From Protoeuglena noctilucae (taxonomy: Eukaryota), in the NCBI GenBank assembly GCA_958009085.1, contig OY253675.1, positions 186,001-250,000 on the forward strand: a stretch of 64,000 nt of DNA. Reading direction: 5' to 3'. The translations under genes and the position numbers were made by a program. The first letter of the stretch is position 1, and the number at the start of each line of letters is the position of its first letter. Of this stretch, positions 1-64,000 are shown one piece after another. The notes beneath the pieces are model-generated. The model did not search any database. It was not told the DNA's origin and worked only from the letters and a program-made list of their open reading frames with translations.

Positions 1-176
1 CAAACTGCAGTGCCGCGGCTCTTTGGCGCGGGCGGGGCTGGCCGGAGACGGCTGGGCCGCGGCCTGCGGGGTGGGAGCAGTGGGCGCTGTGGGAAGGCTG
101 TGCCTTGCATTTGCTGCAAGGGATTCGACACACCGGAGCACGCCACTGGCCCAGCCAGTGCGGACGCGCCCCTCAC

Positions 177-810
177 CTCGGCCTTCTTCCTCTGGTGGTA
201 CCGCCGCAGTGCCTCGGCTCTCTTCTTGCGCCACTCCTCGGACTGCGGGCCCCGCCGGACGCCCCTCTGCCCCATCTGCATGCGCTTGCGCCACTGCAGG
301 AACAGCAGGCCAGCTAAGTGCATGATAAGAGGTGTTGCATACAAGGCACTCCCTGTAGGCCGGGTCAGCGCAACTGGCCAGCTGCAGAACGCTCGCTTCT
401 CGCCTTGGCGTCTCGAGGGACCCCCGGGAGCCCCCGGCCGTCCCTCTCGTCCTCCCACGCGTCGTTCTCGTCTTGCATCGCCTGCACCAGGTCCCGCACC
501 CTCGGGGAGTCCCGCTCTGCGGTTAGGCGCAAGCACGATGGCTCTTAGCGAAACAATCGCAGAGAGCTGCACCTGGGAGATGCAGTGCCTGTCGTCCAGC
601 ACGCTCGGCCGGATGCACTACATGTATGCAAACCAAGGGACGACCATCGGCAGAGCTGCCGGGCGCCCGCTCACCTGCGCCTTGCCGCCGATGCCGGCCC
701 GGCGCTGCATCCACCCCCGCGCAGACCGGGCACGGCGCGCTCGCGCCCTCGCGTCCCAGCGGGAAGATTACTCTCGTGCCTCCGCAGCGACTGCACGTCC
801 TGCGAGGGAG
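177..810 (-). CDS. Hypothetical spliced protein with basic NUMOD3-like motif (runs off the left edge; start uncertain)
   Basis: Phase-consistent exons around 673-800, 573-617, 404-515 (GC donor) and 177-293 give ...GVPRDAK|WRKRMQMGQRGVRRGPQSEEWRKKRAEALRRYHQRKKAE|gtgagg. The 'SEEWRKKRAEALR' resemblance to NUMOD3 is an inference. Confidence 0.4.
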
Positions 811-1788
811 GCAGGGGTGCGCGCGAGGTCGCGTGGCGGGAGGCCGCGTCAGCCAAGCGTTGGGGTCGCGTCGCGCGGGGCCTCCGCGGCGCGCACGCGG
901 ACGACGACGTCACGAAATGATATTTACGACAGTTTGTGAACGAACAATGGAACCTCCAGCGCGGACGGCCCAGCGCCGGCCCCACGCTCACCGGCTCTCT
1001 GTGCGAGGCAAGGGTGGCTCGTCCAGCGGCCTCCGAGCACTTCGCGGCGAGACCTGGTCAGCAGCGACCTCACGATAGTCGGTAACGATCGCCTGCTCGC
1101 GGGTAGCCGTGACCGCGGCCCCTGGCGTCGGCGCGAGGCTCCGGTTCCCATGGCCTCCGCCCCCTGCCGCGGCGACGCACGCCCGCCGCGGAGGATGCGG
1201 GGGCGAAACCAGGCCACGACTTGCTAGAACTGGACCTCGTTGCCACCGATGGCGGCCCGCAAGCCAACGCGCGCGACCGACGGGCGGGACCGCAAAGCAC
1301 GCATGCGGAAACGACGACCCCTGGGCCCCCATCGTCTCAATCGCAAAGCGTCAACATGCCGAAGCGGATGCGACCACTAACGCAACGCACGCGAGCGTTC
1401 CCGTGACGCAAAAACGCCGGGCTGCGGCTGGGTCCTGCGACGCAAACCTCAGCCGCACCCTACGCAGTCCAGGAGAGTCAGGAGCTATGAAGCACGCACG
1501 AGGAGCCACAAAGATCAAGTCTGAGCCCGGCCGCGCAATCATTGATGCTGTTCTGCAGGCGCCTGGGGTGTAGACCCTTCTGACGCACTGGGGAAGCGCA
1601 GAAAGCAATGTGCGCGGCGGGTTCCGACAGATCATGCATGTATGCCTGTTGCTCATCAAGGCGTTTCACTGCTCGCCCATGCTCAACGTCAGGCAAAGCC
1701 CGTTTCTCTCACACGGCGTGCTGCGCGGCCCACGTGGCCGCGACTGGGCGCAGGGATGAGCGGACCGAGGGAGCAGGATACACGGGGG

Positions 1789-3273
1789 ATGGCGAGCTTC
1801 CGCTACCGGACGAAGGAGCAGCTCATTGCCGACACGCCCAGCAGGCACGCGCGCACGCCCCTGTCTAGCGCCATCCTCCCCTCGTCGCCGCCGCCGCAAC
1901 TCGTGGTTGACGACACTGATGAGAAATCTTGCGGCTTGCGCAGACGGGACGGCATCTCCTGGTACGAGGAGCGGGTTTTGCGGCGGACCATGTGCGAGTT
2001 CACCGTTAAGGTCATGGACGCGCTGCACATGCTGGTTGTCCCAAAGGTCGTCGCACAGGTGTGACTTATGCTTCACGCACGATGCGTTGCCATCGCAAAC
2101 GCAACTGCAGCCCCAACGCTGGCCGCGCAATCGCCCCCCCAGACGCTGGCCCAGCGCTTCTACATGGCGCGGTCTTTCCAGCGGAACGACCGCTTCATCA
2201 TCGCAACGGCATGCATCTTCCTCGCCAGCAAGGTGGGCTGTGATCCCGTGCCGAGGCCTCTTTGCTGCGCTCGATGCATGCGGGCACGCTACAAGTGAAT
2301 TCCCCGCCCCTGCAGTCGGAGGAGAACCACAAGAGCCTGCGTGACGTCATCTTAGCGTCGTTTGACGTGCGCAACGAGGGCGACCAGGAGTTGCGGGAGC
2401 GCATCCGCAAGGACAAGAACCTGTACGACGACATGAAGGCGAGCGAAGCTGAGCGACCCAATGGCGACGGTGATGTATATGCCGACGTGTGTACGGGAAC
2501 CGAGCCGTGCCCATTCCACCCGCAGGAGAACCTGCTGCTGGCGGAGCGGTGTCTGCTCTACATGACGGGGTTCCGCTTCTCGCGCACGCCGCACGAGCTG
2601 CTGCTGGAGGAGCTGCAGGACCTCAACCTCTGGTCGGAGAGCGAGAAGGACCCCCAGGAGGTGCGATGTCATGCGGGATCGAAGCAGCAGTGGGACAGCC
2701 ATGGTGCTGGTCCGGCCGCGGCGCCGCTGTTCGATCGTGTCCAAGCGCTCCGTCGCAGACGCACCGCCGGCAGTTCGTGAGCCAGGTGTCGTGGAACTTC
2801 TGCAACGACTCGACGCGCACGACGCTGTGTCTCCAGTACCCGCCCCTGGCCATCGCCCACGCCTGCCTCTTCCTGGCCATCAAGTGAGGCGCTCTGCGGC
2901 CCCACGTCTCCGGCAACCGACGATCCGGGTTCACCGAGTCACGTGGACGCCGCATCCGTCCTCGCAGGCTCGTGAATTACTCCGCTGCGACCGTGGCCAA
3001 GGCGCAGGCGTGGGTGGAGCAGCGGGGAACGCCTCCAGCGGCGCTGCGGGACATCATTCTGCAGCTGCTTGAGGTGAGTGGCTGCTGCGAGCAAGGCTGC
3101 CGCTGCATGCAAAAGTCGCACGTGTGCTGCGCGGTTTTCTGTGGAGAGCCCAGCGACTTGCACCCTGGCCGCTCCGTCTCCCGCAGTGCTTTGATCACAA
3201 CAACGAGTTGGAAGCGCTCGCGTCGGTCGGGCCGTCCGTAGCTGGCCAGCACGCCCGGTGGCCGTCGGCGTAA
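1789..3273 (+). CDS. Cyclin T/K-family (P-TEFb-type) cyclin, 8 exons
   Basis: Exons 1789-1844, 1944-2058, 2143-2232, 2316-2438, 2526-2660, 2774-2883, 2968-3073, 3187-3273. Motifs TPSRRDGI, AQRFYMARSFQRNDRFIIATACIFLASKSEE, WNFCNDSTRTTLCLQYPP match plant CYCT cyclin boxes. Confidence 0.88.
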
Positions 3274-3383
3274 GCGGGGGCGTGTCAGGATGGCCGAGCG
3301 TGATGAAGACGGCCAGCAGCGCCATCGCATAGTCTCGTTAATGTTCACATTCTCTTCCTCTTCACTACTCGAGGCGCGCAGCG

Positions 3384-6129
3384 ATGTCGCCCAAGCCCGG
3401 GCAGGCAACGGTGAGCTGGTCGAGTCGGTTACGTTTTGCGCCCGTGTCTGCTGGCCGCGTGCTTCGCCCCGGCATGTTGAATCCAAGCGATCCGTCCTCG
3501 CTCGCCTCGCTTCGCACCCGCGGCGACCTCTCCGCGACCAGCTGCACTCGGGTCGCCGCAGCCGGGGACGGACCCCGCCACTGAGCCCCTCTCCGAGCCG
3601 CCGCCGCGCCTGGACCTCCCTCCGGCAGGCACTCTCATCGAGAAACCGCACCTGAGGTATCTGGTCGCCGGCCGCATGCTTTGGAAGGGTCCACAGGGTT
3701 GTAATTTGAAGCGATTCGCTTTTCGGAACCGTCTCCCCTTCCTGAGGCCGCGCCTGCTGCCCCGCAGCATCGTCATCTGCGGTCACGTCGACTCGGGCAA
3801 GTCCACCGCCACGGGCCGCCTCCTGTTCGAGCTCGGCGGCATGCCTTCCCGGGAGCTGGACAAGCTGCGGGCGGAGGCGGAGAGGCGCGGCAAGGCATCC
3901 TTCGCCTTCGCCTTCTTCATGGACCGGCGAGCAGTGCTGACAGGGTTTTTGCAACTTGCCCGTGCATCATCCCCACCCGCGCACCTGTCGCATGCCATGC
4001 GTCGCCGCCACGACGGGCGTGCATCTCACGCGCGCAGGCAGAAGGACGAGCGGGACCGCGGGCTGAACATCTCGTGCACGACTTAGGAGTTCTTCACGGA
4101 CAAGTGGCACTACACTGTCATCGACGCCCCCGGCCACCGCGACTTCATCAAGAACATGATATCCGGTGCGGCACAGGCGGACGTGGCGGTCCTCATGGTC
4201 CCTGCGGATGGCAACTTCACCGTGTCGATCCAGAAGGGAGACCACAAGGCGGGGCTGGTGCAGGCGAGGCCATCGGGGTGCGGTGGGTGCTGGGGTGCGG
4301 TGGGGGCTCAGGTGCGGCAGGGGTGGTGCGGTGGGAGCTAGGGTGCAGCTGTGCGAGTGCTGGGGTAAGGGCTCTGGTGTGGCAGGGGTGGTGCTGTGGG
4401 TGCTACGTGCTGGCAAGGCTGGCATGCTTTCGCATGGCCATTTCACACGCTTCCCATGCAGGGCCAGACGCGCCAGCATGCTCGTTTGATCAACCTGCTG
4501 GGCGTCAAGCAGCTCATCGTGGCAGTGAACAAGATGGACGACAAGGTGGCTGCGCGGTACGACAGGGGGCGGTACGAGGAAGTGCGGGACGAGGTCGTGC
4601 ACATGCTGGTGAGGAAAGGTGGTGGGTGGCTGTGTTTCACATGCTGGTGAGGGCAGGGTGGCACACATGTTGTGGATAGCGAGGCTGGTGTGCGAGCATG
4701 GAATGCTCCTCTAACGCAGCTGCGGATCGGGTACAAGCGCGAGCAAGTGATGGAGCGCACGCCCATCATCCCCATGAGTGGCTGGGTGGGCGACAACTTG
4801 ATCCTCAAGACGACCCGCATGCCGTGGTGCGTCGGCAACAGCGCGCCTACTCAAGCTATCTGCACGCCATGTGTCTGGCAAAGCGTTGGCAAGCATGCCG
4901 CTGCGCAGAGCATGATGCGACGTCATGCAACGCACTATGCAGGTGGGAAGGCGTGGACGTCAAGACCACGTCTGGCCGCCAGGTGCACGTCAGCACGTTG
5001 CTGGAGGCACTGAACGATTTCGTGGAGCTGCCGGACCGCAAGGTGTGCTTGAAGGGTGGACAACATGTTGTGATGGGCACTGCTAGTACTATAGTGCTAA
5101 TGTCGGTGTTGGTGCGAGCCAGGTGCGGAGAGCGTGCTGTGGACACTTCATGCTTTCAGGAGCACGCGCCGATGCGCATGCCAGTGTCTGGCGTGTTCAA
5201 GATCAAGGGCGTGGGCGATGTCATCACGGGCCGCGTGGAGCAGGGGTCGGTGCTGCCGGGAGACGAGGTCGTGTTCGTGCCCACGCACAGCCACACGCAC
5301 CCGTGCGGGGGGAAGGTCTTCACCGGTGAGGGATGACTCGACGATGGGTGAGAAGTGCATCGTGCAATGCTCGAGTACGATCTTTGTTGCATCTCTCTTG
5401 TCATGCTCAGTTGAGGAGCACCACCGTCGATTGGACGCGGCCAGGTCGGGCGACAACGTGGGCGTCAACGTGAAGGGTCTGGACAAGGGTCACATGCCCA
5501 GGGCTGGGGACTGCATGGTGCACAAGGCGAGTGGAGGGCATGCGTGGGTCTGCAGGTAGCGTGGCGGGACTGGGCAGCTGCCCTGCTGCCTGGGTTATGT
5601 CACCACACCTAGCTCCAAACAACGCTCCTCCAATTGTTTTAGAAACCCCTCGCAACATCCAACTCCCTCCATCTCTCCCAGAAGGCCTACGACAGCCACG
5701 GCCTGGGCACGGCCACGCGCTTCACGATGCAGCTGCAGACGCTCGACATCCCCAGCATGGTGCGGCCCGGGTACACGCCCATCGCTTTCTGCCGGACGGC
5801 GCACGCGGCGTGCAAGCTCGTTTCCATCGAGTGGCACATGGGGCGCGACACGGGGGGCAAGAAGGTGGAGGGAGGGACGCACCTGCGGAGCAACGAGGTG
5901 AGAGAGCGAGGGCGTGTTTGAGCCTTGTACCAGATCTATGACGCTCTGTGCCATGACGCTCACTTGCCGACACCCTGCGCCCCAGGTGGCCCAGTGCGTG
6001 TTTGAGCCCCAGTCGCCCTTTGTGGTCGAGACGGCATCCACCTGCGAGGGCCTCTCCCGGGTGGCCATGCTCGATGGCAACACGGCCATCATGCTGGGTA
6101 AGGTCGTCGACGTCCAGTGCGCCTTCTGA
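3384..6129 (+). CDS. EFL: Elongation factor-like (EFL) GTPase, divergent paralog with in-frame TAG at 4084-4086
   Basis: Core exons ..3656, 3769-3926, 4038-4263, 4462-4608, 4720-4825, 4943-5042, 5160-5325, 5411-5526, 5682-5897, 5986-6129. [68 protein letters not shown] and PMSGW are EFL-type signatures. The first exon (3384-3410) is tentative. Confidence 0.9.
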
Positions 6130-6510
6130 TACGGAAGGCCTCGGCCATTCAGGCGTGCTGTTGGTTGATGGTGGGCCTTGTCTCTCATGACGGGCCTGCT
6201 GTCGATGGATGGACGCCCTTCTCTCAGATGGTGGGCCTGCTCGTTGGGTTGTTTGGGAAAGTAAGTCCTTTGGCTCGCTCAGCTGGGCCCACAGTTTGGT
6301 GCATGACGCCCTAGCCATACAAATGTTGAGGTGCAGAGCTAGGGCCATCGCCTGTGTCACGAACTTGCAAGCTGTTTTTTTCCCTTTGTCCACTTCCACT
6401 CACGCCGCCACCGCATCTGCATGTCTGGCTTGCCTGGCTTGTGCATTGATAGGATGTAGGCACTGCTGCTGCACCCCCGCCCCTGCCTCACAGCTGCTGC
6501 TCTGGCAAGA

Positions 6511-6515
6511 TGTAA
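6511..6515 (+). terminator. Chlorophyte-type polyadenylation signal TGTAA downstream of EFL
   Basis: TGTAA lies about 380 nt after the EFL stop. Similar sites occur at 12180-12184 (+), 16266-16270 (+) and 50086-50090 (-), each downstream of a stop codon. Confidence 0.5.
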
Positions 6516-6795
6516 TGCCATTTCAAGCACAAAGCTTGCAGTGACGCCGCCAGACACGCGGCATCCGCAACTCCCCTAAAGGCACGCCTGCGACATACCA
6601 GCCCCGCCCCAATCCCATCCTTTCTCGCCCCCATCCCTTCACCCGTTTCTCAGCACGTGCTGCACCACGCTGCGAATATCACGCAGCCGACGCGGCAAGG
6701 ACGTCCGCCCGCCCGCCCGCCTCGCCCAGCGAAGCGCAAGGGGCGTTCCCAGCCGCCAGCAGGAAGCCCCTGCTTGTCGCAATACCACCCCTGGC

Positions 6796-7831
6796 TCAGA
6801 ACCGGCCCCGTCCCCTGCCCCTGCCGCGCCCCCGACCCCTCCCGCGCCCCCTGCAAGCGGCTCAGTGGACGACGAACGATCAGCACAACTCATCACAGTT
6901 ATTGACAACGGGACTGAGGGCAGCTGCGGTGGCGCAACGCCTCGACATGCCATGAGCGAGTGCAAAGAAATTTCGTTCGTCCTGATACTCGCCGCAAACA
7001 AGTACATGAAATGCAGAAAGCAACACGCAAGCACAGCACAGGCAGGGCACCTGGTGGGTGCCGCTGCGGCTGCGGCCTTCTCTGGGTGCTTGGGCCTCTG
7101 CTTGGGCTGGTCAATGCCGACGAGCAGCGTGTCGAGGTTGAGCGAGTCGGGGAGGATGACGTAGCGAATGGTGGAGCCCCTGCAGGCAAGGCCAGGGGAG
7201 GGTGGCTGTTGGCCTGGGCTGCGCTGAGAGCCCCCAGTGAAGACGGTGCGAGTGCCGCGCGCGGGCCCGCGTGTGACCCGGCGCGAAGCGAGTTCTTGCC
7301 TTATGCTCATGCTGTCCATCTGCACGGCGTTCTTCCCCTTCGAGACCACCTTCACGGCCTTCATGTGCATGTTCATTGAGTGGTCCACCCCGATGATGGT
7401 GCCCTGCACGGTCGTCGCGTTCTTCAGCTCCACCTGCACCGTCTCATTCGAGAGCTTCATCAAGAACCTGCGCGGGGGGTCGGGGGGCCGGGGCGATCGA
7501 GAGAGCCCGTACTGGACGGCGGGGCAGCCACCCCGCCTCGTAAGAGCGCCCGGAAGGACCGCGAGACGGACATGCGGCTGCTCAGAGAGATGACGCATAC
7601 GGTGGCTCGCGCATCAAAGAGGGAGGCGCGAGGAGGCGCGGCAAATCACGGTCTGCCTACGTGCGCCTCCCCCACCCCGCCAGCGGCGCCAAGGTGCCCA
7701 GGGCCGGGCTCCCGTCGTCGACAACAGCATGCAATCAGATCCAGTACCTCTCAGCGCGACCCGGGACGCGCGCATCCCCTCCAGGAAGCCCCACGCCCGC
7801 ATTTAGGCCCCCACCTGATGAGCTTCACCAT
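6796..7831 (-). CDS. SmD1: Small nuclear ribonucleoprotein Sm D1, 4 exons
   Basis: Exons 7831-7815, 7467-7300 (GC donor), 7179-7051, 6850-6796 give [22 protein letters not shown]...[22 protein letters not shown]...(GR)n F*, including the RG-repeat tail. Confidence 0.95.
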
Positions 7832-8461
7832 CTTCCCTCCCCGTCCTTCCTAGGACGCCTGAAAAGGCGGGCCACACACTCTCTCGCGCGAGATCGCCGC
7901 TCGCCGGAACCAGGGAGCGCGAGCGGAGCAATGTCCCCGATGGGTCCAGCACTCCTCGGCAGCCCACGTTGTTCGCGTCACACTCTCAGGGGACGACGCC
8001 GGGGGGGCAGTTGGGGCCCGCCCGGAACCTGACACCCGGGCACTACCCGGGAGGTGGAGCACTGCACTCCTCCGCAAAAGCAATGCCCTTTTTACATTCA
8101 CGTCATCGACCTTGATGAGAGCGGGCAGCTATCTTTGAAGCGTCGGGTGCCATCCTTGCGCATTCTTTTCGACCCTAGTTCCGGGCCTGAGGGGCCTCTT
8201 TCAGCCTCTCGCTGGTCGTTCGCAAATCCTCTCATCTATATCGTGAGGCCGAGCCCACTGAGCAGGTCGGCCCCGCCCTCAGCTGTCGCCACACGGGGCT
8301 TCTTGGCCGTTGTTGCCACGGGCTGCCCATCCGCACCGAGAGCGCCTGCGACGGCCGCGCGCACTTGCCTGTCCTCGTTGGTCGTAATTGGTGCGTTCAC
8401 GACGCTGCTGCAGGCCTGGAAACGCGGGAAGGACCCCGCGCGCGGCGGCGTTCAGGCGACG

Positions 8462-11400
8462 ATGACGGGCAGCGCCGAGCACGACGCGTCTTGCGCCGTC
8501 GCGGCGGACGCGCATCGAGATAGTGCGCAGGTCGCTCAAGAGGTGACGCATGTAGCTTAGCGCCTGCTGCGCCGAGCTCGGCATTCCTCGCATGAAAGCT
8601 GACCCTGGTGCTTCTCCTCCCGGGCCCGCAGAGCGGCGTCCTCCTCAACCACAAGCGAATGGAAGCCATGCTGGCGAATGCGCTCGACGAGGTTGAGGAC
8701 CTCCGCGCGAAGGCGAGCGGCGCGCGTCGTCCCCAGCGCTCACATCCCGGCCCGCTGCAGCACAACTCGCAAGCCACGCCCGCCTCTGACCCCGCTCGCA
8801 GCTGTCTCTGTCTGAGAAGGAGATCGGGTGCATCCGACCTCAAGCCTTCCACGTTCGGGAGGGCATGAAGCTGGCCCTGGCCCCGCGCATGAGTGCGGGC
8901 GCGGCAGAGCGAGCCCTGGAGGGCCGCCTGCACGAGACGGTGCGCGGCGCTTGCCAAAAAACTTGCGAGCACATGCGTCCATATCCACCTTTGTCAACGA
9001 CAGACCGTGCTTGTGTGCCCCCACAGGCGGCCTCCATGGCTCGCACGTCGGCAGTGCGGGCTCGTGAGGCGTTGGGTACCTGCCTTGTGGAGGCGACGCT
9101 CGACCTGTGTCAATTTGAGTGCGACCGCCTGGAGCGCGCGCGGGATGCGGCGCTGCTGCAGCTGACGAAGACGGCCGCGGTTGCGACGGAGTGGGAGCGG
9201 AGGTGCCGCGATGCACGGCAGGAGGTGGCGACGGCGTCCCAGCGAGCGAAAGAGCAGGCGAGTGCGGGTGGCGATTGGACAGGTTGGGTGACCATGGTCA
9301 GCACGCGGATGCAGAGTGGCACTTGCAAGGCGATGGCTGCAGCAAGTACTCGTGGCAGCGTTCACAGCCAAACGTAAGCTCAGACTGCCTCAGATGCCAG
9401 CTAGTCTGCGACCTGCCTGCGCATCCCTGGCGGCCCTCTCCCAATCTCCCGCAGGGCGCGGAGATACTGAGGTTGGAGAGCGCGCTGCGTGAGGCCAAGG
9501 CTGCGGCGACAGCGGCAGCCGACGAGCATGCGCGAGCTATGGGCGAGGCGGGGGCGGCGCACCGGGCGGCCGCTGATGCGATGCGAGCGGAGGCAGAGGG
9601 GCGGGTGCGGAAGGCGGAGGCGGAGAGGGCGCGGGCGGTGGCGGAGAAGGACGCGGAGCGGCGGGCGGCCGTGGAGGCGCTCGAGGCGAAGCTGCGGTGC
9701 GCGGCGGGGCGTGCTGGGGGGTGTGGGAGGGGCAGGGGTGGAGCAGGTGGTAAAAGGGCAGGGATGGGCGCAAGAAGAGGGTTGTTGACACTAGCAGGAG
9801 CTCCTAGTGTGGGAGGAGAGATGAGGAGGGGTGCGGGGTGCTGTTGGAACATAGCAAGTGCGTGACCATCAAAGTTCATCGGTAGTTGACTTTCGGTGAT
9901 GTCCCTTTCCGGCCACAGGGACGCCGAGCAGCGCTGCGGTGACGCCGAGCAGCGTTGGCGTTTGGCGGAGGAGCGTGCACGTGCGGCCGAGCAGCGTCTG
10001 TCTGACCGGGAGCGCTTCTTGGAGGAGTTCCAGAGGATGGCGAGAGAGAACAAGGGAGCGGAGGCGGAGAGGCTGCAGGAACAGATGAGGGTGAGTGGGT
10101 GGTGGGGACGGGGAGTGGGGTGCATGAGTTGTTGCTGAGAGTGGCGGGTGAGAATTTGTAGGGTGTGTAAAGACAATGGCTGCTGCACGTTGCTTAGCAT
10201 AACTGTGACTTCAGCTCTCCAGCATGTGCATGCCGAGCTGCGATGCGATGCGACGTTCTGACACGTGTGGTGGTGCGCGCAGGTGATGGCTGAAAAGGAG
10301 CACTTGGCAGAGGCGAGGCTGTTGGAGAGAGTGGCAGCGCTGGAGGACAAGCTGCGGTACGAGCACAGGGAGCGGCAAGAGGCGCAGGCGAGGGCCGGGG
10401 TGGCGAACTGTGGCAACCTAGCTAACTGCACTTCAATGGCACGCAGCGATGTAGTGAGCTTTGTTAGGTGCCTTAATGCCCACGGGTGTCGGAGCGTCGA
10501 GAGAAAGACTGTCCATGGATCGTTAGCAGACTCACGTTCTGGTCTCGTGTTTTTTGGGCCCCGTCGCTGCTGACGGCAGGCGCGAGGTCCTATGGCTGTG
10601 TTCGTTAAGCACAGCCATTGCTCCCTCGCAGGACCGCGTGCGTTCGTTGGAGGCGGAGCTGCGGCGGGCGGCGATGGCGAGGGACGCGGAGGTCCACGTG
10701 CTGGCGGCCCAAGTGCGTTCCCAGGACGCTCGGCGAGCATCGATGTTGGATGCGGTGCGCGAGGGCCCCACATCCGAGGCCTTGCGTCCCCAGACCACCC
10801 GGCGCACTTCGGTCCTCAATCCGGCACCGGAGCATGTGCCGGAGCCCCTGCGACCACATGAGGCCCCACGGGGCGTCTCATCCGAGAGTCCCGTCGCCGG
10901 CAACGAGCTGTCGGGTGCGCGGGAGCCCACCAAAGGGGCGCGGGGTGGGTCGGGGGCGCGGCGTGGTGCCGGTCGCCGGAAGGTTTCAGAGAGGCGCGGG
11001 GACAAGGGGGGCAGTGGGGATGTCAGCGATGGGGTGGGAGGCGGTAGGGACGAGGCCGTGGCTGTGGGGCGCAAAGACGAGGGCTCTGCCCGCGGCGGCA
11101 AGCGAGGTGGCGAGCGGGCGGGGTCCGAGAGTGCCGCGGAGGGGACGGCCAATGGCGGTGCCAAGCGGGCGGGGCCCGAGAGCGCTGCGGACGGGGCGGC
11201 GAAACGCAAGAAGAGGAGGGTGGCGCGTTTGGCGAGCCGGGTCGAGGTCGATGAGGAGGATGCTGCGGAGGAGGGAGGCCAAGAGAGCGAACGCGCGGCA
11301 GTGGGAGTGTCCACGGGAGCAGCCGTGGGCGGTCAGGGTGCCAAGGAAGGGTCGCTGCCCAAAGTGATGGAGCGAGTGGTGGAGGAGGAGCTTCCGCGGG

Positions 11401-12013
11401 CCCCGGTAGCTGCGGAGCGGGACGCCGTGGACGGTGGGGAAGCGGCTGAGGAGGATGCGGAGGTTGTGGGGGGCCTGGAGGGTCGAGCGGCGGAGGGTCG
11501 TGGGAAGGCTGGGGCAGGGCAGGGGAAGCGCGTTCTGGGGCGCTCCGTGCTGGGGGAGCTCGACGGGAACCGGGCGTCGTTCGCGGTGGGAGACAAGGCC
11601 GTCGAGAGTGCAAGGATGCGGGTGGCTGGGCTGATGGCACCTTCCCGGGGCGCACCCGCTGCGCGAGTCGAGGCAAGTGCCAACACGCTGAGCTGCGAGT
11701 TCTCAATCTTAACGTCAGCTGCCAATACCCCTCGAACCAGTGTGTGCCGTGGAAGTGGCTGGGCCGCAGTCGTTCTGTGTCCCTTGTTACGCCAGCAACC
11801 ATTGGCCGTGAACTAGTCATGCTACGCCCTCCCTCCCTTCACCCTTAATGCCTCCCTATTCCCCACTTGCAGTCCCGAGTTCAGGAAGGGGCCCCGGCAG
11901 CGAGGGGGGCGCTGGGGTCTTGGAACGCAAACGCAACCGGGGCGGGGAGCGGCCTTGCACGGGGGCTCCTTTTCGGGGGCACCTTCACCATCCCGAAGCT
12001 CGCCAAGCGATGA
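8462..12013 (+). CDS. Long coiled-coil protein with low-complexity C-terminal half and D-box-like motifs, 9 exons
   Basis: Phase-consistent exons near 8462-8542, 8632-8712, 8802-8939, 9027-9257, 9455-9696, 9919-10090, 10283-10387, 10632-11672, 11872-12013. E/A/R heptad-rich; contains KRKKRR (NLS-like) and RSVLGELDGN; ends GTFTIPKLAKR*. TGTAA at 12180. Confidence 0.7.
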
Positions 12014-12540
12014 GCGGCAGGTTCACTGTCTACTACTCGGCTCGCTGAGCAACGGCGGTGGCAGCCCTGCCCGGGGACACGGGCGTCAGAACCGCAGGCC
12101 TGCAACCAAAGTGTTTGGATTCAGAAGTTGTGCGTCGTAGCAGCGAGGCCCTTGGTGGGTCTGGCGCCTCGAGATGAGATGTAAAGCGTGGTGGAAGGTA
12201 GTTTGCGGCTTTGAAAGGTGGCAGCGGCTCAGGGAGCGCGTGGGCCAGGCGTTGCATAGCCCGTCCCCGACACACCCTCTCGACGGCTGGGACGAGGCGC
12301 ATGCGGGGAGGGGAGTTGGCCAGCGACGGCACTTCTCGCGCGGACGCCGCTCCAAGCGCATGCCGGCGCTCCATCCAGCGGCGTATGAAAGCGGAGGTCC
12401 ACGCTTGTGGCCTCGCCAGCAGCCCCGCTCCGTGCCACGGGACCCCGTGAGAGCCAGGCGCCGGCGGGGCTGCCCGACAGCAACGCTGCCGACGACCGGC
12501 TGCGGACGACCCGCACACCGCAGTGGCCGAGCAGACCACC

Positions 12541-13129
12541 GGCCAGCCCATCGGCGGGGCTCGGCTCACGAGCAAGCAAGCGAGGACGCATGTGCTGTCG
12601 GCTGCCTGCGCGTGTCACTTGCCGCTCGTCGGGTGCGGGGACACGATCGGAGACACTCGCTGACGGATGGCCCGGCCGACGCACGCATCGACGAAGACGG
12701 CGACCGCAGCGGGGCAATCGCAGGCCTGGCGCACAACCGACACGGGGCCTCCCCCGCGCGGCCCGGAGAGGAGTGGCATTCACTACTGGGGACCGACCGC
12801 GGGGCTCGGGTCCGGCGCAGCGCACATCTCGCGAGTCATCGGGTGCGAGCCTGAGCCATTGGTCGCGAGCGCGCGAGCGGAGTGAGCCGGAACTGAGGCT
12901 GGTCATGCAGTGCAGAGCTGAAGGCCTCGTCTGCGTCCGCTCCGCATCGTTCCGGGGCCGAGGGGGCCGTGTGCAGGACGCGTGAGTGGAGCGTGCAGCC
13001 GCTTGGCAGGACGGGGCCGGGCACGAGGCCTCCGACGCCGCGCCTGCGCTGGCTGAGTAGGGCGTGTGCATTGGCAGTCGTGACGGTGCGCGGAGGCCGT
13101 GTCCGCAGACATGGTGGCGATGGCGGGCG
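12541..13129 (+). repeat. Repeat A: paralog of the upstream region and start codon of F-box/ankyrin gene 2 (20030-20588)
   Basis: Direct repeat from ggccagcccatcg...gcaagcgaggacgca...tgtgctgtcggctgcctgcgcgtgtc to gtggcgATGgcgggcg. Copy A carries a short extra segment near 12765-12790. Confidence 0.9.
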
Positions 13130-13145
13130 GTGCGGAAGCCAAGCT

Positions 13146-13363
13146 AGCGTCGGGGACCAGCCGTGGAGATGCGGCGGGGTGCGTGGTGGGTCCAGTTTGC
13201 GGACCCGGAGGCCATCTAGCGAGCACGGAGTGGATGTAAGATGCGATGGGCTGCAGCAGGCGGTGGATGAGGCGCGACGATGTGAAGTGGCCGGGACAGG
13301 ATTGGCAGCGAGTAGTGGCATGCGTGGAGGGTAGTTGGAAACGAGGGATGCAGGAGCCAGTGC
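13146..13363 (+). repeat. Repeat B: paralog of the 3' flank of F-box/ankyrin gene 1 (16170-16402)
   Basis: Shared gtccagtttgcgga.ccggaggccatctagcgagc.cggagtggaTGTAAgatgcgatgggctg...aggagccagtgc, including the TGTAA signal. Confidence 0.9.
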
Positions 13364-14079
13364 ACCCTGCAGCCCCTGCAAAAGGTCAGGCACGCACCTG
13401 GGTGCTCTGGCATGGCGGCGTGGATGACGCAACTGGAAAGCCAGAGCCTGCTGCTCCCACACACCGTCAAGCCTGCACAGTTGGCGTTGTCTGATGCAGC
13501 CGCGCCCGACCCGCGTGGTGGGATCGAGCCTCGGGCAACGCACGGCATCCGGCAGTCTTCTTGACATGCTGGCGACCGCACAACAGCCTCGCTGCCTCGT
13601 CCTGCGCAGGCATCAGCACACAGGGCTGCCGATGAGCGCATGCAGTGAATGCGACAGTATGCGGCGCTCAATCGTCGACAAGCGGCTGCCCATGCCACTG
13701 TCTTGCCAACGAGAACGCGCACGTGAAGCAAGGCCTCGCGCAGGCTGCACATGGCGGTGTGCGGCTGGCCGCGACCTCTGGCGCAGGACATACCCGCCGG
13801 AGCCGCCGTCGCGCCCCGTCGCCGCTGCGCGCGACCGCATGCATGCAATGCTGACCATACCCAGGCACGAGCGCTGGCGCTGAACGAGGCCGCGACTGCA
13901 CAGCGGGGTTGGCACGCTCTGGAGGCATTGGCCGGAGCCGTTTCGGAGCGGACAGGACACGCGAGGCGAGCGCGCAAGGCATCATAAGGGTAAGAGTGCG
14001 ATGGCGAATCGCGAGGGGTCTTCGCACGGTCGGGACGGGTGCAGGTCGTGGAGCACAGTGACCATCTTGCACATGCAGA

Positions 14080-15794
14080 ATGGGCTGCGCGGTCTCAACG
14101 GCGGCCGGCGGAGGTCGGTCGATGGAGCGTGCCGGTGCCATGTCGTTGGCGGGAGCGACCACCGTGGGTGAGGCGCAGCTGCGAGGCCGTATGCGTTGCT
14201 GTCGCTTTGGCTGGGTCGTTAGGGCACCCCGCCTGGGCCGGTCGTTTGCGCAGGGTGGGGCGACCTGCCCGGGGAGCTGCATCGCGAGATCCTGCGGCTG
14301 GTGCCGCTGCGCGACGCCACGGCGGCGCGGCGGGTGTCGCGGGAGATGCGCGAGGAGGTGGACGAGGTGTGGAGGCCGTGGGGCATCCGGGCCACGGTCG
14401 TGGACAGGCGAGAGAACACCCGACGCTACTTTATGAACATGGAATACGAGCATGAGCTCAACTACGGCCCGCTGGTGGTGTACGCGCATGACGGGTCCCA
14501 TGCGCACCACCTGGCGAGCATGGGGCTGTGGGGGATGGCCCTGCTGGTGGCGGAGGAACCGGACATCAATGGAATGTCGTGGACCGTACGACACGAGTGG
14601 GACGTCGACCATTCGCCGCTGATGGTGGCGGTGGTGGCACGACGGCCGGTGGGGCATGGGGCGGACGGCAGGGTGGAGTGGGCGCACGCGCTGGGGGACG
14701 AGGAGGTGGCGCGGATGGTGCGGGTGGCGGTGGGGATGGGGGCGGATGTCAACCAGCGGCTGCAGGAAGCGTGGCCGCTGATGACGTACTGTGCGGCGCG
14801 GGGCTGCGTGGAGGCGGTCAAGGCGTGCCTGGCAGCGGGGGCGGAGGTGGATGCGGGGATAGGCGACTGCTACACGGATTGGTGGACGGCGTTGGTGCAT
14901 GCCGGACAGAAGGGTCACGAGGCGGTGGTGGAGGCGCTGCTGCAGGCGGGGGCGTCGGCCAAGGTCGGGCGGCGTGGTGGGGATCAGACGTTGACGACGG
15001 TGTGCTTTGGTCATCCGACGCCGGGCATCGTGCATCGGCTGGTGGCGGCAGGGTCGGATGTCAATGCGGCTGACGTGTTGTGCTCTACGGCAATCCGCGG
15101 GGCTGCAAGGGAGGGTGACTTGGCTGTGATGGAAGCTCTGGTGGATCTGGGGGCGGAGCTGACTACCATTAGCAATGATGGGTCCACCGCGATGCACGAG
15201 GCGGCGAATGGGGAGGTGGTGCGGTGGCTGGTGGCGCGTGGGCTGAGCATCCACGGCGATGGGGACAACTGGTCCCCACTCATGGCGGCCTGCGGTCACG
15301 GCCATATCGACGCCGCTCGCGCTCTGGTGGAGCTGGGTGCGGACGTTCGTTACAGAGGCAGGCATGGTTTCACGGCTCTCCATTGGATGGTGTGTTGTGG
15401 CAAAGAGGAAGCGGCGGTGGAGATGACGCGGCTGCTGTTTGGGGCGGGGGCGGACGCCAAGGCTGTTGGGTGGCGAAACCGGGTGCCCCTGCACTGGGTC
15501 AGGCACGCCGCGTGCGTGGACCTGCTGGTGGACGCGGGGGCAGACCTGGAGGCGCGGGACAGGTGGGGCAGGACGCCCATCGGCGTCTTTGCAAGCGACT
15601 TGCAGTACAATGCCGAGGTGGTGCTGCGGCTGGCTGACCGCGGCGCGGACCTGGTCAACACGGGCGGGGAGGCGGGGTTGGTGGAGCGCATAGTGGCGAA
15701 GCTGCGGGCCCAGCGTAGCGTGGCCAGCCCCGCTGACCGCGGGTGCCAGGTGAGGGTCTGGCCCAGGGGTTGGTGCTCGTCGCATGGTGCGTAG
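14080..15794 (+). CDS. F-box + ankyrin-repeat protein (paralog 1)
   Basis: Exon 1 14080-14167, intron 14168-14253, then F-box WGDLPGELHREILRLVPLRDATAARRVSREMR and about 8 ankyrin repeats (e.g. SPLMAACGHGHIDAARALVELGADV, GFTALHW, GADLEARDRWGRTPI). A probable donor at 15750 makes the true C-terminus uncertain. Confidence 0.85.
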
Positions 15795-16169
15795 AGCGCG
15801 GTCTGTGCTGGGGCGTGCAGGTGGGGGCCAGAGGTGATAGGGCGGGGCCAGCGGTTGTGTCACGGTCTGAGCATGGTCACTGCTCTTGCTCTGCCCTGCT
15901 CCGGCAAGCCCCGCTGCGGTTGGCCGAGCTCAGGCCTCACAACGCCGCCTGTGCGCAACGGCGAGTGACCCACGCCGCCCCCAGGCACCGTCGGCGCCCC
16001 AGCATGGTTCCCAATCGTCACCGCAGGTGTGGGTGTGGACGCGCAACTGACGGGTGCAGACGGGCCCCTGCTGTTCGGGGGTGGAGTGCGGGCAATGGGA
16101 GCCCCGGCAGCGGGCGTGATAGTCCGATGTGGGAGTCTTCAAGCAGCATGTGAGAGTCAGCAAGTGGCA

Positions 16170-16402
16170 AGCGTCGGCGCAAGCATTGGCCGGCGCATGG
16201 AGATGCAGCGGGGCGCGTAGGTCCAGTTTGCGGAACCGGAGGCCATCTAGCGAGCGCGGAGTGGATGTAAGATGCGATGGGCTGAAGCAGGCGGTGGGTC
16301 AGGCGCCACGATGTGAAGTGGCCTGGACAGGGACGGCAGCGAGTAGTGGCACGCATGGGTGGTAGCATGGCAGCTGGGTACAAGAGATGAAGGAGCCAGT
16401 GC
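16170..16402 (+). repeat. Repeat B' (3' UTR region of F-box/ankyrin gene 1)
   Basis: Direct repeat of 13146-13363, with TGTAA at 16266-16270. Confidence 0.9.
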
Positions 16403-16414
16403 GCTTATGGCGTC

Positions 16415-17469
16415 TCAGCCCTGCTCTGGCTTCCACCACGGCCCCGTTGCGTCCTCCCCGGGCATTGTCTGTCGAGAGTTCTCAACGGGTACAGTGTCAA
16501 AATACATAACGGCGGAACACACAGCTGGGAGGCCGCCCTTGCCACCCAGCGCCGCCAGCATGGGAGGGCACCCCTCCAGCGCACGTGCCTGCAAGCGCGG
16601 CCGTCACGAGCATATCAGGGAGGTGGGTGAGACACACCTGAGGAGCGCGGAGTGTGCAATTCGCAACTCCTAGATGATCCCATGTTGGCGTGGCTGTCAC
16701 CACCCTCGTCGAATCCGGGCGAAGGCGGCTATGGGCCAATGTCAGAGCCGCCGCACATGGAAGGCCAGCTTGCGATCGTTGGTGAAAGGGCAGCCCCGCA
16801 TCATCACCTGCTTTACTGTCGTGAACCGTGCCGAGAGGCCGTGCGTGATGCCATCAGAGGGACCAAGGACACGCACGCCAGGCCGGCCCTGAAAGCTCAG
16901 CACCTTCCCGCACGTCGCCTGCGAGAGGCACGGCGCAGGCTTCCTCATGTCGTCGCAGCAGCAGGGGCGTGGCGAGGCGCAGCACCATCGCAGGCGATCG
17001 CAGTGCCAGCGCCTGTCCTCTCACCAAGCCACGGCGCAGGACTCTACGCTCGGTACCTAGGTCTGAATGCCGGGTCCCAAGCCAGGCCTGGCCCCGTCAC
17101 ACACCTGGGTCGTTCTCGCCAAGTCGCTCTCGGCAATCTGCCCGACCGCTGCCACCATCGCATCCGCCATGCCCGCCCCGGCCCTGTCCGCCTCGTTGAA
17201 CAGTGCAAAGAAGTCAATTCCTCCCTCGTACTGCGGGTAGGGAGATTAGGGAGTGTCCCTGATGCTGCGCCACGCTACAGCCCCCCTTCGTCACACGCGG
17301 CCGCCCCTCGCCTTGTCCCCTCGCCGGAAAATGTCCATCACATCGCTCTCCACGCGACCCTCGAACGCCACCGCCGACAGCTCGCCGCAAAGGGGCTCCA
17401 CAACTGCGAGTAGAGGGGCATGTGACGAAGCCATCCCGTGCTCGGAACAATCCATCCATCCATCCATCC

Positions 17470-17508
<39 letters not shown>

Positions 17509-17889
17509 CGTGCACGCGCTCTCGGCCCCGTTGTGCGCTCTCGCACCTTCCCGTAGGGCCGTCGGCCAGTAGATTTCGTCCGCCACAAAGCGCTGCAAAT
17601 GCGCTTCGCTTCCGAACCGCACGTGCACCGCGTGCGTGAAGTCGCACAGCCCGGACCCCGCCCCTGCTCCCCGGACGCACGCCTGCAGCTTCCCCCCGCT
17701 CGCACACAGCGCATGGGGCGCCTTGTATTGCAGGCTCCACACGTGGTCCACGGCGGTCTCTGCTGCGCCCTCCGGGAGGCCGTCCTTGGCTCGGAGGAGA
17801 AACACGCACTCAACTACGGGCGTGGCCCGTATTCGAACGTCACGGCGCGCCAAAGGCCCGTGTGTGCACCACTGCCTCACGAATCGCAT
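16415..17889 (-). CDS. Stress-responsive A/B barrel (tandem Dabb) protein, probably plastid-targeted, 5 exons
   Basis: VECVFLLRAK...VWSLQY...FTHAVHVRF...; AFEGRVESDVMDIFRRGDK|YEGGIDF...; GITHGLSARF; last exon ARALEGCPPM...KPEQG*. Resembles plant double-Dabb (At2g32500-like) proteins. Confidence 0.75.
17450..17508. repeat. Compound tetranucleotide microsatellite (TCCA)n(TCAA)n in a Dabb intron
   Basis: About 5 TCCA units followed by about 9 TCAA units. Confidence 0.95.
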
Positions 17890-18136
17890 GCGAAACAACG
17901 ATCCGTAGCGCTCCTCTCGTCCGGCAGAGCTCCCCTTCAGTGCTGCGATACTCTACTACGCGGTACACATCCAACCCCCGGGTTCTGTGGCTACGCGGGC
18001 CATTGGCAGGCGGCTAAGAGCCAGTTCCCATGCCAGTCACGCGGCCATTGCTCATGCAGCAGGTGGGGATTCTGAGCCCACAAATCCATCGCACGAATAG
18101 ATCGGTGCTTAAGCTTCCTTCGACCCTCGCAGCGCC

Positions 18137-19860
18137 ATGGTGCTCGACGTCCCTTTGACTCCGTGGGAGTCGAAGGCGAAGAAGAGCAAGGTCTGCGTGA
18201 CGGGCGTCACGGGGTATGTCGCCGGGTGAGTGTCTCCGTCCTTGCGTGTCAGGCGTGGCCATCGGCCGATTAGAATCGCGGATAGCACGCACGGATAGCA
18301 CGCGCTCGCAGGCCCATCGTGGAGCGGCTGCTCGCCGCCGGACACACCGTGCACGGCACCGTGCGAAGCGTGAAGGCAGAGGAGCTGGGGAAGGAGCTGC
18401 TGAGCCTGCCCGGCGCGAAGGCGAGGGGTCTTCCGAGTCCTCAGCTCGAACCTGGGGACTGGGAAGCTGCTGCCACAGTCCCACAGTGCCACAGTGATAT
18501 CCTGCGTTCATCCTCTCCCGCAGGAGCGCTTGAAGCTGTTCGAGGCAGACCTCCTCAAGCCCGGCTCTTTCGACGAGGCCATGAAGGGCTGCACGTATGT
18601 GATACACACGGCTATGCCATTCCTCCACACAGTGGCCGGGGGAGAGGGTCGCGCGAAGCTCATCGATCCTGCGCTGCAGGGGACGCGGAACGTCCTCGAG
18701 AGCGTCAACCGGGAGCCGTCGGGTGCGTGAGAGGCCTCGAATGTCGTCATCATTCGATGGATTGGCCGTTGGGCCACATCTGTCGCTCTACGCTCGCAGT
18801 CAAACGCGTGGTCTTGACGTCGAGCATGGCGGCCGTCACGTCGGGGCCAGGGCAGCACCCGGACCGCGAGCGGCATGTGTTTACGGAGGAGGACTGGAGC
18901 GAGATTAATGAGCACGCAATGCCCTACAACTACGCCAAGGTGCCTGAGGCGCTTGAGGGGCGCGGGCCTGGCCCGGCGCTCTATGCCGCGACAGCGAGGA
19001 AGAGGGCTTGTCCAAAACCGAGCGTCACGCCCGCCGTCCTGCTCTGCCGCAGCACCACCAGGAGAAGCTGGCGTGGGAGATGGCGGGCCAGCAGAGCCGG
19101 TGGATGCTCGTGTCGATCAACCCGGGCATGGTGATGGGGCCTTCCCCGACGGACCGCAGCGACTCGACATCCATCAAGCTCTTTTCGGACATGATCACGG
19201 GGAAGCTCCCGTTGGCTCCCGGCGTCGTCTTCGGCTGGTGAGATTTGCTAATGCTTCTTGTTGGCTCTCGTGAGGGTGGCGGATGCTGTCCGTGGTGCAC
19301 AGATGATATGCACTTTTGCAATGAATGTACGCCCCATCATCACTCGCCCGCGCGTGTGCTGCCCGCAGGTCCGACATCCGCTGCGTTGCTGCCGCCCACT
19401 GCATCGCCGCTGTCAACCCGGCGTGTCAGGGAAGGTACATGACTGTGGCCAGCGAGTCCTACACCTTCCTCGACGGTGCACGGTGGATCAAGGCAGGCGA
19501 GTGGGGCGCCCTGACCCTCAGATGCCGGGCTGCCGACCGATTACTGCCGACCGATAAAAATAGCAGTGCCTCTTGGCGAGCATGGGCGATTCTGTTGGTC
19601 CCGCAGTGCTGCCAGACGCGAGGGTACCGATGGGCAAAGCGCCTTACTGGCTCATATGGCTTGTGGGGCCCATGATGGGCGCCAGCAGGATGTTCTTGCG
19701 CCTGTCGTGCTACGACAAGATGCTGATGGACACAGGAAAGATGCAGCGCGACATGGGCTCGGCGTCGTGGTGGATTGACCCGGAGAGGTCTGCGAAGGAT
19801 TTTGCCACGTGGCTGGTCGACACGGGGAAGGTCCCGTACAAGGGCAGGAAGGCGGGGTGA
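18137..19860 (+). CDS. NAD(P)-dependent epimerase/dehydratase (DFR/CCR-like extended SDR), 7 exons
   Basis: VCVTGVTGYVAG Rossmann motif, ERLKLFEADLLKPGSFDEA, GTRNVLES, VVLTSSMAAV, YNYAK (YxxxK), INPGMVMGP. Confidence 0.92.
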
Positions 19861-20029
19861 GGAGGGAGGGGCATGCAGGGGTAGGGCATCTGCTTTGTGT
19901 TGGTAAAGCCACTGTGCTGCCGGAGCACAAGCGCAAGGATAAAGCCTTTGGTCTCAGAGCAAGCTTTGAAGCAAGACTTCCTCGTCAGTAGGATTGGCTG
20001 TGACTGACCCGTGCGCGGCCTCGTGAACA

Positions 20030-20588
20030 GGCCAGCCCATCGACGGGGCTGGGCTCTCAAGCAAGCGAGGACGCACTATGTGCTGTCGGCTGCCTGCGCG
20101 TGTCGCTTGCCGCTCGTCGGGTGCGGGGACGCGATCTGAGACACTCGCCGACGGATGGCCCAGCCGACGCGCGCATCGACGCAGACGGCGGCGCAGCGGG
20201 GCAATCGCAGGCCTGGCGCACAACCGACACGGGGCCTCCCCCGCGCGGCCCGGGGACCGACCGCGGGGCTCGGGTCCGGCGCAGCGCACATCTCGCGAGT
20301 CATGGGATGCGAGCCTGAGCCATCGGTCGCGAGCGCGGGGGCGGAGTGAGCCGGAACTGAGGCTGGTCACCTCGTGCAGAGCTAAGCCTCGTCTGCGTCT
20401 GCACCGCATCGTTCCGGGGCCGAGGGGGCCGTGTACAGGACGCGTGAGTTGCTTAGAGCTGCTTGGCAGGACAGGCCGGACGGGAGGCCTCCGACGCCGC
20501 GCCTGCGCTGGTTGGATGTAGCGCATGCCTGGGCAGTCGTGACGGCGCGCGGCATGCGTTTCTGCAGACGTGGTGGCGATGGCGGGCG
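20030..20588 (+). repeat. Repeat A' (upstream region of F-box/ankyrin gene 2)
   Basis: Direct repeat of 12541-13129. Confidence 0.9.
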
Positions 20589-22262
20589 ATGAGAATGCCG
20601 AGCGAGCGTTGGATCCCACCGTGAGGGGTCCGCGCGTGGGTGAGGCGCAGCGGCGAGGCCATCTGCCTTGGTGTCTCTTTCGCTGGACTGTCGCATCACC
20701 CCGCGTGGTCCTGTCGCTTGCGCAGGGTGGGACGATCTGCCTGGAGAGCTGCATCGCGAGATCCTGCGGCTGGTCCCGCTGCGCGACGCCACGGCGGCGC
20801 GGGGGGTGTCGCGGGAGATGCGCGACGAGGTGGACGAGGTGTGGAGGGCGTGGGGCATCCGGGCCACGGCGGAGGACAGGCGGTGGAACACCCCAACCCG
20901 AAACCGCTATATAGACAGGAATTGCAAGCATGATCTCGACTATGGCCCGCTGGTGGTGTATGTGCATGACGGGTCCCATGCGCACCACCTGGCGAGCCTG
21001 GGGCTGTGGTGGCTGGCCATGCTGGTGGCGGAGGGGCCCGACATCAACGGCATGTCATGTGGGGATTTTACCACATATGTACACGGGGCAACGGCATGTC
21101 ATGGGCCGTGCAAGGTTCAGACGTGGATCAGTCACCGCTGATGGTGGCAGTGCGGGCGCGGCAACCGGTGGAGCGCAGGGCGGACGGCAGGGTGGAGTGG
21201 GCGCACGCGCTGGGGGACAAGGAGGTGGCGCGGATGGTGCGGGTGGCGGTGGCTATGGGGGCGGACGTCAACCGGCGGCTGCAGGAAGCGTGGCCGCTGA
21301 TGACGTACTGTGCGGGGGGGGCTGCCTGGAGGCGGTGAAGGCGTGCCTGGCAGCGGGGGCGGAGGTGGATGCGGCAAGCGGCAACAGCTACATGGATTGG
21401 TGGACGGCGTTGGTGCATGCCGGACGGGAGGGTCACGAGGCAGTGGTGGAGGCGCTGCTGGAGGCGGGGGCGTCTGCCAAGGTCGGGCGCGATGGGAGGG
21501 ACGAGACGTTGGGAGCGGTGTGCTGGGGTCGACCAACGCCGGGCATCGTGCGTCGGCTGGTGGAGGCTGGTGCGGACGTGAAAGCAGTAGATGACGATGG
21601 TTATTCAGCCCTGCACAGAGCAGCAATAAGGGGCAACCTGGCCGTCATGGAGGCCCTGGTGGATCTGGGGGCCGAGCTGACTACCACCAGCAATGATGGG
21701 TCCACAGCGATGCACGACGGCGAATGGGGAGGTGGTGCGGTGGCTGATGGCACGTGGGGTAAGCATCCAGGGTGATGGGGTTGACGAGTCCCCGCTGTTG
21801 GGTACCTGCTTTATTGGCCACGTCGACGCCGCCCGCGCTCTGGTGGAGTTGGGGGCGGACGTTCGTTACAGAGGCAGGCAAGGTTTCACGGCTCTCCACT
21901 GGATGGTGTGTTGTGGCAAAGAGGAAGTGGCGCTAGAGATGACCCGGCTGCTGCTGGCGGCAGGGGCGGACGCCAATGCTGCCAATGCACACAATAGGGC
22001 GCCCCTTCACTTTGTCAGGCACGCCGCGTGCGTGGACCTGCTGCTGGACGCGGGGGCAGACCTGGAGGCGCGGGACGAGCTGGGCATGACACCCATTGGC
22101 GTTGCTGCAAGCGACTTCCCGCACACAGCTGAGGCGGTGCTGCGGCTGGCCGACCGCGGCGCGGACCTGGTCAACACGGGCAGGGAGGCGGGGCTGGTGG
22201 ATTGCATAGTGGCGGAGCTGCGGGCCTAGCGGAGCGGTAGCCCGGCTGACCACCCATGCGAG
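20579..22262 (+). pseudogene. F-box + ankyrin-repeat paralog 2, disabled
   Basis: Same intron 1 and F-box (WDDLPGELHREILRLVP) as paralog 1. Lesions: 44-nt insertion at about 21060-21103, short deletions near 21315 and 21717, and CAG>TAG at 22227-22229. Confidence 0.8.
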
Positions 22263-22956
22263 GTGAGGGCGTGGTGTGGGGGCGTGGAACAGAGTCAGCA
22301 TGTGCTGCAGCGTGTGGATGGGTGCGGGAGGTGGCAGTGGCAGTGGTGGGTATGGGCAGCCGCAAAAGAGTGGGTCTGAGTGCTGCTGACTGCGCCAATG
22401 AGTGCAGGCGGCCAAGGTACAAGCGCCGGCGCAGTGGTCTCCGTGAGGGGGGCGTGGCCAGGGCTCGCTTGGTCCATTCGGGTGGGTGGCGACCACAACC
22501 CCCGCCCACGGCTGGCGCGGGTGAGGCCGGGCTGTCTGGGCTGTCTGGCTTGTTGGACAGCCCACGGTGCTCAGCCCATGCGAGGCGTCGAATGGCGTCC
22601 CTCTAGCCGAAGAATGCAGCAGGATAGCTCAGCTCTGGCTTTGCCCTAACCTAGGTTTTACAGCTTTGAAGTCACTGGACGGCCGGCAAAAAGAAAGGGC
22701 CTCATGTTGATCATTTGATCCATTCGTGAAAATCTGCTGGCCATTTCGCCCAGGGTTTGCACGAACAACCGAGCCGGGTCCGAAATGGGCCCCGTGGCGG
22801 GTGAGGAGCCGTTTGCCGCGCTGGTTTCGCTGCTTTGCAAAGCAGGGTACCGCTCGCGTGCCCCAGCTTCCCCGACTCGCAAATCAATGTTGTTCCCCGC
22901 ACCCAGACGTCCCCTCCCGGGCGCGCGCGCCGTGGCGGTACCAGCGGACCCATGCG

Positions 22957-25900
22957 ATGCTTACAATCAGGGCGCACGTCGCCCTGCGGGGTCCGGAAAG
23001 GGCCGCTGTTGGGACATCTCGATCCGCGTGTCGCTGCGCCCGCGCTCCTCGCGCCCGCGCGAGCGCCGTGGAGTCCAGCGGGTCCTCCACGCAGTCCGGC
23101 GACAGCTCGTATGTGTCCGCGTACCGCACCGAGGTGACACGGCTTGGACGCGGCCGTTGGGCGGGACTCGGGCCCGGGACGCACGAGGGTGCCTTAGCCC
23201 GCTCAACCGCCCGGGAGCCGCCGCGACGCCCGCCTTACGGTTCCCGCAGGACGTGCTTCGCACCCTTCGCAAGCGGGTGAAGCCGCAGGTCCCGGACGGC
23301 ATGGAGGTGTGGCTGTGGGGCTTGGGGCGTCACATGGGCACGGCCTGTGCGTGGTCCCTCCGCTTCTCCGCGACGGGCGCCTTTCGGGAGGAAATCAGGC
23401 GAGCGCAAGAAGAGCGATGCGTCACCCTTCCGCGGAGAATTGAAGTCCGGTGCCTGGGGACGGGGACGGGATGCCTGAGGTCCTCTTGTTGTCACTGCGA
23501 TGCCCTCAGGTCGAAACATTTCACGACGCGGTGGGGCCACGCGGGTGGCGAGGGCGACCGGTGCTGGGAGGTCGACTCGAGCGGCGTCCCGAAGACGCTA
23601 GAGATGGACGACCACGAGAACATGCTGCTGGTGGCGTGGCTTCGTACGGGCGCCTGGCTCCTGCCTGCCGTGGAGGGCCGGCTGGAGATGGAAGAGCTGT
23701 GTTTCCGGGTCGCGGATCGCGGGTGCGGGCTGTGGTCGAACGGCCTGCCGCAGTCCACTTGGGAGGCCTCGCTTGACGGGGACCTGCTGGGGGGCGGCGT
23801 GCCAGGGGGTGCGGGGGCGGAGGAAGGAGCCAAGGGGGCCGCAGACGACCTCCTGGCGCTCAAGGTGGGGCTAACGTCTGCACGCCTTGTCCGTGCGTCG
23901 CCACTCACCCACGCACCCACCCACCCCGCACGCCTGCGCATCGCCACTCACCCACGCATTCACCCACCCCGCACGCCTGCGCATGTTACCCCGTTCGCAT
24001 GTCACCCCACCCACGTCTCACGCCTGCGGATTGCATAAGACCCCACGCACTCACCTACCTGCCTCGCTCGCCTCTCTCCTCGCAGGTCCGCCTCAAGGGC
24101 AGCCGTCTCTGGGCTTACGTCATGGTGTTGACGACGTCCTGGCTGCCGCGTGGGATCTGCCTGCCGTACGGCTTCGGGGAGTGGTGGGACCTGGTGGACT
24201 GGCGACAGTGGGCCTTTCAGGAGTCGGGGCAGGTGAGGGTGTGGCAGGGGTGCACAGAGACGACGGTGCTCATGTAGAGACTCAGGCTGTGCTGGACTGT
24301 GCTGTGCCTCAGCACGTGAGAGTCTCTGTGTCTCACGTCCACTAGAGCACGTCTCACCATGCATGCTCACATTCGCTGGCATTCACGTCGCCATGCAGGG
24401 AGATGGCGGGGACGATACCCCGGTGCCAGTGACGCTGCGAGTCGATGAGGACGGGGCGAAGACAGGGGGGCGGGGCGTGGGCAGGGGCAGGCGGGCGGGG
24501 GTGGGAGGGGCGGCTGGGGCGGCGGGGGCGGGGGCGGAGGCGAGGCAGCCCCGGGGCATGCGGCGAGGCGAAACGCTGGGTGAGTGACGCGGCGGGGTGC
24601 GACGAGGGGTTCAATCGGTCAAAGAACGGTCAGTGGGGTTTCTCACACTGTCACCCCGCCCTGCCAGCCACCACGGTAGATGTCCTCGCACCCTTCGCTG
24701 CGCTGTTGCTGTGCCCTCACCTATGCCAGGCAGCCTTATCTGTACCAACCGGACCCCACCCGTCCCATCTCATCACCCCTTGTACCCGCACAACCATGAT
24801 CCATCTCACCACCCCTTCCATCCCACGCAGCCATGTCGGCCCCCGGTACCACCCGCCCCCGCACCCCCGGGTCCGTCATCGTGCCGAGCCCCAAAGTCAC
24901 TGAGCACGTTTCGGCGGCGGGTGGAAGGAACACGTACGAGGTGCTGGACGTGCAGCTGGTGGCCGAGGGGACGGGGGACCCCCAGGGGGCGACGAGCGAG
25001 GGGCTCAGGTGAGGTGGCGAGCGGGGGAGACTGTGGTGGGTGCTGTGGATGGCGTGCCAGGTGCCCACGCCGCGGCATTGGATTATCTCGTGTTTGGCTT
25101 AGTCTAATCTCTGCCCAGTGTGACTTTCAACCCCTGTAAGCGCCCACGGTTCTCCGCTCCCACCGCCCTCCCTCGCACCCTCGCACCCTCGTCCCCCCAA
25201 CCGGCCCCGCCCTCCTCCTCACCCCCAGGTCCGTCCCGTTGCCAGTCCTCTCCCCGCCCGACACATCGTTCGAATCGCAGGACGGGCGGTGCGGGTCCCG
25301 CCTTCACGGCTGGGTGACGCCCTCGGGCCATGTGGTGGTGCCCGTGCGCATCAACGGGGAGCTGGTGGGGCACTTCCTGGTCGACACGGGTGAGAGGCGG
25401 TGATGGCTGATTGGTTGCGTTGAAAGGGGAGTGGGTGGGGCACTGCTTGGGGGACACGGGTGGGCGGTGGGCATGGTAGATGCTTGACCAGCCACCGTGC
25501 TCACAGCCAAGGTTTGACGGGTCCATTACACGCTAGCACGCGTGTATGTCACCGCACGCTTACACACGCACCCCTGCCCCGTCCCTGCAGGCGCGAGCGG
25601 GCTGGTGATCGAGCCCAAAGTGGCGCAGCGGCTGAAACTCGAGGCATACGGGGAGATATTCGTGACGGGGATGGGCGGCAACACGCGCAGCCAGTTCCGA
25701 CGTGCGCGGACGCTGCAGGTGCGGGGAACGGTTGCATGGCGAGGGTCCTTTCTTGTGGCATGGGAGAGGACAGCTCGCACAAGGGTGTGGCTCTCCATGC
25801 ACCCTTGCACCTCTCTGCACACCTGCATCCCTGCACCTGGCCCCATCCCCGCACCCTTGCACCTTCCCCGCACTCCTGCACCTGACCCACTCCTGCACCT

Positions 25901-27402
25901 CACCTCACCCTCACCTCACCCCTGCACCTCACCCACCCCTGCACCTGACCCCATTCCCACCAACCCCCTTCTCCCCAGGTTGGTCCTATGGTGATGCGTG
26001 AGCCCGTGCTGATGGAGCTCCCCGTGGCGCCCATCGTGAGCCCGTCCAAGCAAACGGGCGACATCTGCGGCATCCTCGGATACGACTTCTTCCGCCGCGC
26101 CACCGTCGCGCTGCCACAGGTGCAGGTGAGAGGTGGAAGAGGCGTAGGGTTGGGATTTGGAACGGCTGTTTCCTTAGTTTGCTGATCACTCTGCCACAGA
26201 TGCAGGCGAGGAGTGCCTGGGATGGAATGGTGAGCGGACTTTCTCTTCGTGTAGCTAGTGTTACTAGTGTTGCTAGTGTAGTTAGTTGCGCGTCGTCCCA
26301 GTTGGGTGTACGATCAGCCACCCAATGTCCCACTCCATTCCCCTCCTCATCCCTCACCCCTCTCGCCGTCCCCAGAGCGCCCCTTCCTCCTCGCGACCCT
26401 CATCGATGGAGCCCCTGAGCAGCCCCGTGTCCCTCACGCTATGGGACCCCGTGCGCTTCTTGCCCCCACCCCACGTAGAGGGATGCTGGCAAGATGTCCA
26501 TATGATATCCAACCTCCCCCACGTACACGTGCGATTCCTCGCGCCGGACGACCGGGTGCGTGGACAAATGTGCCATGTATTATCTAGGGAGGCACGTGCG
26601 ACGGTGTTTGCAACATACGTGTCGTGCATCTCGTGTGCACGTGCGGTGGTGTGGGGATGGCGCATGCTGCACAGGCGGGGGCTTGCTGGGTCCCCGGCAG
26701 CATACAGCGACGGCTTTACACTTTTTCTGCAACAACGAGTGGCTTTGCTTTTAAACCTCGCGAGCCCCTTCATCTCAGAAGCAAGTGGATATGCTCGTAC
26801 GACTCACAATCCCCCGTCCTTCCCCCGTCCTTCCCTCATCACAGGAGCAAGTGGCTCTGTTCATGCTCGACTCCGGCGCCGGGAGCATCGACCTCATGTT
26901 CCACCCTCGGGCCGTGACGGAGCTGGGGCTGGCGTCCGTCGCGCAGTCGGCGCCCTCGCGGCTCATCAAGGGCGTCGGGCAGGACGTGGTCGTCAAGCAC
27001 AAGAGGTTCCCGTGGGCCGAGCTGGCCGGCAGGAGATTCCACGACATTGAGTGCCTCCTGGCCCAGGCGGATGGCTCTGGCCTCGACCTGTCGCTCTACA
27101 CGGCTGGCATTGTGTGCGGGGACCTCCTCTTCCGGTCCGAGCTCATCCTCGACTACCCGCGCAAACGCATCGCCTTCCTGCCCGTGCCGGGGGCCGCCGC
27201 GCCGCCGGAGTCGGCCGGGGCCGAGGCGCTGGCGGTGGGGCCGTTCGGCGTGGTGGGGCGCGCGAGTGATGCGGCCAGGGCGGGAGGCGGGGGGCGGCGG
27301 AGGCGCGCGGGAGGGCCTCTGGACGGGCTGCTGGGCGACGGGGAGTGGCTGCGGGGAGGTCGGCCGTGGAGCGGCGGGAACGGCGCGGGGAGGGGTCGTT
27401 GA
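22957..27402 (+). CDS. Protein with two retropepsin-like aspartyl-protease domains and a plastid transit-peptide-like N-terminus
   Basis: MLTIRAHVALRG...ARASA leader; GHVVVPVRINGELVGHFLVDTG|ASGLVI (D at 25383); GILGYDFFRRA; SNLPHVHV; LFMLDSGAG (D at 26869); GIVCGDLL..LILDYPRKRIAF. Internal exons are only partly resolved. Confidence 0.75.
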
Positions 27403-27914
27403 GCATTGTTGAAGAGAAACGAAAAAGAAAGCGCAGAGGAAGAAAAGGGGGCAAGGTCCCCTGACCTTGCACGCGCGCAATACATCGCCCGCGATCGAGT
27501 TGTGGCATTTCAGACGGAAAAAGGCGCAACTCTGCGCCGCTCAATCTCTGGCACGACTGACCTACAGCGGGGCCGCGGGTGTCGGCCTCCTCCGCCTCCG
27601 GACGCCGTGGCTCCGCCGCGCGCCAGTCGCTAGCCATGAGTGACCCAGGCATGCGCGATGCATGTGGAGGTCTTGACTGGGCACAGCGCGCCCGCCCGGT
27701 GGTGGTGAGCCACGCCGCCTCGCCCCGCTGTGCGCCCGCGATCCTCTTTCCCCACATGTCAGATCTAAGCTCGCGAAGCCCGCTGCGCGCAAAGAGACGG
27801 CCCCGCAGCCGCGCCGTGGGCGCTGGGCTCTTCTGCCCAATGTCGCACGCCAACACCGCTTCGCGCTCCCGCTGCACTGCACGACCTCTGCAGCATTGCT
27901 TGTTCGTCTTCATA

Positions 27915-30064
27915 ATGTCACGTTTCGGCTCCGTCCGCCCCCCGCGCAGTGATTTGGCCTGGGGCCCGATGTCGACTCCCGCGCTCCCCGAGACGCCGCA
28001 GTCCCAGGACGAGGCCCCGCAAGGTAACAATATATACTCAGTTTCCGCGCTGGAGGGCCGCAGAGCGCGCCGGAAGAGCAGCAGCTGCGCGATGAGAGAC
28101 ACTTGCGCGCACAGGCGACTAATAGGTGACGCTGGGTTGTGGAATTTACAGCAGCCGTGGGAGCTGACGCCTTGTTCAGCTCACCTGCTCCCAGTGCGTG
28201 TCCTCGCCCCCGCGCCGACGAACGCGGAGGCCCCGGGCACCTCATACGCTGCCATCGCCGACGACGAGGCCACGGCCCTCAACCTCCTGCAGCTCACCAA
28301 GAGCGCCACCGTGAAGGTGCACCCGGCAGCCGTGGCGAGCCTGTAGTCCAATCCCTGCCACCATCCCTGCAGGCCCTGCTGCCCTGTCCCTTGGGCCCGG
28401 GACATGCCCCGCCGAGCCTCTTCCTCCTCCTCTGATTCCCCAGGTAGACCGCGCGCCAGGGTCTCCGGCCGAAGCCACGCCCCCGAGCACCACCCTGCCC
28501 TCCGCCTCCGGAGCCGGCGGCGGTGCAGCCCCAGCCGGCGTGCGCCCCATCGCGCCGGAGGTCGGGCCCGTCAAGTTTTGCAAGGTGCGGCAGCGCAGTG
28601 TCCAAAACTCCCCTGCCATTCGATGCCCAGGGGTCCTCGGGTCCCACCGGGCGGCAACTGTTGGGCTGGCTTGTGCCGCGACACCTGATGCGACACCCTG
28701 CAGCTGCGCAACACCCGCACTCTGCCGCATGGCCCATCAACGTGCTCCGGCCGCCCTGCCCCCGCAGCAACTGACGAAGAGCGACATAGAGCAGGGTCTG
28801 TACATCCCGACGATAGAATCCCAAGTTATCCGGCGCGAGGCGCGGGCAGACCCCTCGCAGCCGGTCCTTCTGTGCGTGGTGGAGGTGGGGCTGGACGTGA
28901 TGGTCCGAGCGACCAAGTGGGGCAACTACGGTGGGGCGCTGAAGATGACGGGACGGACGTGGCACGACATCGTCCACGCCACCCGGCTGTACGGTGCGTG
29001 CGGCCACGGCACTCCCAGGGAGTGCTGACGGTGGCCTGCATTCCCTGTAGCTTTTGCAAGACCCTCGCGGCGTCTTCGTGAGCTTGGCGCCCCGCGTGGC
29101 ACAGGCCGCGCCCCGGAACGTGCTGCGTCGCCCGCCCTCGCTCCGCAGTGGGTCGGCAGTTGCAGGTCGACGTCGTGGGGTCCTTCCCGGCCCCCAAGGC
29201 GGCGCTGATGGACAACCCCGGCTCGGCGCCCCGGACGGTGGTGCTGTCGTTCAAGACGCTGCAGATCGTGCACGTCACGGAGGACATCAACGTGGCAAGG
29301 GACAGCAACGGGGGCGGGGGGTCCGAGACCAGCTCGGGCATCCCGCGCCTGGTGGGCACGGTGACGGAGGCCCCGACGCCCGGGCCGCGGTCGGTGAAGC
29401 GGACGCGCGCCGCGGCGCAGGCGGCGGCTCCACCCCCGGCCCCGTCGACCAGCGAAGGGACCACGGACCCCGCGGCGGCCGTGCGCATTGCGCACCTCGA
29501 GGCGCGGGTGGCGTCGCTGGAGTGGTGCGTGTCGACGATGCGTGACACCATCGCCACGCTGGCGGACGGGGTGCTTGACAAGAACGCGCTGCGGGCGAGG
29601 GTGGGCGGTGCGGCGGGGCACATGCCGCCCATGCATGGGGACGCGATGCAGGGCTTCCCCGGCCAGCAAGGGGCGCTGCCGAGCCCTTTCAACCTGCCTC
29701 CATCGGTGGGCGGCCTGCCTTACCCAGCGGATGCAGTCGATGCGATGTCTGTGTGTGTCAGTTTTAGCGTGCTTGAGCAATGCACACAGTTTGCGAACCC
29801 CAATCTTGACATGGCAGCCGAGCACTGGGGGATGCACCTCGCACTCACGTCACCTCACGCCAACCGCCAGCCGCTGCCCCCTGCCCGCAGCACCCCTACA
29901 TGCCGCGGTCGTCCCTGCCGCCCCCGCCCAGCATGATGGCGCAGCAGGGATCCTGGCCGATGGCGCCCGAATCTCCCTACTTCGCGCCCACCGTGTCGCC
30001 AGAAATGGCCGCCTTCCTCCGCAGCTCCCGGGGCCCTGGCACTGGGCCCTTCCAGCCCCTGTGA
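27915..30064 (+). CDS. B3 DNA-binding-domain protein (divergent), 6 exons
   Basis: Exons 27915-28023, 28195-28316, 28444-28584, 28768-28993, 29149-29705, 29891-30064. The spliced VKFCK|QLTKSDIEQGLYIP...KWGNY...GRTWHDIVHATRLY|VGRQL fits the B3 pattern F-K-LT-SDV---L-IP...W--FV----L-VGD. Also a short coiled coil and Pro/Met-rich tail. Confidence 0.6.
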
Positions 30065-33000
30065 GCCTGCGGCGACGTGCCGGGAAGCCGACCGACCTCG
30101 CCCGTCCCCGCCCACGGCATGCCGCCTGCCCCGGCGCATCCCTCGGCACGCGCTGAGGTGGCATCGCGCCTTTGGTGTTTTGCCCTGCGCCCCCCAGCCC
30201 CGCAGCAGCGATGCAGTTACGCTCCCTGCAGCTGGGTGTGTCGCCCACGCTGTGTCGCCTGTGTCGCCCGAGCCATGCTCTTTTCCCGAACCTCCGGGTC
30301 GCCCCTCTGCCCTCCTCTGGCAAGCTCGCCACACACCGGGGGTCTTGGCAGGCCGCGACCTGCGGTGGGCTCCACCCTCAATTGCGGCCCGGCCTCGTTT
30401 CGTTCCTCAATATACCTGCCTCTAGCTCCCTTCACGCGCACCCGCTTCAGGTATCCCGGGGCCGCCTGGCCCGGGGTCAGGTCACCTCGCGCTGTTCCCG
30501 ATGCGTGGCACACCGTACCGCCTACACAGAGGTGCCACACCCGGTGTCGATGTTTCTGCTCGGCCAACCCCGCGACCCCTTTCTCGCCGTGCCCGGTGCG
30601 CCCGCATCCGTCGACCTCACCAGCGAGCGCGTGTCGCCAATGTGCGTTGAAGGCCCGTACCTTCGCCCGCCGCACCCGGCGTGCTCTGTGCCGAGACGCC
30701 CCCGGACGCACCCGGGCGGTAATGCTGTTCAGTGCCTGCCTCCCCCCCTCAGTCATGTATCCTTTGCCCTTATTCAACACGCGCCCCGTTGTGGGACACC
30801 CTTGCATGGGAACCCCACCCTCCTCAGGTCTTGCCGTCGCGTCTTGCCGGCTGCTCTCACGGCCGGCGCGCTCCGCGTTGCTCCGCCCGTGCCTGGCTTC
30901 TTACATGCTCTGCGCCCGCCAGGACGGCTTCTCTGGCACGCATAGCACGCACCGTGCCGTGGTGTCGTGTCCCGTCTTGCGCAAGCACACGGCGGCCCTC
31001 CTGCTAGTTCGCTTGGGCACCGCAGCTAGCTCGTTTAACAGAGAACGCCTGCGCTGATTCGTTCGTGTGGAGGATTGCGAGACTTCAATGACTGGCACGC
31101 GGTGCGTGGTATCGCGGATCGTAAGAAGCTAAAAATGGGAACAACAAGGCACCTGGTCAAGAGTTCCAATACACGAAAGCTAAACGCAAGGGTCCACATG
31201 ATGGCTGAACACGTGGGCTAGCTGGTCAAACGAGGCTGCAGGTCACGAGTCACAGGTCACAGCACGAATCACGCGAGCCGCGGTGCGAGAGAGCCCTCGA
31301 AGAGAGAGAAGCTACTCCTCGGTCTCACGTCGGATATCGTCAAATGGCGTCCGAAGATTGAGATCGAGGGCTACTCTCACGGCAGAGGCGCAAACGGCGC
31401 CGCCTGCCGATCGACACAGATTGGGCTGGACGGACCCGCATTGCGTGCGGTGCCGACCAAAGCTGTGGGCGCCTGCGTTGCGGCGCCAGGACTCTCGCGG
31501 ACCTCGCGACTGCGCGAGGGGCCGAGCTAGGAAGCGGGATTGGGATTGCAATGCTGCTGGGCCAGACCACCAGGGTTTCGGTCTTGGCCTGTGGAGTGGG
31601 GGAAAATTGCAGCAGTCAGCAGAAACGGCGGGGTGCATGCATGCGGCCGGGCCTCGAGAGACGCGGAAACACGTGCGATACACGTCCCAGGGCGAGTGGG
31701 GAGGTCGAGCCCTGCGGCAGTGCCGAGTGCTTGCGTGAGCCAAACCAAACCACGAGCAAGTCTGCGGCTCTGCGGCGGGCGTGGGAGCGCTGGATTCCGG
31801 AAAGCCGGCGATAGGTCCAGATACGGGCCCCACGAGCGATGGCATCCGAGCGCGGGGGCCGAGAAACGCGAGGTCGGGGATGCAGACACAGGGATTGCTA
31901 CAGAAACGCGACTTGCAGGGAACAGAGCATTCGAAACGGGAGCTGTCGGAGCGTCTATTGATGCGGCATTTCGAGAGGCGTGGCACCGGGGTCACATGGA
32001 CGCGACGGCCAGACAGAGTCTGACACACCGGTTGCCGCACACGGCTAGGGAAACAGCGAAAGCTAGGCCCGCTGCGGTAGCATGCGGGCGGCCGCTAGGG
32101 TGGTAATCACACATTGGGCAGCCACAAGGATCGCCGTTACACAAGGGGCTCTCGCTGGGCAATACCTGGCGCCACCGGCCGTGGCCGGAGCAGCCACGGG
32201 CCCGGCGAGCGTCGCAGGCCTAAGGCACGCGCACGCGTGGCATCGGGGGCGGGAGCTGGAAAGAGAGCCTGGCTGGGACAGAGCCTGGGACTGGGCCGGG
32301 TTGTCCCGCCAGGCCTCCTCGGGCTAGAGTCTATCATCGTCCCACGCTCGCAAGCATGGGTGGTGGCACGCGGAGGGCAGCACTGCAGCTGGCCCAGAGG
32401 CCGGGAACGCAGAGCTGAGGCGCTCCTGCAGATGGTAAAGGACCGTCTGGCAAGCGCTAGCGTTTCTGTGAGCGAGGGCCACGAGGCCTTGCCCCACAGA
32501 GACGGGGACACGGGCAGTCTCGAGAGCTAGGGTGTGTAGGTCTTGTGTCTCGTGACCTTCTGGGGTCTCTAGAGATGAGAGTCGCGCACACGACCCGAGT
32601 AGCAGAGACGAGAGATGCGGAAACGAAGTCTGAGGGACGGAGGCTGCCACGAGCTGTGCATCGGGACAGATGTGTACAGGTCGCAGGCACGAGGGTGGGT
32701 CTCGGGCCTGGCCATTGGCCACTGCCGCTGCGGGACTGACTGCAGAGGGCGGCGTGGACGGCCAGAGTACGCGCCGTACGGCTGAGCGAGCAACACGGTG
32801 TTCGCAGTCTGTGGCAGGTGCGGCTCGCGAGAGCATCGCCTCGGTTGTGCCGATCACGATGGGTGAGGCAGTCACTGGGGGGAGGGGCGGACGCGGCCGC
32901 GCCCCAGCATCCTGCGGAGGTCGAGAGGACCGTAAGGTCACGTCATGTGCACCGCAAACGCGTTATGTCCACAGCAACCACCCACTCATCAGCATCTCTC

Positions 33001-33092
33001 GTCGCGTCGGCTCAAACAACCGCATGCATTCCACGCTTGGCACAACCACCGCAGCGGGTCACGCCACCCAGTCTCCCCACCGCCCGCCCCGC

Positions 33093-35344
33093 TCACCGCG
33101 CCAGCTTCTGCAGAGGTCCCATCTTGGGGTTGACCCTGGGCGGCGCAGGCGGCCGAGGGGCCTCCGCCACGGCTGCCAGTCGGGCCGCGCCGCCTTGGGA
33201 GCTCCCCGCGTACTTCGTCTGCGTCCACGCGGCTGCTGCGCTACGGAGGGACGCCGCGATGCCCCCCGCAGCCGCCGGGGCGTCCACCCCGCCCCGCTCG
33301 ACCCTGCCCGCGCCCCGCCCGGCGACCATGGCGGCGCGCAGGGCGCGGGGCTCCGCGCTGGCCGCGGGGGCGAGGTCGTCGTCGATGGCTGCGCCGCTCT
33401 CTGTGGCCGGTCGCATGGGGGTGCTGGGGGCGATGGGGTTGGAGCGCGCGCCTCGTCGGAAGCGGGCCCACGTGGCCGAGTGTGCCCCGCCGGCCCCTGA
33501 CGGCCGCCCGCTGTGGCTGGGCGCGGGCGAGCCCCCCCACATCGTGGCCTCCGCCGCCCCGACCGTCCCCTCCCGGGGGCGCTGCGTGGCGCAGGCGGCG
33601 TCGACAGGGAGCGAGGGCACGTCTGGGATTTCCTGGCTCGCGTCCCCGGCCTGTGAGACCTTCTCAGTGCGCACCACGTCACGGAAGGAGAGGCCCTTGC
33701 TGCCGGCGGTGGCCTTGGACGGTGCGGCGCCCTGCGGAGCGACAGGCGGCAAGGGAAGCAAGTTATGAGGTTACGGCAACGGAGCGCGTGTGGCGTGTGT
33801 GCGAAACAGGTAAGAAGCGCAGCACTTGGCGGGAGAGAGGAGTGAGCGGCAGACTGCGTACACCGGGACGCCGCTCACCCTCGCGGGCGCGGCGCCCTTG
33901 GGCACGCGGCGGTGGTCGACGATGAAGGGGTGCTGCAGGAGCTCCTGGGCCGTGGCTCTTTGGGCGGGGGCGCGGACCAGGCATCGTGCCAGGAAGTCGA
34001 TGGCATCGGCGCAGAGCGACACGGGGCAGTCGATGGCGGGCTGCTCGATGATGTGGGACACCAGCTCTTCGTCCGTCGATCCCTGGAACGGCGGCTGGCC
34101 CGTCAGGAGCTCGTAAGCCATGGCACCCAGGGCCCAGATGTCGACGGCCGCTGCGGGGGCGAGGCGGGGGCAAGCGAGTTCGTAGATCAAGCCGTGGTGC
34201 GCAGGACCAACAACAAGTGCCCCTGACCTGCTGCCGCTGCCGCGCTCAGTGCCCACGTCATCCAATGTGCGCGCCGCCATGCACGCCCGACATGCACACC
34301 ACGCGCGACACGCACTCGCCTGTGTACTCGGGCCGCATCTCACGGGGCACTTCCTCCCGCCTTGGGCCCCCGGGGTCGGCGGGGTCTGCCAGCAGCACCT
34401 CAGGAGCCATGAAGGCGAGCGTGCCTGCGCCACGAGGGAGGGTTCGGGCCCAGGTGTGAGAGGGGGCAAGCGAGGGCGTGGGTGGGTGTATGAGAGAGCG
34501 AGGGCGCAAGGCGCGGGTCGCAGCTCCCGCAGCGCCGCACCGAGGCGTGTGCAGGGTCGGTCCCGCCGGGTGTCGATGGCGAAGCCAAAGTCGGCGAGGA
34601 GGACGTGGGAGCCGTCGAGCAGCACGTTCTCGGGCTTGACGTCCCGGTGCACGTAGCCCCGCGAGTGGAGGTGGGCCAGGGCGTTCAAGAGCGGGCCGAT
34701 GATGTACCGCGACACGCCCTCCTCGTCGTGACGTACCCGGTCCATGTTGGTCCTGAGGTCGTTGCCGTCCACCAGCTCCATCACCAAGGCCACCAGGGGG
34801 CCCTCGTGAAACGAGGCGTAGAAGTTCTGCGCAGTCGGCGGAAGCGCATCGCATGGGGCGGTGCCATTCGCAGGGCGTGGGTGGGTGGGGCATGCGGCCG
34901 GGTGCGGGTGCAGAGACGAGGTGTGTGGACCCAGGCGGCTCACCAGGACGTGGGGGTGGGCCGTGGAGCTGTGGGTAACGACCTCGTGGACCACGTTCCT
35001 CCACTGCCACGGCGCTGCGGAAAGCGCGGGGAGAAGAAGCTCAGCGGCCTGAGCATGCGTGTGAGCGCCAGTGTCGAGACCCTAGCTGCGAGTCCCATCC
35101 TCTCACCCATGGCGCGGCCGTCGTAGATCTTGAGTGCACACTCAAGGCCGGTCCAGCGGTCCCACACGCGGTGGACGGTGCTGGAGATGCCCCGGCCGAG
35201 TCTAGCGACGCAGACGAAGCGCTCGAGCTTCCACGGATACAGGGCCATGACCGCCGGGCAGGCTTGCCCGACTATCTGAGGCACGCAGCTCGCACCATCG
35301 TCCCAAGCGTCCGACGTCTCGAGCCAGGACTGCGACGGAAGCAT
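33093..35344 (-). CDS. Ser/Thr protein kinase, Aurora-like algal family, 6 exons
   Basis: CPAVMALYPWKLERF, LGRGISSTV, ALKIY, HRDVKPENVLL, ADFG, TRLGTLAFMAPEV, VDIWALG, PPF, RATAQELLQHPFI; disordered C-terminal exon. Confidence 0.9.
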
Positions 35345-36211
35345 CGCAGGGAGGGGAGCTAGGTCAGGGGAGCGGGAAGACGCTTCCCGCGGGCCGCCGA
35401 CCCCAATGCGCGGCTCTGCACCTCGGGACCGCAACCCCGCTGCGCGGGTGCCATGCGGGACGGGGAGAAGAGTCCGATTTCGTGCTCGCAGCGAGCAAAC
35501 TGGTCAACCGCCTGGTGACCGGGCATTCGGCGCCCTCGGCCGTCGGGGGGACGAGAGGGCGCCAGCTTAGTCAGATCCGATGCTGATATACCTGCAGAGA
35601 GGACGTGAGCGCCATTGGACCAAAGGACGGCGCGCCCGCAGTGCCCCAAACCAAAGGTCGGAAATCAGGCGACGCCGCGACCGCAGCGCAGTCGCCGAGG
35701 GCCGCAGCAGCAACGCCGATAACAGATAAATCCACCGGGACACGCGCGCGGGCGCGGGGCACCGTGCGAGCTCGCACTTTCGAGGGCAGTGTTCGCGCGG
35801 ACACAACGCAGCCGCAGCCGAGAGGACGCAAGCCGCACGCGCAAGATCGACGACGAAAACGACCACAGCACCCCGCAGCAGCGCCCCTTGCCTTGTGCGC
35901 GCGCCTGCCGCGCCCAATGAAAAGACAACCCCGCCTAGCTGTCGGAAGCACGCGCGGCGGAGGCCAACGAAATGATCTGCACTTGCGAACGCAACAATGG
36001 CGCTTTTGAGAGACTTACCTGCGAATATTGGAGAATCGCTGACTCGGATTTTGCCCTCGGGTAACGTACCTGCTTTGTTAGGATTCATGAATGGAGCCCT
36101 AAAGGGCTCACTGGTGTCCCTGGATGGCGCTCGCACGTGCGCCTGGCATCGCTCCGCGCGCCTCGGCATGGCCTGGTCCCTTTCGTGCTGAGTGTGTGCG
36201 CGGACGCGGCG

Positions 36212-38349
36212 ATGCTGGGGCCGGAGGATGCCGGGGCGCTCTGGAGGGCACTAGGGAAGCTCCTGCCATCGCTTCCACCAGAGGGTCACCGCAGAACGCC
36301 TGGGGCCCTCGCTACAGCGCTCCGCGCCGCCGCCGCGCTGCTTGACTCCGCGGCTGAGGCGTTTGAGTGAGAGCTGGATAGCGCGCGGCATCGATGGTGT
36401 TGCACCTGACGCTGCACCCCGCTTGCTTTTGGGCATCGCGCGTTCGCCACACGCGCCGTCGTGCCGCCCTCCCAGGGATGCACAGGAATGGGACGCCAAG
36501 CGCGCGCGGATGGACGCGTCGCCCGACCCGAGGAACCGTGTTGGCGGGGAGGAACGCGCTGAATCGACCTCTCAGCCCGCGGGTGTGACGGGGAAGAGGG
36601 CGCAGCGCCGGCCCCGCCCGTTCGACGTCGGCCGATACATGGCGCGCCGCGTGGCGATGGAGGTCGCTTACGTCGGCTGGCATTATCGCGGACTGGCCCG
36701 TCAAGAAGGCGCGGACGATACGATCGAGCATCACCTGTTTGCGGCCCTGCGCAAGACACGTCTCGTCCCAGACGACGTGTTGCCCGAAGCTCTGGGGTAC
36801 AGGTGCCTCGCCCGCGCGCCACATGCGTGCCCGTGCCCGCCGCTGCGCTGCCGCCCCGCCCCGACACCCGCCAATCGCCGCCTCGTGCCCCAGCCGCTGC
36901 GGCCGTACGGACCGTGGCGTGTCGGCGCTAAGTCAGGTCGTGACCTTCCAGCTCCGCTCTCGGGCGTTACGAGCGGACCACGTCGAGCTACCGGCGGCGG
37001 AAGGTGCTTGCCTGCGCGGGCCGCGCGCGCCAGGCAAAGGCCTAGCGCACGCACGGCCAGCATTGTACCCGCTGTCCGTGGCTTGCCTGCAGAGGAGCTG
37101 GACTACGTCGGGATGCTGAATGCGGTGCTGCCCGAGGACATTCAGGTCCTGGGGTGGTGTCCGGTGCCCGAGACCTTCAGCGCCCGCTTCGACTGCCGCG
37201 GCAGGTGCGGGCGACTCGCGCCTTGCATACCGCCCCTCTGCCTGACAAGGGGTGCAGCTGGCGGTCATATTCGGTCCCATGGAGATACTGCTGAATTCAC
37301 AACGCCCCATGTCACTTGCAGGGAGTACCGTTACCACATGTGCTCGCCTGGGACGCAACCCCTGGACGTCGACCGGATGCGTGCCGCTTGCTCTGCTCTC
37401 GTGGGGGAGCACGATTTCCGGAACTTCTGCAAGGCCGACCCCAACGTGCCCAATCACGTGCGCCGCATCCTCTCCTGTGACGTCGAGCGTGTGGCCGGGT
37501 GAGGCAGGGCGCGTGTCCACATGTGGTGTTAGGAGAGCAGTGGAGCGGTGCCCCGGCTTTGGCGGCATGCGTTGACACCAAAGGGTGTTTATTAACGACT
37601 GGACCGGGGCCTGAAGCACACATCGCCTGTTTAAGGATGCGCTCTGTTTGTTCTGGCACTCGCAGGTTGCCAGGGGTGGACGTGGTGCGGCTGACCGTGC
37701 GAGGTACAGCATTCCTGTGGCACCAGGTCCGGTGTTTGGTTGCCGTGCTGCGCCTGGTGGGGGAGGGCAAGGAGGACCCTTCTGTCGTGGCCGCCCTCCT
37801 GGACACCAGCGTCGTGCCGAGCCGGCCTCAGTACATGTGGGCCCCCGAGAGGCCCCTCCTGCTCTTCGGCAGCGCCTACGACGCCCTCCCATGGTACAGA
37901 CCCGCGAAACCGCTGAGCCTGGTGCTGGAGAAGCTCAGGGAGCGCCGCGCCGCGCTCACGGCCGAGGCAAGTGGCACGCAGTCGTGTCATGTCCGGGTGG
38001 CTGCTACCAAACGAGGCAATTGCTGCCAGCGAAACTGCGGCGACAAGTGTGCCGGACCTCACTTGCCAGCGCCAGCGTTGAGTCTCGTTGCAGCGCAGGC
38101 GCCCTCCGGCAAAACGGCACACCAAGCGTCGGTTTACACCGCTGTGCTTCGCAGGGCATGCTGCTGCTCGAGATGGAGCGGGGTATCGAGGAGCGCGCAC
38201 CTCACGTCGAGCCCGGGCCTGGCAGCGAGGCTGGAAAGAAACACGTGCCGCTTCTCTCGCGGGGGAGGGAGCCTTTAAGGGACGAGCGCACAGGGAAGAA
38301 GTGGGTGGCGGCGGCGACGCCCTGCAATACTATGGATACAGCGGACTAG
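36212..38349 (+). CDS. PUS3: tRNA pseudouridine(38/39) synthase, TruA family
   Basis: YVGWHYRGLARQE, YS|RCGRTDRGVSALSQV (catalytic D), ELDYVGMLNAVLPEDIQV, FSARFDC, GEHDFRNFCK, GTAFLWHQVRC, RPQYMWAPERPLLL. Confidence 0.92.
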
Positions 38350-38475
38350 GCTTGGCCCGTGCTTGACTCACAATCATACTCTGGGACCCAATGAAAGCAA
38401 CTGTTGCGAGTGTCACCATGTCACTGGCAACGTGGTGTGCAGCTGCCCAGCGCAGCCCTTCGCTCGCGCCACGGG

Positions 38476-39562
38476 CTATTGCGTCGCGTCCTGCGAAGGC
38501 TCGTCGCCCTCTTCGTCGGGGTTCCAATCGGGGGGCATGATGGTGGGCCAGTCGCCCCGGCAGCCGAGCTTGATGTAGAGAGCCTTTCGAAAGGGCAGGT
38601 CCGTGGGTTGCTTGGCCTCGGATCGAAGAAGCGTCTCGACGGCCTCCATCACACGTGGCCGGAGCACCTTGGCTGCGCCGCCGGGGCCCAGCCTGGCCAC
38701 TGAGGGGTCGACCTGAACGACGACGTCCGCATTGGCATACGCACCACGCTGCATGCGCCGAAGAGAGGATGCCTTTCCCGATGCGGTCGTTCGTGCGTCA
38801 AGGGGATTGCAGCAAGGTCAACTGCTAAGAGCATTTCTTTGCATTGTCATAGATTTGTAAGGGCACAACAGGACTGCAAGCGACCCCATCCCAGGACGAT
38901 GGCGGGGACAACAGGGCACCTGCGGGGCGTCCTCCTTGCTCTGCTGGGGTTCCACGTCCACCCAGGCCGTGACGTGGCCGAAGAGGTACCTCCAGCACGC
39001 CGCACGTGCTGCGGCCCCGTGCCCCCCTCCGCAGGTGCTGACGGCTGCACGGAGCTGGGTCGACAGCGACGCCAAGACCTGCATCTCCGCCACGCCGACG
39101 GCAGTGGGCCCTTCTTGCTCCCGGATAGCTGCGACGCTCTTGCCCGACGCCTTCTTGATAATGTCCGATGTATGGAGGGGAACGTACTTCAGTGCCCGAC
39201 CGACCTGGTGAGCGAACGCGGGCCTTTTCGCGCACTGCGCAGTCCAGCTGCTAACCAGATGGCCGCAGGTGTCTCACCTCCTCCGCGACCTCTCTGTTCA
39301 AGACGCCGTCGTCCCCCACGATGGCCAGCGATATCGCCTTCAGTGATGGACCCAAAGAGAGGCGGTCGGGCCCCCCCGTCTTCGCCTCTCGCTTGCGACC
39401 GAAGCCCGTCGCCGCGCATATAGCTAGCCGTCGTTCGGGCCTCACGCAGTGCAGGCCGTGAGCCGGCAGACAAGCCGGGAGGTGGGCGAGACGCACGCCG
39501 GCTCCTGCACGCGCTTGCCACTGGGCCGCGCCGTGCATGGTGGCGTTCAGCGGCTTTCCCAT
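38476..39562 (-). CDS. SKL2: Shikimate kinase-like 2 (inactive), plastid, 3 exons
   Basis: LKAISLAIVGDDGVLNREVAEE|VGRALKYVPLHT...EGPTAV..AEMQVLASLSTQLRAAVSTCGGGHGAAAR...AYANADVVV...KALYIKLGCRGDWPTIMPPDWNP matches the plant SKL2 C-terminal signature LYIRLGCRGDWP. Start is 39562 or 39538. Confidence 0.85.
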
Positions 39563-39778
39563 GCTGACGGCGGCATCGGTTGCCACGCCGTCACGCACTC
39601 GGCGGCGCTGGCAAGCGGAAGAAGCCGTCAGGAGGCAGCGCTAGTAAACTGCAGGTGTTTCAGGACGGCCCGTGCCTCAGGCTCATCCTGCACGCTTGGT
39701 ATCGCTTCGGCTTTTAGAGCAGCTTCTCTCCTCGTGTTCGCGAACAGCGTCACCGCTCGTCTGGACGCGGCGGTGCGG

Positions 39779-40518
39779 ATGAAGTCTGCTCGCGCCCCCC
39801 TCGACCGTCCGGGTCCCAGCGCGTCCCTATCCGTTGCGACACCTCGTGCGAAGATTGGGCGACCGGGCGCGGAGCGAGGCCAGGTCCTGGGCCAGAAGCA
39901 GAGACAGGTGCCGAGGCTGTCGGCATTTCGAAATTTCCGGGAAACTCGCGGAGGCGGCTGGGCGACTCTGCAACCCAACACCTCCATCTGCACATTTGCT
40001 GACGCCAGACCCTGCGATTCGATCCTCGGGACGCCCGCAGCCGCCAGCGCCGCGGCCCAAGGAGGGTGCCGAGGACTGCGCGAGCTGCACGAGCCAGGCC
40101 GTCCCCAAGCCGCCTTGCGACGAGAACGGCAAACGAGAGGAGCATGCCTCAGACACGCTCGCATACGACGACAAGACAAGCCCCTCCGCGCCAGGTCAGT
40201 GTCGCGGTCCGGGCGAAGTGCAGGTGGCTTCTGCGTGGTGCTGACGCGGCGCTGGGAGCCGCGCATGCAGGCGAGCGCCTTCGCGGACCGTCGGAGTTGG
40301 ATCAGACCGTCGTCAGCCTGATCCAGCAGGCAAGGAAGTGTTCGAGGTAACACTCTCTTCACAAGGTGCTGCCCAGGCACGCTCCCAACGCACACGGCCC
40401 CTGACCGCCACCGCAGAGCGAGCGTCGACTGCGCGGACTCCTCGTCGCCTCCCTGGCCCTCAACGGGGCCCTGCTGCTGCTGGCGCTCGCCACGTGGCGC
40501 CTGGACGGCGAGTGCTGA
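39779..40518 (+). CDS. Hypothetical spliced protein, possibly tail-anchored
   Basis: Splice-site-bounded blocks; the last reads SERRLRGLLVASLALNGALLLLALATWRLDGEC*. The frame of the upstream exons is ambiguous. Confidence 0.3.
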
Positions 40519-40553
40519 GGGGCGCCGGTCCCGCCCGCACAGTCTGCAACGCT

Positions 40554-41574
40554 TCACACCGACTGCTTGACCGGCACGGCGCTGTCGGCCAGCAAGTCGA
40601 CCACGTCGTTGTAGAAGCTCTTCACCGGCGACTCCTTGTAGGCGATGGCGGCCTCGATCGCATCCTGGAAGGCCTTCACGACGTTGGTGCCGTCCGCGGC
40701 GGAGACGAAATAGAAGGGCAGGTCCCGCTCGGATGCGAACTGGGGCCAGGGAGGGTGCGGGCGTTTGGTGCACGGCAAGCGGGTTGTGCCGCACCATGCC
40801 ATTGCTGGCAGCGAGCGCAAGACACGCCTTGAACGACTTGGTGGTGATGCCGTAGTCCTCGTCAATCTTGTTGGCGACCACGAACGTGGGGACGCCCTTG
40901 CAGTACTCCTGCAGCTCGTCCCACCACGTGCGTAGGTTGTTGTAGGTGACCTTGCGGGTCGCATCGAACACCATGATGCAGGCGTGCGCGCCGTAGTAGT
41001 AGCTCGGGTGCAGCGAGCTGAACTGCTCCTGCCCCGCCGTGTCCCAGATGTCCACCGCCATCTCCGACCCGTCCGCGCGTTTGTGCTTGTGCTGGTACAG
41101 GGTCAGGGCGTACCTGCAGACACGGAACGACAGGCGTGGCTGATAGGCGAACAGGCGGGGGCTTTGAAAACACGGGGCGGGTCCGTAGAGGCGGGGCGGG
41201 GCAGGTCCTGCTCACGTCGACAACGTGTGGGGCTTGTAGCCGTCCATCAGGAAGCGCTCGACCAGCTTTGACTTCCCCACCGCAGAGTCTCCGAGTAGGA
41301 TAATCTTGACCGTGTGCTTGCCCGGCACCAGCGAAGGCTCCTCCTTCCCCGACGTGGACGCTGCGGTGGGGGGCTGGCACGAACGCGTTGTGACACTCAA
41401 GCACGTCGGCACGCGCAGCTCCGCGTGCCACTCGACAACGGAGCGAGTGGGCGCAGGGAGGCGGGCAGGACACGCCGGCGCCCGGCCGAGGCGGGATTCA
41501 AATGGCGACGCTGCTCTCCACCGAGATCCCCCCGCCAGGGGCCCCGGAATGGGCACTGGACACGCAGCCGCCAT
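40554..41574 (-). CDS. RABL2: Rab-like protein 2 (ciliary IFT-B-associated GTPase)
   Basis: VKIILLGDSAVGKSKLVERFLMDGY...LST|YALTLY, WDTAGQE, HPSYYYGAHACIMVFD, RKVTY, VANKID, FVSAADGTNVVK; no C-terminal prenylation Cys. Start codon tentative. Confidence 0.92.
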
Positions 41575-42185
41575 CGCGAATACACAAATTCAGCGTCAGG
41601 CGCCCCTGGCCGATCCACGGTCGCCTCGGTGTGTCACCTGCGGACTCTTGCCGCTGCGTCGTCATGCTGGACAGACCCACTCGCTCGGCGGGGCGACGCC
41701 CGGACGACACGCTCGCTTCCGTGCTTGTCCTCGCAGCAGCCTCAGCGCGCTCTCTGCCCTACCCTCGCGACCTCAGCCCTGACTTGGGACCCAGGCCAGC
41801 AAGCCGTCAAATCCGAAGTGCGCCGTCGGTCGTCTGATTGACAGTGGTCGCTGTCGTGGAGAGAACAACGGTCATTTCGGGTCCGTTCCTGGCGCCAGTC
41901 TTCCGTGTCGAGTCCTGGGCAACGCACTTGAAGGGCCTGCCCCTCTGTTGGCCTCTAGACAGCAGCTAGGTTATAGGAGCGTGCCGGGTCAGGTCCTCGG
42001 CTTAGCAGCGCGCGAACACTGTGGTCCGTGCACGCTTCGTACTCGTGGACCGTGGCTGAGCCGCGGCAGGCCTCTTGCGTACACTCAAGCTTCACGATAC
42101 GTTGCATAGGCTAGCTGTGCGTGGAGTGCGCGGGGAAGGGCTGGACGCGTGCGCCGGGGGCGCTGGCGTGGTGGGGGGGCCGTTG

Positions 42186-43710
42186 ATGGCGGGGCGGGGA
42201 GCGTGCGCGGCGCTGCTGGCGCTCGCTGCCGTGTTCACGCTGCTCGCGCGGGGAACGGTTGCGGGAGATGCCACGTACAACCCATGTGACCCTCTCCCGG
42301 ACTACCTCAAGTGAGCGAGCGTGCTTGCCTGTGCCAACTCTCCCTCGCGGCGCCTCCCCGCGCTCCCGACGCTTGTCGCAAGGCTGTCCTTGCAGGGGAG
42401 AGCTCATGACCATCGGAATTGCGTTCTGGCCGGGCGGCCGCATCGAGGACTGGAAGAACCTGTCCCCGTGCAAGGACATCACCACGCTGCAGGCCGCGGG
42501 GGTGCAGGTCGCCGTGTACCAGGTCAAGGTCGACACTCTCACGGGCCTCACGTGACTGCCGCGCGACTCTCCGGCCGCTCCGCGCTCCCCGCGGCCCCCT
42601 TGCACACGCACACGACCCTTCCAACGCGTTGCGCCCGCGACCACCCCCGCAGGACGTCGGCCACAGTCGTTTCGGGCCTGGAGTCCATGGCGTTTGCTGC
42701 GAACCGGCAGTACGTGAGCGCGGTGGCCTTCCGGGGCATCTACGTGACGGACCCCGTGTACGTGGACGTGCTGCAGACCAACCCGGACGCGACCGTGTCG
42801 GGCCGCGGCGTCGTGAACTCCCTCTCTTTCAATGGTGGGTGCTGCTCGGCTCTCACGTAGTCGCGCGCGGCTTCGCGGCCCTCTTTGCGCCGCGGTTGCT
42901 CATCGACAGCTGGCCAGCGAAACGAGGGGTCGAAATCCTTACGATTCGTGCCCCTGCAGTCCGTTTGGAGTATGGCCGCATCGTGGCGATGCAGTTCCTC
43001 GAGCAGAACTGCGACCGGTGCGGCGGGAGCTCGTCGGTCTTATGCGTGGGGCGCTTTGCATGCTCCACGGCCATCTCTGACTGCAAGAGCAGCTCATACC
43101 TGGTGAGTTAGAGACACGCAACGTTTCGCGAATGTCTTCTGTCACCAGCGCGGAGCCTGGGGCTCCACGAGCCCCCACTGCGACGCCTACTGTGTCCTCT
43201 GTGTCCTCAACGGGGCAACACGCTGCCATTTGCAGTCGAGCTCCAGCCCGAACCGCTACAAGTGCAAGACCTACTTCCACATCGGCTTCACGGGCTGGGA
43301 TCGGCGGTGGCAGGTCATGGAGACGGGCGCCATCAACCGCACAGTGAGTCGGGAATTGCAGAGGCTTTGCAACGCAACACCGGCACTGTCAGAGATGGTT
43401 GTTATAAACATGACTCGCCCGTCGAGAAGCGGCCGTTCGGGACCAGTGCAATGGCACGCGCCTGAGCTGGAGCCAAGTATGAGTGACGGCAGCAGCCCCC
43501 TGTTACCGGCCCCACCCATGCCCCCTGCAGCTCGAGGGGCGGCTGGCGGCAGACGCCGTGTATCTTGCGCTGGAGGACAAGTATCGTCAGCAGGCCGCGT
43601 CGGCGCCGGCGATGCCAACACCCACGCCCACTCCCACACCTAAGCCGACTCCGACCCCTTCGCCCACTCCCACGCACACGCCCACGCCGACACCCTCTCC
43701 CACACCTTGA
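42186..43710 (+). CDS. Secreted Cys-rich protein of a plant-conserved uncharacterised family, with Pro-Thr/Ser tail
   Basis: Signal peptide (AALLALAAVFTLLARGTVAG), YNPC, TIGIAF, LSPC, VAVYQVKVD, CDRCGG..VLCV, HIGFTGWD, and a (PT)n C-terminus. Confidence 0.7.
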
Positions 43711-43912
43711 CGCCTCTAGCCTGCGTTTTTGACGGCGCACCGGTCATCGGTTTTCTCTCATTTGTACCAGAGAGGGCTCTGGTCGTAGCTAAGTACAACA
43801 TTTGAAAGTGGGTGAGAAAGGCTAGCTGTTGACATTGCGCGCTACCATGCCACCATGCCAGCGAATGGATGCACGAAAGTGACGCACAACCCTGTTACCG
43901 CCACGGCATGGC

Positions 43913-46534
43913 CTACTGCGCAGCCCTGGTACTGGCACCATGCGCGAAGGCGGCAGCTATGGATGCCAGGGAGCCTGCCAGAGTATCTTGGCCACGCATG
44001 GCATCGAGGCTGTTCGCGGCACTGCTGTTATCACTGCCGCGGTCGCCCTCCCACGCTGCTACCATGGACTGCACCAGCCTGTCCCACTCCCTCTCTACCG
44101 CCTCCCTTGCCGTCGCCAGCGCCGCCCCAGACCACCACCCTGCAGACGCAAAGCGACGAGGCTGCTCGGCAAGTTCCGCAAGCCATTCTGTCCCCACCTC
44201 GCCAGGACTCACTGCTTCCCAGTTCGCCATGTCTGTGGCGAGTAGACGTCCTGATACTCGCCCCTTCTCATCCATCATAGCAATACAAACCCACGGCCCC
44301 TCACCGGTCTGCGGCGAGTAGACGTCCTGAAACTCGAGCTGTGCCTCCCGGGTGCCAGGTGCCGCGACCTGCATCACGCGGCCCATGGGCACAAGGGCCG
44401 ACGTCCCGGACGGCAGCGCCGCCAGCGCCCAGAGCGCGCCCTCTGGGACAGTCGCGGCGGGCTCCATCGTCGCCCACGGCTGCCGGACGCGGCAGGCCAC
44501 CGGCTGCAGGAGAGCCGCGGAGGGGTCCCGGCGGGGATCGAACCCGCGACGCACGAGGGTGTCCGCGAAGGGCCCCGACAAGAAGCTGCGGGGGTGGAGA
44601 AGGGCAAGGAGGTTTGTTTCGAGAAACGAGCGGTTGTTTCATGCAACGAGCGCTGTAAAGGGAGAGACGGGAACACACTGAGAGATGGATACAACACAAC
44701 ACCCGTAAGCAAGGCACATGCTGATGCTGTCACATTAGCATCCGACAAGCCAACCACGGCGCTTGCCTGTAACACCACCTCCGGACGGCCTTCTCAATGG
44801 CCTCTCCCGGTAGATTGGCGGGCGCGAGTTCCGACAGCAGGTCAGCAGGAGTCCACACGGCGCAGCGCATGGCCAGGGAGCGCAGTCGGTCCGATGCTCG
44901 GTCAGCGTCGGCGTCGGTCCCTTGGGGCTTCGCGCCGCCCTCTTCTCCGTAAGCAGGGACCTGCATGGGACGGGGTGGGGAGGGCGCACGTTGGCAGGGC
45001 GACATCACGAGCGGTCATGGCTATTACAGCTCAGCCATGCAAGGGTGCGGTTGTATGTTGGATGTTTGTCGTCTACGGATCGCATGACCAGCATGCTAGC
45101 CTATTGTCTCCCATCCTCACACCTGCGGCACGTCCGGTGCCACGCGGCGCACGGCCTGCAACAACGCTCCCCACGGCTGACTGACGCCCTCCTCCTGCCC
45201 TTCCCTCTCGTTCGCACCCTGCATGTCCACGCATGGTCGAACGCGTCAGCATGAGAATGATGCAACGATGGGAGCGCGAGAAAACCGCAACCACCCCCTT
45301 CGGCAGTGCTTGGCAGCTTACACCGACATGTTCTGCATCGCAAGTCACAACCACCTAACCCGACCCTCTTCGCCACTATGTTCTTGCCATGCGACCCCTG
45401 CTACTGCAGCGCAAGCTGACACAGAGGCCGAGCAGAGGCACAGCCCAAAAGGCACGCACCCGGTCCTCCTGAGGCGCGGCATCGGACTTGCGGCCCTTCC
45501 TGCTGCGGCTCGCACGGACGCCCAGGCCCCACGACTCTTTCTCGAAGATATTCGAGGGATTGTCGATGCGGGAGAAGAGGGGAGGGATCATGCAGAGTGG
45601 CTCGTCGCTACTGCGGACAAGAGCGGAGGGTCACGGCCGTCGATTGCTCGCGCAGGGTGACTAGCGCTGGGCCGGTACGCGACATGACACAAGCATGAGA
45701 ACGCCACATCTTACATGTGCTCCTCAGTCTGCTCGTCGAACAGCGCGACACCTCACACCAGGCCGGCTGGGGACCCCTCGCTGCGCCCCTCGCCATTTGC
45801 AGCGACATCCCTGTCACCTGAGGAGATTTTCCGCGGCGTCTTCTCCGGCGTCCACGGGACTCCAATCGAGGAGATGCCCGTAGCCATTGCGTAGCGTACC
45901 CACGTTAGCGGGAGGGCGGTACTGGAAGTCAGCCATGTTGGGAAACGAATGGACGGATTCCACGACCGCAGCCACGCGCGAATTCTGCGAGCGCAGAGGA
46001 GACGGGCCGCGGCGGGCTTTGGCCCGGGGCTATGGCTCAGGAGGCTGTGCGAAGTCGCGACGTGACGTCGGCGAAGCAAATCCAAACGATGCGCTCCGCT
46101 CGCCTGGAAGCCGTCTCCCTCTCCCAATTGCAGCAGGAGTCCGGGATGCTTGACCCGCACGGAGAAGGCGGGGTGGCAGAAGGGGTCCTCCGGGCGGAAA
46201 CGGAGGGCCAGCATGTCCGTCTTGCCCGCGACGAGCGCGGAGATCGCGGCGGATCCGCCGAGCGCCTCTATGACTCTGCGCACAGCAGCGAGCGCGGGCT
46301 GAGGCGTCGTCAGCGGCGCGCGGAGTGCTCCCGTGCGCTCAGCTACAGTTACGGGGCCGAGTCTTTGCACCGACAAGAAGATAGAGCGCAGGATTGAAGT
46401 GATGGCATCACTTGCCTTTCCTTGTCGCGGACGTAGCCAGGGAAGAGCACTCCCACCACCTTGTTGCGCGGAATCCGCCCCTCGCTGCCGGGCCCGGGCC
46501 CCGCGCCTCCCGGGTCCCCCTCATTCCCCACCAT
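43913..46534 (-). CDS. GTF3C5: RNA polymerase III transcription factor IIIC subunit 5 (Tau95/Sfc1)
   Basis: VLFPGYVRDKER|VIEALGG...LALRFRPEDPFCHP, FPNMADFQY, PPLFSRID, AVWT, GPFADTLVRRGFDPRRDP. The 3' end is approximate. Confidence 0.82.
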
Positions 46535-46740
46535 CCAAGCCAACGGACAGGGACCTTTGCGAAGACTACGTCACAAGTGCCCACGAGCGTGGAAGGGCGT
46601 GTTGGCCGAGTTTCGTGAAGTCTCGTGTTGAAGCAAGACTAAACAGATCCTTGGCTGAGCAACGGACCACATCAATGCTACAGGAACGCAGGAACGCTTT
46701 GTGCACGATCATCAGCCGGACCTACCAGTATATCCGCCCG

Positions 46741-47910
46741 CTACCCCGCTGCCAGCAGGTGCGGGTGCGCGTGCCAGAATGCGTCCCTGATGATGTCCTC
46801 GTGCACCACCTCCACCGCGCTCTTCTGCCGCACGATGGGCTCCCCCCGCGAGCTGACCGCGTCCACCGCCCGCGTGACCCGCAGCACCACCGAGCCCCGG
46901 CGAAACATGGCCGGCAGCTCTGCGTAGTTTATCCCAAAGGTGGAGAACAGCAGCTCGTTTTTGAAATCACTCAGCGTCCCCTCCAGCACCTTCTGCGCCT
47001 CTTGCTGCGAGGAGGCAGAGTCGAGATCGTCAGGTCACGACCACACCGCGGCTGACACACGCACGTCACCTACAGGGGCGAGTGGCTGGCAACTGCTCGC
47101 CTTGGTCTTTCCCGACTTGACCAGGCACCAGAAGCACGTGTTGTACAGGTTGTTGATGTGGGTGTCCACCTGCCGCCAGCTCAGGTAGTCCCGGAGCGTC
47201 CGGTCGGAAGGGTACAGCACAGCACGTCCGTCGAACTGGGGAGGGTAGAGCAGCTGCGGGTAACAACAGCGGGCGGGGAGTGTGAGGAAGAGCTGTCAGC
47301 TGCGCTGCTGCAGCTCCAGCACAGGCGCCTGTCCACAGCATGGCGGTGGGACACTGTGAGGGACGCGACATGCAATGCTTGCCTTGCTGTCCGGAAAGAA
47401 CTCGGGCCACAGGAAAACGTACTGCCCCGCGAAGGCGCTGGCGAAGACGCTGACCAGCTTGTACCCACGCCTGCCCCAGAGCTTTGAGTCCTTGCTCAGC
47501 ACGAAGCTGCAGGGGCGGACCGTAAGCTGCTGCTTTCGTAACTGCTCAACAGCGTAGCGAGGCGAGCGGCAGCGTGGGAAAAGATCGTCACCTGTATTCG
47601 TCCGATTCTCCGAATGCGATTCGGATGTCGGGGAACTCCTTGGCAAGCGCCACCGCGCACGCGTTCATCAGGTCGAGCGCCCGCGCGTCGTTGGGCTTCT
47701 CAAAGCCGTGCTCATCGCTGAGAAGGATACTAAGGAGGGTACGGATGAAGTTGTGGACATCGACACGCCGCGGCGGTGCCGAGGGAGGCAGCGGCAGCAC
47801 CTGAAGCGCGTGAAGCCCCGTCCGTCGAGGCGGATGACGACCCAGCATCCCGGGAGCAACGGTACGTCCTGCTCGTAGGCTTTCACGTACTCGTACTGGC
47901 TGTTCGCCAT
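46741..47910 (-). CDS. THG1: tRNA-His guanylyltransferase, 5 exons
   Basis: [98 protein letters not shown]. Confidence 0.96.
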
Positions 47911-48331
47911 GCGGCGGCGCACGCAGGCCTCGCGACAGGAGCCGTGGCGCGGTGGGAAGGAGCCTACCCCTTTTAATCACGTCCGACGTGTATATCGACC
48001 GATACTCCCAGTTCCCGAGCAATTCACATCGATGCGATCATGTACAGCAGAGCTTTCGTCACAGACATGGCCGCCAGGACGGGAAAACGTGCATCGTCAG
48101 TGGCTGCCAGAGCACCCCTGGTTTGCACTCGACTCTGGGCGATGACCCCGACGCACTCTCGCTGATGTTCAGAAACCAACTTCTCTCTGCGTTTTCGGCG
48201 TTTCTGACCACATCCTCGCGTCTTGCAGGTCGTAAAGAAAGGGTCAGTTGCCGTCGGCAACGTGTGCCCGCACAGAGCCCTGCGGCGGGGGTCGGACGCA
48301 GGCCTTTGGCTGTAATACGCGAGCTTCGTTC

Positions 48332-50011
48332 ATGAGCACCGCTGCTTCGGCACGGCCGGCGTGTCGGTGCGCCCATGCTGCGGCTCTTCCCCGTCGCACG
48401 CGGCTGGGGTTCCCGGGGGCGCCCAAGCGCTGCGTCCGGCGGCGCATCACGAACACGCGGGAGGAGGTATGGCCGGACGGAGCCCCCGAGGACCAGGTCG
48501 AGGAGGGGACGACGGTGACGAGGTTCCCCAGTATGTCCAAGTTTAACGGCCCTTTGGAGCGCAAGGTCTCCAGGTGCGCGCGCGTCAACGTCAGATTCGA
48601 CTTTTCCATACCGTATTCATTCAGCCGCTGTTCCTGCCGCCACAACGGGGCACCGGGGACGGCGCGCGGAGCCCATCCCTGCGCAGGACCTTCGAGGACG
48701 CCATTTTCGACGAGCGTATCAGCCTTGAGGAGATGGAGTTCTGGTTTAACCCGAGCGAACCTGGTGAGAGGCAGGATGGGCCTTGGCAGCCATAGCGGCC
48801 GCGCCGATTGCGTCTGAGCTTGCGATAATAGGGATGCGGTCTGTTCCGACGCCACGCCGGCCCTAATGCGCCCGCAGATGAGCAGGAGTACCTCGAGTAC
48901 ATTCCGGAGGATCTGGAGGAGAACCCTTTCATGGTTGCGGACAACCCGGGGGAGAGCCGGACGTCGTTGGCGGAGCTGCAGGTGCGGTTTCCATGCGCCC
49001 CGCCTTTTGCGCTTCCTTCGGGCCGTTATCCTGGCCCGCAATGACGTATTTCCTAGCCTTTTGCGCCTACAGGTGGGCGCGGTGGTCCGCGGGCGCGTCA
49101 CGGAGGTGCACGTGTACCACGGGCTCAAAGTCGACATTGGGGCCGAGTACGACGCGGTGGTGCCCATCGAGAAGGACGCGTTCACGGAAATGGGCAAGGC
49201 CGGAGAAATCCCGGACATATTTGGGCGCCTCTTCCGCCGCGAGGTCGACGTGCGCTTGGCTCAGATTCACGACCCCCGTCGGTTCCGGTGAGGGATGCCG
49301 GTGTTTACGGGGCATACGGATGGGTCTAGCGATGTCTTTTGATGTTCTTCTGATATACTGCTATCCTGGGAGCTGCCTTTCGCTCGTCTTTTCCTTCTTT
49401 TGGCCGCCACGTGTCGTTGCAGTAACACCCATCGCCCCACCCTGCCCCGCAGCTGGCCGGTGGTGGCGTCGCTGCAGGGCGACTACAACATCCCCGGCCT
49501 CATCGACGCCACGACGTACGAGGTCCCTATCTTTTTGTTCCCGGGAGATGAGCTGACGGAGGTGGCCAAGGAGACGGGGCGGCCTTATGAGCCACTCAAG
49601 TTCTACGGGGACCTGCAGCGGGCCGAGCCGGACATCGAGGTGAGCGAGATGGAGAGAGTGGCGGGTTCCCATTTCCCATGCGGTGGGTGAGTAGCACGTG
49701 AGAAGCACGAGGTGTAGCATGCGAGGGTGGGTTACAATGGGACTGTACTGGTGCCTGACTTAGTGGCAGTACCACTGACCAAGTGTAATGACAAAGACTG
49801 GGTTGCCACTCCCAGCTCTGCCTGGCAGCTACGCTCCCATTCGTCACGCTTTGTGGGGGTCTCTCCATTCTGTCACGCTTGCGCGGTCATCTCGATCACG
49901 CAGGACCTGGAGGGCAACACGCCGCCGACGGAGGAGGAGGAGATGTTGGCGATTATGGACGATCTCACTTATGACATTGCCAGGTCCATGAGGAGCCCCA
50001 CGTACCGATGA
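48332..50011 (+). CDS. Plastid S1-domain protein resembling pTAC10/PAP3
   Basis: Transit-peptide-like N-terminus; S1 fold GRVTEVHVYHGLKVDIGAEYDAVVPI...VDVRLAQIHDPRRFR|WPV parallels pTAC10 HLYQGAFVDIGGVHDGWVPI...RDPYRFRFPI (recalled). Confidence 0.62.
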
Positions 50012-50315
50012 ACCTCTCGCCCATCTGCTGTGCATGTTTGCGTCGCGGACCTTTTCGTGTTGTCTCGTTAGGGAAGGCTTGCTTGTTACATGGCCGTCTC
50101 ATCGTTTCAGACCTGAAAGCCCGTTGCAGCGAGCGGCAGTGCGCTCGCCTTCAGCAGCACAGTCGCCGTTTCAAAAACGAATGTTTCTGCAGAGGCGCTG
50201 CTGGATCGCAACCCGTCTGCTACCCCACGCTTCGCCCTGCTGTCTGCTTAGGGCGTCGCTCGCAGCACTGCCTCTCGTCGCTCGCTGCACTGTGCTACGC
50301 TCGCGAAGCGTCTCC

Positions 50316-53300
50316 TCACGCGCCCACCACCTTGGCGGCCAGGTTCAGCTGCTGCTTGCTCATGAGGATGCGCTGGAAGGCGAAGAGGGCGTTGCGCTGC
50401 ACCTCGGGGTCGTGGTGCTCCAGCTTCCTGCGTGGAGAGACAGGCACGAAGAGGTTAAGCATGGTGAAACGAGCACAGACAGGTTAACGGACACAGGCAC
50501 GGGGTCGTGGTGCTCCAGCTTCCTGCGTGGAGAAACGGGCACAGATAGCTTACTTACTAACAAAGACGCAGGCACGGGGTCGTGATATGCTTAAGCTGTA
50601 ATGATCGACATTAGATATTGCTTTCCTTCATCCCACATTCTCGCTACCACCGCCCTCGTCCCCACCACCCACCCTTCCACCCCTCACCTCATCACCACCT
50701 CCTTGGCCCCCAGCTCGTGCGCCAGCTGCCTCCCCTTGGGGTGGTGCTGGATGAACTCGGCCAGGTCGTGGCACCCCACCGCCAGTGTAGTGGCGTCGCT
50801 CGACTGCTCCAGCAGCTTCATCAGGGCGCGGAAGACGAGGTAGTCCTGCGTATAAGGGAAACGGGTCATTGATTCTCCTATCTCCCTCGGCCCATCCTTG
50901 CTATGTTGTCCAGTTGGTCATCCCCACCCCCACCCCGCCCATCCTCGCCTCGTCATCAAAGTGGTTCACTTCTGCAGCCATCACTACGCCACTATTACCA
51001 CCCCCACTCCACTCCCCCACCCCATCCTCGCCTTGTCGTCGAAGTGGTTGACGTTCTGCAGCCAGAACTGCGGCTCGGTGTGGATGGGCGTCCAGGCCAG
51101 GCTCCCCGACAGCACCTCGCGCTTGTACTTGTCGAATGACGACAGCTCATGACCACGCTCCTCCATCTCAGTCCTGGATAGCAGGAGAGATGGGAGCGGT
51201 TGGCGTGAGTGGGGTGGGGGTGGAGGGGAGATGGTGAGTGGGGTGGTGGGCATGGGTGGGCTGGTGGGCATGGTTGGGGTGGAGAGCATGGGTGGGGTGG
51301 TGAGCGTGAATGGGAAGGTGAGCGTGAGTGGGGTGCAAAAGTAGCATAGTGGCACTTGTACTCACTTGAGGTAGTCGAGGGCGTTGGTGATCTCCTCGTC
51401 CCCACACTCCTGCTCCATCTTGGTCGCCACCACCTTCTTCAGGCCAGCCTCCACTGCAAGAACCATGAGAGGGAAAAGGTCAGAAAATCACTCAGCCTCT
51501 ACCAGCCCAGCATCCCTACATTCACTCGCCCATATCCATAGGTGTAAATCATCTTATAACACATAAACACGAATCCACTCGCTCACCCATGGCTTCCAGG
51601 AAGCGGTGGTCCCCGTGCCCCGCCATGCTCTTGAGGGCCAGCACGCACACGCGTGCCACCTTGACGCTCTGGGCATAGCGAAGGAGGTCCACCAGCTTGC
51701 CCACCACGCCCGCCGCCACCTGGGGGGAGACGAAGGCGAACAGGCTCAGTGATTGTTACTATATTAGTAACACAATCGATGGAAAGCGATGCTGGTCCAC
51801 TGGGGCGTGAAAGGTCTGATGAGAGAGGGCAGTTTAACTACCATCTCCAACCAACCAAGCATGCAATAGCACAAGTAGCAAAACTCCCAGCAGCATGAGC
51901 CCCTCACCATGGCCTCGGCTGCCTTCTTGTAGAAGCTGAGCTGCCAGTAGCACATCGACGCCTCGTACTGGAGCTGCACCGACGCCCGCGTCTGGTCGGC
52001 GCGGCGGGGGTTGGCCACGAGGGGCGCCAGCAGCTGCACGACGCCCTTGCGCACGCACAGGTCCCGCGCGTCCACCTCCTTCAGCACCAGCGCCAGGCAG
52101 TGGGCGGCCACGGCGTGAGAGCGCTGGGCGTCTGTGGGGCGCCTGGGGAGGGGGCGGGGGGTGTGGGGATGGGATGGGGGAGTGTGGGGAGGTGACGGGG
52201 GGTGCGGAGGGATGCGTGGGACATGCGGGGAGGCGGCAGGGTGCAGTGTACGGGTGCACCGCCCACGAGCCAACGCGAACACTAGGTCAGGAGGGGCAGC
52301 TATGACACGGGCGAGAGCCGGCGCATAAGTTTGCAAACAACTTGCCTCAATTGGTTGGCCACGAAGTCCACGAACGCAGACAGGACGGCGTCCGGCAACG
52401 CGCTCTTCACTTCCGAGGACGTGGACGCGCCCGAAATGAGGTCCGTGCTCGCGGGGCCCGAGAGAGGGACCGTGCGGTCCGGGCGCGTGTCGATCAGGAT
52501 CGCGAGGACTGCAGGGACGAGGGAGCGGCGGCGGGCGTGGATCGCGCGATGGGCGGAGGGGCCAGCCAGTGCATCTCCGCAAGCCGCTCGCCCCGCCGCG
52601 CACCGACGGCCGCCAGCTCCTGGGTGGTCCAGTCGGCCCGCTGCAGGAGCTTCAGGAGCTGCGTGTACGGGTTGAGCGACGACAGCGCGTGCACGTAGCT
52701 CGCGTGCGCGTGCGTCCCCGACGGCGCCATCTCCAGCATCTCCCGCAGCAGCGCCAGCGTGTACTGCACCGTCTCCTCCTTGGTCACATTGCGCAGCACG
52801 TTGAAAAAGGTCTCGACATACGCCTTGCCGTCCTGCGGGAACCAGGGACGGAGGTGGAGGAGGCGCAAACGGACCATGACCCCGCCCGTGCCAATCGGCG
52901 ATGGCCGCGCCCCCGGCACGTCATCCGGAAAACGGAAGTTCGTTCCTCAATTCCACGGAAATCCACGGGCGCCCAGAAAAAACGCCCTCCAAGCCATCGC
53001 GCACGCAAACGCACGCTGCGAGGGGTCTGCTCGGCCCTGCGCACCTTCGCCAGGACGTCCGCCTTGGTCACGGGGTTCTTCTTGTCGTATCTCCGGATGC
53101 GCTCCAGGTCCCGATCCGTGATGAGCCGCGCCTGCATGTAGGTCTCCCACGGGACATCGCGCTCGAGGACCTTGAGGTAGGAGCCTGCGGGAGGGTGGGG
53201 GCCGCGCGGGGCAGTCAGGGCGATGTCGGGGAGGGTTCTCTAGCGGATTACGTCCGCCGCTGGGCCGGCGCGGCGCGGGCGCGGCAGCGCGAGCGAGGTT

Positions 53301-53556
53301 GCCCTTAGGCGCGAGCCAGGCCAGGGCCGGCCGCGCCGGGCGCCAGGGGACAAAACTCGGCGCGCGAGTCGGCCAAGCGATTGTCGAGCATGAAAACGAC
53401 CTTGCGAAGGAAAGCATCGCCCGCAGCTCCGCCCCGGTGCGCCGCGATGGCCGGGATGGCCGAGGGGCGCGCGTTCGCCACGCAAATCTGCCCTCCCGGC
53501 TCCCGCTGCCCACCTGCGCCCTCCGTTGCCCCACCATCCGGGTATGTCGGCGCCAT
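50316..53556 (-). CDS. VHA-H: V-type proton ATPase subunit H
   Basis: VLERDVPWETYMQARLI, TKEETVQYTLAL, SVQLQYEASMCYWQLSF, SSFDKYKREVLSGSLAWTPIH..FWLQN, TLAVGCHDLAEFIQHHPKGR, DPEVQRNALFAFQRIL. The first exon is tentative. Confidence 0.94.
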
Positions 53557-53916
53557 GGCGGGACGGGACCGCCCCCCGAGAGCCTCCCTGCCCACTCCAG
53601 GCCTAACGCAGCGAGCTGGCCCCCAGGACGCGGCCGATGGGTCCACCGAGACGGCGGGGCGTGGCAGCTCGAGGCGGTCGTGTCGCACAAGCGGCGCGGA
53701 CGCGGGCCTCGTCCGCTTTCTCTGCCGGAGCGGGTGCCGGTCCAGGTCCCCAGGGTAATTGGCGCGGCGGGAAAAGCGGGCGCGACCGGCTGGCGACGAC
53801 AGACTGCTGCGCGGAAACTATAATCGTAAATCGGATCTCTGAACATCGATTCGGCGTCTGGTTTCCTCTGGACGAAGCGGCGGGCCCGTCGGCGCTGGGC
53901 GACTCTCGCGCGGGCG

Positions 53917-56900
53917 ATGTCGCCGCTGTTCGACGTGGCTCACCACGAGACGGTGGTGGTGCTTGACTATGGGAGCCAATACACGCAGCTCATCGGGCGC
54001 AGGATCCGCGAGATGGGCGTGCTGTCCGTCATGCTGCCGGGCGACTGCGACATGGCGAGGGCCGCCCGCCGCGACGGCTGCGCGCGCCGCGCTTGGCACC
54101 TGCGCTCCTTTCGTCACTCGCGTCTCCCACGGTCGCAGGACCGCATCCTGGAGCACAAGCCGCACGTGGTGGTGCTGTCGGGCGGCCCGAACTCCATTCA
54201 CGAGAAGGCGAGCGCCGCGGCGGCCTGCGCCCGTCCACGCCGCGCCTGCGTCGTCATCTTTCCCTCCCGCGCCCTTTGCCGCCCGCCGCCAGCCTCCGCG
54301 CGCCCCGCCGCGTCCCCCGCAGGGCTCCCCAAGGGTCCCCGAGGGATTCTTCGCGTGGGCCGCGGACAACCGCATTCCGGTGCTGGGAATCTGCTACGGG
54401 ATGCAGATGCTCGTGCACTTACTCGGGGGCAACGTCAAGGCCGCGGAGGGGCGCGGGGAGTACGGGAAGATGGACGTGGACTGCGTGAGCGATTCGACGC
54501 TCTACGGCCCCGACCTCGCGGGGTCCCAGACGGTGTGGATGTCCCACGGCGACGAGGCGGATCGACTCCCGGAGGGTTTCCGCACCGTCGCGGTGTCCCG
54601 GTGCGCTTTTTGATTGTGCCGAGCAGCGCTACACAGAGCCGCAACCCGTGGCGGTCTCTCCTGACCCGCCCCACCCCGCCTCGTCCCTGCCCCGCAGCCA
54701 GGGCGCGATCGTGGGTATCGAGGATCCCTCTCGCAAGTTCTTCGGCATCCAGTATCACCCTGAGGTGATGCACTCGCTCCGTGGCCGTGAGACCATCAAG
54801 CGCTTCCTGTTCGACATCTGCGGCCTCCGCGGCGACTGGTCGATGCGGAGCGTTCTCGATGAGCAGCTCGAGGCCATCCGCACGCAGGCGAGGGGGGCAG
54901 GGTTGGGTGGGGGTGGCTGGGTGGGGTGGGGCTGGGTGGGGTGGTGCATGGCGGCGGTGTGTGGTGGTGTGAACACCATGGCAAGGTGCTCTGTCCTTCA
55001 AAGCGCCTCCATGTCGTTGCGTTGATTACTACTTCCGTATTGTAGACCGCTGCAACCGATGCCCCTGCCCCCATCCGCTCCCATCCGCTCCCCTTCCTAG
55101 GTCGGTCCGAACGACCACGCCATCTGCGCGCTGTCCGGGGGTGTCGACAGCTGCGTGGCCGCCACGCTCGTGCACCAGGTCAGTCGCCGTCACTCGGGTG
55201 CTATCCACTTGCTCATTGCCATAATTTGTCAGTATGCCATCAACTGTTTTGCTACACCTGCACATAAGCACCCCTCATCGCATCTCTTACCCCACAACCT
55301 CCCCTCACAAGTGGTCAGCGACCGCCTTCACTGCGTGTCTATTAACAACAACAACGAAGTCTCTCATATCCCCATATCCCCCGCAGGTCCTTGGCGACCG
55401 CCTGCACTGCGTGTTTGCAGACAACAACGTATCAATATCACTAGTGCCCCCTCACCCCATTCCTCCAGGTGCTTGGCGACCGCCTGCACTGCGTGTTTGT
55501 GGACAACGGCCTGCTGCGCCTGGACGAGGCTGAGCGCGTGGGGCGGGTGTTCAAGGAGAAGCTGCACCTTCCCGTGACGATTGTGGATGCGTCGGAGAGG
55601 TTCCTGTCCAAGCTGGCGGGGGTGGTGGACCCGGAGAGGAAGAGGAAGGTGAGGAGTGGAGAGGTGGGGTGGGGTGATGTGAGAGGCGAGGAGGGCCCAG
55701 CTCATTGCCGCGTTGAACACCCCACTCACCCGCCCACCCACACACTCCCGCTCTCTCTCCCTCCCCCACACCCTCATATCATCAGAACCAACCTCACCAC
55801 CATGTTCACACCCCACAGATCATCAAAACCTCATCAACACCCCCTCACACACCTCCCCCCCAGATCATCAAATATCAACCCCACCTCTCTCTCTCTCAGA
55901 TCATCGGTGCCGAGTTCATCGCCGTCTTCAAAGACGCCGCGCACGACATCGAGGCACGCCTGGGCACCCACCCCCGCTTCCTCATCCAGGGCACGCTGTA
56001 TCCCGACGTGATCGAATCGTGCCCTCCCCCCGGCAAGGGCAAGCACTCGCACACCATCAAGAGCCACCACAACGTGGGGGGGCTGCCGGAGGAGCTGGGG
56101 TTCGAACTGATTGAGCCCTTGAAGGAATTGTTCAAGGACGAAGTGCGGGAGATGGGAAGGCTCATCGGGGGTGAGAGATGGGGGGGGTGGGGTGTGGGGT
56201 GGTAGTGGGTGTGTGGGAGATGGGGAGCGGCATCGGGGGTGAGTGGGTATGGGTGGGTGTGGGGTGGTGATGGGGTGGGTGTGGGTAGTGAGCGTGTGGG
56301 TGTGTGGGAGATGGGAGGGTCACCCTCCCAACCCCCCTCCCCCAGTCCCTGACGAGTTCATCCGCCGCCACCCCTTCCCCGGCCCCGGCCTGGCGGTGCG
56401 TGCTCTGGGCGACGTCACCGACGGCACGAAGCTGAACGTGCTGCGGCGCGCCGACGAGATCTTCGTCAACTGCATCCGGGAGTACGGACTGTACGACGAG
56501 ATATGGCAGGCGTTTGCGGTGTTCCTGCCCATTAAGACGGTGGGGGTGCAGGGGGACCAGCGGACGCACTCGTACGTGATTGGGCTGAGGTGAGACGGAT
56601 GGGAGATGGAGGAAGATGAAGGGAAAGGGGGTTTGAGTAGTGGGTTGAGGTGAGAGGGGGGAAGTGGAGGGAGATGGGGGTGAGTCGTGAGCTGAGGTAA
56701 GAGGGTGACCAGCGGACCCAGCCACTCGTGCGTCATTGGGCTCAGGTGAGAGACGAGAGGGGGAAGGAAGGGGGGTGGGGGGTGGGGGTGGGCTGAGGTC
56801 AGAGATGAATCAGCTCACGTTGTCTTGCACCCCACCTCACGTTCCCGTCCTCTCCACCGCATCTTTTCCCACCTCACCACCCCCAAACCGCCCCCAACCC

Positions 56901-57086
56901 AAACCTATCCTCATCACCCCCTGCAGGGCCGTGACATCGTCGGACGGCATGACTGCCGACTGGTACGAGTTTTCTGGCGCCTTCCTGCGTGACGTATCCA
57001 CGCGCATCTGCAACCAGATACGTGAGGTGAACCGCGTCTGCTACGACATCACCTCCAAGCCGCCAGGGACCATCGAGTGGGAGTGA
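53917..57086 (+). CDS. guaA: GMP synthase (glutamine-hydrolysing), 9 exons
   Basis: [99 protein letters not shown]. Confidence 0.97.
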
Positions 57087-57533
57087 AGGGGGATGAGGGG
57101 AGGGAGTGGGGTAACGGGGGATGAGGGGGCGTGAGACGAGGGCCTTTTCTGTGGGCTCTGTGCTTTGTGGATGTTAAGCGACGGCAAGCGAGCCGGTTGA
57201 AGTTTGAAGCGGAGTGGACGTGCTGCGGTATCTCCTACATACATGAGAACGTGCCACACCCATTACACCACTCGCTCTCCAACACCCTTGTCCCTTCCTT
57301 CAATCACTCCCTCTTCTACCCCATATCAATATGCCAGCCTCCCACCCCACGTCGCTATGCCATCCCCACTTCCATCGCCCCCCTGTGACACCCACCCTGA
57401 CCTCTTCTACCCCACAACACTACGGCGATGCCATCCCCTCTTCCTTAACCACCCTGTGACACCCCTCCTCTTCCCCCCTCGTCCTCGCCTCTTCTTACCC
57501 ACACACGACCATGCCAGCCTTCCAATCCCACAC

Positions 57534-59578
57534 CTATGCCATCCCCTCCTCCTTGGCCACCCTGTGACACCCATCATCATCCCCCCTGGCCCTCACTTTG
57601 GTGGGACACACGCTGAAGCAGGGGCTGGTGGAGATGGGGTCCTGGGACTGCAGACAGACAACAACAAACACCACTGTTAACAATCACGCGAGCACGGATA
57701 TATAGTAACTGCCTGCTACTCATCCAAGCTTATCGCCGTCGACAGTAAAAGTGCGAGTCAGTGTCAACAAATCTCGCAGTTGCTACTTCTAGCACACTCA
57801 CCCGCGTCCGTTCCCACTAGCCGCCCCTGCTCTCACAAAACACAATACACAACACTCCAGTCACACACTGGGGTTCTGAATGCACTCGGTCACCCTCACC
57901 AGTGCGGGCGGTGTTTTGCCAAATGCGAACTGGCACGAGTAGTCATCGTAGTTGGGCGTCATGGTGAGGGGCAGTCCCATGTGACGGGAGAAGAAGAGCT
58001 GCGTGGGGACCTTGCAGCTGTTGATGCACACGGATGCGCAGCCGCCCTGCTCCAGGTATCTGTGGGTGGTAATAGAGAGAGGGAGGGGTGGCAGTGAAAG
58101 GGGTTCAACTGGTGGCTGCGGTATCTCGTGGCCGCGGCAGTGAGGAAAGAGTGGCAATTATGGTTGCAACCCCATGTCAATCACACCCCATCCCTCTCAT
58201 CACTCTCACCTGCACCTCTGCACCAGCAGCCCGTGTCCCTTGCCCACCTCCCCCGAGTCCACCACCACATCGTTCACTGCCAGGGGACCCATCAGCCACT
58301 CGCAGGTGAGCTGGGTCGCAAGTGCGTTCAAACGGGCGGAGAGGCCGGGCATGGGGCGGGAGAAGAGGGCTGCGGGGAGAGGGGAGTGGGGAGGGATATG
58401 GGTGGTGGGGCGCACTTAGTAACAACTGCTGATAGCTGCCGGTGGCTAACAGTGCGCCGGTCAATCCCGAACATGATGTTGCTTGGTCCCGCACATGCTA
58501 TCAGACGAACACCAATCATGCGATCACAGCCATGCCCTTCCAGACATATGCCATCTCAATTACACGATTTCAATCACCCATTCCCACCCCCGCCCTCGCC
58601 TGCGAATGCCACGGGCAGCCACGAGGGGAAGAGGCTCAGAAGGATTCCTACGGTGGCCTCGTGGGTCTCACGGGGGTCGCCGTACTTGGCATTCAAACGC
58701 CTGCGAGTGGGGGTAATGAAATCGGAAATCATGGATTGTATATATGTGATATGGTCATGTGTTGTGTCTTTGCACCCACCCCCTTGTACCACAGTCACTC
58801 ATCACCGACTCACTTGGTCAGCTCAATCACCGCCTCATATCCCTGCTTGGCCGTCCGCTCCCCCAGCGCCGCCTCCAGTTTCCGAATGAACAGTCCCATG
58901 ATGGCCGCATTCCAAGGCTTAGCATCGATGGTAGAGTAGTCGGGGGCGGGGGTGGGGGCGAGGGCGGACGGGGCGGCGGGGCCGGCGTCATAAAAACCAT
59001 CACTAGTGAGTCTGGGGGGGTAGATGGGGTGGGATGGGCTGGTGAGAAGATGAGTAGTAGATACGGTATTGCTAACTACACACAGAAACCCTATCGGGTG
59101 AGCCGGTGCGGGAATTAATGGGATGGGGTGGTGAGCAGATGAGTAACAACACAAATGGTGCACTACATGAGCAGATGTGAGAAATCTGCATAGATGGGGC
59201 GGTGACGGGCAGGTGACACGATAGCCGGCCAAGCGCGCCTGTCATAAATTGGGCACATTGCGTGCAACCGCCAGCTGCATGAGTGACGCGTGGGCTGCGG
59301 TGCTGACGCGTGGGCCATCAGTCATGTGCACCGCTATCAGCTAGCAGCCATGTCGGAAATCGCGGTGGCTAGATGCTGGATTGCGCATCTTGAAAGGGCC
59401 GAGGACGCTCTATGACCCTCTATAAAACCCTTTACATGCTGTGTGCACCGGCACTGTCATGCCATGCAAGGGTTGCCGGTGGCTTACGAAACCATCCGTA
59501 CATCGATATCCCCGCCCTGCAGCGGACACGCAGCCTCGCGTGTGCGGCCTGCCGGCCCTGCCCCTGCTGCACCGTCAT
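57534..59578 (-). CDS. Beta-carotene isomerase D27-like protein, plastid
   Basis: GYEAVIEL, LSLFPSWLP, TCEWLMGP, QRCRYLE.GGCASVCINSCKVPTQ.FF...MGLPLTMTPNYDDYSCQFAFGKTPP, DPISTSPCFSVCP. First exon (59578-59502) and final stop are tentative. Confidence 0.88.
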
Positions 59579-59790
59579 CGCCACCCCTGCCACACCGCGA
59601 CTACCTCCCAGTTCAGATTTAAACCCCAACTCCACCCTCACTCCAGCCCCTGCCACACCACCGCCACCCTCACTCCAGCCCCTGCCACACCGTCACCACC
59701 ACCCCTCCCGCCACCCAGTTCAGATTCCAACCGTTAACCCACCCTCACTCCAGCCCCTGCCACACTCTCACTCCAGCCCCACCGCCACCC

Positions 59791-60807
59791 TCATTCCAGC
59801 CCCCGCCACATGTCCTCCACGAACCTCCGCGTCCGCTCCCGCCTCTCCGCCTCCAATTCATCGCGCAAGAAACCCCTCGCCTCGCCAGATAGAGACGACG
59901 ACGCCCTACCTCGACCCCTCTCCTCCTCAGCTGCTACGGTATCGCTCATCGTCATCCCCTTTCCCTCAGTCACGGTATCGCTTCCCTCCGCTCTAGGGCT
60001 GCTCATCCTCACCCCTTCGCCCGCTCCTCTGCCCTCACACCCCCTGCCACCTCCACCCAGCTGCTCCCTGCCCTGACACCCCTCGCTAAACGTGCTTTCA
60101 ATGCCATGCTGTGGAGCAGCCACGGCGTGCCACGGCAATGCCACGGTGACTGCCAATGCTGCGGCAAAGGGGAGTGGGTGCATGAGCATATGCACGAGTG
60201 AATGCATCAGCATATAGTGGGACCACAACCATCGCCAGTCGCAGCTCTCACCTAACGCGGCGACCGCCACGAAGGCAGGGGTTGCCTTGTGCATCCGCTC
60301 CCGCTTCCACCCATCGCCGCACTCGCACGCGCGACCGCCTCTGTCAGTCTCGTGTGCCATCCGTGCTTGTAGGCAGCCCCCACATCGACCAGCGCCCGCC
60401 CTGGGCTCGCGACCGGGGCCGATGGGGCCGTGGCACGGGGTGCTGAAAACGATTTGCAAAAATGGATTGTGAAAAAGGAAGGACGTGCCAAATGCGGCGG
60501 TCTGTCCGCGTGTGTAAAAAGGAAACGGCCCCGCTACATCCGGGGTGCTAGGGCTCTCACATCGGGAACGCCGTGAAGCGATCATGGCACAGTCGACTCG
60601 CCTGGCTGGGTCTGGCTCCGTCCATGGCGTCTGGACCTTGGCCTCCCACGGGTCTATCGGGGCCACAGATGAGCACACCACGGCGACGCGGCGGGCGGCG
60701 CGGGGGCCCGCGCAAGGACGGGAGGAGCATGGAACATCCGGGCGCCTCGTGCGCCCGTCGAGCGGGCGACTCCCCGCCGCGCTCGCCACCTGCGCGGATC
60801 TGTGCAT
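59791..60807 (-). CDS. Hypothetical protein with plastid transit-peptide-like N-terminus
   Basis: MHRSAQVASAAGSRP...RRVAVVCSS leader and a coding-like terminal block EARGFLRDELEAERRERTRRFVEDMWRGLE*. Internal exons unresolved. Confidence 0.45.
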   Translation of the reverse strand: MHRSAQVASAAGSRPLDGRTRRPDVPCSSRPCAGPRAARRVAVVCSSVAPIDPWEAKVQTPWTEPDPARRVDCAMIASRRSRCESPSTPDVAGPFPFYTRGQTAAFGTSFLFHNPFLQIVFSTPCHGPIGPGREPRAGAGRCGGCLQARMAHETDRGGRACECGDGWKRERMHKATPAFVAVAALGESCDWRWLWSHYMLMHSLVHMLMHPLPFAAALAVTVALPWHAVAAPQHGIESTFSEGCQGREQLGGGGRGCEGRGAGEGVRMSSPRAEGSDTVTEGKGMTMSDTVAAEEERGRGRASSSLSGEARGFLRDELEAERRERTRRFVEDMWRGLE

Positions 60808-61308
60808 GTGAATACTCCCGACGCACTGCGGAGGATCCGCCCTGCGGCCAAAGAACGTCCCTGCGGCCCGTTGCCAAGTGGACGTCGCGAGCCAGGCGAC
60901 CGCAGGCCCGCTGGCGACCCGAGCTCCTATCGCTTACCGTGGTACTGACGTCGCTCTCTAGAAATCTCGCTTGCGAATCGCGCTGTCCTCCTAGGGCGCG
61001 CGGAGGCCGCAGAAGAAGTCTGGCAGGCGTGAAACGACGATCTCAGCCGAACAGAAACTCGCACTGCGCTTGCATTGTACCAGATGAACAGGCAGGCAAC
61101 AGAGTCAACAGGCGGCAGCCTCACATGAAGCAGAGCAGCTTTTCTGACGTGACTGTTGCCAGCGTCTTGGATTCCTTCCCAACCAGCGCCTCCCTTCGGC
61201 GCCCTGCATTCCGCTCGACATTGTCGAACTGCGAGTCGCCTTGAATCGGTCTCGACTCGACCCATCGCCCCCGTCTCCGCGCGCGGAGCCCACGCGTCGC
61301 TCGCGGCC

Positions 61309-64000
61309 ATGAGCCCCCCGGACGAGCCGCCTCCGGACGGCTTCGAGCCCGATGTCGTCGTGGAAGGGAAGCTACGGAGCGAGCAAGTCAACGCAGCGTC
61401 CGAGCGGGGCAACGTGGACGCCATGGACAAGCTGCAGGCCGACCTCGGCTTCGACTTCCAGCCAGAGGCGAGGGCGCCGGCGGCCCACGGACGCCCCCGT
61501 CGTGCGTGCGCAAGCATGCATGAGAACGCGAGCATACTTGCGGATGGGTCCCGGACGCGTCGGGGGGCCGGAGACGTTTCCGCGGTGCGTCCCGCCCCGC
61601 CGTTTCGAACGCGTAGCGTCGCCCTGCTGTGCTACAGGCGCAGCGCCCGCCATGGACGCTCGGCAAGTGGTTTCGGTGCCTGAGCAACGCTCTGACGGGA
61701 CTCAACAAAACGCTCGTCGCCGGGGATCTGCCCAACGACGGGGCGGGTGCGCATGCGCAGGGTGGCACGTGTCCGCTGCGCCCGCCACGGCCGCGCGGCC
61801 CCCCGTCACGCCGCCGCACTTGCTTGCAGATATCGATCACGAGAAGCTCGTCGGGTGGATGCGCGACCACCTCATGAAGCGCCTCAACGCGCTGAAGGTC
61901 GTGTACGCGGTGGGGGGCGGGTGGACGAATGACGCGCGCATCTGGGTGGAGATTTCGGAGCCCAACACACCGGAGCCCTGCCAGTCGGGCCCGCTGCGGG
62001 GCCTTTACCAGTGCTTCCCGTCCGTCTCCATCTGTCCAAAGACCGGTGAGGCGTTTGCCTGCGTAATTCAGCCGTCCCCTGCCTTTGACACGCTCGCGCG
62101 CAGGACCAATCGATGACCGCGATGTTGTATTACTTCATCCGTCCCGTCCCGCGCCGCAGGGAATCTGTCCAAGCTGGCCGTGCCGCGCAAGGTGCACCCG
62201 GACGTCGCCCGCAAAGCTGCCGACGCGATTAAGCGCAAGATTGAGACGGGAGAGGACACAGGTGCGGCGCCGCAGTCGCTGAGAGGCCTCTCGGCGCGCG
62301 CGCATCCCCAGCCTGCACCGACGCCCGTGCTGGCAGCTGCGGGGCACAGCACGCGACCTGCACCACACCCTGGCCGTCCCTAACCCTCACCACACACATT
62401 CCAGGCTCCACCTGCGGGCCATGAGCATCACAAGTCACAAGAACCACAGTAAGAAAGCCAGTCAACCCCCGCTGTGATGTCAGCTTCTGCGTGCCCTGCC
62501 GCAGTGATCGTCAAGCGCGACCGGGGCGTGGGCTACAAGGAGCGAACGGAGCACATGCTGGCCGCGATGGACGTCCGGCACCTGTCGTTCGTGCGTTCCG
62601 GGGCGCGTGCTGCGCCTGGATTGAAGGACGCTGCACAGGGCAGCGGCGGGCGCGTGCGTGGCGGCGATGGGGCAGACCAGGAGTTGGCGGAGGCTCAGTC
62701 TGTGGTCGACACTGGGATGGAGGCGCTGACGGTGGAGGATGGGCCGGGAGCGACGGTGCGTGCGGGGGAGGGGAATGTGTGGGGGTAGGGGCAGTGTGGG
62801 GTGCAGGGGCTTGTGTGGCAGGTCTTTTGTTTTGCAAACGTCTTACGTCTCATGCGATGTGCTCCCCATGGCGTCTCCATGCCCGCAACCCCCGCAGTCC
62901 GACGAGCCGTCCTGCAACAGGCGCCCGGACAGCAAGGGAGCCTGGGGCGGTGGCGATGGCGCGGTGTGCGGGGAGCTCACCATCCCAAGCGACAAGGACG
63001 CACACAGGGACTCACACAAAGACTCAAACAGGGACTTACACAGGGATGCACACCGCGGCGCTGCCGGGGCTGGCGCGCACGATGGGGCGGTGTCGACCGC
63101 GACCCCCGCCGCCCCCGCCGCGCCCGTCGCACCTGCCCGGGAGGAGCGGACGCACGCCCCGCCGTCACTCGGTGCCGCCACCAGTGATGCGGACGCCGAC
63201 CACGCCTCGCCGGAGCTCCCGGAGCTCAAGAAGCGGCGCATGCCGGACGGGGCGCCACAAGCGTCATGCTCTGTGCCTGAGAGGGACGCGGCGGGGGCGC
63301 CACGGCCGCCGCTGCAGGCCATCCAGGTGCGGCAGAGGTAGTTTATTGGCAGAGATGGTCACTGAGAGTGTCCCTGCGATGGGTTCTGGCAAGAACCTGC
63401 TCTCTCACCAACGCTCAGTCTCACTCCAGCCCTTCTCCCCGCAGCCGTCTGCGTCCGAGGCCCCCGGCAACGTGGTGCGCGCGCGGGGCGTGACCATGTA
63501 CGTGGGCCCTTCACGTGTGCCCGCGCCCAGCGCCCCCACGTCCCGGCAGGAGCTGGCGGGGAGCCACGGGGCCACGATGTGGGTGCGGGGCCGCCCCGGC
63601 TCAGCGGCGAACGAGGTGGGTTGCACAGAGATAGCATTCACATGGTTGGGGCACGGTACAATCCATGCGCATGGGAGCGCTCCCGTGCTGCTGTGTCCAA
63701 CCTGGTCAGGCGTCGTCATCAACGTCCCCATCTCTACGTCCGTTTGGCCCAGCCATACTGTCTCTGTCTCTCGTGCCGTCTCTTTACCATTGATGACCAT
63801 CAACGATCGATGACATCGGCACGTGCCCCTTGCAGGCCTGCCGCCCAGAGGGCATGGATGTGGACGCAGCACCCGCGGCGAAGAAGGGGCCGGAGCTGAA
63901 GACGGAAGAGGAGGCGAGGGCCGCGGCTGATGGTGGCAGGCCGCGCGTTGTGCGTATGTGTGCACGCCGAACCCCTCATGCACACTCGCCATGTCCTCAT
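61309..64000 (+). CDS. Hypothetical multi-exon protein (continues past the right edge)
   Basis: Phase-consistent exons MSPPDEPP..FQPE|AQRPPWTLGKW..|DIDHEKLVGW..CPKT|GNLSKL..|VIVKRDRG..|SDEPS..|PSASE..|ACRPE..EEE|gcgagg. No family recognised. Confidence 0.6.

Follow-up and report, generated by a model that had tools for sequence, protein, structure and literature searches.

GC-AG introns account for 27 of the 83 introns (33%) in our own gene models of the window, by which we mean the whole 64-kb stretch of Protoeuglena noctilucae DNA analysed here, with models in 22 gene segments. Support for the 27 GC donors is uneven (11 are fixed by homology, 9 are strong ab initio calls, 2 are moderate and 5 are weak), and for this reason we give the share as 27-33%, a figure for the 64-kb window and not for the genome. 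GC donors do exist at the positions given below, and the high share is confirmed as a real trait of this GC-rich marine green-alga DNA. A preliminary description of the same DNA had put GC-AG introns at about one third of the total, a proportion that the window-wide count bears out. The ten donors it gave as examples (1845, 2439, 3927, 4264, 5527, 7299, 18421, 54055, 54208 and 54888) are all GC donors in the new gene models, and its tallies for cyclin (2/7), GMP synthase (3/8), THG1 (2/4), SDR (2/6) and the "Dabb" gene (1/4) were reproduced exactly. Five genes were tested whole, and 10 of their 29 introns have GC donors; for genes only partly analysed the counts are 3/8 (EFL-like), 3/6 (coiled-coil), 1/4 (kinase) and 1/2 (SmD1), and the gene for V-ATPase subunit H, which lay outside the earlier tally, has 2/8.

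Introns were placed either by protein-spliced alignment or by an ab initio parser, and both methods impose AG acceptors. The parser, whose training set was 23 introns from the window itself, is the basis for 60 of the 83. It made one false GC call among its training introns, at 52591 instead of the GT at 52603, and it missed the first intron of GMP synthase (54055..54138). The margin of an ab initio call over the best GT path is given below as delta, in nats; among the 27 GC calls, five have deltas as small as that of the known false call and are classed as weak. A Pfam profile scan was run on 101 stop-free ORFs of the window. Words sampled from positions 1-10000 were present at 0.22-0.24 in three marine metatranscriptome runs and at 1.00 in DNA runs, these being word shares only.

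The preliminary description had regarded many GC donors as fixed by conserved protein sequence, and eleven junctions, in cyclin, GMP synthase, V-ATPase subunit H, THG1, SmD1 and SDR, are indeed so fixed, restoring both reading frame and protein (with AG acceptors imposed by the method). In these lines, as elsewhere, the slash marks the exon-intron boundary:

1845..1943, plus strand, GC-AG: cyclin intron 1, cag/GCACGC, from the P0136 alignment
2439..2525, plus strand, GC-AG: cyclin intron 4, aag/GCGAGC, from the P0136 alignment
54055..54138, plus strand, GC-AG: GMP synthase intron 1, atg/GCGAGG, from spliced alignment to P0007
54208..54322, plus strand, GC-AG: GMP synthase intron 2, aag/GCGAGC, from P0003 and P0007
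54888..55100, plus strand, GC-AG: GMP synthase intron 4, cag/GCGAGG, from P0003 and P0007
50846..51031, minus strand, GC-AG: V-ATPase subunit H intron, aag/GCGAGG, 10/10 homologs
52143..52345, minus strand, GC-AG: V-ATPase subunit H intron, gag/GCAAGT, 9/10 homologs
47254..47382, minus strand, GC-AG: THG1 intron 3, aag/GCAAGC, 24/28 homologous ORFs, delta 15.1
47005..47100, minus strand, GC-AG: THG1 intron 4, aag/GCGAGC, 14/28 metagenome ORFs, delta 12.4
7180..7299, minus strand, GC-AG: SmD1 intron 2, aag/GCAAGA, from PDB 8xi2_c, delta 13.5
18421..18523, plus strand, GC-AG: SDR (dihydroflavonol-reductase-like) intron 2, aag/GCGAGG, from PDB 9m3k_A and 8fem_A, delta 18.7

The cyclin gene can be compared with P0136, a 278-residue protein whose coding sequence is uninterrupted on a 1077-nt contig and which is 100% identical to the spliced product. 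All 278 codons align with no indel once seven introns, two of them with GC donors, are removed; an indel-free alignment requires the junction 1845..1943, and a GT-only model at 2439 inserts 11 codons and loses 106 score units. These two cyclin junctions are the only ones for which transcript-level support may be claimed, and that indirectly, through P0136, itself a protein predicted from the contig. GMP synthase, in which three of eight introns have GC donors, is 84% identical to P0003 over 497 columns and loses 112-141 score units when only GT donors are allowed. It clusters with core Chlorophyta, its near relatives being environmental sequences only. In THG1 the Pfam Thg1C profile is split between exon 4 (positions 2-34) and exon 5 (36-115) with one residue left out, and alternative junctions for intron 4 are backed by 3 and 5 of the 28 metagenome ORFs. 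Exons 2 and 3 of SmD1 correspond to residues 7-61 and 63-92 of PDB chain 8xi2_c, residue 62 being the split codon, and in SDR exon 2 runs to residue 55 and exon 3 begins at residue 56 of PDB 9m3k_A (70 and 71 in 8fem_A). Across nine tests on protein genes, GC gave the largest gain among eight alternative dinucleotides in all nine.

A further set of GC donors comes from the ab initio parser:

3927..4037, plus strand, GC-AG: EFL-like GTPase intron, ccg/GCGAGC, delta 12.7
4264..4461, plus strand, GC-AG: EFL-like intron, cag/GCGAGG, delta 8.3
5527..5681, plus strand, GC-AG: EFL-like intron, aag/GCGAGT, delta 9.1
8713..8801, plus strand, GC-AG: coiled-coil gene intron, aag/GCGAGC, ab initio only, delta 14.7
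9258..9454, plus strand, GC-AG: coiled-coil gene intron, cag/GCGAGT, ab initio only, delta 8.2
10388..10631, plus strand, GC-AG: coiled-coil gene intron, cag/GCGAGG, ab initio only, delta 9.7
23399..23509, plus strand, GC-AG: intron of an unnamed gene, cag/GCGAGC, delta 10.0
61468..61637, plus strand, GC-AG: "Dabb" gene intron 1, gag/GCGAGG, delta 10.3
294..403, minus strand, GC-AG: intron in a partial gene at the window start, aag/GCGAGA, delta 11.3
19497..19606, plus strand, GC-AG: SDR intron 6, cag/GCGAGT, moderate, delta 5.3
34151..34319, minus strand, GC-AG: protein kinase intron 4, cag/GCGAGT, delta 5.4

The GT-only path through the kinase drops a 34-residue exon that covers approximately positions 157-177 of the Pkinase profile. 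Two donors, ccg/GCGAGC at 3927 and atg/GCGAGG at 54055, lack the exonic AG, as had been claimed. The remaining five calls are weak:

501..588, minus strand, GC-AG: cag/GCACTG, delta 2.4, equal to the known false call
21050..21150, plus strand, GC-AG: second F-box/ankyrin copy, acg/GCATGT, delta 3.0
28335..28767, plus strand, GC-AG: gtg/GCGAGC, delta 2.1
29595..29890, plus strand, GC-AG: cgg/GCGAGG, delta 2.2
40740..40827, minus strand, GC-AG: Rab-like GTPase, aag/GCGTGT, delta 3.2, GT alternative at 40794

The second F-box/ankyrin copy may be degenerate, and the PDB matches of the two exons that flank the Rab-like junction at 40827 fall on different chains.

GC donors adhere to the consensus more strictly than GT donors do. 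Counting matches to A-2, G-1, R+3, A+4 and G+5, GC donors average 4.63 of 5 and GT donors 3.93 (p=1e-5), a comparison with some circularity in its ab initio part, as the parser's PWM itself favours consensus sites; in the homology-only set, for which no PWM was used, the averages are 4.71 and 4.12 (p=0.02). An A is found at +4 in 23 of 27 GC donors vs 33 of 56 GT donors and at -2 in 22 of 27 vs 29 of 56, while C at +4 occurs in 2 of 27 vs 17 of 56. GCGAG makes up 20 of the 27 GC donors. A GTGCG class of donors (15 of the 56 GT donors) coexists with a GTGAG class, and GC counterparts are found only for the GTGAG-like donors; GCGCG serves as a donor at none of its 95 occurrences. The rule is that a donor may have C at +2 if +4 is A, but practically never if +4 is C. 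No U12-like donor (/ATCC box) or branch motif (TCCTTAAC) was found in the 83 introns, and U12-type introns were rejected as a class. The compensation at GC donors speaks for U2-type splicing of the ordinary kind, in which C at +2 is tolerated.

The GC content of the window is about 65% overall, 0.60-0.69 per 4 kb and about 90% at third codon positions. The share of C is 0.911 at the third positions of two-fold NNY codons; it is lower within intron interiors (0.60) and lower still at donor position +2 (0.325), where the C:T odds (27:56) are approximately 3-fold below those of intron interiors (3182:2120). We think it probable that the GC-AG introns are ordinary U2-type introns with a compensated C at +2, accumulating under GC pressure. 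A C in place of U at +2 would make a single mismatch against conventional U1 and U6, and with its other positions in the 5' splice site tightened to AG/GCGAG or AG/GCAAG this mismatch may be compensated, because pairing would be full at -2, -1, +4 and +5. Lasting T-to-C pressure could then turn GT donors into GC where the remaining site is strong and the cost is small, and such pressure on strong sites would let GC-AG introns accumulate to roughly three in ten. Both the U1/U6 pairing and the causal role of GC pressure with weak selection are what we infer. According to PMC3033335, GC-AG introns reach extraordinary abundance in species of high GC content, the U1 5' end being canonical. Data from the same paper show that GC content by itself does not predict the GC-AG share: Chlorella sp. 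has 7.7%, and Micromonas RCC299, at 64% GC, has 2.7%. With published genomes of similar GC content at 2.7-7.7%, GC pressure alone does not account for the level, and some tolerance particular to this lineage, or weak selection, has to enter the explanation as well.

A share of about 30%, far above that of these other green algae, is also an argument for altered splicing machinery, an explanation that we consider unlikely. Under it, C at +2 would be nearly equivalent to U owing to a change in the U1 5' end, the U6 ACAGAGA box, U1-C or Prp8, or to an RNA modification, and GC pressure would not be the sole reason for the abundance of GC-AG introns. The C:T odds at +2, only about 3-fold below those of intron interiors, would fit, and the authors of PMC3033335 call the origin of abundant GC-AG introns an enigma and propose base modification or U1 snRNP proteins. 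The preliminary description had proposed relaxed or altered recognition of the 5' splice site. Its first half stands insofar as tolerance of C at +2 is much higher than in most eukaryotes, but the data lean against an altered U1 or U6: the stricter consensus of GC donors and their avoidance of C at +4 indicate that C at +2 is still costly, and rarity of C at +4 is what conventional U1 and U6 with a costly +2 mismatch would predict. Were G to stand opposite +2 in U1, C would be expected to pair better than U, giving the reverse pattern. In addition, the canonical 11-mer stands at the 5' end of the putative U1 of both Aureococcus and M. pusilla (PMC3033335). An Rfam scan for snRNA genes in the window gave no matches. 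A narrower version, which we likewise hold to be doubtful, is a lineage-specific relaxation of recognition at +2, through a U1 snRNP protein, Prp8, U6 or snRNA modification, that would leave C almost neutral when +4 is A. If this were true, the alga would offer an intron-rich and possibly tractable system for the factor that sets GT-vs-GC discrimination, and would bear on the "enigma" of Aureococcus and Micromonas.

It is very improbable that the GC donors are artefacts of gene modelling in GC-rich DNA, with the true donors at GT dinucleotides nearby. In favour of such artefacts, GC dinucleotides outnumber GT about two to one in the window (7470 vs 3571), the parser did make its one false GC call, and five of the GC calls are marginal. 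The EFL-like sites are also open to this doubt, as GT alternatives lie 6-9 nt from all three, and neither distant homologs nor PDB comparison tells them apart: homologs split 2/20 for GC and 2/20 for GT 3934 at 3927, 5/20 vs 1/20 for GT 4258 at 4264, and 4/20 vs 6/20 for GT 5518 at 5527. The EFL-like relatives in a representative search are at most 56% identical and mostly fragments, and the C-terminal exon found no relative as a metagenome query. The GT alternatives at these sites, however, do not have the G at +5 (GT 5518 has A) that is present in 23 of 23 homology-fixed donors. Against the artefact more generally stand the 11 homology-fixed junctions, two of them fixed by a 100%-identical intron-free protein. 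When GT, GC, GA and GG donors were equally allowed and +2 was left unscored, the 82 picks comprised 51 GT, 26 GC, 4 GG and 1 GA, although GG is about as common as GC on the coding strand (3126 vs 3307; binomial p=7e-5 for the excess of GC over GG), and GA or GG donors were rejected as a used class. Within gene spans AGGCGAG occurs 20 times in sense and 4 times in antisense (p=0.0015), and AG/GCGAG serves as a donor at 16 of the 20 sense occurrences.

Micromonas pusilla carries introner elements. The GC-AG introns here are not copies of one such mobile element with a GC donor, the least credible of the explanations even though M. pusilla is itself rich in GC-AG introns (22.2%; PMC3033335), as a blastn comparison of the 83 introns with one another yielded no more than 6 weak pairs, all of them short (16-58 nt), so that a family sharing sequence beyond the splice sites was rejected, and median lengths are alike (115 nt for GC introns, 117 nt for GT introns).

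Abundant GC-AG introns in GC-rich algae are already in print, and this alga adds a further case. Of 241 curated junctions in Emiliania huxleyi, 56% are GC-AG, nine GC junctions having been verified by RT-PCR (PMC4028052). For Aureococcus anophagefferens PMC3033335 gives 39.6%, while 10.1101/2024.10.30.620910 gives 14-17%; the former also lists 22.2% for M. pusilla and 7.7% for Chlorella sp., and 1.3% for 2.46 million introns from 61 species of animals, fungi, plants and protists. The approximately 30% found in this 64-kb window is above the green-alga values that we found in print (22.2% and 7.7%). Like the high-GC algae, the window is GC-rich (65%) and has a large minority of GC donors, AG acceptors and short introns, and the published GC-content explanation fits the direction of the effect; unlike the other GC-AG-rich algae listed, this alga is intron-rich, with 7-8 introns in homology-fixed genes. 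In animals and plants, ordinary U2-type GC-AG introns have the same termini and the same U2-type remainder of the 5' splice site, but GC-AG introns are approximately 25 times more frequent here, and their local consensus carries G at +3 (GCGAG, as opposed to GCAAGT). A stricter consensus at GC donors is also a property of human and plant GC-AG introns. Dinoflagellate introns use GC and GA donors, and abundant non-GT donors are thus common to both, but GA is unused here, its single pick being at the level of the false GG picks.

The GC-AG-rich genomes described so far are few, and this window brings an intron-rich green alga into their company. A gene finder with a preference for GT donors would get approximately three in ten of this alga's introns wrong, and annotation of its genome should permit AG/GCRAG donors; in Emiliania, largely ab initio gene models had the opposite ratio of GC to GT donors (about 20/80), which was blamed on mispredictions (PMC4028052). 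The rule linking +2 and +4 bears on the trade-off between the strength of U1/U6 pairing and GC substitution pressure.

A high share of GC-AG introns, put at about one third (19 of 55) in the preliminary description, was borne out by our analysis: 27 of 83 introns in the window (33%, Wilson interval about 23-43%, with 60 of the 83 introns supplied by an ab initio parser) have GC donors, including 10 of 29 in the five genes that were tested whole. This is eukaryotic nuclear DNA of 60-69% GC, with a GC fraction of about 0.9 at exon third codon positions, and at least 22 gene segments with introns lie in it. Genes named by Pfam include those for a cyclin, an EF-1alpha-like GTPase (EFL-like), SmD1, an SDR, a kinase, a pseudouridine synthase, TFIIIC Tau95, THG1, V-ATPase H and GMP synthase, as well as:

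40557-41358, minus strand, Rab-like small GTPase gene (Pfam)
57927-58367, minus strand, D27-like beta-carotene isomerase gene (Pfam)

The D27-like carotenoid isomerase points to a plastid-bearing organism. Green algae are the nearest named relatives of the GMP synthase, and its single-gene tree places it among the core Chlorophyta, where its close neighbours are environmental only (P0003, a homologue with 84% identity). An Rfam scan found no Rfam RNA in the 64-kb window. GC skew is strongly positive (0.15-0.18) across 8001-16000 and 20001-24000 and near zero in the rest of the window, and coding-periodicity segments are absent from both strands of 29950-33280 (about 3.3 kb) despite a GC fraction of 0.67-0.69. 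An F-box and ankyrin-repeat gene is present in two tandem copies on the plus strand, about 6.5 kb apart; the first (14223-15791) is a single open frame of 523 aa, and the second (20644-22226), broken across several frames, may be degenerate or intron-bearing.

Individual GC donors were fixed with a spliced protein-to-genome aligner that accepts whichever donor dinucleotides are specified, works without a splice-site weight matrix and has AG acceptors imposed. The cyclin gene was compared with P0136, a homologue of 278 aa whose coding sequence runs unbroken on a 1077-nt contig; all 278 codons aligned with zero indels, all 276 unsplit codons were identical, and the alignment spans seven introns, two with GC donors (1845 and 2439). 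Restricting this gene to GT donors required 11 inserted codons. Spliced alignment of the GMP synthase gave eight introns, three with GC donors (54055, 54208 and 54888), and removing GC donors cost 112-141 score units. V-ATPase H, a gene absent from the earlier tally, has two GC donors among eight introns, supported by 9 of 10 and 10 of 10 homologues. When THG1 was compared with 28 ORFs from metagenome loci, 24 chose the GC donor at 47382 and 14 chose that at 47100, with alternatives chosen by 3 and 5; across the latter junction the Pfam Thg1C profile runs through positions 2-34 and then 36-115. Exons 2 and 3 of SmD1 match residues 7-61 and 63-92 of PDB chain 8xi2_c, the codon split at GC donor 7299 being residue 62, and the SDR donor at 18421 places an exon junction at 55|56 of 9m3k_A and 70|71 of 8fem_A.

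The three GC sites of the EFL-like gene (3927, 4264 and 5527) were left undecided by homologue alignments and PDB comparisons. This gene is unusually divergent: among 1.84 billion representatives, none exceeds 56% identity over its C-terminal exon. Exon 2 has an in-frame TAG at 4084-4086 (plus strand), inside the conserved GTPase region, which could reflect recent pseudogenization, an error in the sequence or read-through; the remaining exons are open, with GC3 of about 0.9. The GC-AG intron at 4264-4461 (plus strand) consists mostly of imperfect G-rich tandem units and has additional blastn matches elsewhere in the window, three in all.

The parser combined a codon log-odds model with donor and acceptor matrices in which +2 was left unscored, and was trained on the 23 homology-fixed introns of cyclin, GMP synthase and V-ATPase H. 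It recovered 21 of these, missing one and making one false GC call (52591 for the GT donor at 52603); on 19 further gene segments it found 60 introns, 20 with GC donors. Each GC donor was given a margin, in nats, over the highest-scoring path that avoids it. This margin is 2.4 for the known false call and 10-13 for known true calls, although the parser does not see the true site at 1845. Among 16 GC donors without homology support, margins are 8.2-14.7 for nine, 5.3-5.4 for two and 2.1-3.2 for five; were all five weak calls GT, the share would be 22 of 83 (27%).

GC dinucleotides outnumber GT by about two to one across the window (7470 vs 3571), and controls for chance were therefore needed. 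Offered eight alternative dinucleotides, the homology aligner gained most from GC in all nine protein-gene tests. With GT, GC, GA and GG equally allowed, the parser chose them 51, 26, 1 and 4 times (n=82); on the coding strand GG occurs as often as GC (3126 vs 3307), and the excess of GC over GG picks has p=7e-5. Model-free motif counts in gene spans gave 20 sense and 4 antisense occurrences of AGGCGAG (p=0.0015), and 14 and 5 of AGGTGAG.

U12-type introns were rejected, their motifs occurring in none of the 83 introns, as was an intron sequence family, comparison of the 83 yielding six weak short pairs. Median intron lengths do not differ (GC 115 nt, GT 117 nt). GCGAG begins 20 of the 27 GC-AG introns, 16 as AG|GCGAG, and mean matches to A-2, G-1, R+3, A+4 and G+5 are 4.63 of 5 for GC donors and 3.93 for GT donors (p=1e-5); the matrix-free homology set gives 4.71 vs 4.12 (p=0.02). 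At +4, A is found in 23 of 27 GC donors vs 33 of 56 GT donors, and C in 2 vs 17. GT donors (e.g. 54601, 52603 and 53044) show two classes, GTGAG (29) and GTGCG (15), and GC counterparts were found for the GTGAG class only, none of 95 occurrences of GCGCG being a donor. Phase 0 is enriched among GC donors (18 of 27 vs 22 of 56, p=0.03), which fits a need for exonic AG, supplied by NAG codons.

Altered U1/U6 snRNAs, the candidate reading offered earlier for relaxed recognition, are disfavoured: a U1 re-tuned to C would be expected to leave compensation in GT donors, the opposite of the pattern seen. What stands of that proposal is that C at +2 is truly tolerated. C makes up a fraction of 0.91 of the pyrimidines at two-fold synonymous sites, 0.60 of those inside introns and 0.325 of those at donor +2, so that the last position retains a preference for T, with an odds ratio of only about 3-fold. 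The donor pattern is that predicted for conventional U1/U6, with C at +2 most likely a mismatch that is tolerated but has to be offset by full pairing elsewhere, and under GC-biased substitution pressure strong GT donors may have become GC donors with little penalty. This tolerance exceeds what GC content alone explains.

Iwata and Gotoh (2011, PMC3033335) report 1.3% GC-AG overall, with 39.6% in Aureococcus, 22.2% in M. pusilla, 7.7% in Chlorella sp. and 2.7% in Micromonas RCC299, and describe putative U1 5' ends as canonical. Given the low shares in the last two algae, a lineage-specific factor behind the +2 tolerance is possible. For Emiliania, Feldmesser et al. (2014, PMC4028052) give 56% from 241 curated junctions, with RT-PCR checks, and a pelagophyte preprint gives 14-17% (10.1101/2024.10.30.620910); the literature searched on GC-AG yielded no green alga above 22.2%. 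The abundance of GC-AG introns here is of a kind already known, of practical weight for genome annotation and of modest general interest.

Follow-up and report, generated by a model that had tools for sequence, protein, structure and literature searches.

Are exon edges in Protoeuglena noctilucae copied into the adjacent non-coding DNA by a process directed at splice junctions, or are such copies a by-product of ordinary small tandem duplications? The question was raised by a 64,000-nt stretch of genomic DNA (the window). Its initial annotation described degenerate tandem copies ("echoes") of many coding/non-coding boundaries in four consecutive genes between 50400 and 59810, namely VHA-H, GMP synthase (GMPS), a D27-like gene and a gene at 59791-60807. 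We tested 54 exon boundaries at 48-61 kb of the window, all belonging to RNA-supported or curated introns. For the echo alignments, boundaries were placed by RNA joints, exon pieces and ORF/Pfam continuity. The genes studied possess 5-9 introns each, against 0.45 introns per gene reported for Pelagomonas (PMC9481584), which was set aside as the source for this reason; local introns are about 100-340 nt long, and the echo-bearing introns 111-337 nt. All echo coordinates follow the plus-strand numbering of the window.

In VHA-H, echoes were found at one acceptor and one donor.

50405-50447, minus strand: authentic acceptor of intron 9 and the first 23 nt of the last exon (boundary 50427/50428; RNA joint 50426>50687 in three runs)
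50500-50584, minus strand: echo copies of this edge (50500-50542, 41/43 identical; partial third copy at 50565-50584)
51008-51072, minus strand: authentic GC-type donor of intron 8 and 41 nt of exon end (ORF continuity, Pfam and alignment)
50882-50988, minus strand: echoes of this donor, exon end plus GCGAGG (50921-50988, 55/69; 50882-50918, 27/37)

The segment 50405-50447 is unit 1 of a 95/75-nt array. The limits of intron 8 (50846-51031) follow from ORF continuity and from Pfam V-ATPase_H_C, whose positions 1-39 and 41-91 fall on the two flanking exons. In an atlas look-up, a VHA-H exon matched only generic armadillo-repeat clusters. Among the boundaries tested at 48-61 kb, no echoes were detected in the 5' half of VHA-H, and those of the neighboring gene at 48.2-50.2 kb were likewise without echoes.

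In GMPS, echoes were observed at acceptors, at donors and, weakly, at the stop codon.

55466-55507, plus strand: authentic acceptor of intron 5 and start of exon 6 (ORF-consistent gene model; exon translation)
55303-55425, plus strand: two echoes of this acceptor including 39 nt of exon 6, in units of 76-82 nt (55370-55425, 49/56; 55303-55349, 37/47)
55770-55910, plus strand: weak, short acceptor echoes of intron 6, of the CCCACAGATCATCAAA type, 41-45 nt apart (authentic acceptor 55899/55900; an RNA piece starts at 55898)
56143-56322, plus strand: donor of intron 7 (exon end 56143-56170; aligned 56143-56195) and its echoes (56211-56266, 45/56; 56302-56322, 19/22)
56550-56807, plus strand: donor of intron 8 (exon end 56550-56589; aligned 56550-56614) and four echoes (an RNA exon piece ends at 56587)
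57080-57128, plus strand: last codons and stop with a weak 28-nt echo (57080-57100 vs 57108-57128, 86% of 21 nt; below score 28)

The 17-nt units of intron 6, at 55811 and 55856, were under the threshold in the echo alignment set. For intron 7, an RNA contig joins 56169 to 56345. The echoes of intron 8 lie at 56702-56769 (55/70), 56641-56670 (26/32), 56789-56807 (18/21) and 56688-56705, and GT is kept in every one. TRF reported arrays at 56143-56285 and 56603-56705. As with VHA-H, no echoes were detected at the tested boundaries (48-61 kb) of the 5' half of GMPS. A search of metagenome contigs with GMPS exon 7 gave 80 loci, of which the best had 77% amino-acid identity; no close relative was among them.

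The D27-like gene was analyzed together with the supposed fourth gene.

57310-57594, minus strand: last 19 codons and stop of the D27-like gene, then an array in the 3' UTR (units of 71-108 nt; the first unit, 57536-57594, is coding and the rest 3' UTR)
59012-60601, minus strand: first intron of the D27-like gene, 1590 nt, GC-AG (RNA joint 59011>60602 in three runs)
59557-59810, minus strand: purely intronic tandem array in this first intron (periods of 23-32 nt and 107-118 nt)

For the stop echo, 57536-57594 matched 57428-57486 at 86% of 59 nt, and more units followed down to 57310. The donor echo of intron 2 was weak (score 25 vs a null maximum of 23). The RNA contigs that join 59011 to 60602 show that there is no separate gene at 59791-60807; the region is exon 1 and the 1590-nt intron of the D27-like gene. 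The reading frame from the ATG at 60807 enters the D27-like domain after this joint. The read-through ORF at 59791-60807 had flat GC1/2/3 values (0.62/0.59/0.68), and a Pfam search of it gave no match. Since the 59011/60602 splice places the array 59557-59810 inside the intron, this array is not a stop-codon echo, as had been claimed for 59791-60807. Thus, edge copies were confirmed for acceptors, donors and the D27-like stop, and they occur in three of the four genes named; the fourth belongs to the D27-like gene.

Echoes were also found outside 50400..59810. Five lie beyond the tested stretch: one in EFL, three at 25-27 kb and one at 44.3 kb.

4600-4661, plus strand: EFL donor (exon ends at 4608) and echo 4638-4661 (21/24; GTP_EFTU match on the neighboring exon)
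25353-25469, plus strand: donor echo in a gene at 23.5-27.3 kb (40/50; 37 nt of exon; gene model from ORF and GT-AG only)
26108-26210, plus strand: donor echo (18/20; GTGAG changed to GCGAG in the copy)
26767-26862, plus strand: acceptor echo (31/41; 29 nt of exon)
44231-44336, minus strand: donor echo (28/30 of exon end; GT lost in the copy; RNA exon piece 44304-44585)

The short EFL echo had been pointed out previously at 4600 and 4638, and it is indeed present, among the weaker cases.

The echo units are head-to-tail duplications on the same strand with offsets of 38-152 nt, some repeated several times, and the unit lengths cluster at 66-95 nt. The alignments include 9-41 nt of exon along with the GT/GC or AG. 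Between the members of a pair, identity varies from 72% to 95%, and there are several nested units. As read from the sequence, this spread of identities and the nesting indicate repeated events over time. The duplications are concentrated in the CpG-poor distal parts of genes. On the sense strand, the distal introns are G-rich in the 5' half and C-rich in the 3' half (skew up to +0.93 and -0.88). When the short-range repeats were labeled with a 7-state coding HMM trained on four genes, the offsets of all six repeats labeled wholly or partly coding were divisible by 3 (69, 99, 195, 201, 186 and 90). This HMM reads through GC-rich 5' introns and misses several D27-like exons, and it served only as a rough label for these repeats, never for boundary counts. 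Strongly negative RNA folding z-scores were obtained for a few introns (GMPS intron 6, -4.6; D27-like intron 4, -3.7; GMPS intron 4, -3.2), and low z-scores were neither general among introns nor specific to echo introns.

Such copies could be produced artificially if an assembly collapses or stutters at repeats or puts two alleles in tandem. The contigs of an independent assembly from another study (X1) do break at the 95-nt repeat of VHA-H (50434-50504). However, they carry the copies, with 0 differences from the window over 44001-50434 and 50504-64000, and bridging unitigs are present. Moreover, the 34-nt unitig common to the two 95-nt copies has a depth of 123.8 as compared with 48.5-63 in its neighbors, approximately two-fold, and the copies are 72-95% identical rather than exact. 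An assembly artefact is therefore extremely unlikely.

RNA contigs from three metatranscriptomes bear on which copy is used. At all of the best-supported 15 of 51 joints, the exon-adjacent sites were joined, in up to three runs; since RNA contigs drop rare isoforms, minor use of echo sites is compatible with this result. The copies might be retained because they have a role in splicing, either as decoys or alternative splice sites or as poison exons or enhancers. The conservation of the splice dinucleotides would agree with this, because GT or GC is kept in 10 of the 11 donor echoes that cover the site and AG in all acceptor echoes. In contrast, the identities decay to 72%, the extent of the copies differs between sites, and the authentic sites alone are used in the best 15 of 51 joints. 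We regard such a role as highly improbable.

The Rogers model, in which the tandem duplication of exon sequence with an AG|GT proto-splice site gives rise to an intron, might also account for the echo introns; the echoes would then be what is left of that birth. Tandem duplication is documented as a source of new introns in Drosophila in the available part of one report (PMC2891723), and GMPS intron 7 is only about 60 nt without its duplicated units. However, at 38-152 nt the offsets fall short of the intron lengths (111-337 nt), the copies of the upstream exon lie in mid-intron and not at the intron 3' end, and no intron 5' end copies the start of the downstream exon. Furthermore, plausible ancestral introns of 60-130 nt remain once the copies are removed. 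Thus, this origin is very unlikely, if slightly less so than a splicing role.

Next to the question of origin stands that of frequency. Each exon-edge copy in its own intron was ranked against 26 other introns, so that 2 of the 54 edges are expected to rank first. As controls, 42 exon-interior segments located 61-90 nt from the edge and 132 intronic 30-mer tiles were scored in the same way; "far above null" means a score at least 8 over the null maximum. Six of 54 edges ranked first, and five were far above null. For the exon interiors, 2/42 ranked first (1.6 expected) and 0/42 were far above null. The alignment of exon boundaries against controls, as proposed by the initial annotation and run here within the window, thus separates edges from exon interiors. 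Among the intronic tiles, 31/132 ranked first and 10/132 were far above null; part of the scoring tiles sits inside echo arrays and is not independent of the echoes. The echoes are therefore real at the sites listed above, but with about one boundary in eight affected, "many" boundaries was an overstatement.

Short-range direct repeats were tabulated at a score of at least 28 and offsets of 12-400 nt. The table contains 40 rows, a few of them redundant. The far-chunk null gave 7 rows in a search space about four times larger, which corresponds to about 1.75 expected. Four repeats with offsets above 200 nt (50656/50918, 54061/54278, 56757/57075 and 57978/58350) were left out of the duplication loci, because each connects separate introns or exons and has a compositional or unclear origin. 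Of the seven duplication loci, four span a boundary, and 3.1 are expected from geometry (P=0.35). A conservative version with present-day intron lengths gave 2.2 of 7 expected (P=0.11). The sample, seven loci from a single 64-kb window, is small and would be compatible with junctions being preferred two-fold.

The initial annotation had offered a choice between a regionally high rate of tandem duplication, of which only boundary-spanning duplications survive, and a junction-directed process. A high local rate fits the data. The survival of boundary-spanning duplications alone does not, since intronic tiles are far above null in 10/132 cases and edges in 5/54. Junction-directed duplication is not needed, because the interiors of introns are duplicated at least as often as the edges and the main geometry test shows no excess. 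The initial annotation had named this very outcome, boundary-containing duplications that do not exceed general intronic ones, as refuting the junction-directed version.

A weaker form, in which breaks or slippage at splice-proximal G-rich (5') and C-rich (3') tracts, for instance at R-loops or G-quadruplexes, favor the junctions and let introns grow from their ends, has several points on its side. The same junctions are hit repeatedly (four copies in GMPS intron 8, three units in GMPS intron 5, and also intron 7), and arrays begin right after donors at 54892-54944 and 4257-4405. The skew of the distal introns (+0.93/-0.88), the clustering of units at 66-95 nt and the conservative geometry (P=0.11) point in the same direction. 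The repeated hits, the clustering and the skew could all come from growth that is nucleated at splice sites. However, beside the frequent duplication of intron interiors and the 4 loci against 3.1 expected, an existing repeat is expected to be duplicated again even in the absence of targeting, and the array 59557-59810 is far from any junction of the 1590-nt intron. It is one of several purely intronic or UTR arrays (others are at 51190-51335 and 59030/59119). We therefore consider favored junctions unlikely. It is equally doubtful that growth from the ends predominates in the introns of CpG-depleted gene bodies, through break- or slippage-prone donor and acceptor sides that repeatedly duplicate the junctions, possibly linked to transcription or methylation. 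If true, a junction-favored process would build the G-rich-5'/C-rich-3' intron architecture and seed pseudo splice sites genome-wide.

The explanation that we prefer, and consider probable, is that the non-coding DNA of CpG-poor gene parts acquires ordinary small tandem duplications throughout, with units of about 38-152 nt. Such duplications would often be duplicated again, giving minisatellite-like arrays of 2-5 copies. With introns as short as these (about 100-340 nt), a duplication of 70-150 nt would more likely than not extend across an exon edge. An edge-straddling duplication would be harmless, with the exon-adjacent site staying in place, the mRNA unchanged, and the extra copy landing within the intron or downstream of the stop codon. 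Out-of-frame duplications wholly within exons would be removed by selection. Since the exon half of an echo pair would be held constant by selection on the protein, boundary echoes may stay recognizable for longer than intron-only repeats. As an outcome, introns would grow from their ends and intact-looking pseudo splice sites would accumulate; of the three consequences anticipated previously, intron growth, the creation of cryptic sites and a route to intron gain, the first two are supported by the sequence. We infer both this selection filter and the mutational mechanism, which may be slippage or break repair with fill-in synthesis. Thus, the edge echoes look like something that frequent small tandem duplications leave behind, not like the product of a special junction-copying process.

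Events of this kind are known. In the human F7 IVS7 minisatellite, as described in 2006 in the accessible portion of the report (PMC1557585), the first unit of head-to-tail repeats consists of exon end and donor, the downstream units carry intact but silent pseudo 5' splice sites, and splicing uses the authentic donor, which is the most upstream one. The echoes resemble it in that the copies are head-to-tail on the same strand at short, regular intervals and one unit holds the authentic exon edge and splice site. Unlike IVS7, many junctions of several genes are involved, acceptors and stop codons are included, and the units are longer and degenerate (72-95%). Intron gain or sliding through tandem duplication of coding sequence that carries a proto-splice site was reported, in the text available, by Lehmann et al. 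(2010, PMC2891723), and similar gains by Hellsten et al. (2011, PMC3265369) and for potato RdRp (PMC4974935). There also, a small duplication of exon sequence and splice signals is neutralized by splicing. In contrast, such a gain creates an intron as long as the duplication, whereas here pre-existing introns are lengthened and the signature of birth was not found. Introner elements, according to the accessible parts of Gozashti et al. (2022, PMC9860276) and of PMC9481584, which cites Huff et al. (2016), are dispersed multi-copy elements with short target-site duplications. They likewise add intronic DNA in marine algae, at genomic scale, leaving duplicated target sequence at intron ends. The extra DNA of each intron here copies its own flank, and self-comparison of the 64-kb window, a small sample, revealed no dispersed intron family; far intron-intron matches were G-rich low-complexity sequence of only 73-74%. 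As a mechanistic lead only, the available part of Schimmel et al. (2021, PMC8355091) describes small tandem duplications that form at DNA breaks through end joining and fill-in by Pol alpha-primase, a possible way in which tens of bases could be duplicated in tandem. A genome-scale account of junction echoes in algae was not found in the literature covered, a weak negative given that subscription journals lay mostly outside it; the precedents found concerned single genes.

The echoes are thus a known kind of event, as in human F7 IVS7, at an unusual density of about one boundary in eight over a 13-kb stretch, and nothing in the present data calls for a new mechanism. They provide an RNA-supported view of short introns that lengthen by copying their own edges while the mRNA is unchanged, and that are littered in this way with intact-looking donors and acceptors. 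With the full genome and strain data, this organism would be usable for measuring how fast small tandem duplications arise, how pseudo sites decay and which rules govern splice-site choice.

The window is eukaryotic DNA that has a GC content of ~65% and is rich in short exons and introns. Nearly all sampled words of a 10-kb stretch were present in four runs of one organism and in several marine metagenomes, and 30-37% of them, approximately the exonic share, were found in four metatranscriptomes. The stretch 44001-64000 was compared with the metatranscriptome runs X9, X10 and X12 and with X1, a run of another study, which was taken as DNA because its depth is even across introns and spacers. 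X1 contigs showed no difference from the window over 44001-50434 and 50504-64000. The break lies at a 95-nt repeat and was spanned by a 121-nt and a 34-nt unitig, the latter common to both repeat copies and at ~2x the neighbouring depth. Since the degenerate copies of exon edges (echoes) are present in the X1 contigs, they are not an assembly artefact.

RNA joints gave eight of the nine VHA-H introns and all five D27-like introns (both genes on the minus strand), as well as the introns of the plus-strand gene at 48.2-50.2 kb. The remaining VHA-H intron was placed as follows.

50846-51031, minus strand: ninth VHA-H intron, GC-AG, supported by ORF continuity and by the matches of its two flanking exons to positions 1-39 and 41-91 of Pfam V-ATPase_H_C

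Eight GMP synthase (GMPS) introns were placed by GT/GC-AG and open frame, and this set agrees with exon pieces seen in RNA at 54321-54599, 55898-56169 and 56345-56587. Pfam matches were V-ATPase_H_N and _C, GATase and GMP_synt_C, D27-like_C, and GTP_EFTU on the EFL exon. The models at 25-27 kb are based on ORF and GT-AG only. A fourth gene had been proposed at 59791-60807; this is not a gene of its own. Position 59011 was joined to 60602 in three RNA runs, and the frame from the ATG at 60807 passes via this joint into the D27-like domain. The ORF reading on into the D27-like intron has flat GC1/2/3 (0.62/0.59/0.68), where real exons have GC3 values of 0.74-0.96, and it gave no Pfam match.

GC donors (GCGAG or GCAAG) were observed in 7 of the 27 introns of 48-61 kb, far above the ~1% typical of most eukaryotes. 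These introns start or end at 50846, 52143, 54055, 54208, 54888, 58370 and 59012; three are directly visible in RNA joints, and the others rest on ORF and Pfam continuity. A single RNA contig (48170-50687) crosses from the plus-strand 48.2-50.2 kb gene into VHA-H, and therefore the 3' ends of the two convergent genes overlap or abut. The last D27-like exon (57534-57647, minus) lies outside the D27-like_C domain, and the final 19 codons are the first unit of the 3' UTR array, so that the C-terminal tail may have originated as a repeat unit that later became coding. The interior of D27-like exon 5 (PTQLFFSRHM) resembles the acceptor and start of exon 4 (cag|ALFSRPM), with 81% identity across 32 nt (57978-58009 and 58350-58380, minus; offset 372 nt). 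Chance or an old internal duplication could account for this. Elsewhere, an ankyrin-repeat gene region forms a dispersed duplicate (12538-15756 and 20027-22269; ~82-85% identity over ~2.2 kb).

Thirty exon-only bases on each side of the 27 introns (54 boundaries) were aligned to the near 250 nt of their own intron, and alignments of each query to the 26 other introns served as null. The own intron ranked first for 6 boundaries (2 expected), and at five the best null score was exceeded by at least 8. The sixth line below is marginal.

VHA-H intron 9 acceptor: score 46, best null 17
VHA-H intron 8 donor: score 34, best null 15
GMPS intron 5 acceptor: score 55, best null 23
GMPS intron 7 donor: score 31, best null 23
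GMPS intron 8 donor: score 31, best null 16
D27-like intron 2 donor: score 25, best null 23

Exon-interior segments 61-90 nt from the edge ranked first in 2 of 42 cases (1.6 expected), and none of the 42 was far above the null. In the echoes, 9-41 nt of exon and the splice signal are copied jointly, in one to four copies with 72-95% identity. No echoes were found at the 10 boundaries of the 48-50 kb gene, and VHA-H and GMPS have none in their 5' halves. The boundary echoes that the initial annotation described are real and fairly dense, but they occur in three consecutive genes, not four. The short EFL echo was found again; together with four further echoes (25353/25423, 26111/26191, 26767/26833 and 44231/44307), it lies outside the stretch first proposed.

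Of the 11 donor copies extending over the splice site, 10 keep GT or GC; AG is kept in all acceptor copies. Exon-adjacent sites were used at all of the 15 best RNA joints of 51, in contigs, which drop rare forms; one contig links 56169 with 56345. Echo sites may still be used in RNA at a low level.

The window as a whole has far more short-range direct repeats than expected by chance: 40 rows scored at least 28, whereas a far-chunk null with ~4x the search space gave 7. The repeats also occur away from junctions, with purely intronic arrays at 51190-51335, 59030/59119, 59557-59810, 23916/24006 and 25800/25917. Among intronic 30-mer tiles, 31 of 132 ranked first (4.9 expected), and 10 were at least 8 over the null maximum, some of them within echo arrays. 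Duplication in intron interiors is as frequent as at exon edges, or more so. A geometry test took an intron whose length before duplication was I0 and placed a duplication of length d at random wherever it would be survivable; success was a duplication carrying at least 10 nt of exon. For the four large junction echoes the probabilities were 0.86, 0.83, 0.66 and 0.50; for the three intronic loci they were 0.15, 0.10 and 0.03. Boundary-spanning loci thus numbered 4 of 7 versus 3.1 expected (P=0.35), or versus 2.2 with present-day intron lengths (P=0.11). Besides a regionally high duplication rate with survival of boundary-spanning copies only, a junction-directed process had been suggested; the tile frequency and the geometry test, with the low power of one window, argue against the latter. 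The best explanation for the echoes is that small tandem duplications occur locally at a high rate, that the introns are short and that the mRNA is under selection. Every offset of the HMM-labelled coding repeats is divisible by three, which fits a frame filter, though weakly, since several of them are old ankyrin repeats.

Median CpG observed/expected was 0.48 in echo introns versus 0.885 in the remaining 20 (P=0.007, one-sided Mann-Whitney test), and 0.68 versus 0.835 when only the five strong cases were taken (P=0.056). Repeat matches per kb drop as this ratio rises (Spearman -0.43, P=0.0004), and 18 of 33 matches fall in the 8 one-kb bins below 0.8. The divergent VHA-H/GMPS pair (50300-57100) has a common GC- and CpG-rich 5' zone, with introns of GC 0.67-0.83 and CpG ratio 0.92-1.38. 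The distal introns have values of 0.46-0.67 and 0.25-0.8, and on the sense strand their 5' end is G-rich and their 3' end C-rich. Methylation, promoter distance and the repeats themselves are candidate causes of the CpG pattern. Compared with dinucleotide shuffles, introns 55649-55899, 58060-58209 and 54888-55100 fold far more stably (z = -4.6, -3.7 and -3.2), their G-rich 5' parts pairing with C-rich 3' parts; most other introns have no such stability.

The echoes belong to an already known class, boundary-spanning tandem duplications. Among precedents, the human F7 IVS7 minisatellite comes closest: the exon 7/intron 7 boundary lies within its first unit and the downstream pseudo-donors are silent (PMC1557585). 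That new introns can arise by tandem duplication is accepted (PMC2891723), but the signature expected if intron birth were the echo source was not seen here. The window contains no dispersed family, which rules out introners on this stretch. Break fill-in synthesis (PMC8355091) may be a mutational source of the duplications. As they stand, the echoes are of modest interest; a junction preference in a genome-wide test would raise it.
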